From an uncultured Rikenellaceae bacterium (GTDB lineage Bacteria > Bacteroidota > Bacteroidia > Bacteroidales > VadinHA17), in contig CAWDHN010000010.1 of the NCBI GenBank assembly GCA_963802145.1, positions 844,230 through 908,229 of the forward strand: a stretch of DNA of 64,000 nt, in the 5' to 3' direction. Positions 1-64,000 of the stretch are shown here, in pieces. A model generated the notes under the pieces. It saw only the letters and a program-made list of their open reading frames with translations. It was not told where the DNA came from and made no database searches. Made by a program: the position numbers and the translations under genes. Positions within the stretch are counted from its first letter, which is position 1. Every line of letters starts with the position of its first letter.

Positions 1-553
1 TCTGCAGGGTATCGGTCCAGATTATCGTCCTGATGCCTCCCTTGAGTGTATATATAATAATCAGTGCTATGAATATCAACACATTGACCCAGAACGGGAC
101 ATTCCAGGCATCGAAGACAAATATCTGCAGCACGTTAATGACGAGAAACATGCGCAGTGAAGCGCCTATCACCCTTGAGATTATGAAGAACCCGGCCCCG
201 GTCTTGTACGACCAGAATCCGAACCGCTGCTCAAGGTATCCGTATATGGAGGTCAGTTTGAGGCGGTAGTAGAGTGGCAGAAGAATCAGGGCTATGACAA
301 CGTAGCCGAAAAAGTAGCCAAAGGCTACCATCATATAGGAGAACTGCGTCTCCCCCACCCATCCCGGCACGGACATAAAGGTCACCCCTGAAAGCGAGGC
401 ACCGATCATGCCATAGGCAACGACAAACCATGGGGAGACCTTGTTGCCGATGTAGAACGACTGGTGGTTTGCCTTCCGTGCCGTAATGAAAGTAACTCCG
501 AACAGCATCAGGGTATAGGCGGCGAAGATCAGCAGGATCAGTGTGGGTGTCAT
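1..553 (-). CDS. sodium:solute symporter (SSF) family transporter, N-terminal part; the gene continues past the left edge
   Basis: This ORF is absent from the ORF track because it is open at the window edge. Reverse-strand translation from the ATG at 553-551 reads MTPTLILLIFAAYTLMLFGVTFITARKANHQSFYIGNKVSPWFVVAYGMIGASLSGVTFMSVPGWVGETQF... It is uninterrupted and multi-TM, like an SSF N-terminus. The track ORF 231..617 (-) is in a different frame and has implausible composition. Confidence 0.7.
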   Translation of the reverse strand, partial: MTPTLILLIFAAYTLMLFGVTFITARKANHQSFYIGNKVSPWFVVAYGMIGASLSGVTFMSVPGWVGETQFSYMMVAFGYFFGYVVIALILLPLYYRLKLTSIYGYLEQRFGFWSYKTGAGFFIISRVIGASLRMFLVINVLQIFVFDAWNVPFWVNVLIFIALIIIYTLKGGIRTIIWTDTLQ

Positions 554-637
554 TTCTCCGGGAATGTGTCTGCAAGGATAATAAAAAGATCGCAGATAAA
601 AATAATGATCGTGTCACGTTTGCGGGAAATATTGAAT

Positions 638-645
638 TATTTTTG
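638..645 (+). promoter_or_regulatory. candidate Bacteroidota-type -7 promoter box (TATTTTTG) for recR
   Basis: It matches TAnnTTTG and ends 15 nt upstream of the recR ATG at 661. It lies in the divergent intergenic region. Confidence 0.4.
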
Positions 646-660
646 CCCTAAATCTTAAAA

Positions 661-1275
661 ATGTCAGCACGCTTCCCGTCAAAACTGCTCGAAGAGGCCG
701 TAAATGAGTTCGCCTCACTTCCGGGGATAGGCCGCAAGACCGCCTTCAGGCTGGTGATGCACCTGCTCAGGCGTGACAGCGGCGAAGTGCGAAGGTTCGG
801 CGAGACCATCACCAGGCTGAGGGAAGATGTCTGTTACTGCAGTGTGTGCCACGGTATAAGTGACACGGCGGTATGTGAGATATGCAGTGACGATTCACGC
901 GACAGGTCAGTCATCTGCGTCGTTGAGAACGTACAGGATGTGATGGCCGTTGAGAATACAAGGCAGTTCAGGGGATTATACCATGTACTGGGTGGAATCA
1001 TATCACCCGTGGATGGAGTGGGCCCCTCTGATCTTACAATAACGAAGCTTGAAGAAAAAGTCAGGGAGGGCACCATTAAGGAGATCATTCTCGCACTCAG
1101 CACAACCATGGAAGGAGACACCACAAACTTCTATATCTACAAGCGCCTCTCAGGGTATGATGTCCGTATCACCACCCTTGCACGCGGTGTGGCCATAGGT
1201 GATGTGCTCGAGTACACCGATGAGATCACCCTCGGTCAGTCAATCATCAACCGCCGGCTCTTCTCACTTCATTAG
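661..1275 (+). CDS. recR: recombination protein RecR
   Basis: 204 aa. It has a helix-hairpin-helix ([12 protein letters not shown]), a C4 zinc finger ([16 protein letters not shown]) and a Toprim-like core ([12 protein letters not shown]). Confidence 0.95.
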
Positions 1276-1373
1276 TCGCACGGCGGCGGCCCGTTTGTAT
1301 TTAACATCCAAAAACGCCACTGTCATTTTTTTATTCTGAAAATCTTGCTTATTTTGATAAAAATCAAGAGCTG

Positions 1374-2585
1374 ATGACAGAGACATTTGACAGGTTCTAT
1401 TCAGATGCATCGCATCTGATGAAGAAATCGGCAATCCGCGAGATACTTAAGCTTACCCAGAGGCCTGACATGATCTCCTTTGCCGGAGGACTCCCCTCCC
1501 CGGATTCTTTTCCCATTGAGGACATAAAAAAGATCACCTCGGAGATGCTTGATGAGGAAGGCAAGGCCGCTCTCCAGTACGGTACCACCGAGGGTGATCT
1601 GAAGCTCCGTACGCTCCTTGCGGAACGTCACAGAAAAGACGGCCTCGAGCTGTCGCCAAACAGCATTATCATTACCACAGGCTCACAGCAGGCACTTGAC
1701 CTGTGCGGGAAGATCTTCATTAACCGCGGTGATGTTGTCCTCTGCGGGTTACCCTCCTACCTGGGTGGACTCAATGCGTTTTCCAATTACGGCGCCAGGC
1801 TGAAGGGCATACCACTTGACGATAATGGCATGAGGCCTGACCTCCTTGAGAAGACGATAATAAAACTGAAGAATGAGGGCAGCATCATCAAGTTCATCTA
1901 CATAATACCTGATTTCCAAAATCCTACAGGCGTCACTCTTCCCCGCGCGCGTCGTCTCGAGATCATTCGCATTGCCGTGCGTCATGACCTTGTAATCGTG
2001 GAAGACAGTCCATACCGCGACGTACGTTTCGAGGGCACCCCCGAGCCGCTTATGTCATCTCTTGACACCACCGGCAGGGTACTGACTCTCAACACCTTCT
2101 CCAAGATCCTCGCCCCCGGGTTCAGACTGGCATGGGTAACAGGCCATCCTGCGATCATCGATAAGCTGGTAACGGCAAAACAGGCTGCCGACCTGTGCAC
2201 ACCCCCGTTTGTGCAGAAGATAACGGCGCGGTACATTGAGAAGGGACTGCTGGATGTGAACCTGAAAAAGACCATTGACATGTACCGTGAGAGGCGCGAC
2301 TACATGCTTAAATGCTTTCGGGAACAGATGCCTGAGGGAGTGAAATGGACCGAACCCTCAGGAGGCCTCTTCCTCTTCGTCACCCTGCCCCCCTCTATGG
2401 ATGCGGCAAGGCTTCTGGAAAGAGCGCTGCAGAAGAATGTCGCCTTCGTATGCGGCTCTGTCTTCTATTGCAACAATGAGGGTCATAACACCATGCGTAT
2501 CAACTTCTCCTTCTGCGGGAAGGAAGATACATGCGAAGGTGTGCGAAGGCTGGCCGAGGCAATAAGGGAGGAGAGTGCTTCCTGA
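1374..2585 (+). CDS. PLP-dependent aminotransferase, class I/II (2-aminoadipate/aromatic aminotransferase-like)
   Basis: 403 aa. It carries the PLP-lysine motif TFSKILAPGFRLAW and has the typical fold-type I length. Confidence 0.85.
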   Translation: MTETFDRFYSDASHLMKKSAIREILKLTQRPDMISFAGGLPSPDSFPIEDIKKITSEMLDEEGKAALQYGTTEGDLKLRTLLAERHRKDGLELSPNSIIITTGSQQALDLCGKIFINRGDVVLCGLPSYLGGLNAFSNYGARLKGIPLDDNGMRPDLLEKTIIKLKNEGSIIKFIYIIPDFQNPTGVTLPRARRLEIIRIAVRHDLVIVEDSPYRDVRFEGTPEPLMSSLDTTGRVLTLNTFSKILAPGFRLAWVTGHPAIIDKLVTAKQAADLCTPPFVQKITARYIEKGLLDVNLKKTIDMYRERRDYMLKCFREQMPEGVKWTEPSGGLFLFVTLPPSMDAARLLERALQKNVAFVCGSVFYCNNEGHNTMRINFSFCGKEDTCEGVRRLAEAIREESAS

Positions 2586-2590
2586 AAACG

Positions 2591-3451
2591 ATGGAGCTCT
2601 CGGTGATAATCGTTTCCTGGAATGTCCGCGATTACCTGAGGCAGGCACTCAGCTCAGTCGTCGCCGCGGCGGAAGGGATAAGTCACGAGGTAACGGTCAT
2701 CGACAATAATTCAAGTGACGGTTCGCCTGATATGGTGGAGAAGGAGTTCTCCCGGGTCAGGCTCATTGTCTCCGGAGCCAACGAAGGGTTTTCTGCTGCC
2801 TGCAACAAAGGCATCAGAGCCTCCTCCGGCGATTACCTCCTGATCCTCAATCCTGACACTGTTGTCAGTCGCGATGCCCTGGCCAGGGCACTCGCATTCA
2901 TGCGCAGCCACCCTGACGCAGGGGCTGCAGGTGCGAGAATGACTGACGGCAACGGCAGATTCCTGCCTGAATCAAAAAGGGGCTTCCCCTCCCCTCTCAC
3001 ATCCCTCTTCAGATTCACAGGCCTGGGCAGGCTCTTCCCGCGATCAGCGTTGTTCAACGCCTACTACCTCGGAGAAAAGCCTGACGACGAAATATGCCGG
3101 GCAGACATCCTCACAGGCGCATTCATGATGATCCGGAGGGAGGCTCTCGACAAAGCCGGCCTCTTTGACACTGCCTACTTCATGTACGGTGAAGATATTG
3201 ACATGAGCTGGAGAATAAGAAAAGCAGGTTACTACAACTACTACCTGCCTGACGTTCAGATAATACATTACAAGGGAAGAAGCACCATGACCGACAGGGC
3301 GGGCTCCCTGAGACACTTTTACGGGGCCATGAAGATTTTTGCCGTCGGTCACCTGCACCGGGGCTGGCACCTTCCCGTAAAAGCCTGTGTGACACTTCTT
3401 GAAACCTCAGCACTGGTGCGGTTCCGTCTCGGACAGTTGATTAAAAAGTGA
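2591..3451 (+). CDS. glycosyltransferase family 2
   Basis: The protein starts at MELSVIIVSWN (ATG 2591). The track start at 2531 overlaps the upstream gene. GT2 signatures are VIDNNSSDGS and LNPDT (DxD-like). Confidence 0.85.
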   Translation: MELSVIIVSWNVRDYLRQALSSVVAAAEGISHEVTVIDNNSSDGSPDMVEKEFSRVRLIVSGANEGFSAACNKGIRASSGDYLLILNPDTVVSRDALARALAFMRSHPDAGAAGARMTDGNGRFLPESKRGFPSPLTSLFRFTGLGRLFPRSALFNAYYLGEKPDDEICRADILTGAFMMIRREALDKAGLFDTAYFMYGEDIDMSWRIRKAGYYNYYLPDVQIIHYKGRSTMTDRAGSLRHFYGAMKIFAVGHLHRGWHLPVKACVTLLETSALVRFRLGQLIKK

Positions 3452-3538
3452 CATCTGTTGTTAAAAAGGAACTGACCACCTGTCATCTTGTAACAATATT
3501 TCACTTATATTAGTCTCTTTAAGTAACTAACCACCCAG

Positions 3539-5656
3539 ATGAGAAGGGCTAAATATATCCTGAGTTTGATTATTGTGATGTACGCCGTCTCTCTTGCAGG
3601 TCAGTCAAGAAGTGAACTACGTGAGATGTTCATCTCCGCCGAAGGTGACCTTCTTTTTGAAGATTATGCCGAGGCCCTCCCAAAATACTTGAGCCTGTTG
3701 CAGATATACCCCGAGAACTACAATTTCTATTTCAGGATCGGTCAGTGTTACCTGAACACCCCGGGCGAAAAGGATAAAGCCATCGCCTGGCTGGAGACGG
3801 CCGTTCAGAATATAAACCCCAGCTACCGTCGCGGCAAGTTTCAGGAGACAGGCGCACCCTATGATGCGCTTTACTTTCTGGCAAATGCCTACCGGATAGT
3901 CAATGACTTTGACAAGGCTCTCGGGGCCTATGAACTGTTTCTCAAGGATGTCGACACTGAAATGTATGACACTGCCCTCGTCAGGTTCCAGATGCAGACC
4001 TGCCACAATGCCCGGCAGATGATGCGCAAACCTGTCTATGTCGTTGACAGGAACCTCGGCAACACAATCAATGACCGGTTTTCCGAATTCAATGCGGTGG
4101 TCTCCCCCGACGAAAAGACACTTCTGTTCACACGTGAGCTTCCGTTCTATGATGCCATCTTCTGGTCGACGAAGGTGAACGGCATATGGTCTGAACCGGT
4201 GAACCTGACACCGCAGCTCGGGATAGACCAGGACTACTACACTTCGTCAGTTTCTCAGGACGGGCGCACGCTGCTGCTTTACAGGACCGACACCTACGAC
4301 GGGAACATCTACATCAGCAGGCTGGAGGGGGACTCCTGGAGTAAGGTGGTGAAGCTCAACAACAACATAAACACAAAATACTGGGAATCGCATGCCACGA
4401 TGACACGTGACGGCAGGAAGATCTATTTCACCAGCAACAGGCGTGAGAGCATGGGCGGACTCGATATCTTCGTTGCAGAGCGTGACAGCACGGGCGACTG
4501 GGGTCCGGCAGTGAACCTCGGACCGGAAATCAACACCATCTATAACGAGGAGACACCTTTCCTTGCAAATGGTGACCGTACGCTCTTCTTCAGCTCCCGC
4601 GGTCATTTCAACCTCGGGGGATATGACATCTTCCGGTCTGACCTCGACGCGCAGGGGCGGTGGAGCACACCCGTAAACATCGGCTACCCTGTCAACAGCA
4701 CCGACGACGATCTCTTTTTCATGCCGCTGGGTAAGGGCGACAGGGGATACTACTCGCGGTTTGGCGATGACGGACAGGGAAGAATGGATATCTACAGCTG
4801 CGACATCTATTCGGAACTCAATCCCCGCAACTTCTTCGTGACGGGCCGGGCATCGGTAAGCAACCTGCTTGCTGAATTCCCGCAGCCGGTGAAGATCACT
4901 GCTGTCAGCAATGCAGATAAAAGTAAGCTGATCACGGCACTCACCAACCCGGTCACGGGACTTTATTCATTCCGGCTGCCACAGGGAGCCTATAGTTTTG
5001 TTTATGATTCCGAGGACGCTTTGTCGCTCTCACAGAGCCATGAGATGCCGGTCAGTTACTCGAGTGACACTGTACGGATTGAACCGGTGGTGCTGAGTGA
5101 AACCGATTTATTTGCCCGCTTCAGGCTTTTGTCCGACACCCTGCTTAAGGTCAGCTCGTTGGAGCCTGTTGACATTAACATTATCGCGGAGGAGAGGTCA
5201 ATCCTAAGTGTCGATCTGTCCCCTCCCGACTCTTTGCCTACGGTGGCGCTATTCACTATTACGGATTCCGCATTCACCTATACTTTCCTGCCTCAAGAGG
5301 GTGAGACCATGGTTAGCTTCCAGCTTACCGACCGTTTCGGGAATGATACCGGGGCAGTGGTCAGGGTAATTCGTAAAGATGCTGCCCCACGGCCCGTCAA
5401 GCCACTTTATCGCGAGATCCCCGTGAGACCAGAAGGTGATAAGGCAAAGGCAGAAAGCGGGGAAAAGGCGGTTGCCGCAAGCGACAGTACAGCCCTGGCC
5501 CCAGGTGCCGGCGGCGATGAGACCCTGGTGCCGGCGGATGAGACTGAATCACAGGGATGCTGCTGGCTCTGGTGGATCCTGCTGGCTGTTACACTGATAA
5601 TATTATTCCTCATCTGGAAGAGAAGAAAAAGGGAGAAAAGAGATAATGATCAATAA
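3539..5656 (+). CDS. TPR + TolB-like (PD40/WD40-like) beta-propeller envelope protein, paralog 1, with extra C-terminal domain and C-terminal TM anchor
   Basis: 705 aa with a signal peptide (MRRAKYILSLIIVMYAVSLAGQ). It has an N-terminal TPR block and PD40-type repeats (SEFNAVVSPDEKTLLF, GGLDIFV, GGYDIFRS). An acidic linker is followed by the hydrophobic tail CCWLWWILLAVTLIILFLIW-KRRKREKR. Confidence 0.8.
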   Translation: MRRAKYILSLIIVMYAVSLAGQSRSELREMFISAEGDLLFEDYAEALPKYLSLLQIYPENYNFYFRIGQCYLNTPGEKDKAIAWLETAVQNINPSYRRGKFQETGAPYDALYFLANAYRIVNDFDKALGAYELFLKDVDTEMYDTALVRFQMQTCHNARQMMRKPVYVVDRNLGNTINDRFSEFNAVVSPDEKTLLFTRELPFYDAIFWSTKVNGIWSEPVNLTPQLGIDQDYYTSSVSQDGRTLLLYRTDTYDGNIYISRLEGDSWSKVVKLNNNINTKYWESHATMTRDGRKIYFTSNRRESMGGLDIFVAERDSTGDWGPAVNLGPEINTIYNEETPFLANGDRTLFFSSRGHFNLGGYDIFRSDLDAQGRWSTPVNIGYPVNSTDDDLFFMPLGKGDRGYYSRFGDDGQGRMDIYSCDIYSELNPRNFFVTGRASVSNLLAEFPQPVKITAVSNADKSKLITALTNPVTGLYSFRLPQGAYSFVYDSEDALSLSQSHEMPVSYSSDTVRIEPVVLSETDLFARFRLLSDTLLKVSSLEPVDINIIAEERSILSVDLSPPDSLPTVALFTITDSAFTYTFLPQEGETMVSFQLTDRFGNDTGAVVRVIRKDAAPRPVKPLYREIPVRPEGDKAKAESGEKAVAASDSTALAPGAGGDETLVPADETESQGCCWLWWILLAVTLIILFLIWKRRKREKRDNDQ

Positions 5657-5660
5657 CATA

Positions 5661-6941
5661 ATGAAAATGAAGAGATTTGCGGTTTTATTGCTCATCCTGA
5701 CAATAGGTTATACTGCCAGATCACAAGACAACACAAGGTTACAGGAAGCCTTCTATGAGGCAGAGTACTTTCTGATGAGGGGAGACTATTCCGATGCACT
5801 TCCCTACTACCAGGGAATCTATGCCGCCATGCCGGATAATGCGAGCATCGCATTTCGTCTCGGCCTCTGTTATCTCAACATCGAGGGCAGCAAGAACATG
5901 TCAATTGAATACCTTGAGAAAGCCTCGCAGCAGGTCACTGCCAAATACCGTGAAGGCTCCCTCAGGCAGACCGAAGCGCCATACGAAGCAATTTTCTTTC
6001 TCGGGGACGCCTACAGGATAAACTACATGTTTGAAAAAGCCAGGGAGGCATACTCCAGGTACCGTGAGACTCTGCTCCAGTCTGACATTGAGAACCTCAT
6101 GTTCGTTGACCAGCAGATCGCAACCTGCATTAACGCCCCGGCACTGATGGCCACACCGGTTAAATTCACCGTGGAAAGCATTGACCACATTATCAATGAC
6201 GGCAACAACAATTTCTTCCCGGTCTTCTCCGGTGATGGCAAGTCTATTGCCTATATGACCTCGATGAAATTCTATGATGCCATAATGTTCTCACGAATGG
6301 TCAGGAACGAATGGACTCCTCCCGTCAACATCACCCCGGAACTGCAATCCGACGGCGACCATTACGTCTCTTTTCTGTCAGCCACGGGAGACATGATGCT
6401 TCTCTCCAAGGATGACAACCTGAACAGCGACATATGGATGAGCCGCTACGACGGATCAAGGTGGGAACCCGCACAGAAGCTGAAGAAAGAGATCAACACG
6501 AAATATTGGGAAGCTCACGGCTTCATCACCGAAGACGGCTCAACAATGATATTCTCAAGTGACAGGCCGGGAGGATTCGGCGGTCTCGATCTCTATACCT
6601 CAAAGCTGGGGAAGGATGGCGAATGGGGCAAGCCGGTGAATATGGGGCCGGAGATAAATACACCCTATAATGATGACCGTCCTTTCCTGATCAAGAACGG
6701 CACTATCCTGTTCTTTGCCTCCCAGGGACATACCAACATGGGCGGATACGATATTTTCCGCAGTGATATGCAATACAACGGCCTGTGGAGCAAACCGGTC
6801 AACCTGGGCTATCCTCTGAATAATCCTGACGATAACATTTTCTTCTTCCCCACCGACGGAGGCAAGTCAGGTTATATGTCCCTGTCAGGCAGGGAGGAGG
6901 GAGCCGGCAAAGCTGATATTTACAGGATAAGGTTCAAATAA
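5661..6941 (+). CDS. TPR + TolB-like beta-propeller envelope protein, paralog 2 (minimal form)
   Basis: About 426 aa with signal peptide MKMKRFAVLLLILTIGYTARSQ. It is colinear with paralogs 1 and 3 (GLCYLN, APYEAIFFLGDAYRI, GGLDLY, GGYDIFRSD). The start is uncertain: ATGs occur at 5646, 5661 and 5667. Confidence 0.8.
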   Translation: MKMKRFAVLLLILTIGYTARSQDNTRLQEAFYEAEYFLMRGDYSDALPYYQGIYAAMPDNASIAFRLGLCYLNIEGSKNMSIEYLEKASQQVTAKYREGSLRQTEAPYEAIFFLGDAYRINYMFEKAREAYSRYRETLLQSDIENLMFVDQQIATCINAPALMATPVKFTVESIDHIINDGNNNFFPVFSGDGKSIAYMTSMKFYDAIMFSRMVRNEWTPPVNITPELQSDGDHYVSFLSATGDMMLLSKDDNLNSDIWMSRYDGSRWEPAQKLKKEINTKYWEAHGFITEDGSTMIFSSDRPGGFGGLDLYTSKLGKDGEWGKPVNMGPEINTPYNDDRPFLIKNGTILFFASQGHTNMGGYDIFRSDMQYNGLWSKPVNLGYPLNNPDDNIFFFPTDGGKSGYMSLSGREEGAGKADIYRIRFK

Positions 6942-6998
6942 TGCTTTTCAACACACACACAATGCTCCGGAAGGTTTAATTTCGCATCAAACAGAGAC

Positions 6999-8645
6999 AT
7001 GGGAATAAGGGGAATAGTTTTTGTGACCGGGCTGCTTCTGCTGGTACCGCTGAGTGCGCAGAAGAAGAGCGAGATAAAGGAGATATGGCTGGAGGCCGAA
7101 TCTCACTATCTCTATGGCGAATATGAGCTTGCCAACCCGCTCTATCTGATACTCAATGACCTGAGGCCAGACAACGCCAACATCAAATACAAAATCGGGA
7201 ACTGCTATCTGAATATTTTTGATGAGAAACCCAAAGCCATACCTTTCCTTGAGGAGGCTGTCAGAAATACCAGCTATAACTCCAAAACAGGAAATCTGAA
7301 GGAGAAGAGAGCTCCGCTTGATGCCTATTTCTCACTTGCCAATGCCTACAGGATAACCAACAGGCTCGACAGTGCCCTGAATACCTACCGCTTCTTCAAG
7401 CAGCTCATTTCAGAGTCGGCTGCGATGCAGAACCAGGAGTTCGTCAACCAGCAGATACAGGCCTGCAATATCGCCTCAATACAGATGAATGCCCCGGTGA
7501 ATGTGCTCATCCAGCCCCTTAAGGAGTATATCAATCAGGGCTCTGTAAATGACAGACCGGTGGTTAGTTATGACGGCAGCACCATGGCCTATACAGAACG
7601 GCGGGGGCTTGAGAGTGTGGTCTACGTGACACGCAGGGAGGGTAACACATGGGGTACCCCGGAAGACATAACCCTTGAGACATCAATGGGGACCGACTGC
7701 CACACAACGTCGCTCAACAGTGACGGGACGGAACTCTACCTCTTCAAGAATGACAACTACGACGGCAATTTATATGTTACCAGGTTCATCAACGGCAAGT
7801 GGTCTGACATTGAGAAACTCAACAGGAACATCAATACGAGGTTTTACGAATCACATGCTGCCATCTCTTCCGATGGCAAAAAACTCTATTTCACCTCTAA
7901 CCGTGAAGGCGGACTGGGAGAGCTTGACCTCTGGGTGTCGGAGAAGGACAACACAGACGACTGGGGCATTCCGGTAAATCTCGGGAATCTGGTAAACACA
8001 CCCTATAATGAGGAGACGCCTTTTATCTCCGGCGACGGCAATACACTCACGTTCAGTTCGGAAGGCCATGGTTCAATGGGCGGATACGACATATTCCTCT
8101 CCAGGCTTTCAGCCGGACTGTGGACCAATCCGGTCAATATCGGCTATCCGGTAAGCACAACCGATGACAACATCGGGTTCCAGCCTTACATGAACGGTGC
8201 CTTTGGTTTCTATTCCATAATGACCGACTACAAAAAGAAAGATATCACACTGGTGACATTCAATCCGCCCGATGATGAGTCGAGAGACACGGTGACCATC
8301 AGCTTTGACCCTGCAGATCTGCCCTACCTGACACATGTTGACACCTCCCTGCTTATCACCAACCTCACGCTCAGAGATGTATCTGACTCTGACGAAGAGA
8401 TAGACCCGGAGGTGCTGTACTATACGGTACAGGTGATGGCACTCTATAATCCTGTTGACCCTGCTTATTTTGAATTTGCAGAGATTTCGGTATTCTATAA
8501 CCTGGCAGACAGGTTCTACCGTTATACAACAGGCCAGTTCAGTACCAAGCGGGCAGCGTACGATGAACTGGGAAGACTTCTCAGGCTGGGATATCCCAAT
8601 GATATCTTCGTGAAGAAAGTGTACAGGAATGATTCTGGAAAGTGA
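6999..8645 (+). CDS. TPR + TolB-like beta-propeller envelope protein, paralog 3, with SPOR-like C-terminal domain
   Basis: 548 aa with a signal peptide. It has the same TPR/PD40 architecture as paralogs 1 and 2. The C-terminal ~75 aa (YYTVQVMALYNPVD...YRYTTGQFSTKRAAYDELGRLLRLGYPNDIFVKKV) fits the SPOR peptidoglycan-binding pattern. Confidence 0.8.
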   Translation: MGIRGIVFVTGLLLLVPLSAQKKSEIKEIWLEAESHYLYGEYELANPLYLILNDLRPDNANIKYKIGNCYLNIFDEKPKAIPFLEEAVRNTSYNSKTGNLKEKRAPLDAYFSLANAYRITNRLDSALNTYRFFKQLISESAAMQNQEFVNQQIQACNIASIQMNAPVNVLIQPLKEYINQGSVNDRPVVSYDGSTMAYTERRGLESVVYVTRREGNTWGTPEDITLETSMGTDCHTTSLNSDGTELYLFKNDNYDGNLYVTRFINGKWSDIEKLNRNINTRFYESHAAISSDGKKLYFTSNREGGLGELDLWVSEKDNTDDWGIPVNLGNLVNTPYNEETPFISGDGNTLTFSSEGHGSMGGYDIFLSRLSAGLWTNPVNIGYPVSTTDDNIGFQPYMNGAFGFYSIMTDYKKKDITLVTFNPPDDESRDTVTISFDPADLPYLTHVDTSLLITNLTLRDVSDSDEEIDPEVLYYTVQVMALYNPVDPAYFEFAEISVFYNLADRFYRYTTGQFSTKRAAYDELGRLLRLGYPNDIFVKKVYRNDSGK

Positions 8646-9159
8646 CGGCGTAAGGCTTCGGGCGGTTGAGCCGGAAGACCTGGAACTTCTTTACAAATGG
8701 GAAAATGAGGAAGCTGACTGGAAAGGCAGTAATACTCTTGTCCCATACTCCAGGTATATCCTCAAGAGATACATCGCCAGTTCTCACAGGAGTCTGTTCG
8801 AGACCTGCCAGCTGAGACTGATGATAGATGTGATGCCGGGCAACAGGACAGTTGGCACGGTAGACCTGTACGACTTTGATCATTTTCACATGAGGGCTGG
8901 CGTGGGCATCCTGATTGCAGACCCCGCGGAGAGAAAGAAGGGTTACGCCTCTGCTGCCCTGTACTGCATCATCAGGTATGCCTTTGATACCATAAACCTC
9001 CATCAGCTCTGGTGCAATATCATTGAAGGCAACAGTGAAAGCATGGGCCTTTTCAGGCATCACGGATTCGAATTGTGCGCCACGAGAAAAGAGTGGATAA
9101 GGATCGGACAGGGATTTGAGACCGAATACACGCTCCAGCTTATCAACAAGGCAAAATAG
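8629..9159 (+). CDS. GNAT family N-acetyltransferase (RimJ/RimL-like)
   Basis: 176 aa. The N-terminus is typical (LRAVEPEDLELLYKWEN) and there is an acetyl-CoA loop (ERKKGYASAAL). It overlaps the upstream gene by 17 nt. Confidence 0.8.
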   Translation: MILESDGVRLRAVEPEDLELLYKWENEEADWKGSNTLVPYSRYILKRYIASSHRSLFETCQLRLMIDVMPGNRTVGTVDLYDFDHFHMRAGVGILIADPAERKKGYASAALYCIIRYAFDTINLHQLWCNIIEGNSESMGLFRHHGFELCATRKEWIRIGQGFETEYTLQLINKAK

Positions 9160-9250
9160 ATTGTCGATTGTCGGTTTATCAAAAATCGAAAATAGACACT
9201 CGCTAAGACTTTGGACTTTCGGCTTTATGGGTTTTCGGCTTTAGACTTTC
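9159..9250. repeat. heptanucleotide tandem-repeat element, locus R1: (GATTGTC)2 ... AATCGAAAAT ... (GRCTTTN)x6
   Basis: The sequence is gattgtcgattgtcgg...aaaatcgaaaat...gactttg gactttc ggcttta tgggttttc ggcttta gactttc. It lies between convergent genes and runs into the last codons of rlmN. It shares words with loci at 29230 and 30681. Confidence 0.75.
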
Positions 9251-10263
9251 TTTTTCGCCAGCATACCGCATCCGGCAGATATATCAGTTCCTCTTGATCT
9301 TCGCACCGAAGCCCCTATACCCGATGTGACAAGGAGATGCTTGAACCTCATCATGGTGGCAGCGTCAGAGCTTTTCTCGCTGTCACCTTCAGCAGGGTGA
9401 TAAGGGAGAATATTTACCCTTATGCCTGTTCCCGAAAGCAGTCTTTTCAGCTCTTCCAGATGGCTGTCTGAATCATTTTTCCCCTCTATCATCACATAGG
9501 CTACGGAAAAGCGCCTTTTGCGGCGGTTGTCGTACTCCTGCATCAGGCTGAGTGTCTCCCTGAACGGCCATATGGCTTCGGCGGGTATCACTCCCAGGCG
9601 TTCATCGGAGAAGGGTGAGTGAAGGCTGAGAGTGATATTGCAATCCGTTTCGCAGATCAGCCTTTTTACTGAAGGCGTCACTCCCACCGTCGATACGGTC
9701 ACCCTGCCGCTCCCTGCCGCCAGTCCCCATTCGGCCGTAAGAATAGTGCAAGCCCTGATAACCTCCCCGATGTTGTCACCCGGCTCCCCCATGCCCATAA
9801 GTACAATATTGGTGAAGCCATGAGGAAGGCTTATTACCTGGTTGATTATTTCTCCTGCCGTTAGGTTACCTCCCCAGCCGTTATGACCGGTGGCGCAGAA
9901 ACGGCAGCCCATACGGCAGCCCGACTGTACCGAGATGCAAACCGTCTGGCGTTTCCCGTCAGGAAGCCATACAGTCTCATGCAGGAGCCCGCCAGGTGTT
10001 GAGTAGAGATATTTGACTGAACCGTCGGCAGATACCTCCGAATCCACGGGAGAGGATAACCCGGTGATAAACCCCTCTTCAAGGGCTTCAAGAACTTTTT
10101 TCGGGATGTCATTAATCTCTGCGAATGACTTTATACCCCTCCTGCAGATCCAGTAAAGAAGCCTGCGGGCATGTTTTGGATCAATGCCCCTGCAGGCCAG
10201 AAGAGCCTGAAGAGCTGCGGGATCCGAGCCTGCAATGGGTATGCGGTCCAAAGTTCTTTCCAC
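9241..10263 (-). CDS. rlmN: 23S rRNA (adenine2503-C2)-methyltransferase, radical SAM
   Basis: 340 aa with the radical-SAM motif CRMGCRFCATG. The length and C-terminal Cys region (AGCGML) are typical of RlmN/Cfr. Confidence 0.9.
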   Translation of the reverse strand: MERTLDRIPIAGSDPAALQALLACRGIDPKHARRLLYWICRRGIKSFAEINDIPKKVLEALEEGFITGLSSPVDSEVSADGSVKYLYSTPGGLLHETVWLPDGKRQTVCISVQSGCRMGCRFCATGHNGWGGNLTAGEIINQVISLPHGFTNIVLMGMGEPGDNIGEVIRACTILTAEWGLAAGSGRVTVSTVGVTPSVKRLICETDCNITLSLHSPFSDERLGVIPAEAIWPFRETLSLMQEYDNRRKRRFSVAYVMIEGKNDSDSHLEELKRLLSGTGIRVNILPYHPAEGDSEKSSDAATMMRFKHLLVTSGIGASVRRSRGTDISAGCGMLAKKKV

Positions 10264-10356
10264 GGCGGCAAAGATATTAAATTCCCACTTTCAAACTTTT
10301 TTTCCCATCTTTATGAGGTAATCAGGGGTCTCCCCGGTTACCTGTTCATAAAACTG

Positions 10357-12582
10357 ATGGAAGCACCAACGGGTAAAAAACGGTTCGGCACGGCACCAGT
10401 CTATTTCACTGCTGTTTCCACGATCCTGGGAGCCATTCTCTTTCTGCGCTTTGGTTTTGCAGTAGGCACGCTGGGATTCTGGGGTACCATGCTGATAATA
10501 CTTATGGGTCACGCGGTGACCATACCCACGGCACTGGCCATCTCGGAGCTGGCCACCAACAAGCGTGTTGAGGGCGGCGGGGAATATTTCATAATCTCCA
10601 GGTCGTTCGGGCTGAACATCGGAGCCACCATTGGCATAGCGCTTTTCCTCTCACAGGCTATAAGCGTTGCCTTCTATGTCATTGCCTTCACAGAATCGTT
10701 CGAGTTCCTTTTCAACCTCGTCGCTGACCGCTTTTCGGTGATAATGCCCCGCCAGGTGATAAGCATGCCCGTGATGGTTGTGCTGGGTCTCCTGATACTG
10801 CGCAAGGGGTCCAATACGGGAGTCAAAACCCTCTATGTGGTTGTCGCAATCCTGTTTATCACCATTCTCTTCTTTTTTCTTGGGAAGCCGGGTGCAGACA
10901 GCCTCGCCCCGGGGCAGCTGCCGGCACGTGACATACGCAATATGGGCGACTTCTTCATGGTCTTCGCCATTGTCTTTCCGGCCTTCACCGGCATGACTGC
11001 AGGCGTGGGTCTGTCAGGCGACCTGCGTAACCCGGCAAAATCAATACCCATTGGCACCCTGGTGGCTACAGTGACCGGGCTGGTGGTCTACGTTTTTGTG
11101 GTATACAAGCTGGCTATCTCCGCCTCAGCTGAAGTGATGCTTGAAAACCAGCTTATAATGGGCAAGATAGCTATCGGAGGCGCGTTGATCGTACCGCTCG
11201 GTCTGGCAGCATCCACCATCTCTTCCGCACTGGGTTCGGTCATGGTGGCGCCGCGGACTCTCCAGGCACTGGCGAATGATACCTCCTTCCCTTCAATGAA
11301 ACTCAACCGATGGCTGGCATCAGCCAGGAGCAATGACGGGGAGCCGGTAAATGCAACGCTGGTGACGCTGCTGATAGCATTCGTCTTCGTCGCACTCGGC
11401 GATGTGAACGCGGTGGCAGAGATAATATCCATGTTCTTCCTGGTGACATACGGATCGCTATGCCTGATTTCTTTCCTGAACCACTTCGGATCCTCTCCCT
11501 CCTACAGACCCTCCTTCAGATCAAGGTGGTACTTCTCGCTCACGGGTTTTATTGTATCAGTGATTGTGATGTTCAGGATCAATACTCTCTATGCGATCAC
11601 AGCCATATTGGTGATTGTCATAATATATACCTATATAAATCACTATCACAAAAACAGACAGGGACTCGAATCGCTATTTGCCAACACCCTCTTTCAGATC
11701 AGCAGGAACCTCCAGGTCTTCCTCCAGAAATCGGAGAGTAAAAAGAAGGAGAAGGAATGGAGGCCGGGAGTGATATGCATCTCAAAGGACTCCTTCAAGA
11801 GGGAGAGGGCCTTCAGGCTCCTTAACTGGCTTTCATACAGCTACGGTTTCAGCACCTACCTGCACAGGATAGACGGGTACTACTCGAAAGCCACCAGCAA
11901 GCAGGCGGCTGAGGAACTTGCCCGCCTGATAGAGATATATGAGACATCACACAACCACGTCTATGTCGACACCATCATATCACCTTCATATACCTCTGCA
12001 ATAGTTCAGGCTATTCAGGTGCCGGGGATATCAGGGATGGAGAACAATATGGTCGTCTTCGAATATGACAAGGATAATCCCGAGAACCTGGGAGAGATCA
12101 TTGAGAACATTCGCCTTATCAAGGCCGGCAACTTCGATATTTGTCTCCTTGCCTCAGCCACCAAGGATATGACCTACAGCAAGGGCATACATGTCTGGAT
12201 CGACTTCGATGAGCCGGAGAATGCCAGTCTGCTGATACTTCTCAGCTTCATCATCTCCGGTCACCCTGACTGGAAGAAGTCGTGCATCAAGGTCTTCAGC
12301 ACATGCAAGCCCGGACAGTATGAGGCTGCGCGAAGGGAGCTCTCGGAGCTGATTATTTCAGGCCGGCTTCCTATCACTGAAAAGAACATTGAGATCATTG
12401 AGATTAAAACGGGCAGCTCGGTCAAGAGCCTTATCAATGACAGGTCGTCAACCGCCGCGCTTGTCATGACCGGCTTCAGGCCAGAGAGCCTCAGGCATAA
12501 CGGAGAGGCTGTGCTCAACGGATATGATGAGACAGGGACCATACTCTTCGTGAACTCCCAGTATCAGAAAGAGATCTTATAA
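10357..12582 (+). CDS. APC-superfamily permease with large cytoplasmic C-terminal domain (bacterial cation-chloride cotransporter/SLC12-like)
   Basis: The likely start is MEAPTGKKRFG (ATG 10357). The track start at 10171 overlaps rlmN. About 12 TM helices are followed by a ~270 aa soluble domain. Confidence 0.75.
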   Translation: MEAPTGKKRFGTAPVYFTAVSTILGAILFLRFGFAVGTLGFWGTMLIILMGHAVTIPTALAISELATNKRVEGGGEYFIISRSFGLNIGATIGIALFLSQAISVAFYVIAFTESFEFLFNLVADRFSVIMPRQVISMPVMVVLGLLILRKGSNTGVKTLYVVVAILFITILFFFLGKPGADSLAPGQLPARDIRNMGDFFMVFAIVFPAFTGMTAGVGLSGDLRNPAKSIPIGTLVATVTGLVVYVFVVYKLAISASAEVMLENQLIMGKIAIGGALIVPLGLAASTISSALGSVMVAPRTLQALANDTSFPSMKLNRWLASARSNDGEPVNATLVTLLIAFVFVALGDVNAVAEIISMFFLVTYGSLCLISFLNHFGSSPSYRPSFRSRWYFSLTGFIVSVIVMFRINTLYAITAILVIVIIYTYINHYHKNRQGLESLFANTLFQISRNLQVFLQKSESKKKEKEWRPGVICISKDSFKRERAFRLLNWLSYSYGFSTYLHRIDGYYSKATSKQAAEELARLIEIYETSHNHVYVDTIISPSYTSAIVQAIQVPGISGMENNMVVFEYDKDNPENLGEIIENIRLIKAGNFDICLLASATKDMTYSKGIHVWIDFDEPENASLLILLSFIISGHPDWKKSCIKVFSTCKPGQYEAARRELSELIISGRLPITEKNIEIIEIKTGSSVKSLINDRSSTAALVMTGFRPESLRHNGEAVLNGYDETGTILFVNSQYQKEIL

Positions 12583-12585
12583 AAG

Positions 12586-12618
12586 AAAGGCTGTCACCCA
12601 TGCAGATGACAGCCCTTT
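12586..12618. terminator. bidirectional hairpin terminator between convergent genes
   Basis: The arms aaaggctgtca and tgacagcccttt have one bulge. The hairpin is flanked by A-run and T-run sequence and lies between the permease and dcp stops. Confidence 0.6.
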
Positions 12619-12642
12619 CCTGTAACTTGGAGTACCCGGTTC

Positions 12643-14736
12643 TCAGTTCAGTCCCCTGTTCCTGAGCAGCGGTTCTATCTCCGGCTCACGACCGCGGAAA
12701 TTCAGATACATTTGTTCAGCATCCATGGTACCCATCTTCTCAAGGACATTCTTTCTGAAAGAGGTTGCCGTGGCCTGGTCAAAGATCCCCTTCTCGCTGA
12801 ATGCCTCAAAGGCATCATTGTCAAGAACTGCGGCCCATGTGTAAACATAGTATCCCGCATCATACCCGCTGATCATATGCAGGAAATAGGTGCTGCGGTA
12901 CCTCGGTTCGATCTCGGGTATCAGTCCGATCTTCTGCATAGCCTCCTTCTCGAATTTCTGCACGTCTATATTTACGGGCGCCTCAAGTGAGTAATAGGCC
13001 ATGTCAAGCAGTGAAGCAGCCATGATCTCGACATTGTCGAAACCGGTGTTGAAGTAACTGCTGTTGCGTATCTTTTCAATAAGCTCCTGCGGGATCACCT
13101 CCCCGGTCTCGTAATGTTTGGCGTACATGGCGAGCACCTCCGGCTGGGTTGCCCAATGCTCCATTATCTGTGAAGGCAGCTCCACTATGTCCCATGCCAC
13201 TGTGGTTCCCGAATAATGGTTATCCGAGAAGAGTGCCTGCAGTCCGTGTCCGAACTCATGGAAGAGGGTGAGGACATCATCCATGCTCAGCAGTGCCGGC
13301 TTGTCGCCCGCGGGCGGAGTGAAGTTGCCGACGATGGTTACCACAGGGGTGATCTCCTTTCCGTCAATCACCTTATGATCACGGTATCCGCCGCACCATG
13401 CTCCCTGACGCTTGCTTTCGCGGGGATAGAAATCCATATAGAGTACTCCCACATGGCTGCCATCAGCCTCCTTCACCTCGAAGGCCTGGGCATCGGGATG
13501 AGGCAGGGGGATATTTTCAATGCGTGTAAAGGTGATGCCGTAGAGCTTATTGGATACAGCGAACACGCCGTCGCGGGCGTTATCGAGGCTGAAGTAGGGC
13601 CGTAATTCCGTATCATCAAGATCATACTTCGCTTTGCGGAGTTTCTCGGCATAATACCACCAGTCGTGCGGCTCAAGTTTGAATTTGCCTCCTTCGGCCT
13701 CAATGATCTTCTGCATCTCGTCACGCTCACGCGTTGCCACCGGAAGTGACCGCTCCAGCAGGTCGTTAAGGAGATTGAGAACATTGTCAGGTGTCTTGGC
13801 CATGCGTGTCTCAAGAACGATATCGGCGTGGGTGGCATAACCAAGCAGCTTTGCCCTGTCAGCCCTGAGCCTGACTATATCAGCCATCACCTTGTTATTG
13901 TCATATTCATTGCCGTTGTTGCCGCGGTTGAGATAGGCGTCGTACAATTTCTTGCGCAGGTCGCGGTTTTCAGCATACTGCAGGAAAGGCAGCATGCTTG
14001 GCTTCTGTGTCGTGAAGACCCATTTGCCCTCCAGGCTGTCAGCTTGTGCAAGCTCTGCAGCATTGGCAATGACACTCTCCGGAAGTCCTTTCAGATCAGC
14101 CTCGTTGTCAATCACCAGCTTGAATCCGTTGGTCTCTGCAAGCACGTTCTGGCTGAACTTTACTGTCAGAACGGCCAGCTCCTGGTTAAGCTTCTTCAGC
14201 TTCTCCTGGTCTTCACCCTGAAGCAGCGCACCGTTACGCACGAAGCTCTTGTACAGGTTCTCGAGAAGGAAGAGCTCCTCGTCATTAAGCTGTTCGGCAG
14301 CCCTGTTCTCATAGACGGTTTTTATTTTATCAAAGAGGGTGGCATTGAGCAGTACCTCATCGCTAAAAGCCGACATTCTTGGAGCTATCTCCATCTGGAG
14401 GCTCTCAAGTGTATCATTGGTGTTGGCGCTGGTCTGCGAGTAGAATACATAGGCCACCTTGTTAAGGAGCTGACCGCCACGGTCATAAGGAGCAATGGTA
14501 TTTGCGAATGTGGGAGTTTCCTCCGAAGTGGTTATTGCAGCCATCTCGGCCCTGGCAAGCGCTATGGCAGAGTCGATGGCAGGAAGATAGTGTTCGTTCT
14601 TTATCTGGTCAAACGGAGGAACCCCAAACGGAGTCTTCCACTCGGTAAAAAAGGGATTACCCTGTTCTTTTTTTTCTGTTGTGCATGATGTGACTGCCAT
14701 AATTGCGGCAGCCACCAGGAAAATGATTTTTTTCAT
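12643..14736 (-). CDS. dcp: M3 family peptidyl-dipeptidase
   Basis: It has the zinc motif HEFGHGLQ. The lipoprotein-like signal peptide is MKKIIFLVAAAIMAVTSC, from the ATG at 14736. The protein is ~697 aa. Confidence 0.9.
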   Translation of the reverse strand: MKKIIFLVAAAIMAVTSCTTEKKEQGNPFFTEWKTPFGVPPFDQIKNEHYLPAIDSAIALARAEMAAITTSEETPTFANTIAPYDRGGQLLNKVAYVFYSQTSANTNDTLESLQMEIAPRMSAFSDEVLLNATLFDKIKTVYENRAAEQLNDEELFLLENLYKSFVRNGALLQGEDQEKLKKLNQELAVLTVKFSQNVLAETNGFKLVIDNEADLKGLPESVIANAAELAQADSLEGKWVFTTQKPSMLPFLQYAENRDLRKKLYDAYLNRGNNGNEYDNNKVMADIVRLRADRAKLLGYATHADIVLETRMAKTPDNVLNLLNDLLERSLPVATRERDEMQKIIEAEGGKFKLEPHDWWYYAEKLRKAKYDLDDTELRPYFSLDNARDGVFAVSNKLYGITFTRIENIPLPHPDAQAFEVKEADGSHVGVLYMDFYPRESKRQGAWCGGYRDHKVIDGKEITPVVTIVGNFTPPAGDKPALLSMDDVLTLFHEFGHGLQALFSDNHYSGTTVAWDIVELPSQIMEHWATQPEVLAMYAKHYETGEVIPQELIEKIRNSSYFNTGFDNVEIMAASLLDMAYYSLEAPVNIDVQKFEKEAMQKIGLIPEIEPRYRSTYFLHMISGYDAGYYVYTWAAVLDNDAFEAFSEKGIFDQATATSFRKNVLEKMGTMDAEQMYLNFRGREPEIEPLLRNRGLN

Positions 14737-15019
14737 ATCTACGGTTTTTATTTTAAAAGCAGTAATTTTATGAGGGATCAAAGATAATTTTTTTTGAAAC
14801 GTGCATGAATGACCTAAGTCAGATAGCTATAATGAAATAAGTCATGACAGATATCGGGCGACCAACCTGGATGAGGCTGGAATGCCTTCTGAAAAAATAA
14901 TTGTTAATAACTTGTTGATGGTTGAAACATTTGTCCATGATCCTGAGTATAACTATCGTTTTCCGTTACTAATTTTACATTGAGTTTCGGAGTTAACCTG
15001 AAAAAGAAATTTGTTGCTT

Positions 15020-15487
15020 ATGATGAGACCTCTACCCGCCAAAACCTTACTGCTTACAATTCTCTTCACAGCCTTTACGTTTCAGGCGGCCCTTACACAA
15101 GCAGTACCTCAGGCTAAACTACGCACCACGCCTGACAATCAATTGCTTAATGCAGCCAGGGAAATTACTGTCCCCTCTATGACTGCTGATTCCGGTACTG
15201 CTGCGTTAATATCGGAAAAGGTCTCTCAGGCACGCCCAGACAAGAACATTCTTACCGACAATTGCAAGGTTTACCCGGTACCCGCTATCAATGAGCTTAC
15301 CGTTTCAGGCATCGAGAATGTTTCACTGTTTGAGGTATTTGATGTTACGGGAAACAGAATCATTTCGGAAAAGTGTGACGGCATCGAGATCAAAACTTTC
15401 AATATCAGCCATCTGGCACGTGGCATCTATTTCATAAGACTCACTACACCACTCGGTGCCGTGATGAAGAGATTTGTCAAGGAATAA
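15020..15487 (+). CDS. small secreted protein with T9SS (Por) C-terminal sorting domain
   Basis: It has a signal peptide. The C-terminal ~75 aa (VYPVPAINELTVSG...FDVTGNRII...GIYFIRLTT...KRFVKE) match the Bacteroidota T9SS CTD pattern. Confidence 0.75.
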   Translation: MMRPLPAKTLLLTILFTAFTFQAALTQAVPQAKLRTTPDNQLLNAAREITVPSMTADSGTAALISEKVSQARPDKNILTDNCKVYPVPAINELTVSGIENVSLFEVFDVTGNRIISEKCDGIEIKTFNISHLARGIYFIRLTTPLGAVMKRFVKE

Positions 15488-15510
15488 TCCACCTTAAATC
15501 TCACCTTACG

Positions 15511-15545
15511 AAAAAACCGTCCGGCATTCCGGGCGGTTTTTTTTA
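15511..15545 (+). terminator. rho-independent terminator
   Basis: The sequence is aaaaaaccgtccgg-catt-ccgggcggtttttttt. A GC-rich stem is followed by a T8 run, 24 nt after the stop. Confidence 0.8.
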
Positions 15546-15607
15546 TGAAGGCCGGGTAATTGATTTATAAGGAAGCTATGCAAATATTCATTCCTGGTTT
15601 TCTTTTT

Positions 15608-16678
15608 TCATTCCGGACTTAGATTTTTCTTATCCCTGCTGTAGTTCTTAAGGAGCTTCCCGAATTGTTTGTCACGCTTTCGTTTTTCTGCCAGGGTGGT
15701 CTGGAAGCGCTCCTGCTCCTTTCTTAATTTAAGGTAGTTCTCATAGGTATTTCTGTCGAGCGTACCGTTCTCCAGAGCCGCGAGTACTGCGCAACCAGCC
15801 TCGCTGATATGGTTGCAGTCGGGGAACCGGCACTCCTTGCCCAGGTCAGATATCTCCCCGAAGGTGGCTTTTACCCCCTCCTCAACATCAGTAATCCCCA
15901 CCTCTTTCATTCCCGGAGTGTCAATGATAATACCTCCGTTGTCGAGTATGAAGAGCTCACGGTGTTCGGTCACATGCCTTCCCTTGTTTGTACTGTGGCT
16001 AATTTCACCTGTCCTCAGTCTGTCGCTATGAAGAAGGTTGTTTATCAGAGTCGACTTGCCCACTCCTGATGATCCCATCACACAGCAGGTTTTGCCCTTC
16101 GGGATGTAACCAAGAATGCTGTCAACACCATCCCGGGTTGTGTTGCTGAGCAGGACATGTTGCACATGCCTCCCCCTGCTTTCAAGTTCATGCAGTGCAG
16201 CTTTGATCTCTTCCCCTGTGACAAGGTCAGTTTTACTGAGCACGAGTACCGGTTCAATGCCGGCTGCAAGGCAGATTGCCAGGTATCTTTCCAGCCTGTT
16301 TACACTGAAATTATTGTTAATGGCCTGAACGATGAATGCCACGTCGATGTTCGTGGCAATGATCTGTATTTCACCGGGTTTGCCTATGGCCTGCCTGGAG
16401 AGAACAGATTTCCTCGGTAGAATTCCATGGATTAAGGCCTGACCGGAATCGTAACAAGTCATGCTTACCCAGTCTCCCACAGCCGGAAAATCAGAGCGGG
16501 AGGCAGCGGAGAATCTCATGTTCCCCGTAATCTCAGCATCATATTCATTTGCACCGTCAGAAACAACATACCTCTCGCGGTGTTCCTGGGTCACTCTTCC
16601 AACTGTGAATTCCTCAGGAACATGCTCCCTGCACCAGGCATCCAGTTCTGCTGTCATCCCCAGATCAGCGATATTCAT
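15608..16678 (-). CDS. rsgA: ribosome small subunit-dependent GTPase A
   Basis: 356 aa. It has a circularly permuted GTPase (P-loop GSSGVGKSTLINNL) and a C-terminal zinc knuckle (CRFPDCNHISEAGCAV). Confidence 0.9.
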   Translation of the reverse strand: MNIADLGMTAELDAWCREHVPEEFTVGRVTQEHRERYVVSDGANEYDAEITGNMRFSAASRSDFPAVGDWVSMTCYDSGQALIHGILPRKSVLSRQAIGKPGEIQIIATNIDVAFIVQAINNNFSVNRLERYLAICLAAGIEPVLVLSKTDLVTGEEIKAALHELESRGRHVQHVLLSNTTRDGVDSILGYIPKGKTCCVMGSSGVGKSTLINNLLHSDRLRTGEISHSTNKGRHVTEHRELFILDNGGIIIDTPGMKEVGITDVEEGVKATFGEISDLGKECRFPDCNHISEAGCAVLAALENGTLDRNTYENYLKLRKEQERFQTTLAEKRKRDKQFGKLLKNYSRDKKNLSPE

Positions 16679-16847
16679 ATCAGGATAATTAAGATATTCA
16701 GGTTCCTGCTAATGACTTAAACCGTTTAATAATGCTGCATTAAATTGTTTTCAAGATAGGCAATTTGTCATTTCGCCGGTCTGTTTACCTTCGAAGCAAT
16801 AGCTTTGGTCAAAAGGATCGGCATCGTCTGACCGGGGAGGTGTCTCT

Positions 16848-17301
16848 TTATCTCTTCGTGATCTTTTCGGCTGTCTCAAGATAGACAGGAAGGGCTGCCG
16901 AGCCATACCACATGAAAAGCTCAACATCAAATATTCCGGATGTAACCGTAGGATCTCCTTTCAGAAATTCCCTGGCTTCATCAAGGGTTTTCACATCGTA
17001 AAGGAAGAGTCCGCGGTACTGCCTGTCGTTCTCGTAAAATGGTCCGGCAGCCACCAGCTTCTTTTCCGCTGCGAGGCGATCCATATTCGAAAAATGGCCT
17101 GCGAAGAGACTGTCCCGCAATTCTTTATCCTGTATATCTGCCGGACCCGGTTTTAAGCATGACGAGCACATAGGTCTTCATTCCCCGCTCATCGGCGCCA
17201 AGCTGGTTCGCGAGGGTGGAATCATATTCATGTTTGAGCTCCTGGCTATTTGCCAGTATGGAGACTGCAAGCAGGATTAATGCAGAAAAAAATGTTTTCA
17301 T
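16848..17301 (-). pseudogene. secreted YciI-like family protein, interrupted by a +1 frameshift as assembled
   Basis: The upstream frame (17301..17125) encodes MKTFFSALILLAVSILANSQ...GMKTYVLVMLKTG and then stops. The downstream frame (track ORF 16848..17171) continues PADIQDKELRDSLFAGHF...AGPFYEND. Removing one G from the GGG run (plus-strand CCC at 17146-17148) gives a continuous ...MLKTGPADIQ... Confidence 0.7.
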
Positions 17302-17393
17302 AATTACCAGTTTATCGGGTTTCGCATTATTTCTGAAACAAATAAACGCCGGTTAAGTTTCATCACATTAAAAATAGTGTTGGTAAAATAAAT

Positions 17394-17401
17394 TATATTT
17401 G
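17394..17401 (+). promoter_or_regulatory. candidate -7 promoter box (TATATTTG) for tRNA-Ser
   Basis: It is an exact TAnnTTTG match ending 32 nt upstream of the tRNA 5' end. Confidence 0.5.
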
Positions 17402-17433
17402 CAGCCGCAATGTCTTTTTGATATTGTACGACC

Positions 17434-17520
17434 GGAGAGATGCCAGAGTGGTCGATTGGGGCGGTCTCGAAAACCGTTGTCCGGGTAACTGGACCGTGGG
17501 TTCGAATCCCTCTCTCTCCG
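17434..17520 (+). tRNA. tRNA-Ser (anticodon CGA), class II with long variable arm
   Basis: The acceptor stem is GGAGAGA/TCTCTCC. The anticodon stem-loop is GCGGT-CTCGAAA-ACCGT, giving anticodon CGA. The variable arm is long (GTCC...GGAC) and the T-loop is GGTTCGAATCC. No CCA is encoded. Confidence 0.9.
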
Positions 17521-17532
17521 CAAAAGATGAGT

Positions 17533-17562
17533 GACCCCGCTGCAGGCGGGGTCGTTTATTTT
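17533..17562 (+). terminator. rho-independent terminator after tRNA-Ser
   Basis: The stem is gaccccgc-tgcag-gcggggtc, followed by gtttatttt. Confidence 0.7.
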
Positions 17563-17702
17563 GCTGACGACACGTTAAAAGCTTGCTTTTATAAGTGGCG
17601 GAGGCAGAATAAACGAGACCCGAAGGGGCGCTCATCATTTGCAGGTTCCCCAAAAAGGGATCACGAGCGAATGAAATGAGCGAGTAATCCCCACCAGTTC
17701 CT

Positions 17703-18113
17703 CTACTCCCGCTTCAGATACTTTGAATCCTCCCTGGTATACTCTTTTATCTCATAAGACAGCCTTTCACCCTTCCAGGTATAAATCAGGCGGTCGAGAC
17801 CGTTGCCGAGCAGAGCCCTGTTCTCCAGAACCGACTCATTCCCTGACAAGACAGCCTTCACCACAGTGGAATCACCGGATCTCTCCGTGACAACAGGTAT
17901 CTTCATCGTCCTGAATACCAGGGAGTCAAACATTACACCCTCCCTTACATCCCTGAGGTTGATCGTTACCTGTGTCCCCCTCTCGGTTTCATTGACAAAC
18001 CAGGAGGAATATGATGCTGCCGTAACGGTAAAAGGATTTGATTGCCGGGTTCTCATTGAGCTGCAGCTGATGATGAACAGACTGATCAGGAGAAAAAGAA
18101 TGCTCTTTTGCAT
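17703..18113 (-). CDS. hypothetical lipoprotein
   Basis: 136 aa. It has a signal peptide with a lipobox-like motif (LFIISCSS). I recognised no family. Confidence 0.6.
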   Translation of the reverse strand: MQKSILFLLISLFIISCSSMRTRQSNPFTVTAASYSSWFVNETERGTQVTINLRDVREGVMFDSLVFRTMKIPVVTERSGDSTVVKAVLSGNESVLENRALLGNGLDRLIYTWKGERLSYEIKEYTREDSKYLKRE

Positions 18114-18179
18114 AATGAAACGGTAGTTATGATGTTTTACCCTCCGTCAAAAATAGTGAATCCTAAATTAAAATTGTGT

Positions 18180-18187
18180 TAATTTTG
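18180..18187 (+). promoter_or_regulatory. candidate -7 promoter box (TAATTTTG)
   Basis: It matches TAnnTTTG, about 120 nt upstream of the S41 peptidase gene. Confidence 0.35.
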
Positions 18188-18308
18188 CAGTAGCAACAGA
18201 TTGAAACATTTTATGAAACCCGCGTGTTATGCAAACAAAAACACTCACAAGTAAGACACCATTGACATGAGGGTTCCATAAATTCATTTAAATCAAAAGT
18301 TTACCAAG

Positions 18309-19799
18309 ATGAAAAGATACATAACTATGATATTGCCGGTCTTCCTTCTAAGCCTGTTGTTTACGGGCTGCAATAAGGATGAACCGGAGCCGGATCCGCC
18401 AGCTGAGATCAAGGAGGCAACAGATGTTAACAAATTCATTTACAACTCCCTCGCAACCTATTATCTCTGGGAGGAAAACATCCCTGCCCTCAATAACCCG
18501 AAATACGAAAACAGTGACAGCCTTAATGCTTTTCTGAACAGATATACTGATCCGGAAGCGCTCTTTGACGCCCTGCTCTATACTAAAGACAGATGGTCTT
18601 TCATTGTTGACAGCGCCGAAGAAATTGAAAACTGGATCAACGCAATTTCCGAAAGCGTGGGAATGGATTTTCGGCTTTATTACGTCAGCAGCTCAGGTAA
18701 TAACCTGATAGGGGTGATCCGTTATGTACTGAAGGGATCTCCCGCAGAGCAAGCCGGATTGAAAAGGGGAGACATGTTTATGACAGTCAACGGTCAACAG
18801 CTTACCGATGCAAACTATATGACTTTATTGTTTACTATGAAGAGCTATACCCTTGGACTTGCATCATTCAACGGGGGCGCACCTGCACCCGACGGGAGAA
18901 CCGTTAACCTGACAGCAGTCCTGTTACAGGAAAACCCGGTTTACCTTGATTCCGTGCTGAATATCAACGGCACCAAAATAGGATACCTGCTTTACAATGG
19001 ATTTACTTCCTCCTATGACAGTATCATTAAAAGCTCCTATGACATTGAGCTGAACAAGGCATTCGGAAGATTCAAGAGTGAAGGGATACAGAAACTGATA
19101 CTTGATCTGCGCTATAACGGTGGCGGAAGCATAACAACATCCCAGTACCTGGCCAGCATGATCTATTCCACGGATACAAGAAAGATATTTTCCATATCAC
19201 ACTACAACGATCTGCTGCAGGCATATTTCCGGCAGGAGTACGGCGAGGAGGTGTTCAATGATTACTTCTACAGTACTATATCCGCGACGGATAAGATGCC
19301 TGCCACACCGATCAATTCGCTTGGGTTGGATCAGGTTTATATCATAACAACCTCGGAAACTGCTTCTGCGAGCGAGATGGTGATTAACGGACTGAAGCCC
19401 TATATGACGGTGATACAGGTTGGCACCAACACTACAGGGAAATATGTGGGTTCCATTACTATTACGGATACGGATAACAATGGGATTGTCAATCCGAACC
19501 ATACATGGGCCATGCAACCAATCATTGTCAAGATCTCCAATTCACAGAATGTCTCTGATTTTGATGATGGCCTGACCCCTGACATCAATACCCGGGAATA
19601 TGCTTCCGAACTCCTCCCCTTCTGTGATCCTCAGGAGCCCTTCTTCAAAGCCTGCATTAATCACATGCAGGGATTGAAGAGTGCGCAGGTTGACAAGGGC
19701 GTTGATCTCAAGGGATTCAAATCCTCCGACGACCTTTCTCCAATGGCCAAAACAATAATTATGGATAATATTCTGCCGGGCAATCTGTCCTGGAAATGA
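18309..19799 (+). CDS. S41 family (C-terminal processing-type) peptidase lipoprotein with PDZ domain
   Basis: 496 aa with lipobox LFTGC. It has a PDZ-like segment (GLKRGDMFMTVNGQQL) and an S41 core (LDLRYNGGGS, TSETASASEMV). Confidence 0.8.
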   Translation: MKRYITMILPVFLLSLLFTGCNKDEPEPDPPAEIKEATDVNKFIYNSLATYYLWEENIPALNNPKYENSDSLNAFLNRYTDPEALFDALLYTKDRWSFIVDSAEEIENWINAISESVGMDFRLYYVSSSGNNLIGVIRYVLKGSPAEQAGLKRGDMFMTVNGQQLTDANYMTLLFTMKSYTLGLASFNGGAPAPDGRTVNLTAVLLQENPVYLDSVLNINGTKIGYLLYNGFTSSYDSIIKSSYDIELNKAFGRFKSEGIQKLILDLRYNGGGSITTSQYLASMIYSTDTRKIFSISHYNDLLQAYFRQEYGEEVFNDYFYSTISATDKMPATPINSLGLDQVYIITTSETASASEMVINGLKPYMTVIQVGTNTTGKYVGSITITDTDNNGIVNPNHTWAMQPIIVKISNSQNVSDFDDGLTPDINTREYASELLPFCDPQEPFFKACINHMQGLKSAQVDKGVDLKGFKSSDDLSPMAKTIIMDNILPGNLSWK

Positions 19800-20894
19800 G
19801 TTCCATCAAAGTCCATATTGCCGATGATACTGACAATGACAGTATCATCGGCCTGGCTGAGAAATGCCCGCAGGAAGGCATGATCACCTATTATATCAAC
19901 CGCACTCCACGGTTCAATACTCTGCAACGGCTGCTTGACCCCGATGCATGGCATTTTGTTGCTCGCAAGGAGAAATCCGTCATCGGGCTGGTCGGCGTCG
20001 TTCACTTCCCGGCCAGAGTGCTCGACAAAACATACAAGGCAGGTTATATGCTTGACCTGAGGGTAGATAAAGCATACAGAAGCGGGATCACCGCCTTCAG
20101 ACTCCTGAAGGCCGCTGAGGATCATATCCGCAGATCAGACGCCGATCTGGTGGTCGCCAACTTCCTGAAGGACAATAAGCGTTCCCTGGTTTTTACCAGC
20201 GGCAGAGGTGGTCTTCCGGCAGCACATTATCTTGGTACCAACAGGATTTTCAATATCATTCCGATCCGCCGCATGGCACTGGATAAAAATTATGAGATTG
20301 AAAAGCCCACAGAGAAAGATATCCCGGAGATAGTCAGCCTGTACCGGAAATACGCTTCGGGCTTCAGCCTCGCCCCCGTGATGACAGAAGATCGTTTCAG
20401 AAAATACCTGAGTTCCATCGAAGGCCTTTCCATCGATAACTTCATTGTTGCCAAGGGAACATGGCAGGATCAGGGCAGTTACGGCAGTGTGGGACGAACA
20501 TGCCTATAAGAGCTACCAGGTACTCAAACTGAATTTCAGCATTCGCGTGGTTGCAAAAATCCTGAATTTCCTGTCGCTCTTCATGAAGGTTCCGCATCCG
20601 ATCAGGCTCAATGAGCCGCTCAGGCAGCTCTCCCTTGTTCTGTATGCGCACGACGATTGCCCTGAAGCCCTCGACACCCTGTTCCGGTATGCCAATAACA
20701 TCAACCTGGGCTCGGAGTATACGCTTATTATGCTCTACGCCCAGGAGAATGATCCTGTCTTCAGATCCATGAAAAAATTCATTGGGATATCGGTAAAAAG
20801 CGAAATGTACATCTTTGCAAAAGAGACTCAGTTATTTCAGAAACTGAAACAGGACTCATCAGGTGTTCTCTTCGATCTCAGCATGACTATCTGA
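19796..20894 (+). pseudogene. two-domain GNAT-like acetyltransferase, interrupted by a +1 frameshift as assembled
   Basis: Track ORFs 19796..20509 and 20445..20894 overlap in different frames. Removing one G from the GGG run at 20455-20457 gives a continuous ...IDNFIVAKEHGRIRAVTAVWDEHAYK..., about 365 aa. Confidence 0.65.
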
Positions 20895-20916
20895 TAATCC
20901 CCGGTACCCGGACCGG

Positions 20917-22071
20917 TCAGATACGCTCCAGAAACCACGCCATAAAAATCCCCAGGTAGTTACCGGCAGCTAACCCGATTATGGAGACCGCAAGACCGGA
21001 AAATACAATCTCCCGGTTTTTAAGGGCGCCGGCAACAGCCAGTACGACAGCTGGATTGGTGATCATTGCTGTGGAAGTTATAATATAGGTGTCGGCATCA
21101 ATCTTAAAGATCCAGGACAGAAACGCCTGAATAAGCATTGAACCGAATACTACCAGGGCCACATAGGCAGCAAGCATCATGGCTGCAAGGTCAATATTCC
21201 TCATGTCCGCCCTCGAGGAAATAACCATGCAGAATATCAGGATCAGGTACATGCCCAGCTCGAACGATTTATCCATTTTCTTTATTGCCGGGATCAATGA
21301 GGCGCCTATCCCCAGTGATGTTATTATCAGGATAACTGCTGTCATCTGTGATGACTCGGGAACAACGAGGGTTGCAGCCGCTCCGACACCAAAAATTACT
21401 ACAGCGGCACCAAATGCCTTCAGAAGAGGGAGAGCCATATTCCTTTTAAGCATTCCCCAGTAGGGATCGCCACTCTCAGATGCTTCAGCATTTCCCGAGG
21501 CCTGATCAATGTAGGGGTATCCGGGCAGAAAACTCATGAAAAGCCGCTGGGCAATCGTCATGACAAACAGCAGATGAAAGGCTCCTATCACCAGGTCATA
21601 GGTCACTATGACCATGTAGTTGGTCTCATCTGCACCCAGTGCCGTCTGTATAGCAGCAAGGTTGGGCGTGCTGCCCGTGTAGAGGCCAACCATCATCCCT
21701 GAAACATCCCACAGGCTTTCGATACCCTGGCTCCTGAAAATAAAAAACCCGGCAATAACCGAAATAATGACGGCTGCCAGGGCAAACGCCAGAGACAGCA
21801 TCGTCTTACCGGCAATCTTTGTCCATTTCTTAATGTCCATTGAGAAGAGCAACAATGGGATAGCTATGGGGATGGTCAGCGTCGTCAGCAGCTCCTGTGC
21901 CTTTGCATGACCTTCTATCATTGACAGCAGACCTGTGTTTCCGATCACGAAGCCAAACACATAAGCAATAACGACTGCCCCAATCTTGTTCAGGAAGCTG
22001 TAACGGTGGCAGAGACGCAAGATAAGTAACGGGGAGAGAAGGAAGAATAAAACGAGTATGATTATTGCCAT
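20917..22071 (-). CDS. DUF819-type polytopic membrane protein
   Basis: 384 aa with about 11 TM helices. The N-terminus MAIIILVLFFLLSPLLILRLCHRYSFLNKIGAVV resembles the DUF819/YjcL family. Confidence 0.6.
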   Translation of the reverse strand: MAIIILVLFFLLSPLLILRLCHRYSFLNKIGAVVIAYVFGFVIGNTGLLSMIEGHAKAQELLTTLTIPIAIPLLLFSMDIKKWTKIAGKTMLSLAFALAAVIISVIAGFFIFRSQGIESLWDVSGMMVGLYTGSTPNLAAIQTALGADETNYMVIVTYDLVIGAFHLLFVMTIAQRLFMSFLPGYPYIDQASGNAEASESGDPYWGMLKRNMALPLLKAFGAAVVIFGVGAAATLVVPESSQMTAVILIITSLGIGASLIPAIKKMDKSFELGMYLILIFCMVISSRADMRNIDLAAMMLAAYVALVVFGSMLIQAFLSWIFKIDADTYIITSTAMITNPAVVLAVAGALKNREIVFSGLAVSIIGLAAGNYLGIFMAWFLERI

Positions 22072-22229
22072 AATTCAATTCCGAGGTGCCAAAATAGCAA
22101 TAAGTTTTAACGAGGGATTATCTGTCAATGAATTAAATTGGTCGTAAATTGTTTTTAAGTATATGAAAAAACAATATTGGTAAACGTTTTTTCCTCTCAC
22201 GTGTTTAGCTATCACAGGACAATTGCAGC

Positions 22230-24446
22230 ATGACTGACAAATCGTTTGCCATAGAAGGCATGAACTGCGCATCATGTGCAGCACATGTAGAGAAGGCCGC
22301 CGCGAAGGTGGAGGGGATATCCTTTGCCAGCGTCAACCTGGCAACGGAACGGCTTACGGTCAGCTATGACGAAAAAAAAACCTCATTGAACCAGGTCATC
22401 GAAGCCGTCAGCAAGGCGGGATACAAGGCGACAGATGACGAAAAGGAACGAAAGGCGTCGCGCCCGGAGACGCAAAGACTGAAGACCAGGCTCATCTGGT
22501 CGGTTCTGTTCACCCTTCCCCTCCTGGTTCTCACAATGTCAGCCATGGCCGGCGTCAGGCTACCCTCTTTCCTCTCCCCCGAAACCAGTCCGTTTACCTT
22601 TGCCATCATACAGTTTATCCTTACCACCCCTGTCGTTTTCACCGGCCACAGTTTCTACACGGCAGGCTCAAAGACACTCATCAGGGGCAATCCCGGCATG
22701 GATACGCTTGTTGCCATGGGCACAGCTGCCGCCTACCTCTACAGTATCTACGCCACCTTCCGGGTTGCCGGCGGTGATAACCATTATGTCCATAACCTCT
22801 ATTATGAATCAGCGGCAGCCATCATCACCCTGATAACCACAGGCCGTTACCTGGAGGCACGTTCCAAATCAAAGGCCGGCAGTGCCATCAGGCAACTGCT
22901 CAACCTTGCTCCTCCGCTGGCAACGGTGCTGCGCGACGGAAAGGCAAAGACGGTGCCGGCATCGAAGGTGATGGTGGGTGAGCTTGTCATGGTAAGGCCC
23001 GGCGAACGTTTCCCCGTTGACGGCATCGTCATCGAAGGTGAGACATCAGCCGACGAGTCGATGCTCACCGGTGAGAGTATCCCGGTGGAGAAGAGTGAAG
23101 GCTCGGAGGTTACTGGTGCAAGTGTCAACCTGCACGGGTCAGTCACATGCAGGGCCACCCGCGTGGGGAGTGCGACCACACTGGCACAGATCATAAGGCT
23201 CGTTGAGGAGGCGCAGGGCTCGAAAGCGCCAATCGCCAGGCTTGCCGACAAGATATCCGGCATCTTTGTTCCGGTGGTCATCGCGCTGGCCCTGCTGGCA
23301 GCCACGGGCTGGCTGATCGGGACCGGCGATTTCAGGCTGGCTTTCACGGTGCTGATCTCGGTGCTGATAATAGCCTGCCCCTGTGCACTGGGACTGGCCA
23401 CACCAGTTGCAGTGATGGTAGGGACGGGAAGAGGTGCCCGCCAGGGTATTCTCATCAAGAGCGGCGCAGCACTTGAGACCGCACGGAAAGCAACCGTGGC
23501 AGTGCTCGATAAGACTGGCACCATAACCACAGGTAAACCCGTGATCACGGATATTGCCCCGGCACCAGCCTCAGATGCAGAAAGAGTGCTAGCCATTGCG
23601 GCATCAGCCGAAGCTCGGTCAGAGCACCCGGTGGCCAAAGCTGTTAATGAGCGTGCCGCGGAGAACGGCCTGACCGTCACTATGCCCGAGAGGTTTACAG
23701 CCCTGCCCGGTTACGGGGTAGAGGCCTATGCTGACGGCACCCATATACTTGCCGGCAACAGGCGACTGATGGAAGAGAGAAAAGTGAATACGGAATGGGC
23801 TGCCATTACCGCTGACCAGCTTGCCTCGGAAGGGAAGACAATATTGTATATCGCTGCCAACGGCATCTGCGAGGGGCTGATAGCCGTTGCCGATACTCTC
23901 CGTCCGGGCTCGGAAGAGGCTGTCAGGGATCTGACACGAATGGGACTCGAGGTGATGATGATAACAGGTGACGGCGAGCAGACTGCAAGGCATATTGCAC
24001 GACAGGCAGGCATCGGCAATGTGATAGCAGGAGTGCTCCCGGGAGATAAGGCTGAGGAGATCAGGAAAATAAGCAAGAGAGGTGACACCGTAATTATGGT
24101 CGGCGATGGTATCAATGACTCCCCTGCCCTGGTGACGGCCGACGTAGGCATAGCAATCGGCTCCGGAACAGACGTGGCGATGGAGGCTGCCGACGTGGTG
24201 CTGATAAAGAACGACCTGCGTGATGTGGTGAAAACACTGAAACTTAGTCGCGCAACCATACGCAACATAAAACAGAACCTCTTCTGGGCATTCTTCTACA
24301 ACATTCTTGGCATACCGGTAGCCATGGGAGTGCTCCATCTTTTTGGCGGTCCGCTGTTAAACCCCATGATTGCAGCAGCAGCCATGAGTTTCAGTTCTCT
24401 TTCAGTGGTCTGGAATGCCCTGAGAATCAGAAATATGAAACTTTAA
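22230..24446 (+). CDS. copA: copper-translocating P1B-type ATPase
   Basis: 738 aa. It has an N-terminal HMA domain ([11 protein letters not shown]), the TM metal site CPC, the phosphorylation site DKTGT and the hinge [10 protein letters not shown]. Confidence 0.93.
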
Positions 24447-24560
24447 TTAAAAAGTTCCCGTTTTTTTTGGCGCAGGAATTAAACCTTTCACAACTGTTTC
24501 CGTCAGAGTAATTGTAAACAGGAAACAATCAAAATAAATCATAACTAAAAACAATTACTC

Positions 24561-24968
24561 ATGAGAACAAGACTATTTTTCACAGCGTTAGCCTTCATGG
24601 CATTGACAGTAATCGCATCAGCACAGACTGCAGGCCAGGCCGGCAAACCGGCCGGTCAGGGAAACGCACAGGGAGCCGCCTGGGTGGATGCCAACAATGA
24701 CGGTGTATGTGACAATTTTACGGCCGGCACTCGGAATGGCCGCGGTCAGGGCAAGGGACAGGGTCAGGCAGAATGTACCGGTCGCGGTCCCGGTCATGGC
24801 AAAGGACAGGGGATCCACAACGGTAGCGGCAAAGGACAGGGATCTGCAGCCGGTAACGGACAGGGACGCGGCAACGGCCAGGGCCGGTACAATGGCAGAG
24901 GCCCGGCATTTGCAGATGCCAACAATGACGGTGTATGCGATAACCTTGCTACAGCACCAAAGAAATAA
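24561..24968 (+). CDS. secreted Gly/Gln/Asn-rich low-complexity protein bracketed by two DANNDGVCDN loops
   Basis: 135 aa with a signal peptide (ALTVIASAQ). The core contains GQGKGQGQ / GNGQGRGNGQGR repeats. A near-identical 30-nt motif occurs at 24687-24716 and at 24915-24944. Confidence 0.6.
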   Translation: MRTRLFFTALAFMALTVIASAQTAGQAGKPAGQGNAQGAAWVDANNDGVCDNFTAGTRNGRGQGKGQGQAECTGRGPGHGKGQGIHNGSGKGQGSAAGNGQGRGNGQGRYNGRGPAFADANNDGVCDNLATAPKK

Positions 24969-24994
24969 CTACTACCCGCAATGCCAATAAGAAG

Positions 24995-25022
24995 AGAGAC
25001 CCTTACCGGTCTCTTTTTTTGT
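24995..25022 (+). terminator. rho-independent terminator
   Basis: The stem is agagacc-cttacc-ggtctct, followed by a T7 run. Confidence 0.8.
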
Positions 25023-25128
25023 TCATTAAAATGCCAAAGTGCTACAATGCTATATATTAGCGCTCGGCCCTCTATTGCCTTCTGACATATCTGTACTAAC
25101 TTTATGCATTCGCCATTAACACTTAACC

Positions 25129-27219
25129 TTGCAGCTCAGCATTATCATACCCCTCTACAACGAAGCCGGTGTCATTGAGACGACCCTCAGAAGGCTCCGT
25201 GATGTCCGGATGCCAGACTTTGTAGAACATACAGAGGTGATAATTGTCGACGACTTCTCCTCAGACAACTCCGCCGGGCTGGCTGAAAAGATCTCACCGG
25301 AAGCTTTCGAAACAAGGGTGATCAGGCTCACCGTCAACAGCGGCAAGGGAGCGGCAGTGGCTGCCGGAGTGAGAGCTGCAAGGGGAGATACCATCATAGT
25401 ACAGGATGCCGACCTCGAGCTTGACCCTTCGGACATACCCGCACTCCTTGAGAAACTTCACAGCGGAGACCTTGACCTCGTCAGCGGCACCCGTTTCAGA
25501 ACCGGGACTCGCTATCGCGGTCATGCCGCAATGGCTACCGCGGTCAACAGGCTCCTCTCATTTACTGCCTCAAGGCTTACAGGGCGGACAATCACCGATC
25601 TGACATGCGGGTACAAGGTTTTCAGGAAAGAGCTCTATGAGAGGCTCACACTGAATGAGAAACGGTTCGGATTTGAGACGGAGCTGATGCTCAAAGCCCT
25701 TCGCGATAAAGGAACAACTTACGATGAAGCTGACGTAGTCTACCTGCCCCGCAAAAAAACTGAGGGAAAGAAGATAACAATAAGCGATGGGCTGGGTATA
25801 ACGGCAAAGACTTTCAGGTACGGCCTTGCAGGGAAAAACTGGTGGTCAGGACTGACAATTGCCTTCATAATCACCTTCATGACAATTAACATGCTGACCG
25901 TAAAGCACTGGAGAGATGAACAGCGGGTAATTGAGTGGGATGCCATCTCCTATTATGCCTATCTGCCTGCAGCATTCATCCACCACGACCTTTCGCTGAG
26001 CTTTGCCGACGGCTACGAGGGACCACATAAATTAATAGTATGGCCGGAGAGAGGTCCTGAAGGAAAATATGTGATCAAGACCACAATGGGGCTCTCCCTT
26101 TTGTGGATGCCGTTCTTCCTGGCGGGACATGTAACGGCTCTCATCTCGGGAGCTGACGCGGGAGGCTATTCGGAGCCCTATAAGTTCTTCCTGCTTGTCT
26201 CAGCATTGTTGTTCATGCTGGCGGGGCTGATCTTTCTACGGAGAATATTGCTGGCACATGCCTCCGACAGAATTACAGCCCTGGTGCTGGCATCATTTGC
26301 CTTCGGTACCAACCTCTACTGGTACACCCTCTTCCAGGGTACGATGGCACATGTCTATAACTTCGCGCTCATCAGTGCCTTTATATTGTACTCGATGAAA
26401 TGGCATGCGGGACTAACGCCCGGGGGGGAGGGCGGTCAGAGGTCAGCATGGCGTGCGGTGAGGCTGGGATTGCTGCTGGGTCTGATCACACTTATCAGAC
26501 CAACGAACATTATCATTGTAATTTTCTTTCTTCTGTACGGTGTTCTCTCACCGGCAGGACTGAAACAGAGGATCAGGGAGATGGGGGCTGACTACAGGTA
26601 TTTGATGATTATCGGACTGGTGGTCTTTGTTGTATGGGTGCCGCAGATGATCTACTGGAGAGAGATGACCGGGAAATTTTTATGGTTTTCATACGGAAGC
26701 GACGAACGGTTCTTTTTTGGCGACCCGGCCATTTTAAAAGGGCTCTTCAGCTGGCGCAAGGGCCTCTTCATTTACACTCCGCTCATGCTCTTCTCTTTTG
26801 CAGGAGTAATTGCTCTCTGGATCAGACGATCACTTCATGCCCTTGCCGTGACTCTTTTCCTGCCGCTGAACATCTACATCATCTTCGCATGGTGGTGCTG
26901 GTGGTATGGTGGAGGGTTCGGTCAGCGAGCCTTCATAGACAGCTATGCCCTTATGGCCGTGGCTGCGGCCGCATTGCTTTCACAGGCGCTGGCCGCACGG
27001 ATCAGGTGGATCAAGACAATGATACTGTCAATTTTCTTTCTGCTGATGTCACTCGGCATCTTCAATAACTTCCAGTACTATCACGGTGCAATACACTGGG
27101 ATTCCATGACGAAGGAAGCTTACCTCGATTCCTTCGGGAGAGTCAGGCCTTCGGCAGGTTTTTACGACCTGCTCGAGGCTCCAGACTACGACAAAGCAAA
27201 AGAGGGCGCTGACAGATAG
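25129..27219 (+). CDS. fusion protein: GT2 (Dpm1/polyprenyl-phosphate glycosyltransferase-like) domain + polytopic GT-C/ArnT-like membrane domain
   Basis: 696 aa with a TTG start. The N-terminal ~230 aa have IIIPLYNEAG, VDDFSSDNS and VQDADLE motifs. The C-terminal ~460 aa contain at least 10 TM helices. Confidence 0.75.
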   Translation: MQLSIIIPLYNEAGVIETTLRRLRDVRMPDFVEHTEVIIVDDFSSDNSAGLAEKISPEAFETRVIRLTVNSGKGAAVAAGVRAARGDTIIVQDADLELDPSDIPALLEKLHSGDLDLVSGTRFRTGTRYRGHAAMATAVNRLLSFTASRLTGRTITDLTCGYKVFRKELYERLTLNEKRFGFETELMLKALRDKGTTYDEADVVYLPRKKTEGKKITISDGLGITAKTFRYGLAGKNWWSGLTIAFIITFMTINMLTVKHWRDEQRVIEWDAISYYAYLPAAFIHHDLSLSFADGYEGPHKLIVWPERGPEGKYVIKTTMGLSLLWMPFFLAGHVTALISGADAGGYSEPYKFFLLVSALLFMLAGLIFLRRILLAHASDRITALVLASFAFGTNLYWYTLFQGTMAHVYNFALISAFILYSMKWHAGLTPGGEGGQRSAWRAVRLGLLLGLITLIRPTNIIIVIFFLLYGVLSPAGLKQRIREMGADYRYLMIIGLVVFVVWVPQMIYWREMTGKFLWFSYGSDERFFFGDPAILKGLFSWRKGLFIYTPLMLFSFAGVIALWIRRSLHALAVTLFLPLNIYIIFAWWCWWYGGGFGQRAFIDSYALMAVAAAALLSQALAARIRWIKTMILSIFFLLMSLGIFNNFQYYHGAIHWDSMTKEAYLDSFGRVRPSAGFYDLLEAPDYDKAKEGADR

Positions 27220-27328
27220 TACTCTGTCAGCAGCCCTCCAAACCAATCAACACAAAATTATCCTCACTGGCGGCTTCAGATATCTGCTTTGATGCCAGTG
27301 TCAAAAGGTTATCTGCCCGGTGGCTGAA

Positions 27329-27751
27329 TTATTGTGCCTTCTGTATGCTTGAGAGGATGTAATCCTTCGGCTTTACTCCGATAATCCTCTCAACCTCCTT
27401 GCCGTCCTTGAACAGTATCATCGTGGGGATGTTCCTGATACCGTACTTGGCAGCTATCTGCTGCTGCTCGTCCACATTGAGCTTGTAGATTTTTGCGTTG
27501 TCCTCAGTGGCAACAGCCACCTCATTGAGTATCGGAGCCATCATCTTGCACGGCATGCACCAAGCAGCCCAGAAATCGACCAGCACCACCCCGCTCTTCG
27601 TTTTGTGGGCAAAATTCTGGGCAGTAAGATGTTCAATCAGCTCACTGTCTTCAACAGCCGGGGCATTCTTCATTTTGCTGTATGAACGGTAAACCAGCAC
27701 AGCCACTACGGCTATCACAACAACTGCTATTATAAGTCCTTTCATCTTCAT
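27329..27751 (-). CDS. membrane-anchored thioredoxin
   Basis: 140 aa. It has an N-terminal TM helix and the active site WCMPC. Confidence 0.85.
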   Translation of the reverse strand: MKMKGLIIAVVVIAVVAVLVYRSYSKMKNAPAVEDSELIEHLTAQNFAHKTKSGVVLVDFWAAWCMPCKMMAPILNEVAVATEDNAKIYKLNVDEQQQIAAKYGIRNIPTMILFKDGKEVERIIGVKPKDYILSSIQKAQ

Positions 27752-27875
27752 CAGTTTAAAATTTGTAATTCATTGATCTGAAAGATTGTCCCGCAAAAAC
27801 GGGAGAATCCATATTCTAACGAAATTATGTTTGTATATGTGTGTTTTTAAATAATATACGAAGGTAATCCACTCC

Positions 27876-28814
27876 TTAATTTCTTTTAAGTGAATGCAGG
27901 TAGTCGGCTGCAGCCAGTGCGGCAACAGTGCCGTCGGCAACGGCTGTGGTGACCTGCCTGTAACGTTTGACCACGGCATCGCCGGCAGCATATACGCCTT
28001 CGATATTTGTCGACATATCCGCCCCGGTAACAATTTCTCCGCGTTCATTGAGATTGACCAGGCCTTTCAGCGACTCCGTGTTTGGCACATATCCGATGAA
28101 GACAAAAACACCGTCAGTTTTGAAGTCGGTCACTTCGCCGGAGACAAGGTTCCTTATCTTAACCCCTTCAAGCTTCTCATCCCCATAGAAGGTATCGATG
28201 GTAGATGACATGATGAAGCTGATCTTCGGATTGGCCTTTGCCTCTTCAACGGCATACTCGAAAGCCTGGAAATGGTCAAACTGGTGGACTATAGTGACTT
28301 TGGTCGCATACCTGGTAAGTGACACCGCCTCCTCGAGGGCTGAATTCCCCCCTCCCACAACCACTATCTCCTTCCCGGTGAAGAAGTCTCCGTCACAGGT
28401 GGCGCAGTATGATATTCCCCTTCCCCTGAAGGTATCCTCCCCTTCTACGCCGAGGGTACGCGAGCGGCCTCCGGTGGCAAGGATCACGGCATCTGCCGTG
28501 AAGGTCTGGCCGTCAGCGGTGGTTATGCTCTTCAGGGAGCCGTCAAGTGACATTGTGCCAATCTCGCTGTTTGCCTTCACCACTGCGCCAAAAGCGGTAG
28601 CCTGCTTCTTCATCACCGACCCCAGCATATACCCGTTTATCTTTTCTATTCCGGGATAGTTGGCTATCTCGTGTGTCAGCGTCATCTGTCCTCCCGGAGT
28701 GCCCTCGGTGAGCACCAGGGTCTTTACCCTGGCACGCGAGAGGTATATGGCGGCGGTTAATCCTGCCGGGCCACCCCCGAGAACGATGACATCATAATGA
28801 GCAATGCTCTCCAT
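27876..28814 (-). CDS. trxB: thioredoxin-disulfide reductase
   Basis: 312 aa. It has the FAD motif GGGPAG, the redox centre CATCDG and the NADPH motif GGGNSA. Confidence 0.93.
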   Translation of the reverse strand: MESIAHYDVIVLGGGPAGLTAAIYLSRARVKTLVLTEGTPGGQMTLTHEIANYPGIEKINGYMLGSVMKKQATAFGAVVKANSEIGTMSLDGSLKSITTADGQTFTADAVILATGGRSRTLGVEGEDTFRGRGISYCATCDGDFFTGKEIVVVGGGNSALEEAVSLTRYATKVTIVHQFDHFQAFEYAVEEAKANPKISFIMSSTIDTFYGDEKLEGVKIRNLVSGEVTDFKTDGVFVFIGYVPNTESLKGLVNLNERGEIVTGADMSTNIEGVYAAGDAVVKRYRQVTTAVADGTVAALAAADYLHSLKRN

Positions 28815-28817
28815 GTT

Positions 28818-29171
28818 TTAAGCTTTGGGCTGACCGAACTCGGCGTCGAGGATGGTCTTCACCTGCGGCATAGTCTGGATGCTTGAGGTTGCCTTGACCA
28901 TCTTTCCGTTCTTATAGTACACCGTGTATGGCAATCCCATGAAACCCCTGGTCATAGGTGTGTTGCGGATGACCTGTGCTTCCGGATTGTCAAACTCCAT
29001 GTCGAAGAACTTAACATGACCGTATACCGGCTCAAGCTCTTCCATGATACCGTAGACAGGTATGCACATGGGGCCCATCCTGCCACAGCAGACCATTACA
29101 TTCTCATTTTCGCTGATTAGCTTCTCGAGCTGCGATGCAGTCTCGATGTGATTAAGATTTGTGTATAACAT
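28818..29171 (-). CDS. thioredoxin-fold protein with non-canonical active-site region
   Basis: 117 aa, lying 3 nt downstream of trxB. The Trx-like length and layout are present, but the active-site region reads VCCGRMGPMCIP instead of WCGPC. Confidence 0.55.
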   Translation of the reverse strand: MLYTNLNHIETASQLEKLISENENVMVCCGRMGPMCIPVYGIMEELEPVYGHVKFFDMEFDNPEAQVIRNTPMTRGFMGLPYTVYYKNGKMVKATSSIQTMPQVKTILDAEFGQPKA

Positions 29172-29229
29172 TGCTATTTATTTGATTGATTACTAATTTA
29201 TTAGTCTGTAAGGCAGCAGGCAGTAGAGA

Positions 29230-29352
29230 AATTTGCGATTTGCGATTTGCGATTTGCGACTAAATCGAAAATCTGGAGCTGAGTTATTTGCGATTTGCGA
29301 TTAAATCGACAATCGAAAATCTGGAATCGAAAATTTCCAAGACTTTCAGACT
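29230..29352. repeat. heptanucleotide tandem-repeat element, locus R2: (ATTTGCG)x4, imperfect palindromes with AATCGAAAAT/AATCGACAAT, then GACTTTC AGACTTA
   Basis: Four perfect ATTTGCG units occupy 29231-29258. A second block, atttgcgatttgcgatt-a-aatcgacaatcgaaaat, forms a 14/17 inverted repeat. The element ends at the osmC stop codon. Confidence 0.8.
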
Positions 29353-29768
29353 TATTCCAGTATCCTTACCTCATGCGTCATCTCGATGCCGGCCTTGCGG
29401 TAAACGGCTGATACTCCGCAGAAGCGCTCCATGGAGAGGCTGATCGACTTTTCAATCTTATCCATATCCAGATCCTTTCCCCTGAACTCATATATTACAT
29501 GCATCTTCAGGAATGCATTCGGATGCTCCTCTTCGGTATCGCCCTCAACCAGCACATTGAAATACTCCACCTCCTGCCGCATCTTCCTCATCAGCGATAT
29601 CACATCCATTCCGGTGCATCCGGCAAGGGCTGCCAGCATCAGGGGCTTGGGCCGCGGACCACTGTCATCACCTTTTTCGCCCGCCTGATCCATAAAGAAA
29701 TGGTGCCCGTTAACCTCAGCATCAAATTTCAATCCGCCTTTCCAGGCTGCTTCCATCTTGTGTCTCAT
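29352..29768 (-). CDS. OsmC family peroxiredoxin/hydroperoxide reductase
   Basis: The likely start is MRHKMEAAWKGG (ATG at 29768). It has the OsmC-type Cys region LAALAGCTGMDV and a second Cys in ERFCGV. Confidence 0.8.
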   Translation of the reverse strand: MRHKMEAAWKGGLKFDAEVNGHHFFMDQAGEKGDDSGPRPKPLMLAALAGCTGMDVISLMRKMRQEVEYFNVLVEGDTEEEHPNAFLKMHVIYEFRGKDLDMDKIEKSISLSMERFCGVSAVYRKAGIEMTHEVRILE

Positions 29769-29976
29769 TGGTACCTTTAATTTTCTGCAAAGATACTCTT
29801 CGCAGGCGGGGTTAAAAGGTGATCGGACGCCACATGTGACATGATGAGAGATGAAACAGGACAACTAAAAAACTGTCGCAGGTCAATAAGCTGTTAATAA
29901 TTCTCCGACCTGTAATAAAGTGGTCGGTTGCTCGGCTGTCACTGTTAATTATTAAATTTACCACATATCGGGATCG

Positions 29977-30660
29977 ATGAAAACAATCAGCCATACCGAC
30001 AAGGAATTCATATGCGATATCACCCTGCCCTGTTTCTCGGCACTGACCAGGGAGGAGACGGACCTGATCCGCGACAGCCGTGTACAGGTGGTGTTCCGTC
30101 GCGGCGAGAATATAACCAAGCAGGGGGCGTTTGCATCATATGTAATCTTCATCGTCAGCGGATTCTCGAGGCAGTATATCGAATGCAGCAACGGCCGCGA
30201 CTATAACCTGCGTGTCATCACTCCCGGAGAGATGACAGGATTGTCAGCGGTCTTCAACCGTAACACCTTCAACTACTCTGTTGTGGCTATCACCGAGACT
30301 ACGGGTTTCCTTATCGAGAAGGATGCCATAGCCGGGCTGATAAAGAATAACGGGGCGTTTGCCTTCGGCATCATAAGCCGTTACTGTGAGCACAATGCCA
30401 GGCTCTATACTTCACTTGATCATGTCCTCCACCAGCAGACCAACGGGCGCATGGCGACGGTTCTTCTCAGCCTGGCGCCGGAGAACTTCGGCGGTGAGGA
30501 CCTCTTCAGGCACCTCTCTCGTCGTGAGCTGGCTGATTTTGCAGGCATATCAACAGAGGGTGCGGTGAAGGTCCTGAAAAGCTTTGAGAAGGAAGGGCTG
30601 ATACAACTTTCAGATAAAAGCATAATCCTCCTCGACCGTACACGGCTGGAAGGTAATTAG
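29977..30660 (+). CDS. Crp/Fnr family transcriptional regulator
   Basis: 227 aa. It has a cNMP-binding beta-barrel and a C-terminal HTH (RRELADFAGISTEGAVKVLKSF). It is transcribed divergently from osmC. Confidence 0.85.
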   Translation: MKTISHTDKEFICDITLPCFSALTREETDLIRDSRVQVVFRRGENITKQGAFASYVIFIVSGFSRQYIECSNGRDYNLRVITPGEMTGLSAVFNRNTFNYSVVAITETTGFLIEKDAIAGLIKNNGAFAFGIISRYCEHNARLYTSLDHVLHQQTNGRMATVLLSLAPENFGGEDLFRHLSRRELADFAGISTEGAVKVLKSFEKEGLIQLSDKSIILLDRTRLEGN

Positions 30661-30680
30661 CCGGACAGGGTAGGAATTAT

Positions 30681-30750
30681 ATTTGCGATTGTCGATTTGC
30701 GATTTGCGATTTTCCGACAGACTTTTGGCTTTACAGACTTTAAGGACTCC
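30681..30750. repeat. heptanucleotide tandem-repeat element, locus R3: ATTTGCG ATTGTCG ATTTGCG ATTTGCG ... GACTTTT GGCTTTA CA GACTTTA
   Basis: It has the same unit sequences and order as R1 and R2. It lies between convergent genes and ends at the GH2 stop codon. Confidence 0.75.
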
Positions 30751-33362
30751 TACAGTCTTATCATCTGCCCCGGCAGGTTAACGCCTTCAAGTTGCAGCAG
30801 CAGCGGTGTCTTGCGGTCATCCTCCTTCAGCTTGGTGACATCTACCTGAACACTCCTCTTCTCCCCGGGTAAAAGCACAATATAATTATCGTCGAAGAAG
30901 ACCGGGGTCACCATCTCGCCGTCAGAGGCACGAACTACCTTCATCCGGACAAAGAAAGCCGCCACATTGCCGCTGTTGGCGAGGTCGACGGTATACCTGT
31001 CCTTGTTGCTCTTCATCATCTGCCCCACCACCTTTGCCGGGTCAAGTCCCATCAGAGTCTTCCCATCACCGTTATACGGGAACCAGTAGGTATTATCATC
31101 GATAGGCAACCCGGTTGAGACATAGGTGATGCGAAGCTTAAGAAACTGTATTTTTGCCGGCGCACCACGCAAATCAAGATCCCATACCTTAGTAATGCTG
31201 TTGGGAGGCAGAACGGTCTCCTGCGACCTCTTCCATATCTCTTTGCCCCCCTCATCCGTCAGCACGGCGTCAAAACGGAGTCCCTTACGCTCTTTGGGAG
31301 TGGCATTGACGGCATAGATGGCAGAATCGACCGGATTGAACTGCAGATGGAGCGGAGCAGCACCATGCTTAAACCCGTAATAACCGGCATTCTGGTCGAG
31401 GTACCAGTCGTAGAACTGTCCCTTAAGAGCCGGCCATGGGTTCTGACTCTTCCATACGAGGAACCCGGTGTACCAGTCCCACATGTGAGAGGTATGCCCC
31501 TCAACAAGTGAACGGTACTGATCATAGTTGACCAGCTGCGCCTTCGTCACAAAATCCTTCAGGTCCTCCGGCTCGCCCATTCTCTCTATCATTCCGCCAT
31601 AACCCTGGTACTTGTGGTACTTCCACACCTCGTTAATCTCTTTCCCCGCAGGGACAACAAGGTCCTTCTCATCCATCATCTTCTTCAGCGATTCCATATT
31701 CGGAAGTCCGACCGATCCTATCTCCGGATTGAACGGGTGCCATTTCTCCGTAAAGAACCAGAGTGGCTCACGGACAGTATAAGGACCATCAGCTGTGCCT
31801 CCGATGTTGTTCCTGAGTATCTCCTCCGAGGTAGACTCACTGAAATAGAGCCTTGTACCGTCAAGTTCCTCAAGAGTTTGTCTGATGAGGGTATCCAGCT
31901 CCGGAGGGGGTGGAAATTCGTTTCCGCCACAGAACATATAGAGCGAAGGATGGTTGCGAAGCATCTTCACCTGGTCAGCGACCGATCTTATGAAGAGGGA
32001 GTCGTCATCAGGGTAGAGGCGGCGAACCTCCTGTGACTCGGCCTTCTTCAGGGTATCGGGCCACCTGCCGTTGCAGTCGCCGGTGATCCACAGGTCCTGC
32101 CACACCATGATTCCGTTCCGGTCGCAGGCCTCGTAAAACTCAGGCCTCTCGGTAATAGATCCGCCCCACACTCTTATCATGTTCATGTTCATCTCGGCAT
32201 GCATTCTCACTTCGGCATCATATCTTTCCCGGTCAAGTCGCAGCATGCCGTCGGATGCTATCCAGTTGGCTCCCCTGATGAATATTTTCTGTCCGTTGAT
32301 GGTGAAGATGCGCGCCCCGGTCGAGTCGTCAAAGGAACTTCCTGCCTCCCGGAAGCCAAACATCATGTCCTCGCGGTCGATAGTGTTCCCCTTCTTGTCC
32401 TGGAACGTTATAACAGCGTTATAGAGCGATGGCTGCCCGATGCCGTTGGGCCACCATAACCTGGGGTCATTCTGCTTTTTCTCCGGGAAGGTCACTCTCA
32501 CCGTAGAGTGAGGCTCGATCTTCATCTTCTTCTTATCAGTGTAGCTCATATACTCTAAGACAACCTCACCCTCAACCATCCTGTCAGTGGGATTCTCGAG
32601 CTCTGCAGAGAAGGTCACGAATGCAGGATCCTGCAGTTCACCCGGCAGCCTGGCTCCGGGGACTCGCGTTTTGGCAAAACCGTCCCTGACGTCGATCTCC
32701 CCTGTCACTTCTATCGTAACCGCATCCCAGATACCTGTGTTGCGATCCCTTACAGGTTGTATCCAGTCCCATCCTGCCGTGAACTGCATGGTCACGTCAT
32801 GGCCGATCATACCGTCGCCGCCCTGTCCGCCATTAGGGTTACCCGGATGCAGCGGAGGCTCAACCCTCACTGCCAGTCTGTTGGATCCCTCGCGGTTGAG
32901 CAGCGGGGTGACATTGAACTTCTGGCGGAGGAACATGCCTTCATGGGTCTTTTCGGTGAGGAGATGGCCGTTCAGGTAAATATCAGCCCGGTAGTTGATC
33001 CCCCTGAAGCTGAGCCAAACCTGCTTTGTTGAGTCGAGGCTCTCGGACGTAAACCTCGTAAAGAACCAATATGTGTAGTAATCACGCCCCTCGTCCCAAA
33101 TATCAGGTATCAGTTCATTGTTCATCCCGTACCATGGATCGGGCATCAGCCCGTTATTCACCAGCGTTGTCAGCACTGTGCCCGGCACCGTCGCGTTCAG
33201 CCACCCGCTGAGATCAGGATCCTCCATAGTAAGCTGGCGGCCGTCACTGGTAACATCCGAGGCTTTTTTTGCCCTCCATCCGGTGGTGAGAGGTATCACC
33301 TGCGCTGACGCCATCAGGGTAAAGCATGACAATATGCTGATTACAAGTATCCTTTTCATCAT
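30750..33362 (-). CDS. glycoside hydrolase family 2 (beta-mannosidase / exo-beta-D-glucosaminidase-like), secreted
   Basis: About 870 aa starting at MMKRILVISILSCFTLMASAQ. The GH2 catalytic region is NMIRVWGGSITERPEFYEACDRNGIMVWQD, and a later segment reads FCGGNE. Confidence 0.85.
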   Translation of the reverse strand: MMKRILVISILSCFTLMASAQVIPLTTGWRAKKASDVTSDGRQLTMEDPDLSGWLNATVPGTVLTTLVNNGLMPDPWYGMNNELIPDIWDEGRDYYTYWFFTRFTSESLDSTKQVWLSFRGINYRADIYLNGHLLTEKTHEGMFLRQKFNVTPLLNREGSNRLAVRVEPPLHPGNPNGGQGGDGMIGHDVTMQFTAGWDWIQPVRDRNTGIWDAVTIEVTGEIDVRDGFAKTRVPGARLPGELQDPAFVTFSAELENPTDRMVEGEVVLEYMSYTDKKKMKIEPHSTVRVTFPEKKQNDPRLWWPNGIGQPSLYNAVITFQDKKGNTIDREDMMFGFREAGSSFDDSTGARIFTINGQKIFIRGANWIASDGMLRLDRERYDAEVRMHAEMNMNMIRVWGGSITERPEFYEACDRNGIMVWQDLWITGDCNGRWPDTLKKAESQEVRRLYPDDDSLFIRSVADQVKMLRNHPSLYMFCGGNEFPPPPELDTLIRQTLEELDGTRLYFSESTSEEILRNNIGGTADGPYTVREPLWFFTEKWHPFNPEIGSVGLPNMESLKKMMDEKDLVVPAGKEINEVWKYHKYQGYGGMIERMGEPEDLKDFVTKAQLVNYDQYRSLVEGHTSHMWDWYTGFLVWKSQNPWPALKGQFYDWYLDQNAGYYGFKHGAAPLHLQFNPVDSAIYAVNATPKERKGLRFDAVLTDEGGKEIWKRSQETVLPPNSITKVWDLDLRGAPAKIQFLKLRITYVSTGLPIDDNTYWFPYNGDGKTLMGLDPAKVVGQMMKSNKDRYTVDLANSGNVAAFFVRMKVVRASDGEMVTPVFFDDNYIVLLPGEKRSVQVDVTKLKEDDRKTPLLLQLEGVNLPGQMIRL

Positions 33363-33529
33363 ACGTGTCTCATTCTTTTTCCGGTCTCCATAAAGCACGG
33401 AAAGATATTAAAATATTTCTTACATGAGGCCCCTCCTCAGGTCTTAACGGCAGCTGCCGCAATCGCTCCGGGGGCCGGATAATAATTATTCCCCGATAAT
33501 GCTTTGATTTTAACCGCAGAATAACAAAA

Positions 33530-36493
33530 TTGCAGATTCATTTTATTCTGTCCATGCAGCCCCCCGGCACTAAAAAGAGCGAAGGGCTCTTCGCACTCAT
33601 CCTGACCCAGCACCGACGGTGGGGTACTGTACTGGTTCCATATATGCTTGCGAAAACGCCCGGCCGTGAGTATTATACCATGACGGAGGCGCTGTCGCCT
33701 TTCCCGGACTCGGGAACCCTGTCGGGACTAGACAATGAGGAGAGGGAAGTGGTCAGGCTGGTAAATGAGTACTCAGACCGCAATCTCTTCAAGCTCTTCT
33801 CCAAACACCGCAGTGTCAGGGACTTTATAGACAGTGTCACCGACCGTGAGTTCGAGAAGTACATCAAGCCATACATCGAATCTAGGATCCATCACTGTCT
33901 CCATATATCACTCAATGAGGAGATACCGTTATTCCTCCAGAAGACAAAGATCACCACGCTTCATCCTGAAGACAGGCTGTCTGTAGAAGCGACGGAAGCA
34001 ACACCGGTCTTCAGGTTCGACCGGAGTCCGGGAGGCAGCAGCTATAGCCTCCTCATCGAATCCGCAGGCAGGCCTCTTGATCTCCGGAAGTCGTACATCG
34101 AGATCCTTTCAAACAAGCCGTGCGTAATCAGGGCAGGCCTTATAATACACTTTGTATCAGACATTGAAGGTGCAAAGCTGAAACCCTTCCTCACCCGCGA
34201 GAAGATAAGCATCCCGCGCGACGCTGAGGAGAAGTACTTCGGCACATTCGTTCTGTCAGTCATCAACACCCACAAAGTCACCGGCACGGGATTCACCCTT
34301 GAACAATCTGAACCCGGGAAGAGTGCTTTTCTCACCATTGAAAGAAACCTCTCCGGCGTTCCCTCGGCGATGCTGAAATTCAGGTATGATGAAAGGGATA
34401 TCTTCTACCCCGATGATTTGATGCACTTCACCTCCTTCAGCAATGAGAGGGGTAACTTCATTTTTCGCAGAAAGGAGAGGGATCGGGGCTGGGAGAAGAG
34501 ATGCATGCAGGCACTTGAGGAGGCCGGCCTTTTTACCGAGGATGGCATCAGTTTCATGACCCCCGGTGCCAGGGAAGAGAACGGCAGGGCTATGTATGAC
34601 GTTATTGAGGCCATTGCATATAACAGATCCAGGCTTGAGGATGCAGGTTTCCACATCCGGACAGGCAGCCTTGACAGGCCTTACTCTCTTAATCCTGTGG
34701 AGATCAGGCTCAGTCATCAGCTGATCAACGACTGGTTTGACCTTAAGGCTGTTGTGCAGATTGGCCCCTTCAGCATCCCATTCACCCGGTTCAGACGCAA
34801 CATCATTGAAGGCATGCGTGAGTATACACTGCCTGACGGCACAGTGGCCGTACTGCCGGAAGAGTGGTTTGCACGCTACCGTGGACTCTTCGAGATGGGA
34901 AAGGACAATGATGAGAGCCTTATGCTTCATAAACAGCACTTCGGGATTATCAGTGAAGTGGTCTCTGATGACGATTGCGACATTTGTCAGAAGCTCGGAA
35001 AACTAACGATGCCCGAACAGCTGCCCCTGTTACCTGCGCCGGCAGGATTGAAGGCAGAGCTGCGCCCATATCAGCAGGAAGGATTAAGCTGGCTCTGGTA
35101 CCTGCAGTCAAACAATCTCGGAGGATGTCTCGCTGACGATATGGGCCTCGGCAAGACGCTTCAGACACTGGCCCTCCTGCAATGGAACAAAGAGCAGCGG
35201 TCCGGCAGCAATGTAAGGCAGGCAGGCTCGCAGTTGACAGTTTTCAGAGATGAAAACATCCCGGCAACATCGCTGGTAATCGTTCCCGCTTCGCTCTGCC
35301 ATAACTGGTACAATGAAATCAGGAAATTCTGCCCTGGCATGAGGACCATGATCCATCACGGAGCCGGCAGGCACAGGTCAGCATCACAATTTACCGGCTA
35401 TGACATTATCATTTCAAGCTACCATACAGTAAGGCAGGACATTGAATTCTTCATAACGGTTAATTTCCTCTATGTTGTCCTTGACGAAAGCCAGCACATC
35501 AAAAATCCCTCCTCCAATATCTACAGGGCGGTGATGCGGCTCAGGGCCGATCACAGGATCGTTCTCACCGGAACACCCGTTGAGAACTCCCTCACTGATC
35601 TGTGGACACAGCTCAGCTTCGTTAATCCCGGACTTCTGGGCTCGCTCACATTCTTCCGGCGCGAGTTTGCAAGGCCCATAGAAAAGAACTTTGAAGAGGA
35701 GAAGGAGAACAGGCTGCGGAAGATCATACAGCCCTTCATCATGAGGCGCACAAAGGAGATGGTTGTCACGGAGCTGCCACCTGTGACCGAACAGGTGATC
35801 CACTGCGACATGTCAGAGGGACAGGCTGCCATCTATGAGAGGGAGAAATCGGCTGTGCGCAACAGCATCATGGAGAATATAGAAGCGATCGGCATTGAAA
35901 AATCGGCCATCATGGTGCTTCAGGGACTGATGAGGCTCAGGCAGCTGGCCAATCACCCCATACTGACAGACGAGAATTACACGGGAGGATCAGGTAAGTT
36001 TGATACGGTGACATACAATATTGAGAGTGTGGTGTCTGAAGGGCACAAGATCCTGATCTTCTCATCGTTCGTGAAGCACCTCGATCTTTTCCCCGGCTGG
36101 CTGGAAAGGAACGGTATCGGGTACGCCATGCTTACAGGCTCTACCCGTGAGAGAGAGAGCGTTATCGACCGCTTCAGGAACAACGACAGCATCAAGGTCT
36201 TCCTCATCTCACTCAAGGCGGGAGGTGTGGGGCTCAACCTGACAGAGGCTGATTATGTCTTCATACTCGACCCTTGGTGGAACCCGGCCTCGGAGATACA
36301 GGCCCTGAGCAGGGCTCACCGTATTGGCCAGGAAAAGAGAGTATTTGTCTACCGATACATCTCGGGGGATACGATAGAGGAGAAGATACAGCGCCTGCAG
36401 GAAAGGAAATCGAAACTGGCAGGTTCATTCATCGATTCAAACAATCCCTTCGGCGACCTTGACGTGAAGGAGATGCTTGAAATACTCGACTGA
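33530..36493 (+). CDS. SNF2-family DEAD/DEAH-box helicase with ~500 aa uncharacterised N-terminal region
   Basis: Helicase motifs are DDMGLGKT (I), DESQHIKN (II) and the C-terminal helicase domain QALSRAHRIGQ. The start is uncertain (TTG 33530 or ATG 33554). Confidence 0.85.
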   Translation: MQIHFILSMQPPGTKKSEGLFALILTQHRRWGTVLVPYMLAKTPGREYYTMTEALSPFPDSGTLSGLDNEEREVVRLVNEYSDRNLFKLFSKHRSVRDFIDSVTDREFEKYIKPYIESRIHHCLHISLNEEIPLFLQKTKITTLHPEDRLSVEATEATPVFRFDRSPGGSSYSLLIESAGRPLDLRKSYIEILSNKPCVIRAGLIIHFVSDIEGAKLKPFLTREKISIPRDAEEKYFGTFVLSVINTHKVTGTGFTLEQSEPGKSAFLTIERNLSGVPSAMLKFRYDERDIFYPDDLMHFTSFSNERGNFIFRRKERDRGWEKRCMQALEEAGLFTEDGISFMTPGAREENGRAMYDVIEAIAYNRSRLEDAGFHIRTGSLDRPYSLNPVEIRLSHQLINDWFDLKAVVQIGPFSIPFTRFRRNIIEGMREYTLPDGTVAVLPEEWFARYRGLFEMGKDNDESLMLHKQHFGIISEVVSDDDCDICQKLGKLTMPEQLPLLPAPAGLKAELRPYQQEGLSWLWYLQSNNLGGCLADDMGLGKTLQTLALLQWNKEQRSGSNVRQAGSQLTVFRDENIPATSLVIVPASLCHNWYNEIRKFCPGMRTMIHHGAGRHRSASQFTGYDIIISSYHTVRQDIEFFITVNFLYVVLDESQHIKNPSSNIYRAVMRLRADHRIVLTGTPVENSLTDLWTQLSFVNPGLLGSLTFFRREFARPIEKNFEEEKENRLRKIIQPFIMRRTKEMVVTELPPVTEQVIHCDMSEGQAAIYEREKSAVRNSIMENIEAIGIEKSAIMVLQGLMRLRQLANHPILTDENYTGGSGKFDTVTYNIESVVSEGHKILIFSSFVKHLDLFPGWLERNGIGYAMLTGSTRERESVIDRFRNNDSIKVFLISLKAGGVGLNLTEADYVFILDPWWNPASEIQALSRAHRIGQEKRVFVYRYISGDTIEEKIQRLQERKSKLAGSFIDSNNPFGDLDVKEMLEILD

Positions 36494-36548
36494 TTTTTTT
36501 ATTAGCTTTGTCCTGTCTTAAGTCAATATCATCCTATAACTCGCTGCA

Positions 36549-37439
36549 ATGAACAATTTTCAAAATCATCCCCTTGCCGGTGCTACAGACCTTGACAGCG
36601 CCATGGCAAAACTATGGTTCTTCTATAAAAAGTATTTCATCGGGTTGTACCTGATCTCAGTTGTCCTGGCATTGATCTCATCCCTGATAACCTCAGGCCT
36701 GGATCTTTCAGCGATGCAGGCGACCACCGATCCGGCAGAGCTGCTGGAGATGATGAAAGGCATGGCCGGGCCGTATGCGCTGATGATGCTGGTGTCACTC
36801 GTGTTTGGTGTTCTGCTTCATGCATGGGTGCTTGAGAAGCCAGTGGGCGGGCCGGATTTTCTCCCCTCCTTCCTGAAAAAGAGCCTCGTGGCATTGATCC
36901 CCTGCATGGTGGTGATGGTTGTCTTTTCAATCATTGCCGTGGTTCTTACGACGGTTGGACTTATACTGCTGGTTCTGCCTGCATTCTTTGCAATATTCTA
37001 TATAGCCACGGTAATGATCTTTGCCCTGCCGCTCACACTTGTCGAGAGCCGCAATCCTGTAACGGTGGTGACACGGTCGTTCCGCCTGGCCCACCTTCAC
37101 CTGTGGCCGAATATGGGTTGGGTGGTCGTGATCATGCTTATTATTGTCGTCGCTTCACTGGTGCTGGGAGCCATTACCATGCTGCCGTTCACAGGGTCAT
37201 TCATCAGATCTATTGCTAATCCTGAAGAAGCCGGCACCATGCTTGAAATGAGCCGTAATCCGGTTTACATAGGACTTGGTTCACTGCTGACCTCGCTGGT
37301 GACACCGGTCTTGCCGATCCTGGCCTTTATTCTCTATTTCAGGAACAGGGGAGATGAGGTCATCGCAGAAATGACAACAGAAGGTGAACCGGCGGTGACC
37401 GTCGAGGATCTCTACCCGCGCATGCCCGACAGGGAATAA
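36549..37439 (+). CDS. hypothetical polytopic membrane protein
   Basis: 296 aa with about 6 TM helices. I recognised no family. Confidence 0.55.
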   Translation: MNNFQNHPLAGATDLDSAMAKLWFFYKKYFIGLYLISVVLALISSLITSGLDLSAMQATTDPAELLEMMKGMAGPYALMMLVSLVFGVLLHAWVLEKPVGGPDFLPSFLKKSLVALIPCMVVMVVFSIIAVVLTTVGLILLVLPAFFAIFYIATVMIFALPLTLVESRNPVTVVTRSFRLAHLHLWPNMGWVVVIMLIIVVASLVLGAITMLPFTGSFIRSIANPEEAGTMLEMSRNPVYIGLGSLLTSLVTPVLPILAFILYFRNRGDEVIAEMTTEGEPAVTVEDLYPRMPDRE

Positions 37440-37454
37440 TCAGGCGCAATGATA

Positions 37455-39191
37455 CTATCCGCCGAATCTTTTTGACATCTTCTCCGAGATCTTCTCTTTG
37501 GGATACTGCTTAGAGAAAGTGAGCCAGTACTCCTTCACATTTTGCTTCACCTCTTTCCTGAGTATCAGGATACCGATAAGGTTGGGCACTGCCATCAATA
37601 CAATGGCCACGTATGACAGTGACCAGATAATGGTAGTGTCAGTGAATGATGCGAGGAAGAATCCTGCCACGTACACCATCCTGTAATAGATTACATATTT
37701 CGGCCCGAAGAGGTAGGTCACCGCCCTGTCACCGTAATATGACCAGGAGATCGCAGTAGAGAAGGCAAACAGAAGCAGTGAGAAGGTCACTATGTAAGAG
37801 CCGTAACCTTTCAGAATGCTGCGGCTGAATGCAAACGTTGTCAGCGGCGCGCTGTGAATAAGCGATTCCCCTCTCACGGTCATGGAGGCCATGTTGGGAA
37901 GCTTTCCCGCCAGGACCTGCAACTCTCCGGAATAGGGTTCCTTGCCTGAGATGAATCTTATGTTTTCTGCCAGTGACCTGGCATGGATGACCGAGATGCC
38001 GGCGGTAGTAATCTCACCGTTCGTTATCACCAGCTTGCCGTTATAGAGATCCAGGAACTCATCTCCCCGAAGGTGTTTGCCCAGCTTTTCTACATCAGAG
38101 GCGTTACCCTCATCGTAAATGCCTGTGAGTATCTGCATGTCAGTAGTCTGAAACTGATTGTCAGTCTTGGTGTTCCATGCGCCGGAGGCAAGAACTACAA
38201 GCCCTGTGAGAGTGCAGATACAGATCGTATCAATAAATGGTTCAAGCAGCGCCACCATACCCTCGGAAACAGGCTCCGGGGCACGTGCGGCGGAGTGCGC
38301 TATAGGTGCTGATCCCTGTCCTGACTCATTGGAGAAGAGTCCCCTGTTTACACCCCTGTTCATGGCAAAGGCGAACGTGGCGCCGAGGAAGCCTCCTGCG
38401 GCCGCCGATCCGGTGAAGGCATCGGCAAAGATTGACCCAAATGAGGAAAGTATGTTCTCCGGATGCGAGAATATAACAAGGAGCGCACCGATAAGGTAGA
38501 GTATTGCCATGAAAGGTACCAGAACGGATGTGACCCTGGCGATCCTCTTTATCCCCCCGATGATAACCATCCCCAGAAGCACGGCCAGGATAGCTCCTGT
38601 AATAATGTGTTTTAACCCGAAAGTGGTAAAGACAGAGTTTGAAATACTGTTGATCTGGGGCAGGCTTCCGGTGCCGAATGAGCTGAGAATGGTGGCTCCG
38701 GCAAAAAATGCCCCGATGATTGCGCCGGTCTTTATAATCTTCCCGCCGGGGGTGGTGATGTTGAGCTTTTTCTTCATGTAGTACATCGGCCCCCCTGAAA
38801 TCGACCCGTCCGGAAGAACGTCCCTGTATTTGTGAGATAGCGAGACCTCTACCATCTTTGTGCACATCCCTATGGCTGCGGTGACCAGCATCCAGAAGAG
38901 AGCAGCAGGACCGCCAAGATGTATTGCCAGGGCAACACCTGCGATGTTACCGGTGCCTACCGTGCCTGACAGGGCTGTGGCCAGCGACTGGAAGTGAGAT
39001 GTATCTCCAACGTCATGGGAGTGGTCGTATTTGCCGCGGGTGATTCTGATTGCATGGCGGAAATACCTGATCTGCGGAAACCCGAGATAGATGGTGAAAA
39101 AGAGACCTGTGCCGATGAGCAATACCATGAACCACGGATGGCCGCCGAGATATCCGTCAAGTCTTACAAGGAAGTCATTTAAACCGTGCAT
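37455..39191 (-). CDS. alanine/glycine:cation symporter (AGCS) family transporter with ~105 aa internal soluble insertion
   Basis: 578 aa. AGCS signatures are [35 protein letters not shown] and [14 protein letters not shown]. Residues ~340-446 are hydrophilic and lie between conserved TM segments. Confidence 0.8.
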
Positions 39192-39208
39192 ATCACTGAA
39201 CTTAAAGT

Positions 39209-40573
39209 TTAGAATTTAAGCAACCCCAGACCATTGAGAAATACAAGGGCAATTGCCAGTGGGGCAAGAAACCTTATGGCGAACCTGTAGAGACTGTAAT
39301 ATCTGAGGCGGAGAGTGCCTCCGTTTGAGAGCTCGTCTTTTGTTTCGCGGCCCGGGAAGAACCACCCGAGGAAGGCAACGATGAGCAATCCTCCAAGTGG
39401 CAGTAGTATATTCGCTGTTGTAAAATTGAAAAGATCAAAAATATTCAGTCCGAAGAGTTTCACACCGCTCATCAGACCCCACGAGAGTGATGCCGATATG
39501 CCAAGTATGAACATCGATGCGGTGGCAATGATGATTGCCGTGCGCCTGCTCAGGTTCAGCTGTTCGGAGAAATAGGCGACTATAACTTCGAGCACGGAGA
39601 TTGTCGATGTAAGTGCCGCTATCGCCAGCAGGAAAAAAAATGAAAATGCAAAAATCATACCCCCTGTCATCTGCTGAAAGATGCTGGGAAGAACTATAAA
39701 TGTCAGTGACTCGCCTGACGACGGTGAGATGCCGAATGCAAAGACAGCAGGGAAGATTGCAAGGCCGGCCAGAACGGCAACAAGCAGGTCGACCATTGAG
39801 ACCTGAACCGCAGTGCTCCCCAGCTTATTATCCTTCGGGATATATGAACCGTAGGTGATCAGGGTACCCATCCCGATGCTGAGGGAGAAAAATGCCTGAC
39901 CCAGAGCCATCAGTACGGTATTGCCGGTTATCTTTGAAAAGTCGGGCCGGAAGAGGAATTCCACCCCCTTGCCGGCTCCGGGGAGGGAAAGCGCCTTGAT
40001 ACACATGACGATCAGAAGTACAAACAGAAGAGGCATCATTATCTTGGTCGACTTTTCTATTCCCTTGCGAACGCCGCCCAGCACAATACCGGAAGTTGCC
40101 AGCATGAAGACGGAAAACCAGAGTGCCGGCCTGAGCGATTCGCTCCTGAACGATTCAAACATCGAGGAGAGCTCTGCGGAGCTTTTACCGACAAAACCTC
40201 CGATCAATGTCTGGTATATATATTCCAGTGTCCAGCCGGCAACGGCTGTATAGAATGCCAGGATCATGAAGGCGGCCACTATCCCCATCATCCCCACAAA
40301 ATACCATGGTTTGCGGGGGGCGAGGGTTTTAAACGCCCCAACCGGGTTTCGCTGCGACCTTCGGCCTATGACAAGTTCTGACATCATCACGGGAATGCCT
40401 ATCGAAAAGACAATGACAAGATAGATTATCAGGAAGGCACCTCCGCCGTTCTCTCCCAGTATATATGGAAACCTCCATATATTTCCCAATCCTACTGCCG
40501 ATCCGGCCGCTGCGGCTATCACACCCAGCCTGCTGCCAAACGAATCCCTTTTGGAAAAATCAAATCCGCTCAT
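39209..40573 (-). CDS. sodium-dependent transporter, NSS (SNF) family
   Basis: 454 aa with the NSS signature [10 protein letters not shown] and about 11-12 TM helices. The AGCS start lies 17 nt downstream of its stop. Confidence 0.88.
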
Positions 40574-40719
40574 CTTTCAAAAAATTACCTCGTGAAATTC
40601 CTTTAAGATGCTAAAGGTGGTAAAAAACTTAAAAGCAGCAATGGAATGGTGTTAAAAAACAGAAAAGGGGTGTTTTTTCCTGCAGCGAGATTTCTGTTCC
40701 AGTGTTTCCGGCAGGCTAT

Positions 40720-40755
40720 AAAAAAGAGGCTGCCCCCTTTTTTTGGGACAGCCTC
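40720..40755 (-). terminator. rho-independent terminator downstream of hydA
   Basis: On the minus strand the sequence is gaggctgtccc-aaaaaaag-ggggcagcctc followed by TTTTTT. Confidence 0.7.
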
Positions 40756-40776
40756 ATTAATGCAGTCAACAATATT

Positions 40777-42558
40777 CTAATATGATTCGCGCTGCGTGTA
40801 ATGCGTATGCAGGAGTTCGTGCGCCTTATGCCCGTTGGGTTTCTCAAGAAACTCTTCGTAAATGGCCTTGATCTCCGGGTTCTCATGCGACTTCCTCAGG
40901 TCCATATGCATATCTTCGGAATAGATTGCCTCCATACGCTTATTCCTGATGGCAGCGTTGGTGGGTATAGGCTGGCCCCCGCCTCCGAGACATCCTCCCG
41001 GGCAGGCCATTATCTCAATGAAGTGGTATGTTGCCTTGCCGGTGCTGACAGCCTTCGCAATCTTGTTTGCGTTGACCAGGCCGTGGGCTATTGCCACCTT
41101 GAGTTCGGCTCCCTCGAGGAATCTCCACTCCTCCGTTGTACCTTCTATCTTAATAGTAGCCTCCTTCACTCCCTCCATTCCACGGACAGGCATGATATTG
41201 AGGTTCTTGAAGGGAACCGGTCTGCCGGTCACTATCTCGTACGCGGTACGGAGGGCTGCCTCCATCACGCCACCGGTGGCTCCGAAGATCACTGCGGCCC
41301 CTGTTGAGGTGCCCATGAGTGAGTCATAATGATCCTCTTCGAGAGTAAGGAAATCAATCCCCGCCTGCTTGATCATAACAGCGAGCTCGCGTGTGGTGAG
41401 AACAAAGTCGATGTCCTTGTAGCCACTTGATCTCATCTCTGGCCTGTCAGCCTCATACTTCTTTGCTGTACAGGGCATGATTGAGACAGAGACGATCTTT
41501 GAAGGGTCAATCTTGCGTTTCTCTGCGTAGAAGGTCTTGGCCAGGGCGCCGAACATCTGCTGCGGTGATTTGCAGGTTGAGAGGTTCGGAAGCATATGCG
41601 GATATTTGTGTTCAATGAACTTGATCCATCCCGGCGAGCATGAGGTGAACATAGGCAGGGCGAGGCTCTTGTCGCCTTCAACCAGTACTTTTTTCAGTCT
41701 CGTCAGCAGTTCCGTGCCTTCCTCAATAATGGTAAGGTCGGCCGTGAAGTCAGTGTCAAGCACCGAGTCGAAACCAAGCTGACGCAGGGCTGTAACCATT
41801 TTGCCGGTCACCCTTTCACCCGGGTCAAACCCCAGGTCTTCGCCGAGGGCCACCCTTACTGCAGGAGCGGTCTGAACCACAACATGCTTGTCCGGATCAT
41901 AGATGGCATCCCATACCTGGTCTATGTAGGTCTTCTCCGTCAGGGCACCCGTCGGACAGCGGTTGACGCACTGGCCGCAGTTGGTGCAGACCACATGACT
42001 CATCGGGCGGTCATGGAATGATGAAATCTTCATGTGTGAGCCCTTGTTCGCCACTGCAATTGCAGAGACGTGTTGAAGCTGGGAGCAGGTGCGCACGCAG
42101 CGCTGACACCTGATGCACTTGCTGTCGTCCTTGATGAATGACGGTGACGATCTGTCTATTGAATATGCATGATCTTCAACAAGGTCAAGGAAGATATGCT
42201 CCCCGAACGAATACTCGTTTGCCAGCGTCTGAAGCTCGCATTTCTGGTTCTTGTAGCACTTGGTGCAATCGGCCCTGTGCTCTGACAGCAGCAGTTCAAC
42301 GATATGCTTGCGCGCGTTCCTTACCCTGAGCGAGTTGGTGTGTATCTCCATTCCTTCCGATACCGGCATGGCGCATGCGGCGATGAGCGTGCGTGCACCC
42401 TTCTGTTCAACAACACATACGCGGCAGTTTCCCGCAACACACAGGTCCTGGTGATTGCACAGCGTAGGTATGATTATGCTCAGTGTCTTAGCAGCATCCA
42501 GAACGGTGGTTCCTTCAGCTACCTTTACCTCATGTTCATTTATCTTTAGAGTTACCAT
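40777..42558 (-). CDS. hydA: [FeFe] hydrogenase catalytic subunit (group A, M3-type with 2Fe-2S + His-ligated 4Fe-4S + 2x4Fe-4S N-terminal domains)
   Basis: 593 aa. H-cluster motifs are FTSCSPGW (variant of TSCCPGW), MPCTAKKYE and EIMACPGGCLGGGGQP. The N-terminal cluster motifs are CIRCQRCVRTC and CTNCGQCVNRCP. Confidence 0.9.
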   Translation of the reverse strand: MVTLKINEHEVKVAEGTTVLDAAKTLSIIIPTLCNHQDLCVAGNCRVCVVEQKGARTLIAACAMPVSEGMEIHTNSLRVRNARKHIVELLLSEHRADCTKCYKNQKCELQTLANEYSFGEHIFLDLVEDHAYSIDRSSPSFIKDDSKCIRCQRCVRTCSQLQHVSAIAVANKGSHMKISSFHDRPMSHVVCTNCGQCVNRCPTGALTEKTYIDQVWDAIYDPDKHVVVQTAPAVRVALGEDLGFDPGERVTGKMVTALRQLGFDSVLDTDFTADLTIIEEGTELLTRLKKVLVEGDKSLALPMFTSCSPGWIKFIEHKYPHMLPNLSTCKSPQQMFGALAKTFYAEKRKIDPSKIVSVSIMPCTAKKYEADRPEMRSSGYKDIDFVLTTRELAVMIKQAGIDFLTLEEDHYDSLMGTSTGAAVIFGATGGVMEAALRTAYEIVTGRPVPFKNLNIMPVRGMEGVKEATIKIEGTTEEWRFLEGAELKVAIAHGLVNANKIAKAVSTGKATYHFIEIMACPGGCLGGGGQPIPTNAAIRNKRMEAIYSEDMHMDLRKSHENPEIKAIYEEFLEKPNGHKAHELLHTHYTQRESY

Positions 42559-42575
42559 AATAGTCTATACTGGTT

Positions 42576-43736
42576 TTAATATATAATCTCTTCCCTGAAA
42601 TTCTCGACAATTGATTTGAAGGCGTTTCCCACCGACTGGCCGAGTCCGCACTTGGAGGCCACCTTCATGGTGTCAGCAAGCTTGACCAGCTCAGTCAGGT
42701 ATGTCGACTTTGCTTCGCCTTTCTTGACCTTCTCCACACCCTTGAGAAGCTGCTGGCATCCGACACGGCAAGGCGTGCACTGTCCGCATGATTCCTCGGT
42801 GAAGAACTCAAGATAGTTATGGAGTACGTTGTACATCGAGCGTGAGCTGTTGAACAGCTTCATTGAACCGCCGGTAGGCACTCCCTCAAACCCGATAATG
42901 GTTTCAGCAAATTTCTTGCGTGGAACGCAGAATCCTGATGCTCCTCCAACCTGTACTGCCTTGGCATCGCCGTCGCCGAACTCATTGACGAACTCCTGGA
43001 CGGTCATTCCCAGCTCAAGTTCAAAGATACCAGGTATGGGAGTATCTCCCGAGATGGAGAACACCTTTGATCCCCGTGAATCCTTGGTCCCAAGCTTCAC
43101 ATACATCTCCGGACCCCTGGCAATGATCATCATTGCGGTCACAAGGGTTTCGACGTTATTGATGGATGTCGGTTTTGAGAAGAGGCCACTGGTCGTCGGA
43201 TAGGGCGGTTTATTGCGGGGTTCACCACGGAAGCCCTCTATGGATTCAAAGAGTGCACTCTCCTCACCGCAGATGTAGGCTCCGCTTCCCATACGGTATT
43301 CGATGTTGAAGTCATAACCGATCTCGGCTATCATTTTATGGAACTTATGAAGCTCGAGATAAAGATGGGGAAGAAGAAACCTGTACTCGCCACGGAGATA
43401 GATAAAACCCTTCCTTGCACCCATTGCCTTGCCGGCTATGGCCATTCCGCCATAAACCTTGTATGCAGCGCGATCAAGTATCTCACGGTCCTTGAAAGTG
43501 CCGGGCTCGCCCTCATCGGCGTTACATACTATATATTTCTCCGGATCCTTCTCCGCTGCAGTGTATTTCCACTTGAGACCGGTCGGAAAACCGGCGCCCC
43601 CGCGGCCTTTAAGACCTGATTCCAGAACCTGCTGAATGATCTCATCACTGGTCATTGAGAAGGCCTTTACCAGAACCTCCCTGGAATCTATTGTTTCAAA
43701 TATAAGATCTACTTTATTTAGTCCTCTGTTTTCCAT
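42576..43736 (-). CDS. hydB: NuoF-like flavoprotein subunit of the [FeFe] hydrogenase (FMN + one 4Fe-4S), short form
   Basis: 386 aa. It has the FMN/NADH region GRGGAGFPTGLKWK and the N3-type cluster CGQCTPCR...CGLG. There are no additional Cys-cluster domains. Confidence 0.85.
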   Translation of the reverse strand: MENRGLNKVDLIFETIDSREVLVKAFSMTSDEIIQQVLESGLKGRGGAGFPTGLKWKYTAAEKDPEKYIVCNADEGEPGTFKDREILDRAAYKVYGGMAIAGKAMGARKGFIYLRGEYRFLLPHLYLELHKFHKMIAEIGYDFNIEYRMGSGAYICGEESALFESIEGFRGEPRNKPPYPTTSGLFSKPTSINNVETLVTAMMIIARGPEMYVKLGTKDSRGSKVFSISGDTPIPGIFELELGMTVQEFVNEFGDGDAKAVQVGGASGFCVPRKKFAETIIGFEGVPTGGSMKLFNSSRSMYNVLHNYLEFFTEESCGQCTPCRVGCQQLLKGVEKVKKGEAKSTYLTELVKLADTMKVASKCGLGQSVGNAFKSIVENFREEIIY

Positions 43737-43753
43737 TTTGTGCCTCCCTCTCT

Positions 43754-44218
43754 TTATTTACGCATGTAACCTTTAATAACATCAATAACCGTTTCAGTCG
43801 TCAGGTCAGTGTACGGCATGTCATTGATCAGAATGGCAGGAGCCTTATGACACCATCCTATGCAGTTCGTCTCAAGAAGGGTGAACATTTTGTCGGGAGT
43901 GGTCTCACCCACCTTTATCTTAAGTATCTCCTCTATCGTGTTAATAATGTCATTCTTTCCTTTCATTGAGCAGGTGATGGTCTTGCAAACCCTGATCACA
44001 TTCTTCCCCCTGAGCTCAGTGTCGAGGAAAGTATAAAAGGAGGCTGTCCCGTATACTTCTGCTGCCGAGATATCAAGCTCGGTAGCAACTTCCACCATTG
44101 CCTCGTCGGTCAGGTAGTTATGCTTTCTTACAATGTCCTGAAGGATCGGCATTAGGCTCTCTCTCTTGCGGCCGTACTTCTCTGCCAGCTCCTTCACCAT
44201 GTTACCAGTGTGATACAT
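43754..44218 (-). CDS. hydC: NuoE-like 2Fe-2S thioredoxin-fold subunit of the [FeFe] hydrogenase
   Basis: About 154 aa from MYHTGNMVKEL. The cluster Cys pattern is CKTITC...CIGWC. The track start at 44296 would add an implausible leader. Confidence 0.85.
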   Translation of the reverse strand: MYHTGNMVKELAEKYGRKRESLMPILQDIVRKHNYLTDEAMVEVATELDISAAEVYGTASFYTFLDTELRGKNVIRVCKTITCSMKGKNDIINTIEEILKIKVGETTPDKMFTLLETNCIGWCHKAPAILINDMPYTDLTTETVIDVIKGYMRK

Positions 44219-44279
44219 TTCTGTTTCGGTTTTAAGTGATTTGAATATTTTAATCTGGAAATTGGTGCTTCCTTTCGGC

Positions 44280-44295
44280 TGTGAAAATAATAACA
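44280..44295. promoter_or_regulatory. weak Rex-operator-like site upstream of hydC
   Basis: TGTGAAAATAATAACA has a perfect left half-site (TGTGAA) but a degenerate right half (ATAACA versus TTCACA). It lies 62 nt upstream of the proposed hydC start. Confidence 0.3.
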
Positions 44296-44386
44296 ATACT
44301 CAATCGAAAACCTTACTTATGTCATGTTTATGAATATTTCAGGTTTGAACCGGAATGACGATCGATGTGCTTAAATCTCCTGTTAA

Positions 44387-45046
44387 TCAGCTGACGGAGA
44401 ATGCCTCAAGCTGTTTTGTGAGCCAGTCAAGCCAGCTCTGCAAGCCCTCTCCCCTCACTGCAGAAACCTTAAGGATGGTGATCCCCGGATTGATTGCCGC
44501 CATGTCACCAAGAAAGGCATCAATGCTGAAATTCGTATATGGCAGCAGGTCTGTTTTGTTCAGTATGACAGCCCGTGCCTCACTGAACAGCATGGGATAT
44601 TTGGCCGGCTTGTCATCTCCCTCTGTAGTGCTGACTACCGCCAGCTTGAAGGTCTCACCCAGGTCAAACTGCGAAGGACAGATAAGGTTGCCCACATTCT
44701 CCACAAAGAGGAGGTCGAGGGAATCCAGATCAAAATGTTCAAGGGCTTTGGAGATGCTGTGAGAATCAAGATGACATCCTCCCTCCGTATTGATTGCTAC
44801 GATAGGTATATCATACTTCTTCAACCGCTGCGCGTCGCGGTCAGTGGTGACGTCACCCTCTATCACGCCTATCCTTACCTTCGGGACCAGTGCCTCGCAT
44901 GTCCGTTCCAGCAATGTCGTCTTTCCGGCGCCCGGGGAGCTGATAATGTTTACCATCATCACCTTCTTGTGATTAAGCATCTTACGCACCTCTTCAGCCT
45001 TGTTCTGGTTCCTGTCGAGGATGTTCTTCATAATCCTTATTTCCAT
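44387..45046 (-). CDS. hypB: hydrogenase nickel incorporation GTPase HypB
   Basis: 219 aa. It has the P-loop SSPGAGKTTLL, the CH motif region (GGCHLD) and ENVGNLICP. Confidence 0.92.
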   Translation of the reverse strand: MEIRIMKNILDRNQNKAEEVRKMLNHKKVMMVNIISSPGAGKTTLLERTCEALVPKVRIGVIEGDVTTDRDAQRLKKYDIPIVAINTEGGCHLDSHSISKALEHFDLDSLDLLFVENVGNLICPSQFDLGETFKLAVVSTTEGDDKPAKYPMLFSEARAVILNKTDLLPYTNFSIDAFLGDMAAINPGITILKVSAVRGEGLQSWLDWLTKQLEAFSVS

Positions 45047-45048
45047 GA

Positions 45049-45390
45049 TTATTCTCCTTCAATACTTTTTATGAATAACTCTTTTCCGTGTTTTACAATT
45101 ATCTCATCAGAACCGCATATGCCACAACCATGGATATCATCGGCAGGGGTGTATTCGGCGCCGCATCCGAGACATCGCAGCTCCGGCGGAATGATCTCAA
45201 TATCGAGTTCCGCAAAGGCTGCAGCACTGTCTCTTGCCGCTTCCCGGAAGGCAGCTTCAAAAAACTCAGGGACAACCTGCACGAACTGCCCGAAGCTGAT
45301 ATTCACCCTCTCAACGGTTGTCAGTCCTGCTTCCGCTGCATATCCGGCCACCATTGCAGCCAGTTCTTCCGCTATTCTCAGCTCGTGCAT
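45049..45390 (-). CDS. hypA: hydrogenase nickel insertion protein HypA
   Basis: 113 aa. It has the MHEL N-terminus and a zinc site formed by CLGCG...CGICG. Confidence 0.92.
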   Translation of the reverse strand: MHELRIAEELAAMVAGYAAEAGLTTVERVNISFGQFVQVVPEFFEAAFREAARDSAAAFAELDIEIIPPELRCLGCGAEYTPADDIHGCGICGSDEIIVKHGKELFIKSIEGE

Positions 45391-45400
45391 CGCAGTCTCG

Positions 45401-46408
45401 TCAGCATATTCTGGGCAGCAGCTGCCCTGAAGGCATATCCAGGAATCTCCTGCCTCCTGTTGAACTGTTAAGTATTACCCTACCCTCTCTTCCGTTCGCA
45501 ATTTCACCAATAATTGCAGTATCCCTTCCCTGAGGATCTCTGCGCATCCGGTCGACTATCCCTTCCGCCTCTTCCGGGGAAGCGACTATCAGCACCCTCC
45601 CCTCACTGGCAAGAGTGAGAGGATCAAAACCGAGTATCTCACACAAGCCTCTTACGGGCTCCCGCACAGGCACGGACGCTTCATCAACGCTCATGCTGCA
45701 GCCGGTGATGGCTGCGAGCTCGTTGAGCACCGCGGCCAGGCCACCCCTTGTAAGGTCTCTCATGAAATGTACTGCACCTGGCCTCTCTGTCACCTTTCTT
45801 ATCAGTTGGTTCAGTGAGGCACAGTCAGATGCCATGGGTGTATCGAACGAGAGGTTCCTGCGCGAGGCGAGTATAGTCACGGCATGGTCTCCCGGAGGTC
45901 CGTTGATGATCAGCCTGTCGCCTGCCTTTACAGTGGAAGCGGAGCTGATATGAAGAAGGTCATTACTGATCACTCCCACCCCTGCAGTATTGATGAATAA
46001 CCTGTCGCACTGGCCTTTCTCCACCACCTTGGTGTCGCCTGTGACTATCCGCACGCCGGCCACCACCGCCTCATCAGCCATTGAGGCCACTATCGCGTCG
46101 AGCTCATCAAACCCGAATCCCTCCTCAATAATGAATGCGGCTGACAAATATTTCGGTTCAGCTCCTGATACGGCAAGGTCATTTACTGTACCGCACACCG
46201 CCAGCTTGCCAATGTTTCCTCCAGGGAAAAAGAGCGGATCAATGACGTAGGAGTCAGTTGTAAAAGCCACCATCCCCTGATGGAGTGAGAGCAGGGCCGA
46301 ATCGGTCATGGGTCCATTCATTCCGAACCGCGCGGCAAAATGGTCACGTATGAGTGCCTGGGCCTGCCTGCCGCCGCTGCCGTGACTCAGTGTAATCTTC
46401 TCACTCAT
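45401..46408 (-). CDS. hypE: hydrogenase expression/formation protein HypE
   Basis: The protein starts at MSEKITLSHGSGG. It has a PurM-like fold length and the C-terminal PRIC motif. Confidence 0.92.
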   Translation of the reverse strand: MSEKITLSHGSGGRQAQALIRDHFAARFGMNGPMTDSALLSLHQGMVAFTTDSYVIDPLFFPGGNIGKLAVCGTVNDLAVSGAEPKYLSAAFIIEEGFGFDELDAIVASMADEAVVAGVRIVTGDTKVVEKGQCDRLFINTAGVGVISNDLLHISSASTVKAGDRLIINGPPGDHAVTILASRRNLSFDTPMASDCASLNQLIRKVTERPGAVHFMRDLTRGGLAAVLNELAAITGCSMSVDEASVPVREPVRGLCEILGFDPLTLASEGRVLIVASPEEAEGIVDRMRRDPQGRDTAIIGEIANGREGRVILNSSTGGRRFLDMPSGQLLPRIC

Positions 46409-47501
46409 GATGGTGGTACTTAAAATATGTATTGCACGATCCCTCATCGGATACCATGCATGCACCCTCAGGATGGTCGGGGGTGCATGCCTCTGCGAAG
46501 AGGGTGCAGTCAGGGGGTGTGCTCACACCCCTCAGAATGTCTCCGCAGATACATGCATTTGCATGGGAGGCCTCAGGTAGGTCCACAGCAAAGGCAGCGG
46601 CGGCATCAAACCGCATGTAACGTTCACGGATCTGCAAGCCACCCGATGCAATGACGCCGAGACCACGCCAATCAACATCGCAAGGCTCAAAAACTTCATT
46701 CATGAACCCCTTTGCCCTGGCGTTGCCTTCAACTGACACTGCCCTGCTGTATTGTATCTCTACGCCTGGCGAACGGCTGTTAACCTGCCTGACGAGCATC
46801 AGCACCGACGAAAGGATGTCTGTGGGCTCAAACCCTGTCACCACGCATGCCAGCCCGTACCTGGCCGGGATGAAATCAAAGGCTGACGAGCCGGTAATGA
46901 CGGCCACATGCCCAGGACAGATAAACCCGTCTATTTTAGTCCCCTCCCTTAATATCACCTCCATGGCCGGCGGCATCACCTTGTGGGCGTTCAGCACATA
47001 AAAATTGTCGACTCCTTCGCTCTCAGCCTTCATCAGCGTCACTGCCGTACCGGGTGCGGTGGTCTCAAATCCTATTGCCGAAAAGACTGTCTTCCGGTGA
47101 GGATTTGACCGGGCCAGTTCCAGGGCCTCATGTGCCGACAGCACTACCCTGATATCCGCGCCGGCGGCCTTCGCAGCACCGGGTGAGAGAAGGGTGCCGG
47201 GCACCCTCATCAGGTCACCGAAGAGAGCCACCGTCATGTTCTCACGTTGAGCGAGCGCAACCAGGGTATCGATGTACCGGGCCGAGGTGACGCAGACAGG
47301 ACAGCCCGGGCCGGAAATGAGCCTGATCTCCGGAGGCAGCAGCGAGGGTATTCCAAACCTGTGAATGGCTGCCGTGTGACCTCCGCAGACCTCCATGAAG
47401 GTATAGTCACCTGACGATGACTGCCTGATCATATCGGCCAGCCTGGTTATATGCCTCTTCTGCCTGTATTCGTCAACGTATTTCATGACCGGGTCATTCA
47501 C
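46401..47501 (-). CDS. hypD: hydrogenase formation protein HypD
   Basis: 366 aa with the motifs CGGHT, GPGCPVCV and GFETTAP. Confidence 0.92.
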   Translation of the reverse strand: MNDPVMKYVDEYRQKRHITRLADMIRQSSSGDYTFMEVCGGHTAAIHRFGIPSLLPPEIRLISGPGCPVCVTSARYIDTLVALAQRENMTVALFGDLMRVPGTLLSPGAAKAAGADIRVVLSAHEALELARSNPHRKTVFSAIGFETTAPGTAVTLMKAESEGVDNFYVLNAHKVMPPAMEVILREGTKIDGFICPGHVAVITGSSAFDFIPARYGLACVVTGFEPTDILSSVLMLVRQVNSRSPGVEIQYSRAVSVEGNARAKGFMNEVFEPCDVDWRGLGVIASGGLQIRERYMRFDAAAAFAVDLPEASHANACICGDILRGVSTPPDCTLFAEACTPDHPEGACMVSDEGSCNTYFKYHHHE

Positions 47502-47718
47502 TCATTGAATCATCCATCTCCTGCAGCAGGCGTAACGTCTCAAGGGCATCTTCCTCCTTCAGCTTCTCGATGGCGAAACCGGCATGAAGCAATACGTAAT
47601 CGCCCACCGAGACGTCATCAACCATCTGAAGCCCTGCCCTGAAGAGGGCTCCTCCCACGGAGACCTCCGCCATCTCACCGTCGATGGCGATAACCTTCGC
47701 GGGAAGACTCAGACACAT
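47494..47718 (-). CDS. hypC: hydrogenase assembly chaperone HypC
   Basis: 74 aa with the N-terminus MCLSLPAKV. It overlaps hypD and hypF. Confidence 0.9.
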   Translation of the reverse strand: MCLSLPAKVIAIDGEMAEVSVGGALFRAGLQMVDDVSVGDYVLLHAGFAIEKLKEEDALETLRLLQEMDDSMSE

Positions 47719-49953
47719 ACTCCCCTCCTTTCTGCCGCCGTAAGGAGCTGACCGAGTGAGATGCCTCCGTCATTTGCAGGAACCTGGTGGTTGGTGTAGA
47801 CCATGAATTTGTTCATGGATAAAAGATACAAAGATTTCTCAAGCAGATACCTGTTCTGGAAAACCCCTCCCGAGAGGACAACATCTTTCAGTCCTGTCTC
47901 CCTTCGTATCCTGATGCATACGGCGACTATTATCTGTGCAATGGTATTATGAAACTTGGCTGCGATAAGGGGAATATCCGGTTTCTTTATATCCCTCAGA
48001 ATCTCCTGGAACATTTCACTGAGAGAGACCGTTGAGTTGAGGGTAAAGGGATAATAATCTTCCGTCGTGCAGCATATTGCTGACTCAAGCCGCATCGGTG
48101 CTTCAGAATCGAAGGATGACCTGGTGCATGGCATAAGAAGGGCCGAGACAGCATCGAAGACTCGTCCGGCGCCACATGTCAGTGGCGAATTTATGCCCTG
48201 AGCAAGCATAGCGGTGACGGTGTCAAGCTTTCTCTCTTCAATTGTCCGGAAAAGCTTAACCGACCGGAAGTCATAACCGTCGCCCACATAACTGTAAAGG
48301 CACGAGAGGGCCATCCGCCAGGGTTCATCAACAGCAGCATCGCCTCCGGGCATCATGAAATAGTCGAAGTGAGTGTATCTCTCGAAATCCCGTGCGGTTA
48401 CTGTCATGAACTCGCTGCCCCAGGTATTGCCGTCAGTGCCATAGCCGGTCCCGTCCATTATCACGGCAATAACCCTGCCGGCAAGACGATGCTCGGCCAT
48501 CACCGATGCCGCATGGGCATGGTGATGCTGGACCCTCGTCAGAGAGAGCCCCGTTCCTTCTGCCAGCTCTTCCGCAAACCTCGTTGACAGGTAATCGGGA
48601 TGCATATCGCAGACAATTGATGATGGGGTAAACCTGAAAAGAGAGGAGAAGAGCCTGACGGTCTCCTGATAATAATCGTATGTGGCCACATTTTTTAATA
48701 TCACCTATATACTGGCTCATAAAAGCCTGGTTGTTTTTGCCAATGCAGAAGCTGTTCTTCTGTTCGGCACCGGCGGCGAAAATACCCTCAGCTGAAGATT
48801 CCAGATCAACAGGCTGGGGTGCATAACCCCTTGACCTCCTTATAAGGCTGATGTTGCCGCCAATAATTCTTACAACCGAGTCGTCAGCCCGGTTGCAGAT
48901 CTCCCTGTTGTAACTAACGACGCAGCCGGTGACGGGCATGAGGTCTCTTTCGGCATGGTGGTCGCAGGTGATTATCGGTTCGTCGCTGAGATTACCGCTT
49001 GTCAACACGATTGCAGGTGTGCCGGAGAGCCTGAAGAACATATGGTGAACCGGCATATGGGGCAGCATCGCCCCGACCGTGTTCAGGCCGCTGCTCACTG
49101 ACGGAGCCAGCTCTCTCCTCTGCCTGAGTATTAATATCGGTCTTCTCCATGACAGCAGGGCAGCCTCCTCCTCCCTATCCGTAAAACAGTACTCCCTGAC
49201 GGCGTCAATATCCCTGAACATAACTGCAAAAGGCTTCATGTCACGCTGTTTTCTCTGTCTGAGCAGGGTGACAGCCTCCTCATTCAGGGCATCGCACATG
49301 AGGTTATATCCGCCTGTCGATTTTATGGCGACACTTCCACCGGCATCAAGGCGGCCGGAGATGAAACGCAGAATGTCAGTTATGCCTGTCACAACTTTGT
49401 CGCCTGCCTTCAGAGTGTATACCGGCCCGCAGCTGTTGCATGCCACGGGCTGTGCATGGAACCGCCGGTCAGAGATATCATTGTACTCTGCAGCACACCG
49501 GTGACACATGGCGAACGAGTCCATGGTGGTGTTGGCCCTGTCATAGGGAAGGGCCTTAATTATGGTGAAGCGGGGACCGCAGTTTGTGCAATTAATGAAG
49601 GGATAATCAATGCGTGCGGGGTCCGCAGCAAGATCAGCAAGGCACTCCCCGCAAAGGGCGATGTCAGGACTAACCTCCGTAATGGTCTCCTCGATATTCC
49701 TGCTGGGGGTGATGGTGAAGTCGCTGTATCTCCTTATTTCTGTTATTCGCGCCTCTATAGATTTAATGTTTGCTGCCGCAGGAGCCAGGGCACGGATATC
49801 ACCCATAAACTTTTCTGCCGTAGCCAGGTCACATTGCAGTACCACTGTAACCCCGTCAGTCCTGTTGACCACTTCGCCGGTCAGACAGTACATGCAGGCA
49901 AGCCTGTGAATGAAAGGACGGAATCCCACACCCTGCACAAGCCCCCGGATCAA
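47709..49953 (-). pseudogene. hypF: carbamoyltransferase HypF, interrupted by a +1 frameshift in an A6 run as assembled
   Basis: The N-terminal frame (track 48433..49953) carries the acylphosphatase (GLVQGVGFRPF), zinc-finger (CGEC, CTNCGPRF, CHRC, CNSCGP) and YrdC-like domains. The C-terminal frame (47709..48704) carries the Kae1-like domain. Removing one A (plus-strand T6 at 48691-48696) joins them as ...SQYIGDIKNVATYDYYQETV... No ATG is available at the N-terminus; there is a TTG at 49953. Confidence 0.85.
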
Positions 49954-49979
49954 TATCTCATACCCTGTTTCTATGACAG

Positions 49980-50633
49980 CTATAGGAATAATGACTGCTT
50001 CTCCTTCATACGGTAGACAGACCAGATTACACTCTCTATCTCATCACTCAGGTTCACGTTGTTAACAACCACATAGACAGGTACCTTAAGCAATACAGGC
50101 GAGAAATTCACAATACCCCTGATACCCATGCTTACAAGTTCATTGCACACCTCCTGGGCCGAAATGCCAGGGACGGCAACGATGGCCACCGTGACCCTGA
50201 ACCTGTCAATTATCTCCTGAAGGCGCTCCGGGGCATAGACAAGAGATGCAGCCCTGATCTTCTGCTTATTGGGGTCTATGTCGAAAGTGGCAACAATGTT
50301 TATTCCACGCTGAATAAATTGTCCGTACTTGGAGAGAGCCTGTCCGAGATTGCCCATACCCACAAGGATCACGTTGGTGATCCTGTCCCTGTTGAATATT
50401 GCCTCCATCTCCAGGAGAAGTGATTCGGTCAGGTAACCTCCCCTCCTGTTACCCTTTATGCCATATTCGGAAAAATCTTTCCTTACCTGCTCGGGAGAGA
50501 CCCCTGCACCTGCGGCAATAGTGTGGGAAAAGACCCGGGTGACACCCATGGTGTTCATTCGTGCCAGCAGCCCATGATAGAGAAAAATTCGCCTCAGGCT
50601 GTTCCTAACAGTATGTTTCGTGAATTCCTTCAC
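49980..50633 (-). CDS. rex: redox-sensing transcriptional repressor Rex
   Basis: 217 aa with a GTG start. It has a winged-helix N-terminus (RVFSHTIAAGAGVSPEQVRKDFSEYG) and the Rossmann motif VGMGNLGQAL. Confidence 0.9.
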   Translation of the reverse strand: MKEFTKHTVRNSLRRIFLYHGLLARMNTMGVTRVFSHTIAAGAGVSPEQVRKDFSEYGIKGNRRGGYLTESLLLEMEAIFNRDRITNVILVGMGNLGQALSKYGQFIQRGINIVATFDIDPNKQKIRAASLVYAPERLQEIIDRFRVTVAIVAVPGISAQEVCNELVSMGIRGIVNFSPVLLKVPVYVVVNNVNLSDEIESVIWSVYRMKEKQSLFL

Positions 50634-50634
50634 A
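50619..50634 (-). promoter_or_regulatory. Rex-operator-like palindrome overlapping the rex start codon
   Basis: The minus strand reads TGTGAAGGAATTCACG, a 15/16 match to TGTGAA-N4-TTCACA. It includes the rex GTG start. Confidence 0.55.
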
Positions 50635-50771
50635 TTAAATTACTGCTTTTACATTCCTTCATGCAAGTTAAACTAACTTTTTCAAACAGCGTATATAAAA
50701 AATATAATATTGATTATGAGTATGTTATTAAAACAGCTGCTGTCGCTCATCCTGTAAGGGATAAAAAAAAC

Positions 50772-50802
50772 TTGACTTGCGTTCATTGCACACTTAACTT
50801 TA
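50772..50802 (+). promoter_or_regulatory. candidate promoter of the [NiFe] hydrogenase operon
   Basis: TTGACT (50772-50777) is separated by 17 nt from TAACTT (50795-50800). The latter also reads TAACTTTA, a 7/8 match to the Bacteroidota -7 box TAnnTTTG. Confidence 0.3.
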
Positions 50803-50805
50803 TTA

Positions 50806-50821
50806 TGTGAATCTTCTCACA
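50806..50821 (+). promoter_or_regulatory. Rex-operator-like palindrome immediately upstream of the [NiFe] hydrogenase operon
   Basis: TGTGAATCTTCTCACA is a 15/16 match to TGTGAA-N4-TTCACA. It ends 4 nt before the ATG at 50826. Confidence 0.6.
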
Positions 50822-50825
50822 TAAA

Positions 50826-51815
50826 ATGTACTACATAAGCATTAAGAAAGAAGATTGGCATCGTTCACTGGAAAAACTACTCACCTCCCATGACATTTTT
50901 GTTCCGGTGAAGGATGAATATAGCCTTGATTATGAGCCTTTCAGGCCGAATCAGGCTGAACATATTGCTTATAACACCCCCAAGCCTGCCACTCCGCTCA
51001 AGAATTTCTTTCTGCCCGTAAGGGAGAATGTGACTTCGGCCAGGAATACCGGCAGGCCAAGGATCATCATCGGTGTGCCCAACTGTGATGTTGAGGCTCT
51101 GGGGCTGCTTGACGAGATTTATATGGATGAGGAGTTCAACGATCCCTTTTACAGGAACCGCCGGGAAAGCACCATCCTTATATCTTCAGACTGCTACTCG
51201 GTGAATGATCACTGCCATTGTACCTCCTATGGTGTTAAGCCTTATTCGATGGCGAATGCAGACATGGCACTGCTATCGGATGGCGATGTTATTCATCTGA
51301 GGGTCATAACCGGACGCGGTGAAGAGTTTTCAAAGCAGTTAACCTCCGTCTTCGCCGGAGATGGCTCTGACCACCTCCGTTATGCAGAGAAGCGGCATCA
51401 GGAGGCTGAAGCCATGCTGGCTGACCGCAACAAAGGCCTTCCGGACTACAAGACCACGGGAGAGATCGTACAGAAGGCAGGTGCACGGATATGGGCAAAG
51501 TACGCATCGAAGTGCGTTTCGTGCGGTGCATGTACAACCATCTGCCCCACCTGCAGCTGCTTTCTCCTGATTGACAAGCCCGATTTTGCAAAAGTCAAGC
51601 AGATGGACGCCTGTCAGTACCCCGGGTTTGCCAGGGTTGCCGGAGGAGAGGATGCCCTTTTCCACCTTCCCGATCGTTTCAGGAACAGGTACATGTGCAA
51701 GTATGTATGGAAGCCTCAGAAATTCCATTCACTGGCATGCACTGGCTGCGGGAGGTGCATTGAGGCATGCATCGGCAAGATCAGCAAGAATGAACTGTTC
51801 ATGGAACTCATCTGA
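50826..51815 (+). CDS. 4Fe-4S protein of the AsrA / sulfhydrogenase beta (HyhB/HydB) type
   Basis: 329 aa with the Cys motifs CVSCGACTTICPTCSC and CTGCGRCIEAC. It is paired with an AsrB-type gene 8 nt downstream. Confidence 0.7.
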   Translation: MYYISIKKEDWHRSLEKLLTSHDIFVPVKDEYSLDYEPFRPNQAEHIAYNTPKPATPLKNFFLPVRENVTSARNTGRPRIIIGVPNCDVEALGLLDEIYMDEEFNDPFYRNRRESTILISSDCYSVNDHCHCTSYGVKPYSMANADMALLSDGDVIHLRVITGRGEEFSKQLTSVFAGDGSDHLRYAEKRHQEAEAMLADRNKGLPDYKTTGEIVQKAGARIWAKYASKCVSCGACTTICPTCSCFLLIDKPDFAKVKQMDACQYPGFARVAGGEDALFHLPDRFRNRYMCKYVWKPQKFHSLACTGCGRCIEACIGKISKNELFMELI

Positions 51816-51823
51816 CGATTCTT

Positions 51824-52651
51824 ATGGCCAGCTATGACAATAATATATATAAGCCTCTCAGGGCGACACTCGAAGAGGTGATTGATGAATCGCCCGTGAT
51901 CAAGACCTTCGTGCTGATCCCCGATGAAGAATTCGTCTTTAAAACCGGACAGTTCATTGAGCTCTCAGTTGAAGGCGTGGGCGAGGCACCCTTTACCCCT
52001 TCGTCGTCACCCCTGGTAACCGACAGGCTGGAGGTCACGGTCATGAAGACAGGTTATGTCACCGGCATCATGCATGAGCTTAAACCGGGTGCGGTGATGG
52101 GTATCAGGGGTCCTTACGGACGGGGTTACCCGGTCAGTGAGTTTGAAGGCAAAGAGGTGCTGATCCTTGGCGGAGGATGCGGCCTGGCTCCCATACGTTC
52201 ACTGCTCTACGCACTTGAACACATCAAGGATGACCTTGAGAAGGTGGTACTCTGCTATGGCTCGAAGACACCTGCCGATTGCATCTACAAGCCTCTGTTC
52301 ACCAGGCTGAACAGCATAGATAAATTTGAGGCCCACCGTACAGTGGACGTTACCGATGATGACTGGGACGGGCCTGTTGGCGTGGCCACCAAGCTGCTCG
52401 ACAGCGTAAAGGTGAATATAGACCGGTCGGTTGCCGTGGTATGCGGCCCGCCGATCATGATGAAGTTCGGTACGCTGAGGCTTCTGGAGATGGGCTACCG
52501 CGATGAACAGATATACCTCTCCATGGAAAAGAACATGTCGTGCGGCCTCGGCAAGTGCGGCCATTGCATGATGGGCGAATTTTTCGTCTGCAAAGACGGT
52601 CCGGTATTCACTTACAAGGAGTTAAAACATAATCCTGAAATCTGGAAATAA
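51824..52651 (+). CDS. FAD/NAD(P)-binding 2Fe-2S oxidoreductase of the AsrB / sulfhydrogenase gamma (HyhG/HydG) / PyrK type
   Basis: 275 aa. It has a flavin-binding barrel (APFTPSS), the nucleotide motif GGGCGLAP and a C-terminal 2Fe-2S motif (CGLGKCGHCMMGEFFVC). Confidence 0.8.
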   Translation: MASYDNNIYKPLRATLEEVIDESPVIKTFVLIPDEEFVFKTGQFIELSVEGVGEAPFTPSSSPLVTDRLEVTVMKTGYVTGIMHELKPGAVMGIRGPYGRGYPVSEFEGKEVLILGGGCGLAPIRSLLYALEHIKDDLEKVVLCYGSKTPADCIYKPLFTRLNSIDKFEAHRTVDVTDDDWDGPVGVATKLLDSVKVNIDRSVAVVCGPPIMMKFGTLRLLEMGYRDEQIYLSMEKNMSCGLGKCGHCMMGEFFVCKDGPVFTYKELKHNPEIWK

Positions 52652-52667
52652 CCTAAAGGGGAATGTC

Positions 52668-53123
52668 ATGAAGGTGGAAATTGATGATCTGAAACAAATC
52701 AGATTTTTTGAGAAGTTCTCTGATGAGCAGCTCGGAACCATTGCCCTGATCTCTTCCATCAGGGAGTTCAGGGTAAAGGAAATGATATTCGAACAGTATG
52801 ATGAGCTTTCAGAAGTATTCGTCCTGCTGTCCGGGTCCCTCTCGCTGGGTATCAGCCTGCCGAAGGAAAAGAGGATACACCTGGGAACCATTGAAGAGGG
52901 TCAGCTCTTTTCGTGGTCAGCTGTTTTCCCTCCCTTTATCTCCACAGCCTGGGTGATGGCCGTCACTCCGGCAAGGGTTATCGCCATCGATGCGAAAAAG
53001 CTCAACGCCGAAATAGAGCGCGACTGTGATTTCGGCTTCAAGACCATGTCAAAGATTGCCCAGACCATATCTCACCGCCTTAGCGATACCAGGTTCCAGC
53101 TTATGAACCAGCTGAGCCTATAG
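52668..53123 (+). CDS. stand-alone cyclic-nucleotide-binding (CAP effector) domain protein, no DNA-binding domain
   Basis: 151 aa. It has a beta-barrel cNMP-domain pattern (FFEKFSDEQL...GQLFSWSAV...RVIAIDAKKL) followed by one C-helix, then a stop. Confidence 0.65.
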   Translation: MKVEIDDLKQIRFFEKFSDEQLGTIALISSIREFRVKEMIFEQYDELSEVFVLLSGSLSLGISLPKEKRIHLGTIEEGQLFSWSAVFPPFISTAWVMAVTPARVIAIDAKKLNAEIERDCDFGFKTMSKIAQTISHRLSDTRFQLMNQLSL

Positions 53124-53135
53124 ACAGCATAAATC

Positions 53136-53627
53136 ATGAAGGTGCTCATTGATATGATAAAACTGAGGGAAGCCATGACGGCGGATGCGTCGTTAATACT
53201 TCCCGAGGGTCTCTGTTACAACTCTGCCAACACCAACGGCCTCAAGACCATACGTGAGCTTGCCACCTTCAGGTTCACCTGCCGCAGGTGCGAGGATGCC
53301 CCCTGCATCGGCGTCTGCCCGGCCGACGCCCTTGAAAAGGACCAGGAGGGGGTGGTCGTCCGCCACACCAACCTCTGCGTCTCATGTAAGTCATGCGTGA
53401 CAATCTGTCCCTTCGGAACGATGATGACCGATTTCTTCAGACATCACCGCAACAAAGACCTCTTTTATGATCTGTGTGACCATGAAGAGGCACGGAAGTT
53501 TGTTGCCGCATGCCCGCCGGGAACAGCGATGCTGACTGACCAGAACGAGAAGCCTGAAGAGCATATCTATAAACTGAATGAGAGGGTGCTCATAAGGGAA
53601 TACATATATACAACTGAAAACGAGTAA
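53136..53627 (+). CDS. HycB/CooF-type multi-cluster 4Fe-4S ferredoxin
   Basis: 163 aa with the motifs CRRCEDAPCIGVCP and CVSCKSCVTICP, plus a distal C...CP pair. Confidence 0.75.
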   Translation: MKVLIDMIKLREAMTADASLILPEGLCYNSANTNGLKTIRELATFRFTCRRCEDAPCIGVCPADALEKDQEGVVVRHTNLCVSCKSCVTICPFGTMMTDFFRHHRNKDLFYDLCDHEEARKFVAACPPGTAMLTDQNEKPEEHIYKLNERVLIREYIYTTENE

Positions 53628-53638
53628 AGAGAAAGGAT

Positions 53639-54568
53639 ATGGCGGTTAATCTTCTGTATTTCTTTGTTTTTCCGGGGTTGCTGTTCATGGCAGTGGCCGG
53701 AGCTTTTCTCTCATGGTTCGACCGGAAGATAACCGCCAGGGTTCAGTTCCGCAAGGGGCCTCCCCTGCTGCAGCCCTTCTGGGATTTCTTCAAGCTGCTG
53801 CTGGTCAAGGAGACTATCCTGCCAAAGAACGGATCGCATTCTGTCTTTCTCATTGCACCATTGCTGGCGGTATTCGGTGCCATCATGGCCGGAGTTTTTA
53901 TTCTCCTTCCGCTGTTCAATATCGGAACCGGATTCAGAGGCGATCTGATTGTCATATTCTACCTCCTCACCCTGCCATCGTTCTCCTACATAATAGGCTC
54001 ACTGGCTTCAGGCAATCCCCTGGCTGCCGTGGGGGCCTCACGCGAGATGAAGCTGATAATAAGCTATGAGCTGACCTTTCTCCTGTTGGTGGCGGCTGTA
54101 ATAATGAAGAGCGGGCAGCAGTTCGACCTCAGAAGCGTGATAGAAGCACAGCAGTCGGGCACACCGTTTATAGGCAGCATCTCCGGAGTCCTCCTATTCA
54201 TTGCCGGCATCTTCTGCATTCAGGCCAAGCTGGGTCTGGTGCCGTTTGACATGCCCGAAGCCGAGGCTGAGCTGGCTTCCGGCATTTACATCGAATATTC
54301 CGGCCCTCCCTACGCGATGATCAAACTGGCAAAGTACATAATGCTCTTTGTGCTGCCGGCATTCCTTGTCGCACTCCTCATGAACGGAATGAACCCGGGC
54401 ATAAACATTGTCTGGCTCATACTGAAGATCCTCGGCGTTGTGCTTCTCCTGACGCTTATCAGGAACACCAACCCGAGAGTGAAGATCAAGCAGGCCTCCG
54501 GCTTCTTTCTTATATGGATGAACCTGCTGGTTGTGATTGCCATTGTGCTGATTGCATTCGGATTATAA
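53639..54568 (+). CDS. group-4 hydrogenase membrane subunit (NuoH/HycD/MbhM-like)
   Basis: 309 aa with about 8 TM helices. The N-terminal signature is DRKITARVQFRKGPPLLQPFWDFFKLLLKE-like. Confidence 0.85.
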   Translation: MAVNLLYFFVFPGLLFMAVAGAFLSWFDRKITARVQFRKGPPLLQPFWDFFKLLLVKETILPKNGSHSVFLIAPLLAVFGAIMAGVFILLPLFNIGTGFRGDLIVIFYLLTLPSFSYIIGSLASGNPLAAVGASREMKLIISYELTFLLLVAAVIMKSGQQFDLRSVIEAQQSGTPFIGSISGVLLFIAGIFCIQAKLGLVPFDMPEAEAELASGIYIEYSGPPYAMIKLAKYIMLFVLPAFLVALLMNGMNPGINIVWLILKILGVVLLLTLIRNTNPRVKIKQASGFFLIWMNLLVVIAIVLIAFGL

Positions 54569-54579
54569 AATTACAGATC

Positions 54580-54993
54580 GTGGGTTTCAAGGATTATTGT
54601 TTCAGGAAATCACTCTGGGTCTTCCACTTCGGCGGGGCATCATGCAACAACTGTGATATCGAGATCCTTGACTGCCTGACGCCGAGACATGACCTTGAAC
54701 GCTTCGGCATATTGCTGGTGGGAAGCATCAGGCATGCCGACGTACTGCTGGTGAACGGATCCATCAACAGACGTGACAAGCCCAGGCTCCTGGAACTCTA
54801 TCATCAGGCACCCAAACCACTGCTGGTGGTTGCCATAGGCGCCTGCGGCTGCACCGGCGGGATCTTTGCCGAGGGGAACACCTTTGCCGGTCCCGTTGAC
54901 AAGATCATCCCGGTGGATGCATATATACCCGGATGCCCTCCAAAACCCGAGGCAATCATAGCGGGAATAGTTAAACTGGCGGGAAAAAAATAG
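54580..54993 (+). CDS. group-4 [NiFe] hydrogenase small subunit (NuoB/HycG/MbhJ-like)
   Basis: The GTG start at 54580 follows the upstream stop at 54568. Proximal-cluster Cys motifs are SCNNCDIE, GACGCTGG and GCPPKPEA. Confidence 0.85.
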   Translation: MGFKDYCFRKSLWVFHFGGASCNNCDIEILDCLTPRHDLERFGILLVGSIRHADVLLVNGSINRRDKPRLLELYHQAPKPLLVVAIGACGCTGGIFAEGNTFAGPVDKIIPVDAYIPGCPPKPEAIIAGIVKLAGKK

Positions 54994-55003
54994 TGACAAA
55001 CCT

Positions 55004-55441
55004 ATGGATACTGAGACAGCCATAAATAAACTGACGGAAAAATTCTACAGTGATACTGTCAAAGTGGTACTCCTTAAGGAGAAGCGCGGCATTGTCACAA
55101 TAAGGCCAACAGCCATCACCGGGATATCCGAATACCTTTATAAAAGCGAAGGCTACAGGTTCATCATAGCCTCTGCCCTTCATACAAGGCGAGGATTTGA
55201 GATCTACTACCACTTCAGTCGCGACGCTGAGGGGATGATACTCAGCCTGCATGTCATACTTGATAAGGAGAAACCCCGTATCAAATCACTCTCAAACATG
55301 TTCAGTGCATCAAACTGGATCGAGAGAGAGATGCATGAACTCTTCGGCATAGACTTCCTGGACCACCCCAACCAGGAGAAGCTGCTTTCAGAAGGCAACT
55401 GGGCAGACGATGTCTACCCCTACAGAAAAGAGTTCAAATAA
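55004..55441 (+). CDS. NuoC/MbhK-like 30 kDa-type subunit
   Basis: 145 aa with the motif WIEREMHELFGIDFLDHP. Confidence 0.8.
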   Translation: MDTETAINKLTEKFYSDTVKVVLLKEKRGIVTIRPTAITGISEYLYKSEGYRFIIASALHTRRGFEIYYHFSRDAEGMILSLHVILDKEKPRIKSLSNMFSASNWIEREMHELFGIDFLDHPNQEKLLSEGNWADDVYPYRKEFK

Positions 55442-55454
55442 TACTCTGACCACC

Positions 55455-56660
55455 ATGAGCAGAAAGACACTCATACCGATAGGACCCTATCACCCGCTGC
55501 AGGAAGAACCGGAGCTCTTCAAGCTCTATTGCGACGGTGAGATAGTCACGGATATCAAATGGGAGACCGGGTATAACCACAGGGGCATAGAAAAACTCAG
55601 TGAATCAAAGAGCTATGATCAGGTGTTCTTCCTCGTTGAACGCATCTGCGGCATCTGCTCAACATCACACCCCTTTGCCTTCGCCAACGCCGTTGAGGAG
55701 ATAGCCGGCGTTGAGATCACTGACCGGGCAAAGTACATCAGGTCTATCATCGGTGAGCTTGAACGCATACACAGTCATCTGCTCTGGGTAGGCCTCGCAG
55801 GCCATTTCCTCGGATATAACACCGTCTTCATGTGGGCCTGGAAATACCGTGAGCCTGTCCTTGACCTCTTCGAGATGATAACGGGCAACAGGAACAGCTA
55901 TGCCATGTTCAAGGTGGGAGGCGTGAGGCGTGATATTGAAAACAGCAAAATCCCCTCCATCAGGAAAGAGATGGGCATTATGCGGAAGAAAATCGACCTG
56001 CTGACAGGGGCAGTCATGGATGACCCGGTCATCCACGCAAGGACCAAAGGGGTAGGGATTCTCACCCGTGAGGATATTATCGACTATGGTGCCGTGGGCC
56101 CCACAGCAAGAGCCTCGGGTGTTGACATTGATGTCAGGAGAGATGACCCCTATGCAGCCTATCCTCTTGTCAACTGGAAGGTTATCACTGCCGGGGCCGG
56201 AGACGTCTTTGCCAAGGCAGAGGTGAGGCTTCTTGAGATGTACGAGTCGGCTTCGATTATTGAGCAGTGCATTGATGCCCTCGAAAAAATGAAGGAGGGC
56301 GATGTTGCACTTAAAATAAATGAGATACCCGAGGGTATCGGAACGGGACGTGCCGAAGCGCCCAGGGGCGAGGTCTTTCACTTTGTGGTCTCCGACGGAT
56401 CAAACTCACCTGCCCGTCATAAGATCAGGGCTCCGAGCTATACGAACATAGCAACATTCAAAAGATCATGCATAGGCCAGACAATAGCCGATGCAACTAT
56501 CACTCTCGCAGCCGTTGACCCGTGCTACTGCTGCACCGAGAGAATGGCAGCAGCCTATGACATCTCTTCAGGGAAAAAAATATTCAATGCCAATGAGCTG
56601 ATAGACCTTTCTATGAAGCGAACAAAAGAACTCAGGAAATCAGATGCCGGCCATGAATGA
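55455..56660 (+). CDS. group-4 [NiFe] hydrogenase large (catalytic) subunit (NuoD/MbhL/EchE-like)
   Basis: About 401 aa from MSRKTLIPIGPYHP. The N-terminal Ni-Fe motif is RICGICSTSH. The C-terminal motif is DPCYCCTER, followed by a 38-aa tail. Confidence 0.9.
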   Translation: MSRKTLIPIGPYHPLQEEPELFKLYCDGEIVTDIKWETGYNHRGIEKLSESKSYDQVFFLVERICGICSTSHPFAFANAVEEIAGVEITDRAKYIRSIIGELERIHSHLLWVGLAGHFLGYNTVFMWAWKYREPVLDLFEMITGNRNSYAMFKVGGVRRDIENSKIPSIRKEMGIMRKKIDLLTGAVMDDPVIHARTKGVGILTREDIIDYGAVGPTARASGVDIDVRRDDPYAAYPLVNWKVITAGAGDVFAKAEVRLLEMYESASIIEQCIDALEKMKEGDVALKINEIPEGIGTGRAEAPRGEVFHFVVSDGSNSPARHKIRAPSYTNIATFKRSCIGQTIADATITLAAVDPCYCCTERMAAAYDISSGKKIFNANELIDLSMKRTKELRKSDAGHE

Positions 56661-58554
56661 GCCTCTCGCCATATTAGCTGAACCATCTGCATGCTGGATG
56701 CTCCGGATGATTATTGTCATTCCGCTGGTTGCCGGGGTGCTCTTCCTTGCAATACCCGACAGATATCATACTGTAAAAGGGATTCTTGCGCTTGCAACAA
56801 CACTGGTTACCGGGTATCTGGCTGTCGCCCTTTTCTCCGCCTCCCCGCAGATGACGGCAGAAGGTGAGATGCTCAGCAGAAACTGCATGGCTCTCCTTAA
56901 TGCGGATCTCCTTCAGGATGCCGGAGAGTTTCTCACATTTACCCTTGACGGACTGAGCAAACTGATAATCCTCTTTATCAGTGCCCTTGCCCTGCTTATC
57001 CTGCTCTACACGCTTGTTTACAACAGGTTCCTCAGGGTTCCCAACTACTATCCCTGGTTCCTGATCACCCTGGGGTGTTCCTACGGGGCGGTGCTCTCTG
57101 ACAACCTGATACTCTTCGTTATCTTCTGGGGTATCCTGGGAATCACCCTGTACAAGCTGATACCGGGAAGGGATGAGAAAAGTTCAGCGGCCGCGAAGAA
57201 GACCATGATCATTATAGGAGCATCAGACACGATCATGCTCGTGGGTATCGCTCTTCTCTGGAGACTGACAGACACGCTGAGCATCAACGGCATATCACTG
57301 GAAACCAATAACATACTAACGGTTTCGGCGTTCATCGCACTGCTTGTCGGAAGCTTCACCAAGGCCGGCGCCTTCCCGTTCCACTCATGGGTACCCGACT
57401 ACTCCGAGACGGCCCCGGCATCGTCTGTGGCCCTTCTGCCCGCCTCGCTTGACAAGCTGCTAGGTATATATTTCCTGGCACGCCTCACGACCGATATCTT
57501 TATAATGACCGATGGTATCAAGCTCCTGCTGCTGACCGTCGGCGTGATCACCATCATCACTGCCGTGCTGATGGCGCTGATGCAGCACGACTGCAAGCGG
57601 CTGCTCGGCTATCATGCCGTATCACAGGTAGGTTACATGATAGTGGGCTTTGGTCTCGGTTCGCTCGTGGGCATAGCTGCAGGACTGTTTCACATGCTGA
57701 ACAACGCGATCTACAAGAGCGGCCTCTTCCTGAGCACAGGAGCAGTTGAACGGCAGACAGGAAAAAGTGATATCACGGAGCTGGGAGGCCTCTCAAAAGC
57801 GATGCCTGTAACATTCATTGCCTCTCTCATATTTGCCATGTCCATCTCCGGGGTGCCTCCCCTTAACGGCTTTGCATCGAAATGGATGATATACCAGGGC
57901 ATTATCGACTTCGGTGCAGGCGAGGGCATTGCATCAGGCCTCTGGATGGTCTGGCTCGGCCTGGCGGTACTTGGTTCGGCACTCACGCTGGCAAGCTTTG
58001 TGAAATTCATCGGAGGCATCTTCCTGGGAAGGAGAGAAAAGGCCATGGACAAAGTGAAAGAGGTGCCGGTAATGATGTGGCTCCCGATGGCGGTGCTGGC
58101 ACTCTTCTGTGTAATCTTCGGCGTCTTTGCAACCGAACTGGTGATTCCGAAACTCCTTATGCCCGCGACCGGGGCATTTACCTTCAACGGCCTCTGGAGC
58201 TCATCGTTAGTCTCTCTTCTTGTATTGATTTCCATCGTTCTCGGCCTGCTCATCTACCTCGCCACAGGAAAGAAGAAATTCAGGACGGAAGAGAACTTCA
58301 TCGGCGGTGAGAGCATGGAAAAGCTGGGAGCATCATACCCTGCTCCCGAGTTCTACAAGACCTTCACCGAGTTCAGCCTGTTCTCGCGTATCTATAAGAA
58401 GGCTGAAGGCAAAGCCTTTGACATCTATGACCTGTCAAAACAGGCTGTTCTCTGGCTCAGCGGAAGGCTGAGCAACGCTCATACGGGTGTGCTTCCCGGA
58501 TATGTTATCTGGGTCTGCGCCGGACTTATAATCATGTTGCTGATAATGATGTGA
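56644..58554 (+). CDS. antiporter-like subunit 1 (MrpA N-terminal part / NuoL / MbhH-like)
   Basis: 636 aa with at least 14 TM helices. It has the proton-conducting-membrane-transporter core (KAGAFPFHSWVPD, GYHAVSQVGYM). The start is either ATG 56644 or ATG 56653. Confidence 0.85.
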   Translation: MPAMNEPLAILAEPSACWMLRMIIVIPLVAGVLFLAIPDRYHTVKGILALATTLVTGYLAVALFSASPQMTAEGEMLSRNCMALLNADLLQDAGEFLTFTLDGLSKLIILFISALALLILLYTLVYNRFLRVPNYYPWFLITLGCSYGAVLSDNLILFVIFWGILGITLYKLIPGRDEKSSAAAKKTMIIIGASDTIMLVGIALLWRLTDTLSINGISLETNNILTVSAFIALLVGSFTKAGAFPFHSWVPDYSETAPASSVALLPASLDKLLGIYFLARLTTDIFIMTDGIKLLLLTVGVITIITAVLMALMQHDCKRLLGYHAVSQVGYMIVGFGLGSLVGIAAGLFHMLNNAIYKSGLFLSTGAVERQTGKSDITELGGLSKAMPVTFIASLIFAMSISGVPPLNGFASKWMIYQGIIDFGAGEGIASGLWMVWLGLAVLGSALTLASFVKFIGGIFLGRREKAMDKVKEVPVMMWLPMAVLALFCVIFGVFATELVIPKLLMPATGAFTFNGLWSSSLVSLLVLISIVLGLLIYLATGKKKFRTEENFIGGESMEKLGASYPAPEFYKTFTEFSLFSRIYKKAEGKAFDIYDLSKQAVLWLSGRLSNAHTGVLPGYVIWVCAGLIIMLLIMM

Positions 58555-58569
58555 CACAACAATAAGACA

Positions 58570-59112
58570 ATGGAACTGGCAATATCGGTTATAGTGGGAT
58601 TTATGATACTGGGGGCAATTTATGCCATCCATGCCAGGGATATTCTGTCGGCGGTGATAGCAGGAGGCATTGTCGGATACAGCCTGGTCATCTGTTTCCT
58701 GCTGCTGAAGGCACCTGACCTGGCAATAGTGCAGATTGTGGTGGAGACAATCACCCTGATCATCATGGTGGCAGTGGTGCTTGACAGCTCCCGGACGGAG
58801 GCTTACAGCAAGTTTGACACCCGTTCCTGGGTCACGGCAGGCACGACTGTACTGATACTGTTGATACTTTTCTGGTTTCTCAGGGAGGCCTCATCGTCGC
58901 TCGCACCATTCGGCGGGCACACCATGAGGATGGCTGACGCCTATGTCAACGGCGCAGTGGAGAAGACGGGCAGTGTCAACCTCGTTACCGGAGTGATCTT
59001 CGACTTCAGGGGATACGATACCCTCGGTGAGGCAACAGTGCTGGTGACGGCAGTGCTGGGGGTGCTGACTATATTGAGACTGAAAGGCAAAAAACAGGGA
59101 ATCAAGAGTTAA
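58570..59112 (+). CDS. MrpA C-terminal-like / MbhD-E-like membrane subunit (DUF4040 + MnhB-related segment)
   Basis: 180 aa. The TM helices are followed by [25 protein letters not shown], the MnhB-related signature. Confidence 0.7.
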
Positions 59113-59159
59113 GAATTAAGAGTTAAGGGGTTGGAGGTTAGAGTAACGAATTAAGGACG
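59104..59159. repeat. heptanucleotide tandem repeat inside the operon, locus R4: AAGAGTT AAGAATT AAGAGTT AAGGGGT TGGAGGT TAGAGTA ACGAATT AAGGACG
   Basis: Eight consecutive 7-nt units decay from the AAGRRTT pattern. The repeat begins in the last codons of the upstream gene and fills the 53-nt spacer. Confidence 0.65.
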
Positions 59160-59165
59160 AGCCTG

Positions 59166-59603
59166 ATGAAGGGAATGACCATCATAGTAAAAAAGACGAC
59201 ACAGCTGATTGCCGGGATAATATTCCTTTACGGCATCTATATAATACTGCACGGGCATCTTACTCCCGGTGGCGGATTTGCAGGAGGTGTGATACTCGCG
59301 GGGTCATTCATCCTCCTGATCCTGGCCTACGGAAGTGATTTCCTGCACCTGGTCAGGGAAGAGAGAGGCACAACCCTGTATGAGAACCTGGCGATACTGA
59401 TATTCCTTTTCCTGGCACTGACAGGACTTCTTGCCGGGGCGAAGATCTTCTTTACCAACTGGCTGCCTCACGGCACACCGGGGGAGCTGATCAGCGCGGG
59501 CTTTTTGCCTCTGTACAACATATTTGTAGGGATTGAGGTCGCTGCATCCATACTTACGATCTTCCTGGCACTGGTAATCTTTAAAGAGGAGGTACTGAAA
59601 TGA
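59166..59603 (+). CDS. MrpB/MnhB-like membrane subunit (MbhF-like)
   Basis: 145 aa with the motif GHLTPGGGFAGGVILAGSF and 4 TM helices. Confidence 0.75.
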   Translation: MKGMTIIVKKTTQLIAGIIFLYGIYIILHGHLTPGGGFAGGVILAGSFILLILAYGSDFLHLVREERGTTLYENLAILIFLFLALTGLLAGAKIFFTNWLPHGTPGELISAGFLPLYNIFVGIEVAASILTIFLALVIFKEEVLK

Positions 59604-59938
59604 CTGTTTACTGGCTCTGCTTCATACTGTTCCTGACGGGCCTCTATGGCGTAATAACCAGGCGGAACCTGATCAAGATAGCCATTTCACTGTCTGTCAT
59701 GGAGTTCAGCTGCTTTCTCTTCCTGGCACTGATAGGATACACCGAGGGAGGGGTCGCCCCGATAGTTGATGTGGCTGACCCTGTCAAAACCTATGTCGAT
59801 CCGCTTCCCCAGGCAATGGTTCTCACAGCCATTGTGATCGGACTGGCCACGACGGCGATGCTGATGGCGGTGATCATAAGGATCTACAGGAAATACGGAA
59901 CCTTTGACATAAGAGAGATAAAGAACTTAAGAGGGTAA
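59600..59938 (+). CDS. MrpC/MnhC/NuoK-like membrane subunit (MbhG-like)
   Basis: 112 aa with 3 TM helices. Its ATG overlaps the upstream stop by 4 nt (ATGA). Confidence 0.75.
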   Translation: MTVYWLCFILFLTGLYGVITRRNLIKIAISLSVMEFSCFLFLALIGYTEGGVAPIVDVADPVKTYVDPLPQAMVLTAIVIGLATTAMLMAVIIRIYRKYGTFDIREIKNLRG

Positions 59939-61480
59939 ATGATGAATCCGCTGATACCGCTCCTCGTTGCCGTACCCCTGGCCGGTGCGTTCCTGACAAT
60001 GATACTGGGCAGGTTCGTACCAGGTATCCCCAGGTATATGGCACTGGCAACACTGCTGTTCCTCGCTTTCATCAGCTTCTGGCTGCTGATTGCCGGAGGG
60101 GGCGCCTCATCAGTATATACCCTGGGAGGATGGGAGCCTGTTAACGGGGTTCCCATCGGCCTCTGCCTGGTTCACGACGGCTTCTCCGCCCTGGTACTGT
60201 GCATTATCAGCCTTATCGGCCTGCTCTCAGTCATCTACTCTTTCTCCTATATGGCCAGATACACCTCCGAAAACTACTTTTATTCACTCTTCTGCCTTAT
60301 GATCGCAGGCATGAACGGGGTTGTGCTCGGTGGTGACATATTCAATATTTTTGTATTCCTTGAGATATCGGCCATCTCATCCTATGCTCTTGTAGCATTC
60401 GGCGTGGAGAAGAATGAGCTTGAGGCAACGCTCAAATACCAGGTGCTGGGTGCGGTGGCCTCATTCATGATACTTTTTGCCATCGGGTTCATTTACTGGA
60501 GTGCAAAAACGCTGAATATCGCAGATATAAGGACCGTCTACAGCGAAGGAGATTATGGCAGTCATTACATTCTTGTCCAGATACTTCTTCTCACCGGCTT
60601 TGGCCTCAAGGCTGCCATAATACCGTTTCATGCATGGCTCCCCGATGCCCACTCGTCGGCTCCCTCCCCCATCTCGGCGATGCTCTCGGGGGTTCTTATC
60701 AAGGCAGTCGGCATCTATGTCATCATACGTCTCTTCTTCAATATGTTCGAGATAACCGAGGGGATGGCCATCCTGATAACCACCCTTGGCGCTCTCTCGA
60801 TGGCCGTCGGAGTCTTCCTGGCCATCGGCCAGTGGGATATTAAACGACTCCTTGCTTACCATAGCATCAGCCAGATGGGATACGTCATCATGTCGGTGGG
60901 AGTCGGGATGATACTCATCGCAAGAGGAATACGGACTGAGGTGGCGGCTCTTGCCATCACCGGCGGCATCTTTCATATGCTTAACCATGCGGCATTCAAG
61001 GGACTCCTTTTCCTCAACGCAGGGGCCATAGAGTATGCTGCCGGCACGCGTGACCTGAGGGAGATGGGCGGACTGGCCGGGAACATGCCTGTGACCTCGG
61101 CGACCTCATTCGCTGCCTCACTCTCAATTTCGGGTATCCCTCCCTTCAACGGCTTCTTCAGTAAACTGATAATAATAGTTGCGGCTGTGATGGGCCGCTT
61201 CTACCTCCTGGCCGCCCTGGCTGCCATTGTCAGCATCATCACCCTGGCTTCATTTATGAAATTCCAGCGCTACGCATTCTATAACAGTGAGCCCGGGAAA
61301 ATTAAGAATGCAGTCAAAGAGGTGCCTCTGCCGATGCTCCTGAGCATGATCACCCTGGCTGTCATCTGCCTGCTGCTCAGTCTGCTGGCGTTGCCCGGCA
61401 TTCGTGAAACAGTGCTCTCCCCGGCAACTGACATCCTGATGGACCAGATGAAATATTCCTCACACATAACCGGCCTGTGA
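59939..61480 (+). CDS. antiporter-like subunit 2 (MrpD/MnhD/NuoM-N-like)
   Basis: 513 aa with about 14 TM helices. Motifs are KAAIIPFHAWLPDAH and AYHSISQMGY. Confidence 0.85.
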   Translation: MMNPLIPLLVAVPLAGAFLTMILGRFVPGIPRYMALATLLFLAFISFWLLIAGGGASSVYTLGGWEPVNGVPIGLCLVHDGFSALVLCIISLIGLLSVIYSFSYMARYTSENYFYSLFCLMIAGMNGVVLGGDIFNIFVFLEISAISSYALVAFGVEKNELEATLKYQVLGAVASFMILFAIGFIYWSAKTLNIADIRTVYSEGDYGSHYILVQILLLTGFGLKAAIIPFHAWLPDAHSSAPSPISAMLSGVLIKAVGIYVIIRLFFNMFEITEGMAILITTLGALSMAVGVFLAIGQWDIKRLLAYHSISQMGYVIMSVGVGMILIARGIRTEVAALAITGGIFHMLNHAAFKGLLFLNAGAIEYAAGTRDLREMGGLAGNMPVTSATSFAASLSISGIPPFNGFFSKLIIIVAAVMGRFYLLAALAAIVSIITLASFMKFQRYAFYNSEPGKIKNAVKEVPLPMLLSMITLAVICLLLSLLALPGIRETVLSPATDILMDQMKYSSHITGL

Positions 61481-61481
61481 T

Positions 61482-61967
61482 ATGAGATATGTGGCAGTAT
61501 TTATATTATCAATGATCTTCTGGATCCTGATTACCTTCAGGTTCACAGTGGGGAACATGGCTGCGGGAGCCGTTGCTTCAGCTGTCACGACAGCCATCTT
61601 CAGCAGGTACTATTTCCATAATGTTTATAAGTTTCTGCAGCCACGGCGCTGGCTCTGGTTCATTGTCTATCTGACTACCTTCATATGGGCCTGCATAAAG
61701 GCGAACTTTGACGTTGCATACCGTGTCCTCCACCCGTCGATGCCGATAAGACCGGGGATAGTGAAGGTTAAAACCACACTCAGGTCAGAATTTGCCAGGA
61801 TGCTCCTTGCCAATTCGATAACCATGACCCCGGGGACCATCACCGTTGACATCATCGGCGACGAGATGTATATACACTGGATCTATATCCGGTCTGAAGA
61901 CCCGGCTGTATATACAAAAATGGTAACCGGAAGATTTGAGGAATACATTAAAAAATTTGCGGAATGA
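61482..61967 (+). CDS. MrpE/MnhE-like subunit (MbhA-like)
   Basis: 161 aa with two N-terminal TM helices and the segment ANSITMTPGT. Confidence 0.7.
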   Translation: MRYVAVFILSMIFWILITFRFTVGNMAAGAVASAVTTAIFSRYYFHNVYKFLQPRRWLWFIVYLTTFIWACIKANFDVAYRVLHPSMPIRPGIVKVKTTLRSEFARMLLANSITMTPGTITVDIIGDEMYIHWIYIRSEDPAVYTKMVTGRFEEYIKKFAE

Positions 61968-62230
61968 CCAGTGTCATGAATATCCTGCTCTACATACAGA
62001 TTGCCCTTTGCGCAGCCTGTCTCTACCGCATCATCAGGGGACCGACAATTCCTGACCGGATGGTGGGCATTGACATCTTCGGGATACTTGTTGTGGGCAT
62101 TTGCGGAATAATCTCGGTGCAGACCGGCAAGGCCTTCATACTGGATATCGGTATTGCCTGGGTCATACTAAGCTTTATCGGAACCCTTACGCTGGCAAAA
62201 TACCTCAGCGGGAAAAAACTGAATGAATGA
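61964..62230 (+). CDS. MrpF/MnhF-like subunit (MbhB-like)
   Basis: 88 aa with 3 TM helices. It overlaps the upstream gene by 4 nt. Confidence 0.7.
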   Translation: MTSVMNILLYIQIALCAACLYRIIRGPTIPDRMVGIDIFGILVVGICGIISVQTGKAFILDIGIAWVILSFIGTLTLAKYLSGKKLNE

Positions 62231-62549
62231 TATGGCAGCCATAATCTTAATATCGGTAGGAGTTCTCTTCAACATCTTCGGTTGCATAGGACTGATACGG
62301 CTTCCCGACATGTACAACAGGCTGCAGGCAGCCACGAAGTGTGTGACACTGGGATGCTGCAGCATCCTTCTGGGTGTTTTGGTGCATTACGGTTTCGGAA
62401 GTGCCGGCTTCAGAGCCCTGGTGGCAATACCGATACTCTTCTTTACCGCCACTGTGGCAGCACATGCCCTCGTCAGGGGAGCCTACCACTTCGGGACGAA
62501 AATGGACGACAGGAGTGTCAAAGATGACTACAGGGAGGAAGTGAGATGA
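62223..62549 (+). CDS. MrpG/MnhG-like subunit (MbhC-like)
   Basis: 108 aa with 3 TM helices and the motif RLPDMYNRLQAATK. It overlaps the upstream gene by 8 nt. Confidence 0.7.
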   Translation: MNDMAAIILISVGVLFNIFGCIGLIRLPDMYNRLQAATKCVTLGCCSILLGVLVHYGFGSAGFRALVAIPILFFTATVAAHALVRGAYHFGTKMDDRSVKDDYREEVR

Positions 62550-63166
62550 GGTACCCGAAACTGAGAGAGCTGAAAGAGGCGGTGATATCACTGGTCACCC
62601 CCGCATACACCTCAAAATTCCCTGTTGAGGAGCATGTGCCGTTCAAGGACTTCAGGGGAAAGCCCGTGGTTGACGATGTCAACTGCGTGGGGTGCGAGAC
62701 ATGTGCCAATGTGTGCCCCCCGCTGGCTATCACCTTCACCGATGACAGGGAGAAAAGGATCCGTACCATCAGGAGAGACTACGGCAAGTGCATCTTCTGC
62801 GGACAGTGCCAGGAGCATTGCATCACCGGAAAAGGCGTTAAGCTTTCCGACAAGATCTACGAAATGGCTGTCTTCGACAGGTCAAACAGCGTCGAATACC
62901 AGGAAAAGGAACTGCTGGTGTGCGAGAGCTGCGGCGCAGTCATAACAACAGTGGAGCACCTCAATTACATGCACCGCAAGCTCGGCCCGAAGGCCTTCGC
63001 CTCTGTACTGAACCTCAATATGCTTAACCTGAAGCTGCAGCTTGCCGAGGGGCAGGATCTTACGGCAGAGATAAGCGAGACCCTCCAGAGGAAGGATATG
63101 TTCAACATAATCTGTCCCAATTGCCTCAGACAGGTTACAGTCAAGTATCTTTTCAAAGGTGCCTGA
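62546..63166 (+). CDS. NuoI/MbhN/HycF-like 2x[4Fe-4S] subunit
   Basis: 206 aa with the motifs CVGCETCANVCP and CIFCGQCQEHC. It overlaps the upstream gene by 4 nt. Confidence 0.8.
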   Translation: MRYPKLRELKEAVISLVTPAYTSKFPVEEHVPFKDFRGKPVVDDVNCVGCETCANVCPPLAITFTDDREKRIRTIRRDYGKCIFCGQCQEHCITGKGVKLSDKIYEMAVFDRSNSVEYQEKELLVCESCGAVITTVEHLNYMHRKLGPKAFASVLNLNMLNLKLQLAEGQDLTAEISETLQRKDMFNIICPNCLRQVTVKYLFKGA

Positions 63167-63614
63167 AAAACTTAAAGAGCTCCTGTCGCGCCATGACCGT
63201 ACAATACTCTTTGTCGGCATCGGTAACGTGCTGAGAAGTGATGACGGGGCCGGCGTTTATGTGAGTACCCGGATAAGGGAGACTGAAAATATTAAAGTCA
63301 TCACCCCGGAGGTCAGCATCGAAAACTACATCGGAAAGATCAACTCCATTGATTATGACATTCTTATACTGATCGACTGCGTTGATATGAAGAGGCCGCC
63401 GGGCAGCATCGGGCTGATACCTGTTGAGGAGGTTAATGACCTGACCTTCAATACCCATAACATCTCACTTAAACGACTGTCTGAATTCTTCAGAAATGAG
63501 GTGCTGATACTCGCAATTCAGCCTGAAAATATTGCATTCGGAGAAAATTTATCGTATATTGTACTTGAAGCCTGTAACCAGATAATTGAACTAATTAATA
63601 AAAAGGAGGTATAA
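63159..63614 (+). CDS. hycI: [NiFe] hydrogenase maturation endopeptidase (HycI/HyaD family)
   Basis: 151 aa with a GTG start and the signature ILFVGIGNVLRSDDGAGVYV. Confidence 0.8.
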   Translation: MPEKLKELLSRHDRTILFVGIGNVLRSDDGAGVYVSTRIRETENIKVITPEVSIENYIGKINSIDYDILILIDCVDMKRPPGSIGLIPVEEVNDLTFNTHNISLKRLSEFFRNEVLILAIQPENIAFGENLSYIVLEACNQIIELINKKEV

Positions 63615-64000
63615 AATGGCCGTTGAATATTTATGCAAGGCATGCAGGGGACACCTTAACGTCAAAAGCTCCATAGTTCTCTCTGCCACAAAGATCAACA
63701 GTACAAAGAGAGGGCTGGTCCTTCTGAACCCGGAACTCGGCAATTATACAAAAACGACCCACCCGTCGTTCGAACTGGAGAAAGGATCCGAGTACCTGAT
63801 CAACTGCCCTATCTGCCACTCACAGCTGAACAGCATGAAGTATCCTCACCTGGTCAGGATTATCATGATTGATGAGAACGGAAAGGAGTTTGACATCTAT
63901 TTCTCGGGAATCGTCGGCGAAAACTGTACCTACAAGATCAGTGAGACCGGAGTGGAAAAGGCCGGTCCCGACACAAGACTCTACGATAAATATTTTGACA
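63615..64000 (+). CDS. hypothetical zinc-ribbon-like protein (two CxxC pairs), runs off the right edge
   Basis: This ORF is absent from the ORF track because it is open at the window edge. The ATG at 63615 starts immediately after the hycI stop and follows AAAGGAGGT. Translation reads MAVEYLCKACRGHL...LINCPICHSQL... with no stop for 128 codons. Confidence 0.55.

Follow-up and report, generated by a model that had tools for sequence, protein, structure and literature searches.

Serine at an H-cluster ligand position in a HydABC-type [FeFe]-hydrogenase locus, predicted to be non-bifurcating, of an uncultured sediment Bacteroidales bacterium

In the textbook [FeFe]-hydrogenase, an iron-binding cysteine is found where the HydA considered here instead reads serine, i.e., Ser308. 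What sort of protein, then, is this HydA: the product of a mistaken sequence, a degenerate relative of hydrogenases, or instead a working enzyme with a different residue at one of its cluster-binding positions? The gene lies within a 64-kb stretch of DNA, which is described here as the ‘window’. The answer favored, held with good though not full confidence, is that the locus encodes a functional, heterotrimeric HydABC of an uncultured, Rikenellaceae-like sediment Bacteroidales, with Ser308 representing a recurrent and already documented alternative at a ligand site, and with a predicted coupling of NADH to H2 that does not involve bifurcation.

The features relevant to the serine are as follows, where CpI is the Clostridium pasteurianum enzyme, and Tk and Aw are the HydA1 proteins of Thermoanaerobacter kivui and Acetobacterium woodii, respectively.

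hydA, 40777..42558, minus strand: 593-aa catalytic subunit of [FeFe]-hydrogenase, from Pfam, NCBIfam and PDB matches
Motif L1, PMFTSCSPGW, 41626..41655, minus strand: HydA residues 302-311, from translation
Ser308 codon, TCG, 41635..41637, minus strand: position of CpI Cys300, Tk Cys299 and Aw Ser301, from ungapped alignment
Cys307 codon, TGC, 41638..41640, minus strand: position of the proton-relay cysteine, CpI Cys299
Motif L2, MPCTAKKYE, 41452..41478, minus strand: Cys363, a cubane ligand, is equivalent to CpI Cys355, and Lys366 to Lys358
Motif L3, EIMACPGGCLGGGGQP, 40969..41016, minus strand: Cys519, a cubane ligand, and Cys523, bridging, are equivalent to CpI Cys499 and Cys503

Position and authenticity of Ser308

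An earlier, sequence-only reading of this DNA had placed a serine at the position of the cubane-ligating cysteine, and that placement is borne out. In phmmer alignments to 8A6T (T. kivui), 7Q4V (A. woodii) and CpI, Ser308 falls upon Tk Cys299 and CpI Cys300. These alignments are gap-free from L1 through approximately 50 residues beyond, with the closest upstream gap found nine residues ahead of L1. The positional homology that the reading proposed to check by alignment thus holds against all three proteins, and the indel that it considered, i.e., one shifting the motif while conserving both cysteines, is not seen around L1. Its coordinates for the serine codon (TCG at plus-strand 41635-41637) are exact, and motifs 2 and 3, which it had described as canonical, both are found precisely as given. 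Its span for motif L1, that is, 41625-41656, is too wide by one base on each side, though the translation offered, PMFTSCSPGW, is the right one.

The cubane ligands of HydA are thereby cysteine at three positions out of four (Cys363, Cys519 and Cys523), with the first instead being Ser308. HydA consequently does not display the four cysteines expected of a [4Fe-4S]H site (CpI C300, C355, C499 and C503). It nonetheless is filed here as a member of group A, as that expectation is not absolute: The active A. woodii HydA1 possesses Ser301 at the same place.

Could the serine be an artifact? The suggestion would be that the true gene reads TSCCP and that this is concealed by a sequencing or assembly error, or instead by a hidden motif-shifting indel. 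In its favor, the assembly is not free of such faults, hypF having at least one homopolymer indel error. Over the Ser308 codon, however, Logan contigs from four independent runs, belonging to four different studies, are without any difference, this being confirmation by assembled contigs of metagenome runs rather than by raw-read pile-ups. TSCSP furthermore is present in 120 of the 120 nearest proteins (84-92% identity) and at 80 of 80 related loci in other assemblies (77-98% identity), and no gaps are found around the motif in the alignments. Error as an explanation is next to impossible.

The earlier reading also had judged a sequencing error to be unlikely, as going from TGC to TCG requires two base changes, and had proposed a survey of homologs for TSCSP. 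The judgment stands, and the survey gives the counts just cited, but the two differences are better explained otherwise. Among the 80 loci, that is, the serine is encoded by TCA in 33, TCT in 20, TCC in 14 and TCG in 13, meaning that all four TCN codons are in use. This would fit a single, old TGY-to-TCY change, after which the codon drifted synonymously while selection kept the serine. Cys307 has been retained in all 80 of these loci.

Family membership and precedents for the serine

HydA displays what is known as an M3 architecture, consisting of an N-terminal [2Fe-2S] domain, a His-ligated [4Fe-4S] cluster, two ferredoxin-type [4Fe-4S] clusters, the H-domain, and a small-subunit-like C-terminus. 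Its Pfam matches are to Fe_hyd_lg_C (PF02906; 5.5e-96), Fe_hyd_SSU, Fer2_4 and NADH-G_4Fe-4S_3. The PDB sequence that matches best overall is that of T. kivui HydA1 (8A6T_A, E=4.7e-186), with A. woodii HydA1 (7Q4V_A) at E=1.4e-177, and sequence matches at E of about 1e-186 settle the fold. HydA scores 522 bits against TIGR02512, ‘group A’ (cut-off 406), and 884.2 bits against NCBIfam NF040763, ‘NADH-dependent [FeFe] hydrogenase, group A6’ (cut-off 765), the latter match spanning HydA residues 2-590 and all 571 model positions (1-571). Homologs at 84-89% identity carry the NF040763 name at NCBI. That A6 label by itself, however, does not separate bifurcating from non-bifurcating enzymes.

In terms of motifs, L2 (MPCxxKxxE) and L3 (ExMxCxxGCxxG) of group A are found exactly, and L1 (TSCCPxW) is found with one substitution, as TSCSPGW. 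The proton-transfer pathway also is intact, i.e., as Cys307, Glu280, Ser327, Glu283 and Arg287 (CpI C299, E279, S319, E282 and R286). Within the 64-kb window there are no hydE, hydF or hydG maturase genes.

How unusual is such a serine? It had been supposed that natural variation affects the first cysteine of the motif while sparing the second, and this supposition is wrong. According to Kertess et al. 2017 (PMC5855289), about 20% of putative hydrogenase sequences have a serine here, and, combining their figure with the survey of H-domains described below, a TSCSPGW-type L1 is present in about 13-20% of family members. The TSCSPGW of Melainabacteria hydrogenases was noted in 2013. In the HydABC of A. 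woodii, as described by Katsyv et al. 2023 (PMC10021017), Ser301 replaces one cysteine ligand of the A1 cluster, the vibrational (FTIR) signature is not apparently affected by it, and the enzyme is active (4.1 U/mg in bifurcation). The associated map is only 3.4 Å, so the Fe-O(Ser) bond is modeled rather than proven. In the literature searched, nothing on serine-ligated H-clusters was found past Katsyv 2023 and Kertess 2017, nor did ‘TSCSP’ with ‘hydrogenase’ return anything relevant apart from the 2013 Melainabacteria mention. That same literature appears to contain no redox titration or EPR study of an H-cluster in which serine occurs naturally, and no high-resolution structure of one. The observation of Ser308 is correct, but it is of a variant which is widespread, already documented and hence ordinary, rather than new.

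It is worth placing HydA alongside those relatives for which there is more to compare. A. woodii HydA1 (PDB 7Q4V/7Q4W/8A5E) has the M3-type architecture in common with HydA, the match running from residue 2 to 590. They do not differ in their L1 segment, TSCSPGWIKFIE, with Ser301 at the ligand position, and A. woodii HydA1 has canonical L2 and L3 motifs along with a cysteine, as here, within LS(S/T)CKSPQ. With T. kivui HydA1 and with CpI (e.g., 4XDC; match about 1e-134), all of the F- and H-domain motifs align. HydA differs from these two, whose L1 is a canonical TSCCP in which the ligand is Cys299 (Tk) or Cys300 (CpI), and which have an alanine at the HydA Cys329 position.

A different view of HydA is that it is a degenerate homolog, whether non-catalytic or sensory. 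Some first-Cys variants are, after all, a mark of sensory groups. The Melainabacteria TSCSPGW proteins, in addition, lack a motif-3 cysteine. HydA, however, retains motifs 2 and 3, the three other cysteine ligands, Lys366 and the proton pathway, and passes the cut-off of a curated family of catalytic subunits. No PAS or other sensory domain is found in it by Pfam, and hydA is part of a conserved hydCBA operon. Degeneracy thus is very improbable.

How the cubane may be held

To place the serine in a broader context, H-domains were surveyed from 134 sequences, i.e., 133 representatives at 50% identity plus HydA. The Cys-Ser combination is seen in 17 of 134 (16 representatives and HydA), including in Natronincola, a Clostridia MAG and an Actinomycetota MAG, and Cys-Cys is seen in 102 of 134. 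Both groups are defined by possession of a Cys307 equivalent, making its constancy within them a matter of construction. In the H-domain alignment, the other three cubane ligands are invariant across the Cys-Ser group. Equivalents of CpI E279, E282, R286 and S319 are conserved equally in Cys-Ser and Cys-Cys enzymes.

The proposal here is that the H-cluster cubane would be bound by Cys363, Cys519 and the bridging Cys523, with Ser308 occupying the fourth ligand position. The serine O-gamma most likely would serve as fourth ligand, or at least as site filler, while Cys307 most likely would retain its function as final relay of protons to the adt bridge. From the F-clusters of HydA, electrons would go on to HydC/HydB, the NuoE/NuoF-like module. 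Conservation of the three ligands, along with that of the proton-pathway residues, is what favors serine as ligand and Cys307 as relay.

The sequence-only reading had offered two mechanisms, ligation by serine or instead takeover by the neighboring cysteine with relay loss. The first is what the A. woodii HydA1 structure models. The second would have Cys307 moving one residue to ligate the cubane, Ser308 becoming a bystander, and the cysteine proton relay being lost or replaced. A map of 3.4 Å is too coarse for a rigorous choice between these registers. Equal conservation of the E279, E282, R286 and S319 equivalents in TSCSP and TSCCP enzymes nevertheless would be unexpected were the terminal relay lost, the authors of the A. 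woodii structure themselves modeled Ser301 as ligand, and that enzyme both is catalytically active and gives the FTIR signature typical of an H-cluster. In addition, the codon has drifted synonymously while serine itself has been strictly kept in 200 relatives, an indication that this residue does something specific. A shift to Cys307 accordingly is improbable.

A further candidate for the missing ligand is Cys329, found within ‘LSTCKSPQ’ at the position of CpI Ala321. In a comparison of just four sequences the idea looks attractive, as TSCSP is accompanied there by cysteine (HydA, A. woodii) and TSCCP by alanine (CpI, T. kivui). Among representatives scanned for motifs, however, alanine is present in 6 of 20 TSCSP proteins, and cysteine is the commonest residue in TSCCP proteins as well (51 of 97). 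In the H-domain alignment the cysteine is present in 12 of 17 TSCSP versus 61 of 102 TSCCP enzymes, with no significant association. TSCSP with alanine and TSCCP with cysteine both being common, this missing covariation effectively refutes a ligand swap, which is scarcely tenable.

Compensation for the serine was sought elsewhere in the H-domain. Per-column Fisher tests (17 Cys-Ser versus 102 Cys-Cys) gave no covarying residue that explains tolerance of the serine. The best columns, Gly310, Ile315 and His317, all near the motif, reach p of about 2e-4, uncorrected and in a test that is confounded by relatedness.

Nor does the serine state mark a single lineage. A rough neighbor-joining tree scatters it, with at least about 16 Cys/Ser changes, such that monophyly is rejected; at 35-50% identity such a tree is unreliable, and it is taken as saying only ‘not a single clade’. 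The NF040763 (A6) cut-off is reached by 7 of 16 Ser representatives versus 4 of 79 Cys representatives, the latter being those Cys-Cys members of no more than 800 aa that were covered by the NCBIfam scan, and with shared ancestry uncorrected. Serine might also be more than a neutral substitute and act as a recurrently selected ‘tuning knob’, one by which multimeric hydrogenases coupled to NAD(H) would have their [4Fe-4S]H potential, or their catalytic bias, shifted and which is enabled by a scaffold context that CrHydA1 lacks. Retention of serine across 200 relatives, the repeated switching and the A6 enrichment, all three of them uncorrected for shared ancestry, are compatible with such tuning. 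The sole spectroscopy on a natural Ser enzyme, however, showed no effect (Katsyv 2023, PMC10021017), and tuning is rather unlikely.

Scaffold does appear to matter, as seen with the engineered C. reinhardtii HydA1 C115S (expressed-protein numbering; Kertess et al. 2017, PMC5855289). This is the same Cys-to-Ser change at the second cysteine of TSCC, and it results in strongly reduced [4Fe-4S] occupancy, no detectable [2Fe] insertion and no activity. Serine thus is not tolerated in every scaffold. Selection has, by contrast, conserved the natural TSCSP enzymes, of which at least that of A. woodii is active.

HydB and the predicted coupling of NADH to H2

The features of the partner subunits, and of a nearby regulator gene, are these.

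hydB, 42576..43736, minus strand: 386-aa NuoF-like flavoprotein with FMN/NADH site and one [4Fe-4S], from Pfam and alignments
hydC, 43754..44296, minus strand: NuoE-like subunit with thioredoxin-fold [2Fe-2S], from Pfam 2Fe-2S_thioredx (5.1e-46, residues 35-177) and NuoE family matches
rex, 49980..50633, minus strand: transcriptional repressor sensing redox state (NADH/NAD+), from NCBIfam NF003996 (190 bits versus cut-off 138)

The listed hydC open reading frame starts with TTG, and its true start probably is an internal ATG at about 44218. The rex gene is on the same strand and upstream of the hyp and hydCBA genes, and Rex is a plausible, putative regulator.

HydB has Complex1_51K and NADH_4Fe-4S as its only Pfam domains. 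That is, it is without the N-terminal [2Fe-2S] and C-terminal 2x[4Fe-4S] domains of bifurcating HydB proteins, and is alignable only to residues 169-553 of T. maritima (Tm) HydB (626 aa) and 148-523 of A. woodii HydB (599 aa). Losey 2020 (PMC7311640) treats absence of the extra [Fe-S] domains as one sign of a non-bifurcating enzyme, and provides others, though all of these derive from few characterized enzymes: T or S at Tm HydB 232 and K, S or A at 234 (with bifurcating enzymes having A/E and M), Tyr rather than Phe at the FMN/NADH site (the equivalent of Nqo1 Tyr180), and no GGPSG in the SLBB region (Tm 427-431). HydB reads PGTFKDR versus PGAFMNR in Tm, GSGAYICGEE versus GAGAFVCGEE in Tm and Aw, and GGASG in place of GGPSG. 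The FMN-site Tyr/Phe is numbered ‘367’ by Losey 2020, which does not match PDB numbering (Phe312); the only other Phe nearby, however, also is Tyr in HydB (PPYP versus PPFP). Of 76 related loci, 71 display the full pattern, GGASG included, and every one of the 76 has the T/K and the Tyr.

These attributes contrast with those of the electron-bifurcating HydABC(D) of A. woodii, a member of Bacillota rather than, as here, Bacteroidota. Its HydB, at 599 versus 386 aa, possesses the additional N-terminal [2Fe-2S] and C-terminal 2x[4Fe-4S], along with the bifurcating PGAFMDR, GAGAFVCGEE and GGPSG. The NADH-dependent and non-bifurcating Syntrophomonas wolfei Hyd1ABC and Syntrophus aciditrophicus HydAB (Losey et al. 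2017, 2020; PMC7311640) instead share with this locus the three-subunit layout of HydA plus NuoF-like and NuoE-like subunits, and a HydB with no additional Fe-S domains, T/S and K/S/A at Tm 232/234, the FMN-site Tyr, and no GGPSG, a likeness drawn from the published criteria rather than from their sequences. As HydB thus consists of a complex-I-like core only, and carries all of the published non-bifurcating signatures, direct coupling is predicted. HydABC, that is, most likely is an NADH-dependent, non-bifurcating hydrogenase, one that would couple NADH/NAD+ to H2 without ferredoxin, like S. wolfei Hyd1ABC.

In terms of annotation, a degree of caution is called for: TSCSPGW is neither a defect nor a curiosity but instead a form that L1 may legitimately take in catalytic [FeFe]-hydrogenases, one that spans Bacteroidota, Bacillota, Actinomycetota and Melainabacteria. 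It does pose a small puzzle, in that enzymes with a natural serine are active, whereas the identical Cys-to-Ser exchange leaves the algal enzyme inactive. The more useful result from this locus, however, is one of function. That is, the predicted product of the operon, which lies next to a Rex regulator, is a hydrogenase dependent on NADH and independent of ferredoxin, and this predicted function bears on how these sediment Bacteroidales may dispose of reducing equivalents.

The H-cluster motif of HydA

The hydA gene and its H-cluster motifs are found as follows.

40777-42558, minus strand: hydA ORF, 593 aa
41626-41655, minus strand: H-cluster motif 1, PMFTSCSPGW, by translation
41635-41637, in plus-strand positions: Ser308 codon, TCG, with Cys307 the preceding residue
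41452-41478, minus strand: motif 2, MPCTAKKYE, present and canonical
40969-41016, minus strand: motif 3, EIMACPGGCLGGGGQP, present and canonical

Minus-strand translation confirms exactly what a sequence-only reading had described, i.e., TCG encoding Ser at 41635-41637 along with canonical motifs 2 and 3. When compared with solved structures by phmmer, HydA matches T. kivui HydA1 (8A6T; E=4.7e-186), A. woodii HydA1 (7Q4V; E=1.4e-177), and CpI, the C. pasteurianum hydrogenase (E~1e-134). These alignments are gap-free from motif 1 through the next ~50 residues, with the closest upstream gap ending 9 residues before the motif. Ser308 aligns with T. kivui Cys299 and with CpI Cys300, that is, it does occupy the cubane-ligand position, as had been claimed, and Cys307 aligns with the proton-relay Cys. 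No indel in the phmmer alignments restores TSCCP.

The Pfam domains of HydA are Fe_hyd_lg_C (5.5e-96), Fe_hyd_SSU, Fer2_4, NADH-G_4Fe-4S_3, and ferredoxin-type 4Fe-4S domains. HydA scores above the curated cut-off of TIGR02512 ([FeFe] hydrogenase, group A) and, at 884 bits, above that of NF040763 ('NADH-dependent [FeFe] hydrogenase, group A6'; cut-off 765). As judged from its sequence, HydA is the catalytic subunit of an M3-type [FeFe]-hydrogenase, and by the criteria tested the locus belongs to, and would work like, the group A multimeric [FeFe]-hydrogenases. One textbook defining feature of group A, four Cys ligands, is absent from this HydA; per published work, that feature is not absolute.

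The Ser codon is identical in Logan contigs (assembled contigs, that is, not raw reads) of four independent metagenome runs from four different studies, as sampled from sediment, freshwater sediment, freshwater, and rhizosphere, with the caveat to such contig evidence that the assembly has a homopolymer indel error elsewhere in the window (hypF). TSCSPGW is seen in 120/120 nearest protein clusters (84-92% identity; those named being 'Bacteroidales bacterium'), and TSCSP in 80/80 related genome loci (77-98% identity; nearly all Bacteroidales/Rikenellaceae MAGs). Given this agreement across runs, clusters, and loci, simple sequencing error indeed is unlikely. The two-base difference between TGC and TCG, upon which that argument had been based, is real. 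With all four TCN codons in use among the 80 loci (TCA 33, TCT 20, TCC 14, TCG 13), however, it is explained by a single ancient TGY-to-TCY change and later synonymous drift, over which selection would seem to have held Ser at position 308.

The hydCBA operon and its surroundings

Two further genes lie directly upstream of hydA on the same strand, forming with it a hydCBA operon.

42576-43736, minus strand: hydB, NuoF-like, 386 aa, with Complex1_51K and NADH_4Fe-4S
43754-44296, minus strand: hydC, NuoE-like, with 2Fe-2S_thioredx

HydB matches no more than residues 169-553 of the 626-aa T. maritima HydB and residues 148-523 of the 599-aa A. woodii HydB; it thus lacks the N-terminal [2Fe-2S] and C-terminal 2x[4Fe-4S] domains of bifurcating enzymes. 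Losey et al. 2020 (PMC7311640) provide sequence criteria for bifurcating versus non-bifurcating NADH-dependent enzymes, and by every one of these HydB is in the non-bifurcating state: PGTFKDR carries Thr and Lys (PGAFM in bifurcating enzymes), GSGAYICGEE carries Tyr (Phe in bifurcating enzymes), and GGASG stands in place of GGPSG. The short HydB with these signatures is seen in 71/76 related Bacteroidales loci, and Thr/Lys plus Tyr in 76/76. From the short HydB and its signatures the complex is predicted to be of the same type as S. wolfei Hyd1ABC, a NADH:H+ oxidoreductase independent of ferredoxin, a prediction which the NCBIfam label 'A6, NADH-dependent' does not settle.

The Phe/Tyr site is given by Losey et al. 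2020 as '367' of T. maritima HydB, which does not match PDB numbering. In 7P5H_B the paper's 232, 234, and 427-431 fit exactly, the FMN-site Phe of GAGAFVCGEE is 312, and no Phe is found near residue 367, so '367' likely is a numbering slip. As the window HydB has Tyr at both candidate positions, the Phe/Tyr result is unaffected.

Further features of the window are these.

44387-47501, minus strand: hypB, hypA, hypE, and hypD, [NiFe]-hydrogenase maturation genes, directly upstream of hydCBA on the same strand
47709-49953, minus strand: hypF, apparently frameshifted, as two overlapping ORFs that cover 3-426 and 423-740 of the HypF model
49980-50633, minus strand: rex, redox-sensing transcriptional repressor (190 bits versus a cut-off of 138)
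50826-59112, plus strand: divergent [NiFe]/Mrp-like cluster
33530-36493, plus strand: SNF2-family helicase, 987 aa

The hypBAEDF genes are upstream of hydC, and of these hypB, hypA, hypE, and hypD presumably serve the [NiFe] cluster across rex rather than HydA; no hydE, hydF, or hydG is found within the 64-kb window. The break in hypF lies in an A/T homopolymer at about 48695-48700 (extra base at about 48697-48699), which is one base shorter in short-read Logan contigs of all three of the metagenome runs X1, X5, and X6. The frameshift thus most likely is a homopolymer-length assembly error rather than a sign of a pseudogene. Rex, encoded between the two hydrogenase clusters, is a plausible candidate regulator. 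The plus-strand cluster encodes sulfhydrogenase beta/gamma-like proteins (ShyB/ShyC-like, under family cut-offs), a HydN-like 4Fe-4S protein, and NuoH-like, NuoD-like/[NiFe] large-subunit-like, NuoL/MrpA-like, and MrpB-like proteins. It resembles a group 4 membrane-bound [NiFe]-hydrogenase or an Mrp-type complex, which together with hydCBA would give this organism two distinct hydrogenase systems in neighbouring clusters. The helicase resembles pilus-regulating Snf2, ZorD, and DrmD helicases at scores below threshold and could be a defence-system component.

Spread of the variant and the probable roles of Ser308 and Cys307

The sequence-only reading held that natural variants leave the second Cys unchanged, which is incorrect. 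A. woodii HydA1, the second-best PDB match, has the segment TSCSPGWIKFIE, identical to that of the window HydA, and the A. woodii HydABC complex is active (4.1 U/mg in bifurcation; Katsyv et al., PMC10021017). TSCSPGW was described also from Melainabacteria confurcating hydrogenases in a 2013 paper. Kertess et al. 2017 (PMC5855289) made mutants for every cubane ligand in C. reinhardtii HydA1 (CrHydA1), in which C115 is the Ser308 equivalent and the adjacent C114 is the relay Cys. There C115S strongly reduces [4Fe-4S] occupancy, renders [2Fe] insertion undetectable, and leaves activity at <1 umol H2 per min per mg (PMC5855289). Tolerance of Ser thus is context-dependent.

In a survey of 1.84 billion cluster representatives, the best 150 were examined, with 133 full-domain H-domains from these plus the query providing a 134-row alignment. 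Positions 307/308 are Cys-Cys in 102 rows and Cys-Ser in 17 (16 representatives plus the query), with the other rows displaying residue pairs that characterise divergent or sensory groups. In a rough neighbour-joining tree, unreliable at this depth, the Ser state is scattered (at least ~16 changes) and would not appear to be a single clade. Named Ser-bearing representatives are Natronincola peptidivorans, one Clostridia MAG, and one Actinomycetota MAG; counting as well A. woodii, the present Bacteroidales, and Melainabacteria, the TSCSP variant is found in at least four phyla. Enrichment for Ser is seen at the A6 cut-off (NF040763), which is reached by 7/16 Ser versus 4/79 Cys representatives, counts which ignore phylogeny, and each state is found both inside and outside of the A6 family. 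One 4122-aa representative, P0121, has seven tandem H-domain matches, all TSCCP, and probably reflects gene mis-calling or concatenation, unless it is a very unusual multi-H-domain protein.

Either Ser308 ligates the cubane, it had been supposed, or Cys307 takes over with loss of the proton relay. Among Cys-Ser enzymes the three other ligands (C355, C499, and C503 equivalents) are invariant, and the proton-pathway equivalents of E279, E282, R286, and S319 (Glu280, Glu283, Arg287, and Ser327 in the query) are conserved at the level of canonical enzymes. This argues that Cys307 would still be the relay and that Ser308 would sit at the ligand position, in line with the A. woodii structure, where at a map resolution of 3.4 A the Fe-O ligation is modelled, not measured (PMC10021017). 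A Cys in LS(T/S)CKSPQ is shared by the query (Cys329) and A. woodii, with Ala there in CpI and T. kivui. A ligand swap to Cys329 is refuted by a wider sample, in which Ala occurs there in 6/20 TSCSP sequences and Cys is commonest among TSCCP too. Comparing Cys-Ser with Cys-Cys H-domains, no compensating covarying residue is seen (best alignment column p ~2e-4 before correction); the columns that rank highest, Gly310, Ile315, and His317, adjoin the motif, and relatedness confounds them.

Natural scaffolds bear a change that disables CrHydA1, and this change may tune the cluster potential. Both the TSCSP variant and how often it occurs are already in the literature, as is a structure for an active enzyme that has it. 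What is new is only one more uncharacterised member, from a sediment Bacteroidales bacterium and probably of non-bifurcating subtype.

What the first reader, a model, noticed from the sequence alone, without database searches (positions are those of the whole stretch)
50826..63614. Mosaic Mrp-coupled group-4 [NiFe] hydrogenase operon fronted by an AsrAB/HyhBG-type NAD(P)H-FeS module
Seen in sequence: 18 same-strand genes are packed with gaps of 0-53 nt, and at least six junctions have overlapping start/stop codons.

The genes fall into three modules that I know from different enzyme classes.
(1) An AsrA-like 4Fe-4S protein is paired with an AsrB-like FAD/NAD(P)/2Fe-2S protein. This is the beta/gamma diaphorase pair characteristic of soluble group 3b sulfhydrogenases and of anaerobic sulfite reductase.
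(2) A HycB-type ferredoxin accompanies a group-4 catalytic core (NuoH, NuoB, NuoC and NuoD-like). Its NuoI-like subunit and HycI protease are displaced to the far end.
(3) A complete Mrp gene order is inserted between NuoD-like and NuoI-like: A (split into 636 + 180 aa), B, C, D, E, F, G. This gives two large antiporter-like subunits.

Established knowledge: the described group-4 complexes (Ech, Hyc/Hyf, Coo, Mbh) are fed by ferredoxin, formate or CO.

Inference: physical linkage of a pyridine-nucleotide module to an ion-pumping membrane hydrogenase suggests a membrane-bound complex that couples NAD(P)H/H2 interconversion to an ion gradient. Alternatively it may be a new electron-input branch. 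I cannot tell without a database search whether this architecture has already been described.
Basis: partly seen in the sequence, partly recalled or inferred. Interest (0 to 1): 0.85.

Follow-up and report, generated by a model that had tools for sequence, protein, structure and literature searches.

The report
Hun-type membrane hydrogenase operon, Bacteroidales
This is a real, strongly conserved operon for a membrane-bound, ion-pumping nickel-iron hydrogenase with an NAD(P)H-type flavoprotein module, but the gene set was already published in 2021 as the uncharacterised "Hun" complex, so only its electron donor remains open.

Summary
Nineteen co-directional, tightly packed genes (50826 to beyond 64000) encode three modules:
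- an AsrA/AsrB-like (sulfhydrogenase beta/gamma-like) FeS-flavoprotein pair plus a HycB-like ferredoxin;
- a group-4 [NiFe] core (NuoH/B/C/D/I-like) with a HycI protease;
- a complete Mrp module with a split MrpA.

The order is kept in every one of about 58 Bacteroidales genomes with enough flank. It is also kept in Kosmotoga, Ignavibacterium-type and Bacillota loci.

It is not new. Glass et al. (bioRxiv 10.1101/536078) named this 16-subunit cluster "Hun", listed Bacteroidetes and Kosmotoga among its carriers, and reported the CGIC/CYCC large-subunit signature that the window carries. They proposed ferredoxin as donor and ran no biochemistry.

The flavoprotein keeps invariant nucleotide-binding, FAD and 2Fe-2S motifs in 63 orthologues, and it aligns with the NADPH-binding gamma subunit of P. 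furiosus sulfhydrogenase I.

Additions here:
- two conserved Rex-type operators and a divergent rex-hyp-hydABC cluster;
- a patchy cNMP-domain gene between hunB and hunC;
- a conserved 137-aa zinc-ribbon gene after hycI;
- an Mrp-less relative.

Verdict: a new member of a known but biochemically untested kind, of moderate interest.

The parts
49980..50633 (-). rex: redox-sensing (NADH/NAD+) repressor, divergent from the operon. It heads a minus-strand run of hypF-C-D-E-A-B and hydC-B-A.
   Evidence: Pfam Put_DNA-bind_N plus CoA_binding. Present and divergent in all loci with enough upstream flank.
50619..50634 (.). Rex-type palindrome 1 (CGTGAATTCCTTCACA), lying over the rex start codon.
   Evidence: Sequence. 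The equivalent TGTGA-N6-TCACA site is found at the same place in 55 of 55 loci, with at most 1 mismatch.
50806..50821 (.). Rex-type palindrome 2 (TGTGAATCTTCTCACA), ending 5 nt before the hunA ATG.
   Evidence: It is the only perfect TGTGA-N6-TCACA in the 64 kb window, against 0.06 expected. It is conserved about 16-24 nt upstream of hunA in 46 of 55 loci.
50826..51815 (+). hunA: AsrA / sulfhydrogenase-beta-like poly-[4Fe-4S] protein, 329 aa.
   Evidence: Fer4_22. NCBIfam ShyB, HydB and AsrA hits, all below cut-off. Full-length alignment to 9nez_B with the Cys ligands aligned.
51824..52651 (+). hunB: AsrB / sulfhydrogenase-gamma-like FAD, NAD(P) and [2Fe-2S] flavoprotein, 275 aa.
   Evidence: Pfam. 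9nez_C, E 2e-50. GGGxGxAPxRS, CGPPxM and four Cys are invariant in 63 sequences; K/R is found in 63 of 63 at the position that is Arg in SHI gamma and Glu in PyrK.
52668..53123 (+). Accessory cNMP-binding-domain-only protein, 151 aa, with no DNA-binding domain. It lacks the canonical Arg of the phosphate-binding cassette (read by eye).
   Evidence: PF00027. Present in 31 of 60 related loci; otherwise hunB and hunC are 11-100 nt apart. Absent from the near-twin L001.
53136..53627 (+). hunC: HycB/HydN/CooF-like multi-[4Fe-4S] connector, 163 aa.
   Evidence: Fer4_11. NCBIfam HydN, AegA and DmsB-type hits.
53639..54568 (+). hunD: NuoH / MbhM / HycD-like membrane subunit.
   Evidence: PF00146, E 9e-64.
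54580..54993 (+). hunE: NuoB-like small subunit. The likely start is GTG 54580; the longest ORF starts at 54514.
   Evidence: PF01058. Alternative start. Orthologues are 137-143 aa.
55004..55441 (+). hunF: NuoC-like subunit.
   Evidence: PF00329.
55455..56660 (+). hunG: [NiFe] large subunit, 401 aa, with L1 RICGIC and L2 DPCYCC motifs and a C-terminal tail of about 36 aa for HycI cleavage.
   Evidence: CYCC is found in 120/120 and 118/119 homologues, but in only 3 of about 96 50%-identity representatives.
56644..58554 (+). hunH: MrpA N-terminal / NuoL-like antiporter subunit, 636 aa.
   Evidence: PF00361. NCBIfam aligns it to MrpA residues of about 2-526.
58570..59112 (+). hunI: MbhD plus MbhE, the equivalent of the MrpA C-terminal region.
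   Evidence: PF13244 plus PF20501. Aligns to MrpA residues of about 600-800.
59166..59603 (+). hunJ: MnhB.
   Evidence: PF04039.
59600..59938 (+). hunK: MnhC / NuoK-like.
   Evidence: PF00420.
59939..61480 (+). hunL: MrpD-like antiporter subunit, 513 aa.
   Evidence: PF00361. Best PDB hits are MbhH 6cfw_H (E 7e-76) and MrpD 7qru_D.
61482..62549 (+). hunM, hunN and hunO: MnhE (61482-61967), MrpF (61964-62230) and MrpG (62223-62549).
   Evidence: PF01899, PF04066 and PF03334.
62546..63166 (+). hunP: NuoI/HycF-like 2x[4Fe-4S] subunit with a Cys-containing C-terminal extension.
   Evidence: Fer4_7. NCBIfam HycF subfamily PRK12387.
63159..63614 (+). hycI: large-subunit C-terminal endopeptidase.
   Evidence: PF01750; TIGR00072 above its cut-off.
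63616..64000 (+). 19th gene, cut by the window end. It is a conserved small protein with two CxxC motifs, 137 aa in L001, and matches no family.
   Evidence: Present after hycI in 58 of 58 loci. hhalign gives 93.8% probability, E 1.7e-7, against the 135-aa gene upstream of hunA in Kosmotoga.
44387..49953 (-). Context: hypF (frameshifted here), hypC, hypD, hypE, hypA and hypB, the [NiFe] maturation genes downstream of rex.
   Evidence: Pfam. hypA ORF 45049-45390. Frameshift.
40777..44296 (-). Context: hydC (NuoE-like), hydB (NuoF-like) and hydA, a trimeric [FeFe] hydrogenase of the NADH/ferredoxin type.
   Evidence: Pfam.

Best explanation
What it is. This is a hun operon: an Mrp-linked, group-4 [NiFe] hydrogenase of the Hun type. 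Its peripheral arm is extended by a HycB-like connector (HunC) and by a pair homologous to sulfhydrogenase beta/gamma (HunA, HunB).

Proposed electron path (inferred from homology): NAD(P)H -> FAD and [2Fe-2S] of HunB -> the [4Fe-4S] clusters of HunA -> HunC -> the two clusters of HunP -> the proximal cluster of HunE -> the Ni-Fe site of HunG.

Proposed coupling (inferred). Turnover at the HunG/HunD interface is coupled to H+/Na+ movement through HunD and the Mrp module (HunH to HunO), as in P. furiosus MBH. NAD(P)H (about -320 mV) to H2 (-414 mV) is uphill at 1 bar H2 and near equilibrium at sediment H2 levels. The complex would therefore be reversible. It could spend ion-motive force to vent NAD(P)H as H2, or gain a little when H2 is very low or when H2 reduces NAD(P)+.

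Regulation. In Bacteroidales the operon sits behind a Rex-type operator, so it would be switched on when NADH/NAD+ is high, together with hyp and hydABC.

Shown: gene content, motifs, conservation and the operator sites.
Inferred: physical assembly, donor identity, direction and ion specificity.
For: Membership in Hun.
- The gene order is identical to the Kosmotoga, Ignavibacterium-type and Bacillota loci and to the published description.
- The CGIC/CYCC signature is present.

NAD(P)H entry.
- HunB aligns with the NADPH-binding gamma subunit of sulfhydrogenase I (E 2e-50).
- HunA aligns end to end with its beta subunit.
- The glycine-rich nucleotide motif, CGPPxM, the FAD-region motif and the 2Fe-2S cysteines are invariant in 63 orthologues spanning 67-93% identity plus Kosmotoga.
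- A basic residue is found in 63 of 63 at the 2'-phosphate discriminator position.
- From my own knowledge, characterised relatives of HunB (SHI gamma, AsrB, PyrK, NfnA) all bind pyridine nucleotides.

One complex.
- hunA, hunB and hunC are contiguous with the core in 60 of 60 loci and across phyla. Overlapping stops and starts are seen in the window itself.
- The pair also accompanies an Mrp-less core.

Redox control.
- Two conserved TGTGA-N6-TCACA sites lie next to a conserved divergent rex.

Maturation logic.
- A C-terminal tail on HunG, hycI and a hyp cluster are all present.
Against: - There is no biochemical or transcript evidence anywhere. The only published interpretation proposes ferredoxin.
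- Every characterised group-4 hydrogenase uses ferredoxin, formate, CO or F420-type inputs. HunA and HunC are polyferredoxin-like and could accept ferredoxin directly.
- Rex also controls ferredoxin-dependent Ech hydrogenases in other anaerobes (own knowledge), so the operator does not identify the substrate.
- TGTGA-N6-TCACA is also the CRP/FNR-type consensus, and a full-length Crp-family regulator lies at 29977-30660.
- The organism already has a HydABC-type enzyme for NADH.
- In the Mrp-less relative no NAD_binding_1 hit is on record for the HunB-like protein.
- hypF is frameshifted in this window, so this copy might not mature. An assembly error is equally possible.
Confidence: 0.5

Rival explanations
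1. Ferredoxin-driven Hun, the published model. Reduced ferredoxin from pyruvate or 2-oxoacid oxidation donates to HunA/HunC. Electrons flow to the Ni-Fe site, and H2 evolution pumps H+/Na+ as in MBH. HunB is a structural or vestigial flavoprotein.
For: - Glass et al. propose this.
- HydDB lists group 4g as putatively ferredoxin-coupled.
- The closest solved relatives, MbhL and MbhH, belong to a ferredoxin-driven pump.
- Ferredoxin to H2 is exergonic and fits a full Mrp pump module.
Against: - It does not explain strict conservation of the NAD(P)-binding, FAD and 2Fe-2S motifs of HunB in 63 sequences and across phyla.
- MBH and Ech accept ferredoxin directly at the NuoI-like subunit, so three extra subunits are not needed (own knowledge).
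Confidence: 0.25
2. Dual-input or branched complex. Ferredoxin enters at HunA/HunC, and electrons go either to protons (H2) or, through HunB, to NAD(P)+. The complex would then act as a membrane-coupled ferredoxin/H2:NAD(P)+ oxidoreductase: a hydrogenase fused to a transhydrogenase-like valve, or a confurcating NAD(P)H plus ferredoxin to H2 enzyme.
For: - Both a nucleotide site and polyferredoxin surfaces are present.
- In some lineages a third input, a molybdopterin protein, sits between hunB and hunC, which shows that the arm is modular.
- Rnf lies next to the Mrp-less relative.
Against: - The AsrB/PyrK-type flavoprotein is not the bifurcating site in known enzymes such as Nfn (own knowledge).
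- No second flavoprotein is present.
- There are no data.
Confidence: 0.15
3. Formate-hydrogenlyase-like complex. Its formate dehydrogenase would be encoded elsewhere and would dock on the HycB-like HunC. HunA and HunB would serve a side reaction.
For: - HunC, HunP, hycI and the cleavable C-terminal tail are FHL-like.
- Saganbacterial and some other hun clusters carry an FdhH-like gene at the hunB/hunC junction.
Against: - No molybdopterin gene lies in the hunB/hunC gap of any of the 60 Bacteroidales loci examined or in the Kosmotoga, Ignavibacterium-type and Bacillota loci; none was found among the window ORFs scanned.
Confidence: 0.05
4. hunA and hunB encode an independent soluble enzyme, for example a sulfite, sulfur or polysulfide reductase partner, that is merely co-located with an ordinary Mrp-Mbh.
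For: - The best family hits are AsrA/AsrB and sulfhydrogenase beta/gamma. In the latter, sulfur reduction has been ascribed to these subunits (own knowledge).
Against: - No AsrC or other catalytic partner is in the operon.
- All family scores are far below the equivalog cut-offs.
- Adjacency is unbroken in 60 of 60 loci and in four phyla, with 8-16 nt gaps.
Confidence: 0.03

Closest known systems
Hun complex (Glass et al., bioRxiv 10.1101/536078, later Environ Microbiol 2021): a predicted 16-subunit respiratory hydrogenase of Atribacteria, Firmicutes, Omnitrophica, Elusimicrobia, Bacteroidetes MAGs and Kosmotoga.
   Same: The gene set and order hunA to hunP are the same. HunA and HunB are AsrA/AsrB-like with no AsrC. 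HunC is an FeS protein. The HunG signature CGIC/CYCC is present. The Mrp-like module is complete. Bacteroidetes is a listed carrier phylum.
   Different: This Bacteroidales form adds a divergent rex with two operators, a patchy cNMP-domain gene at the hunB/hunC junction, hycI, and a conserved 137-aa zinc-ribbon gene downstream. My reading of the donor (NAD(P)H) differs from the authors' reading (ferredoxin). Neither has been tested.
P. furiosus membrane-bound hydrogenase MBH (group 4d, PDB 6CFW).
   Same: It is the best solved match for the large subunit (E 9e-85) and for the MrpD-like subunit (E 7e-76). Both have NuoB/C/D/H/I-like cores fused to Mrp-derived subunits. Ion-coupled H2 chemistry is expected in both.
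   Different: MBH has 14 genes in the order mbhA to mbhN, a single large antiporter-like subunit, no HunABC, and takes ferredoxin directly. Here there are two antiporter-like subunits, a different order and three extra electron-input subunits.
P. furiosus soluble sulfhydrogenase I (group 3b, PDB 9NEZ).
   Same: The beta and gamma subunits are homologous to HunA and HunB over their full length, with cluster ligands and the nucleotide motif aligned.
   Different: The catalytic alpha and delta subunits are group 3 and soluble. Here the catalytic pair is group 4 (NuoD/NuoB-like) and membrane-bound.
E. coli formate hydrogenlyase (Hyc, group 4a, PDB 7Z0S) and Thermococcus Mrp-linked Fdh/CODH hydrogenases (group 4b).
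   Same: Shared features are a HycB-like connector, a HycF-like NuoI subunit, the HycI protease and a cleavable C-terminal tail. HycE is the second-best PDB hit, E 1e-77. Group 4b also carries a full Mrp module.
   Different: This operon has no formate dehydrogenase or CODH gene. NuoC and NuoD are separate genes. HunA and HunB take the place of the substrate dehydrogenase.
Saganbacteria RX5A Mrp-Mbh-type cluster (PMC6349859).
   Same: asrA-like, asrB-like and cooF-like genes lie next to a group-4 [NiFe] hydrogenase with Mrp subunits. The authors suggested that they form an oxidoreductase module.
   Different: That cluster also carries an FdhH/NapA-like molybdopterin protein, which is absent here.

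Membership tests
Hun complex (Glass et al.) | Sixteen genes in the order hunA to hunP: AsrA-like, AsrB-like, FeS protein, NuoH, NuoB, NuoC, NuoD, then the Mrp-like genes, then NuoI-like. | tested here: met
   The order is identical in the Kosmotoga locus L084-86, a genus the paper names as a carrier. My mapping of the letters A to P onto genes is inferred from the paper's text.
Hun complex (Glass et al.) | HunG metal-site motifs are CGIC and CYCC, rather than CGIC and CxxC with other residues. | tested here: met
   RICGIC and DPCYCC are in the window. CYCC is found in 120/120 and 118/119 homologues, against 3 of about 96 other group-4 representatives.
Hun complex (Glass et al.) | HydDB assigns HunG to group 4g, distant from other 4g sequences. 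| not testable with these tools
   No HydDB classifier or labelled reference set was available. Indirect evidence: only two 50%-identity representatives exceed 50% identity (60% and 58%), and all others are at most 47%.
Hun complex (Glass et al.) | AsrC (the siroheme catalytic subunit) is absent from the operon. | tested here: met
   None of the 19 genes matches AsrC or a sulfite-reductase catalytic domain.
MBH, group 4d (P. furiosus type) | A 14-gene mbhA to mbhN layout with one antiporter-like subunit and no extra electron-input subunits. | tested here: not met
   There are two PF00361 subunits (636 and 513 aa), a different order and the additional HunABC.
MBH, group 4d (P. furiosus type) | Ferredoxin is the direct donor. 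| not testable with these tools
   This needs enzyme assays.
Sulfhydrogenase, group 3b | Group-3 alpha and delta catalytic subunits, in a soluble heterotetramer. | tested here: not met
   The catalytic subunits match NuoD and NuoB families. The ShyA and HydA models score only 25-35 bits. Ten or more membrane subunits are present.
Sulfhydrogenase, group 3b | A beta (poly-FeS) and gamma (FAD/NAD(P)/2Fe-2S) diaphorase pair. | tested here: met
   9nez_B, E 2e-31 over the full length; 9nez_C, E 2e-50.
Anaerobic sulfite reductase AsrABC | An AsrC siroheme subunit is present, and AsrA and AsrB reach the equivalog scores. | tested here: not met
   No AsrC is present. TIGR02910 scores 110.7 against a cut-off of 323, and TIGR02911 scores 199.9 against 288.6.
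Formate hydrogenlyase (group 4a / 4b) | A formate dehydrogenase (or CODH) gene in the cluster feeds the HycB-like subunit. | tested here: not met
   No molybdopterin or CODH gene is in the operon or the hunB/hunC gap of 60 loci.
Rex regulon | A Rex operator (TTGTGAA-N4-TTCACAA type) lies in the promoter region, and rex is present. | tested here: inconclusive
   rex is adjacent, and two conserved TGTGA-N6-TCACA palindromes are present. Binding was not tested, and the core motif is shared with CRP/FNR-type sites.

The most novel reading that the evidence does not exclude
Hun would be the first pyridine-nucleotide-coupled energy-converting (group 4) hydrogenase: a reversible, ion-motive NAD(P)H:H+ oxidoreductase. 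It would let fermentative Bacteroidales, Ignavibacteria, Kosmotoga and Atribacteria vent NAD(P)H as H2 at the cost of ion-motive force, or harvest H2 into NAD(P)H while pumping ions. Control would come from Rex. Lineage-specific add-ons would tune it: a cNMP-domain protein at the hunB/hunC junction and a conserved small zinc-ribbon protein that is not among the 16 published subunits.
Probability: 0.45. Interest if true: 0.75.

Novelty: new member of a known kind. Interest (0 to 1): 0.45.

Why it matters
How strict fermenters reoxidise NADH to H2 is a standing question in anaerobic bioenergetics. The reaction is uphill except at very low H2. The known answers are electron-confurcating [FeFe] hydrogenases and Rnf working with ferredoxin-dependent hydrogenases.

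A membrane complex that wires an NAD(P)H flavoprotein straight into an ion-translocating [NiFe] hydrogenase would be a third answer. It would also be a close functional analogue of complex I with protons in place of quinone.

The cassette is common. Carriers span sediment, wetland and digester Bacteroidales plus at least three other phyla. The donor assignment therefore changes H2-budget models for many anoxic habitats.

Cultured carriers exist (Kosmotoga; a homologue is also labelled Ignavibacterium album), so the question is directly testable.

Tried and rejected
- Group 4d MBH membership: rejected on gene order, subunit count and the extra subunits.
- Independent AsrAB sulfite reductase: rejected. 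There is no AsrC, scores are sub-threshold, and synteny is unbroken.
- Recent local mosaic in Bacteroidales: rejected. The same 16-17 gene order occurs in Kosmotoga, Ignavibacterium-type and Bacillota loci.
- Sigma-70 promoter and intrinsic terminator scan of 50400-64000: not informative. It found 17 sites against 14.3 expected and 15 against 10.7 expected, with none at gene junctions. Bacteroidetes promoters are not covered by that scan.
The single-sequence AlphaFold model had pLDDT 46 and was discarded without a fold search.
- Literature searches aimed at Bacteroidales plus Mbh/Mrp/Rex, at group 4g plus Bacteroid*, and at Kosmotoga olearia hydrogenases found no dedicated description. The Hun paper surfaced only through the asrA/Mrp/Kosmotoga terms.
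- Checked and found irrelevant: the Caldithrix, Thermoprofundales, coal-fire and digester papers.
- HydDB classification could not be run.
- Five other group-4 representatives at 43-47% identity (P0245, P0246, P0248, P0249, P0251) were inspected. None showed asrAB, but three of those contigs were too short to judge.
- Only the open-access and bioRxiv library was searchable. The journal version of Glass et al. and subscription papers were not seen.

Full report
**1. The observation**

- Intergenic distances run from -55 to +53 nt, and seven junctions overlap.
- If the NuoB-like gene starts at GTG 54580 (137 aa, as in orthologues), six overlaps remain.

Pfam, NCBIfam and PDB sequence searches confirm every assignment.
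- g01 is an AsrA/sulfhydrogenase-beta-like poly-FeS protein.
- g02 is an AsrB/sulfhydrogenase-gamma-like FAD/NAD(P)/2Fe-2S flavoprotein.
- g04 is a HycB/HydN-like ferredoxin.
- g05 to g08 are NuoH-, NuoB-, NuoC- and NuoD-like proteins.
- g09 is the N-terminal part of MrpA.
- g10 matches MbhD plus MbhE and aligns to residues of about 600-800 of full-length MrpA.
- g11 to g16 are MnhB, C, D, E, F and G.
- g17 is a NuoI/HycF-like subunit, and g18 is a HycI endopeptidase.

The large subunit has both Ni-Fe binding motifs, RICGIC and DPCYCC. It also has a C-terminal tail of about 36 residues, of the kind HycI removes. It is therefore a hydrogenase, not an Mbx/Ehr-type relative.

Two things were missed.
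- The third gene (52668-53123) is a stand-alone cNMP-binding-domain protein.
- A 19th gene starts at 63616, one base after the hycI stop, and runs off the window.

**2. Conservation**

The window comes from an uncultured Bacteroidales bacterium.
- The large subunit is 99% identical to that of a Salar de Ascotan sediment MAG (L001).
- The two operons are only about 89-92% identical at DNA level.

The best 80 are all Bacteroidales/Bacteroidota MAGs at 81-99% identity.

tblastn with all window proteins shows that every locus with enough flank carries the same genes in the same orientation: a divergent rex, then asrA-like through hycI. AsrA-like identity falls to 51%. The 19th gene follows hycI in 58 of 58 loci.

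The cNMP-domain gene is present in only 31 of 60 loci. Elsewhere the flanking genes are 11-100 nt apart. It is absent from L001, where the difference is a clean 483-bp indel.

**3. Beyond Bacteroidales**

A search of 50%-identity representatives found only two proteins above 50% identity (60% and 58%). Everything else is at most 47%.

The 58% protein is from Kosmotoga sp.. Its locus has the same order: asrA-like, asrB-like, hycB-like, nuoH, B, C, D, mrpA-N, mbhDE, mnhB, C, D, E, F, G, nuoI-like and hycI, followed by hypF, C, D. It has no rex.

Relatives of the Kosmotoga protein are labelled Thermotogae, Petrotogales, Ignavibacterium album, Ignavibacteriaceae, KSB1, Marinimicrobia/Fidelibacterota and Bacillota. 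An Ignavibacterium-type locus and a Bacillota MAG locus show the same order.

A 45%-identical relative (L087) comes from an organism with type-IX secretion genes and lies next to rnf. It has asrA-asrB-hycB-nuoHBCD followed directly by nuoI, with no Mrp genes.
- It also shows that the AsrAB/HycB arm is tied to this hydrogenase lineage independently of Mrp.

Five other representatives at 43-47% identity showed other layouts or sat on contigs too short to judge.

**4. Prior description**

The architecture is already in the literature. Glass et al. [quoted passage not shown]
- It was found in Atribacteria and Firmicutes MAGs, in Omnitrophica, Elusimicrobia and Bacteroidetes MAGs, and in Kosmotoga isolates.
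- HunA and HunB are AsrA/AsrB-like, with AsrC missing.
- HunC passes electrons on.
- HunEFGP form the Ni-Fe module. HunG was classed by HydDB as group 4g but is distant from other 4g sequences.
- HunG carries CGIC/CYCC where other group-4 enzymes have CGIC/CxxC.
- HunDHILK and HunIJKLMNO are the proton and Mrp-like sodium modules.
- Some MAGs have a molybdopterin protein between HunB and HunC.
- The authors propose ferredoxin as donor.

The window matches on every testable point.
- CYCC is present in 120 of 120 Bacteroidales homologues and 118 of 119 Kosmotoga-type homologues.
- It is present in only 3 of about 96 other group-4 representatives with a detectable motif.

Independently, Matheus Carnevali et al. 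(PMC6349859) noted asrA-like, asrB-like and cooF-like genes beside an Mrp-Mbh-type hydrogenase and an FdhH-like gene in Saganbacteria. They suggested these form an oxidoreductase module.

No other paper in the searchable library uses the Hun name or reports biochemistry. HydDB itself lists group 4g as of undetermined role.

**5. How it most likely works**

The peripheral arm looks like that of formate hydrogenlyase, with the formate dehydrogenase replaced by a sulfhydrogenase-type diaphorase.
- FHL-like features are the HycB-like and HycF-like subunits, HycI and the cleavable tail.
- HunA aligns over its whole length with sulfhydrogenase I beta, with the cysteine ligands in register.
- HunB aligns with sulfhydrogenase I gamma at E 2e-50.

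Across 63 HunB orthologues several features are invariant: the GEAPFTPSS region, GGGxGxAPxRS, CGPPxM and the four 2Fe-2S cysteines. The residue after the second strand of the nucleotide fold is Lys or Arg in all 63. It is Arg in the NADPH-preferring SHI gamma and Glu in NAD-dependent PyrK.

Such purifying selection on a nucleotide site is hard to reconcile with a ferredoxin-only role. I therefore favour NAD(P)H, possibly NADP(H) or both, as a physiological partner.

The proposed path runs from NAD(P)H through FAD and 2Fe-2S (HunB), the HunA clusters, HunC, HunP and HunE to Ni-Fe (HunG). Turnover would be coupled to H+/Na+ movement through HunD and the Mrp module, by analogy with MBH. Its MbhL and MbhH are the best solved matches.

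By standard potentials (own knowledge) the reaction is uphill at 1 bar H2 and near equilibrium at sediment H2 levels. The complex is therefore expected to be reversible, and the ion gradient would set the direction.

All of this path is inference. Assembly, donor, direction and ion specificity are untested.

**6. Regulation and context**

A rex gene (49980-50633, minus strand) is divergent from hunA. The 192-bp intergenic region holds two TGTGA-N6-TCACA palindromes.
- 50806-50821 is the only perfect instance in the 64 kb window, against 0.06 expected. It ends 5 nt before the hunA ATG.
- 50619-50634 has one mismatch and lies over the rex start.
- The rex-proximal site is kept in 55 of 55 related loci. 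The hunA-proximal site is kept in 46 of 55.

Downstream of rex on the minus strand lie hypF, C, D, E, A, B and a trimeric [FeFe] hydrogenase, with NuoE-like, NuoF-like and HydA subunits. The locus is thus a Rex-flanked hydrogen-metabolism island.

Three caveats apply.
- Rex also governs ferredoxin-dependent hydrogenases in other anaerobes (own knowledge).
- The core motif equals the CRP/FNR consensus.
- A Crp-family regulator lies at 29977-30660.

The sites therefore argue for redox control, not for NADH as substrate.

**7. What is added to the published picture**

- The Rex link is seen in Bacteroidales. It is absent from the Kosmotoga, Ignavibacterium-type and Bacillota loci.
- The hunB/hunC junction is a hot spot for accessory genes: the cNMP-domain gene here in half the genomes, and a molybdopterin protein elsewhere.
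- A small protein with two CxxC motifs accompanies the cassette. It follows hycI in Bacteroidales. Its homologue (hhalign probability 93.8%, E 1.7e-7) sits upstream of hunA in Kosmotoga. It has no Pfam or NCBIfam family.
- An Mrp-less relative carries the same input arm.

**8. Verdict**

The locus is a new member of a known, named but biochemically uncharacterised kind.

The open point is the electron donor. Interest is moderate (0.45). It would be high if NAD(P)H coupling were shown.

Noticed in passing
window 47709-49953 (minus strand), near 48698: hypF is split into two overlapping ORFs in different frames. Against the intact L001 gene, the window has one extra T (GATATTAAAAAA against GATATAAAAAA). 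This is either an assembly error or a broken maturation gene, which would leave the [NiFe] enzyme without its CN ligands.
   Followed up: partly
window 40777-44296 (minus strand): A trimeric [FeFe] hydrogenase (NuoE-like 180 aa, NuoF-like 386 aa, HydA 593 aa) lies directly downstream of the hyp genes, on the rex strand. The genome therefore already has a putative NADH/ferredoxin-dependent H2 enzyme next to hun.
   Followed up: partly
window 63616-64000; L001:18198-18611; L084:4988-5395: A conserved small protein of 135-137 aa with two CxxC motifs and no family match accompanies hun clusters. It lies downstream of hycI in 58 of 58 Bacteroidales loci and upstream of hunA in Kosmotoga. It is not among the 16 named Hun subunits.
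   Followed up: partly
window 52652-53134: The cNMP-domain gene is a clean 483-bp presence/absence polymorphism between this window and L001, and it is present in 31 of 60 loci. By eye its phosphate-binding cassette lacks the usual Arg, so the ligand may not be a cyclic nucleotide.
   Followed up: partly
window 56584-58383 (hunH): DNA identity to L001 drops to 72-84% across hunH, while the flanking genes are 92-95% identical. The protein is 82% identical, against 98% for the neighbours. This suggests allelic replacement by recombination inside the operon.
   Followed up: partly
L087:5808-12011: A relative of the cluster has asrA-asrB-hycB-nuoHBCD-nuoI with no Mrp or any antiporter-like subunit. 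Its large subunit has CTGC instead of CYCC. It lies next to rnf genes in an organism with PorV/T9SS genes. No NAD_binding_1 hit is on record for its AsrB-like protein.
   Followed up: no
L092:96-9431: Another group-4 cluster (large subunit 43% identical) has a HycB-like gene, a malic enzyme and a CCG-domain (Hdr-like) protein directly upstream of its NuoL/C/D/H/I/B genes. This is a possible different electron-input arrangement.
   Followed up: no
window 37455-40573 (minus strand): A Na+:alanine symporter and an SNF-family Na+ symporter sit immediately downstream of hydA. This is consistent with a sodium-based membrane economy in this amino-acid-using Bacteroidales.
   Followed up: no
window 3539-8645: Three consecutive paralogous genes (705, 431 and 548 aa) carry PD40 beta-propeller repeats, and the first also has TPR repeats. 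Their function is unknown.
   Followed up: no
L001 about 17038-17130: L001 has about 92 bp more than the window at the hunO/hunP junction, and its longest hunP ORF starts differently. The cause could be an indel or an assembly difference.
   Followed up: no
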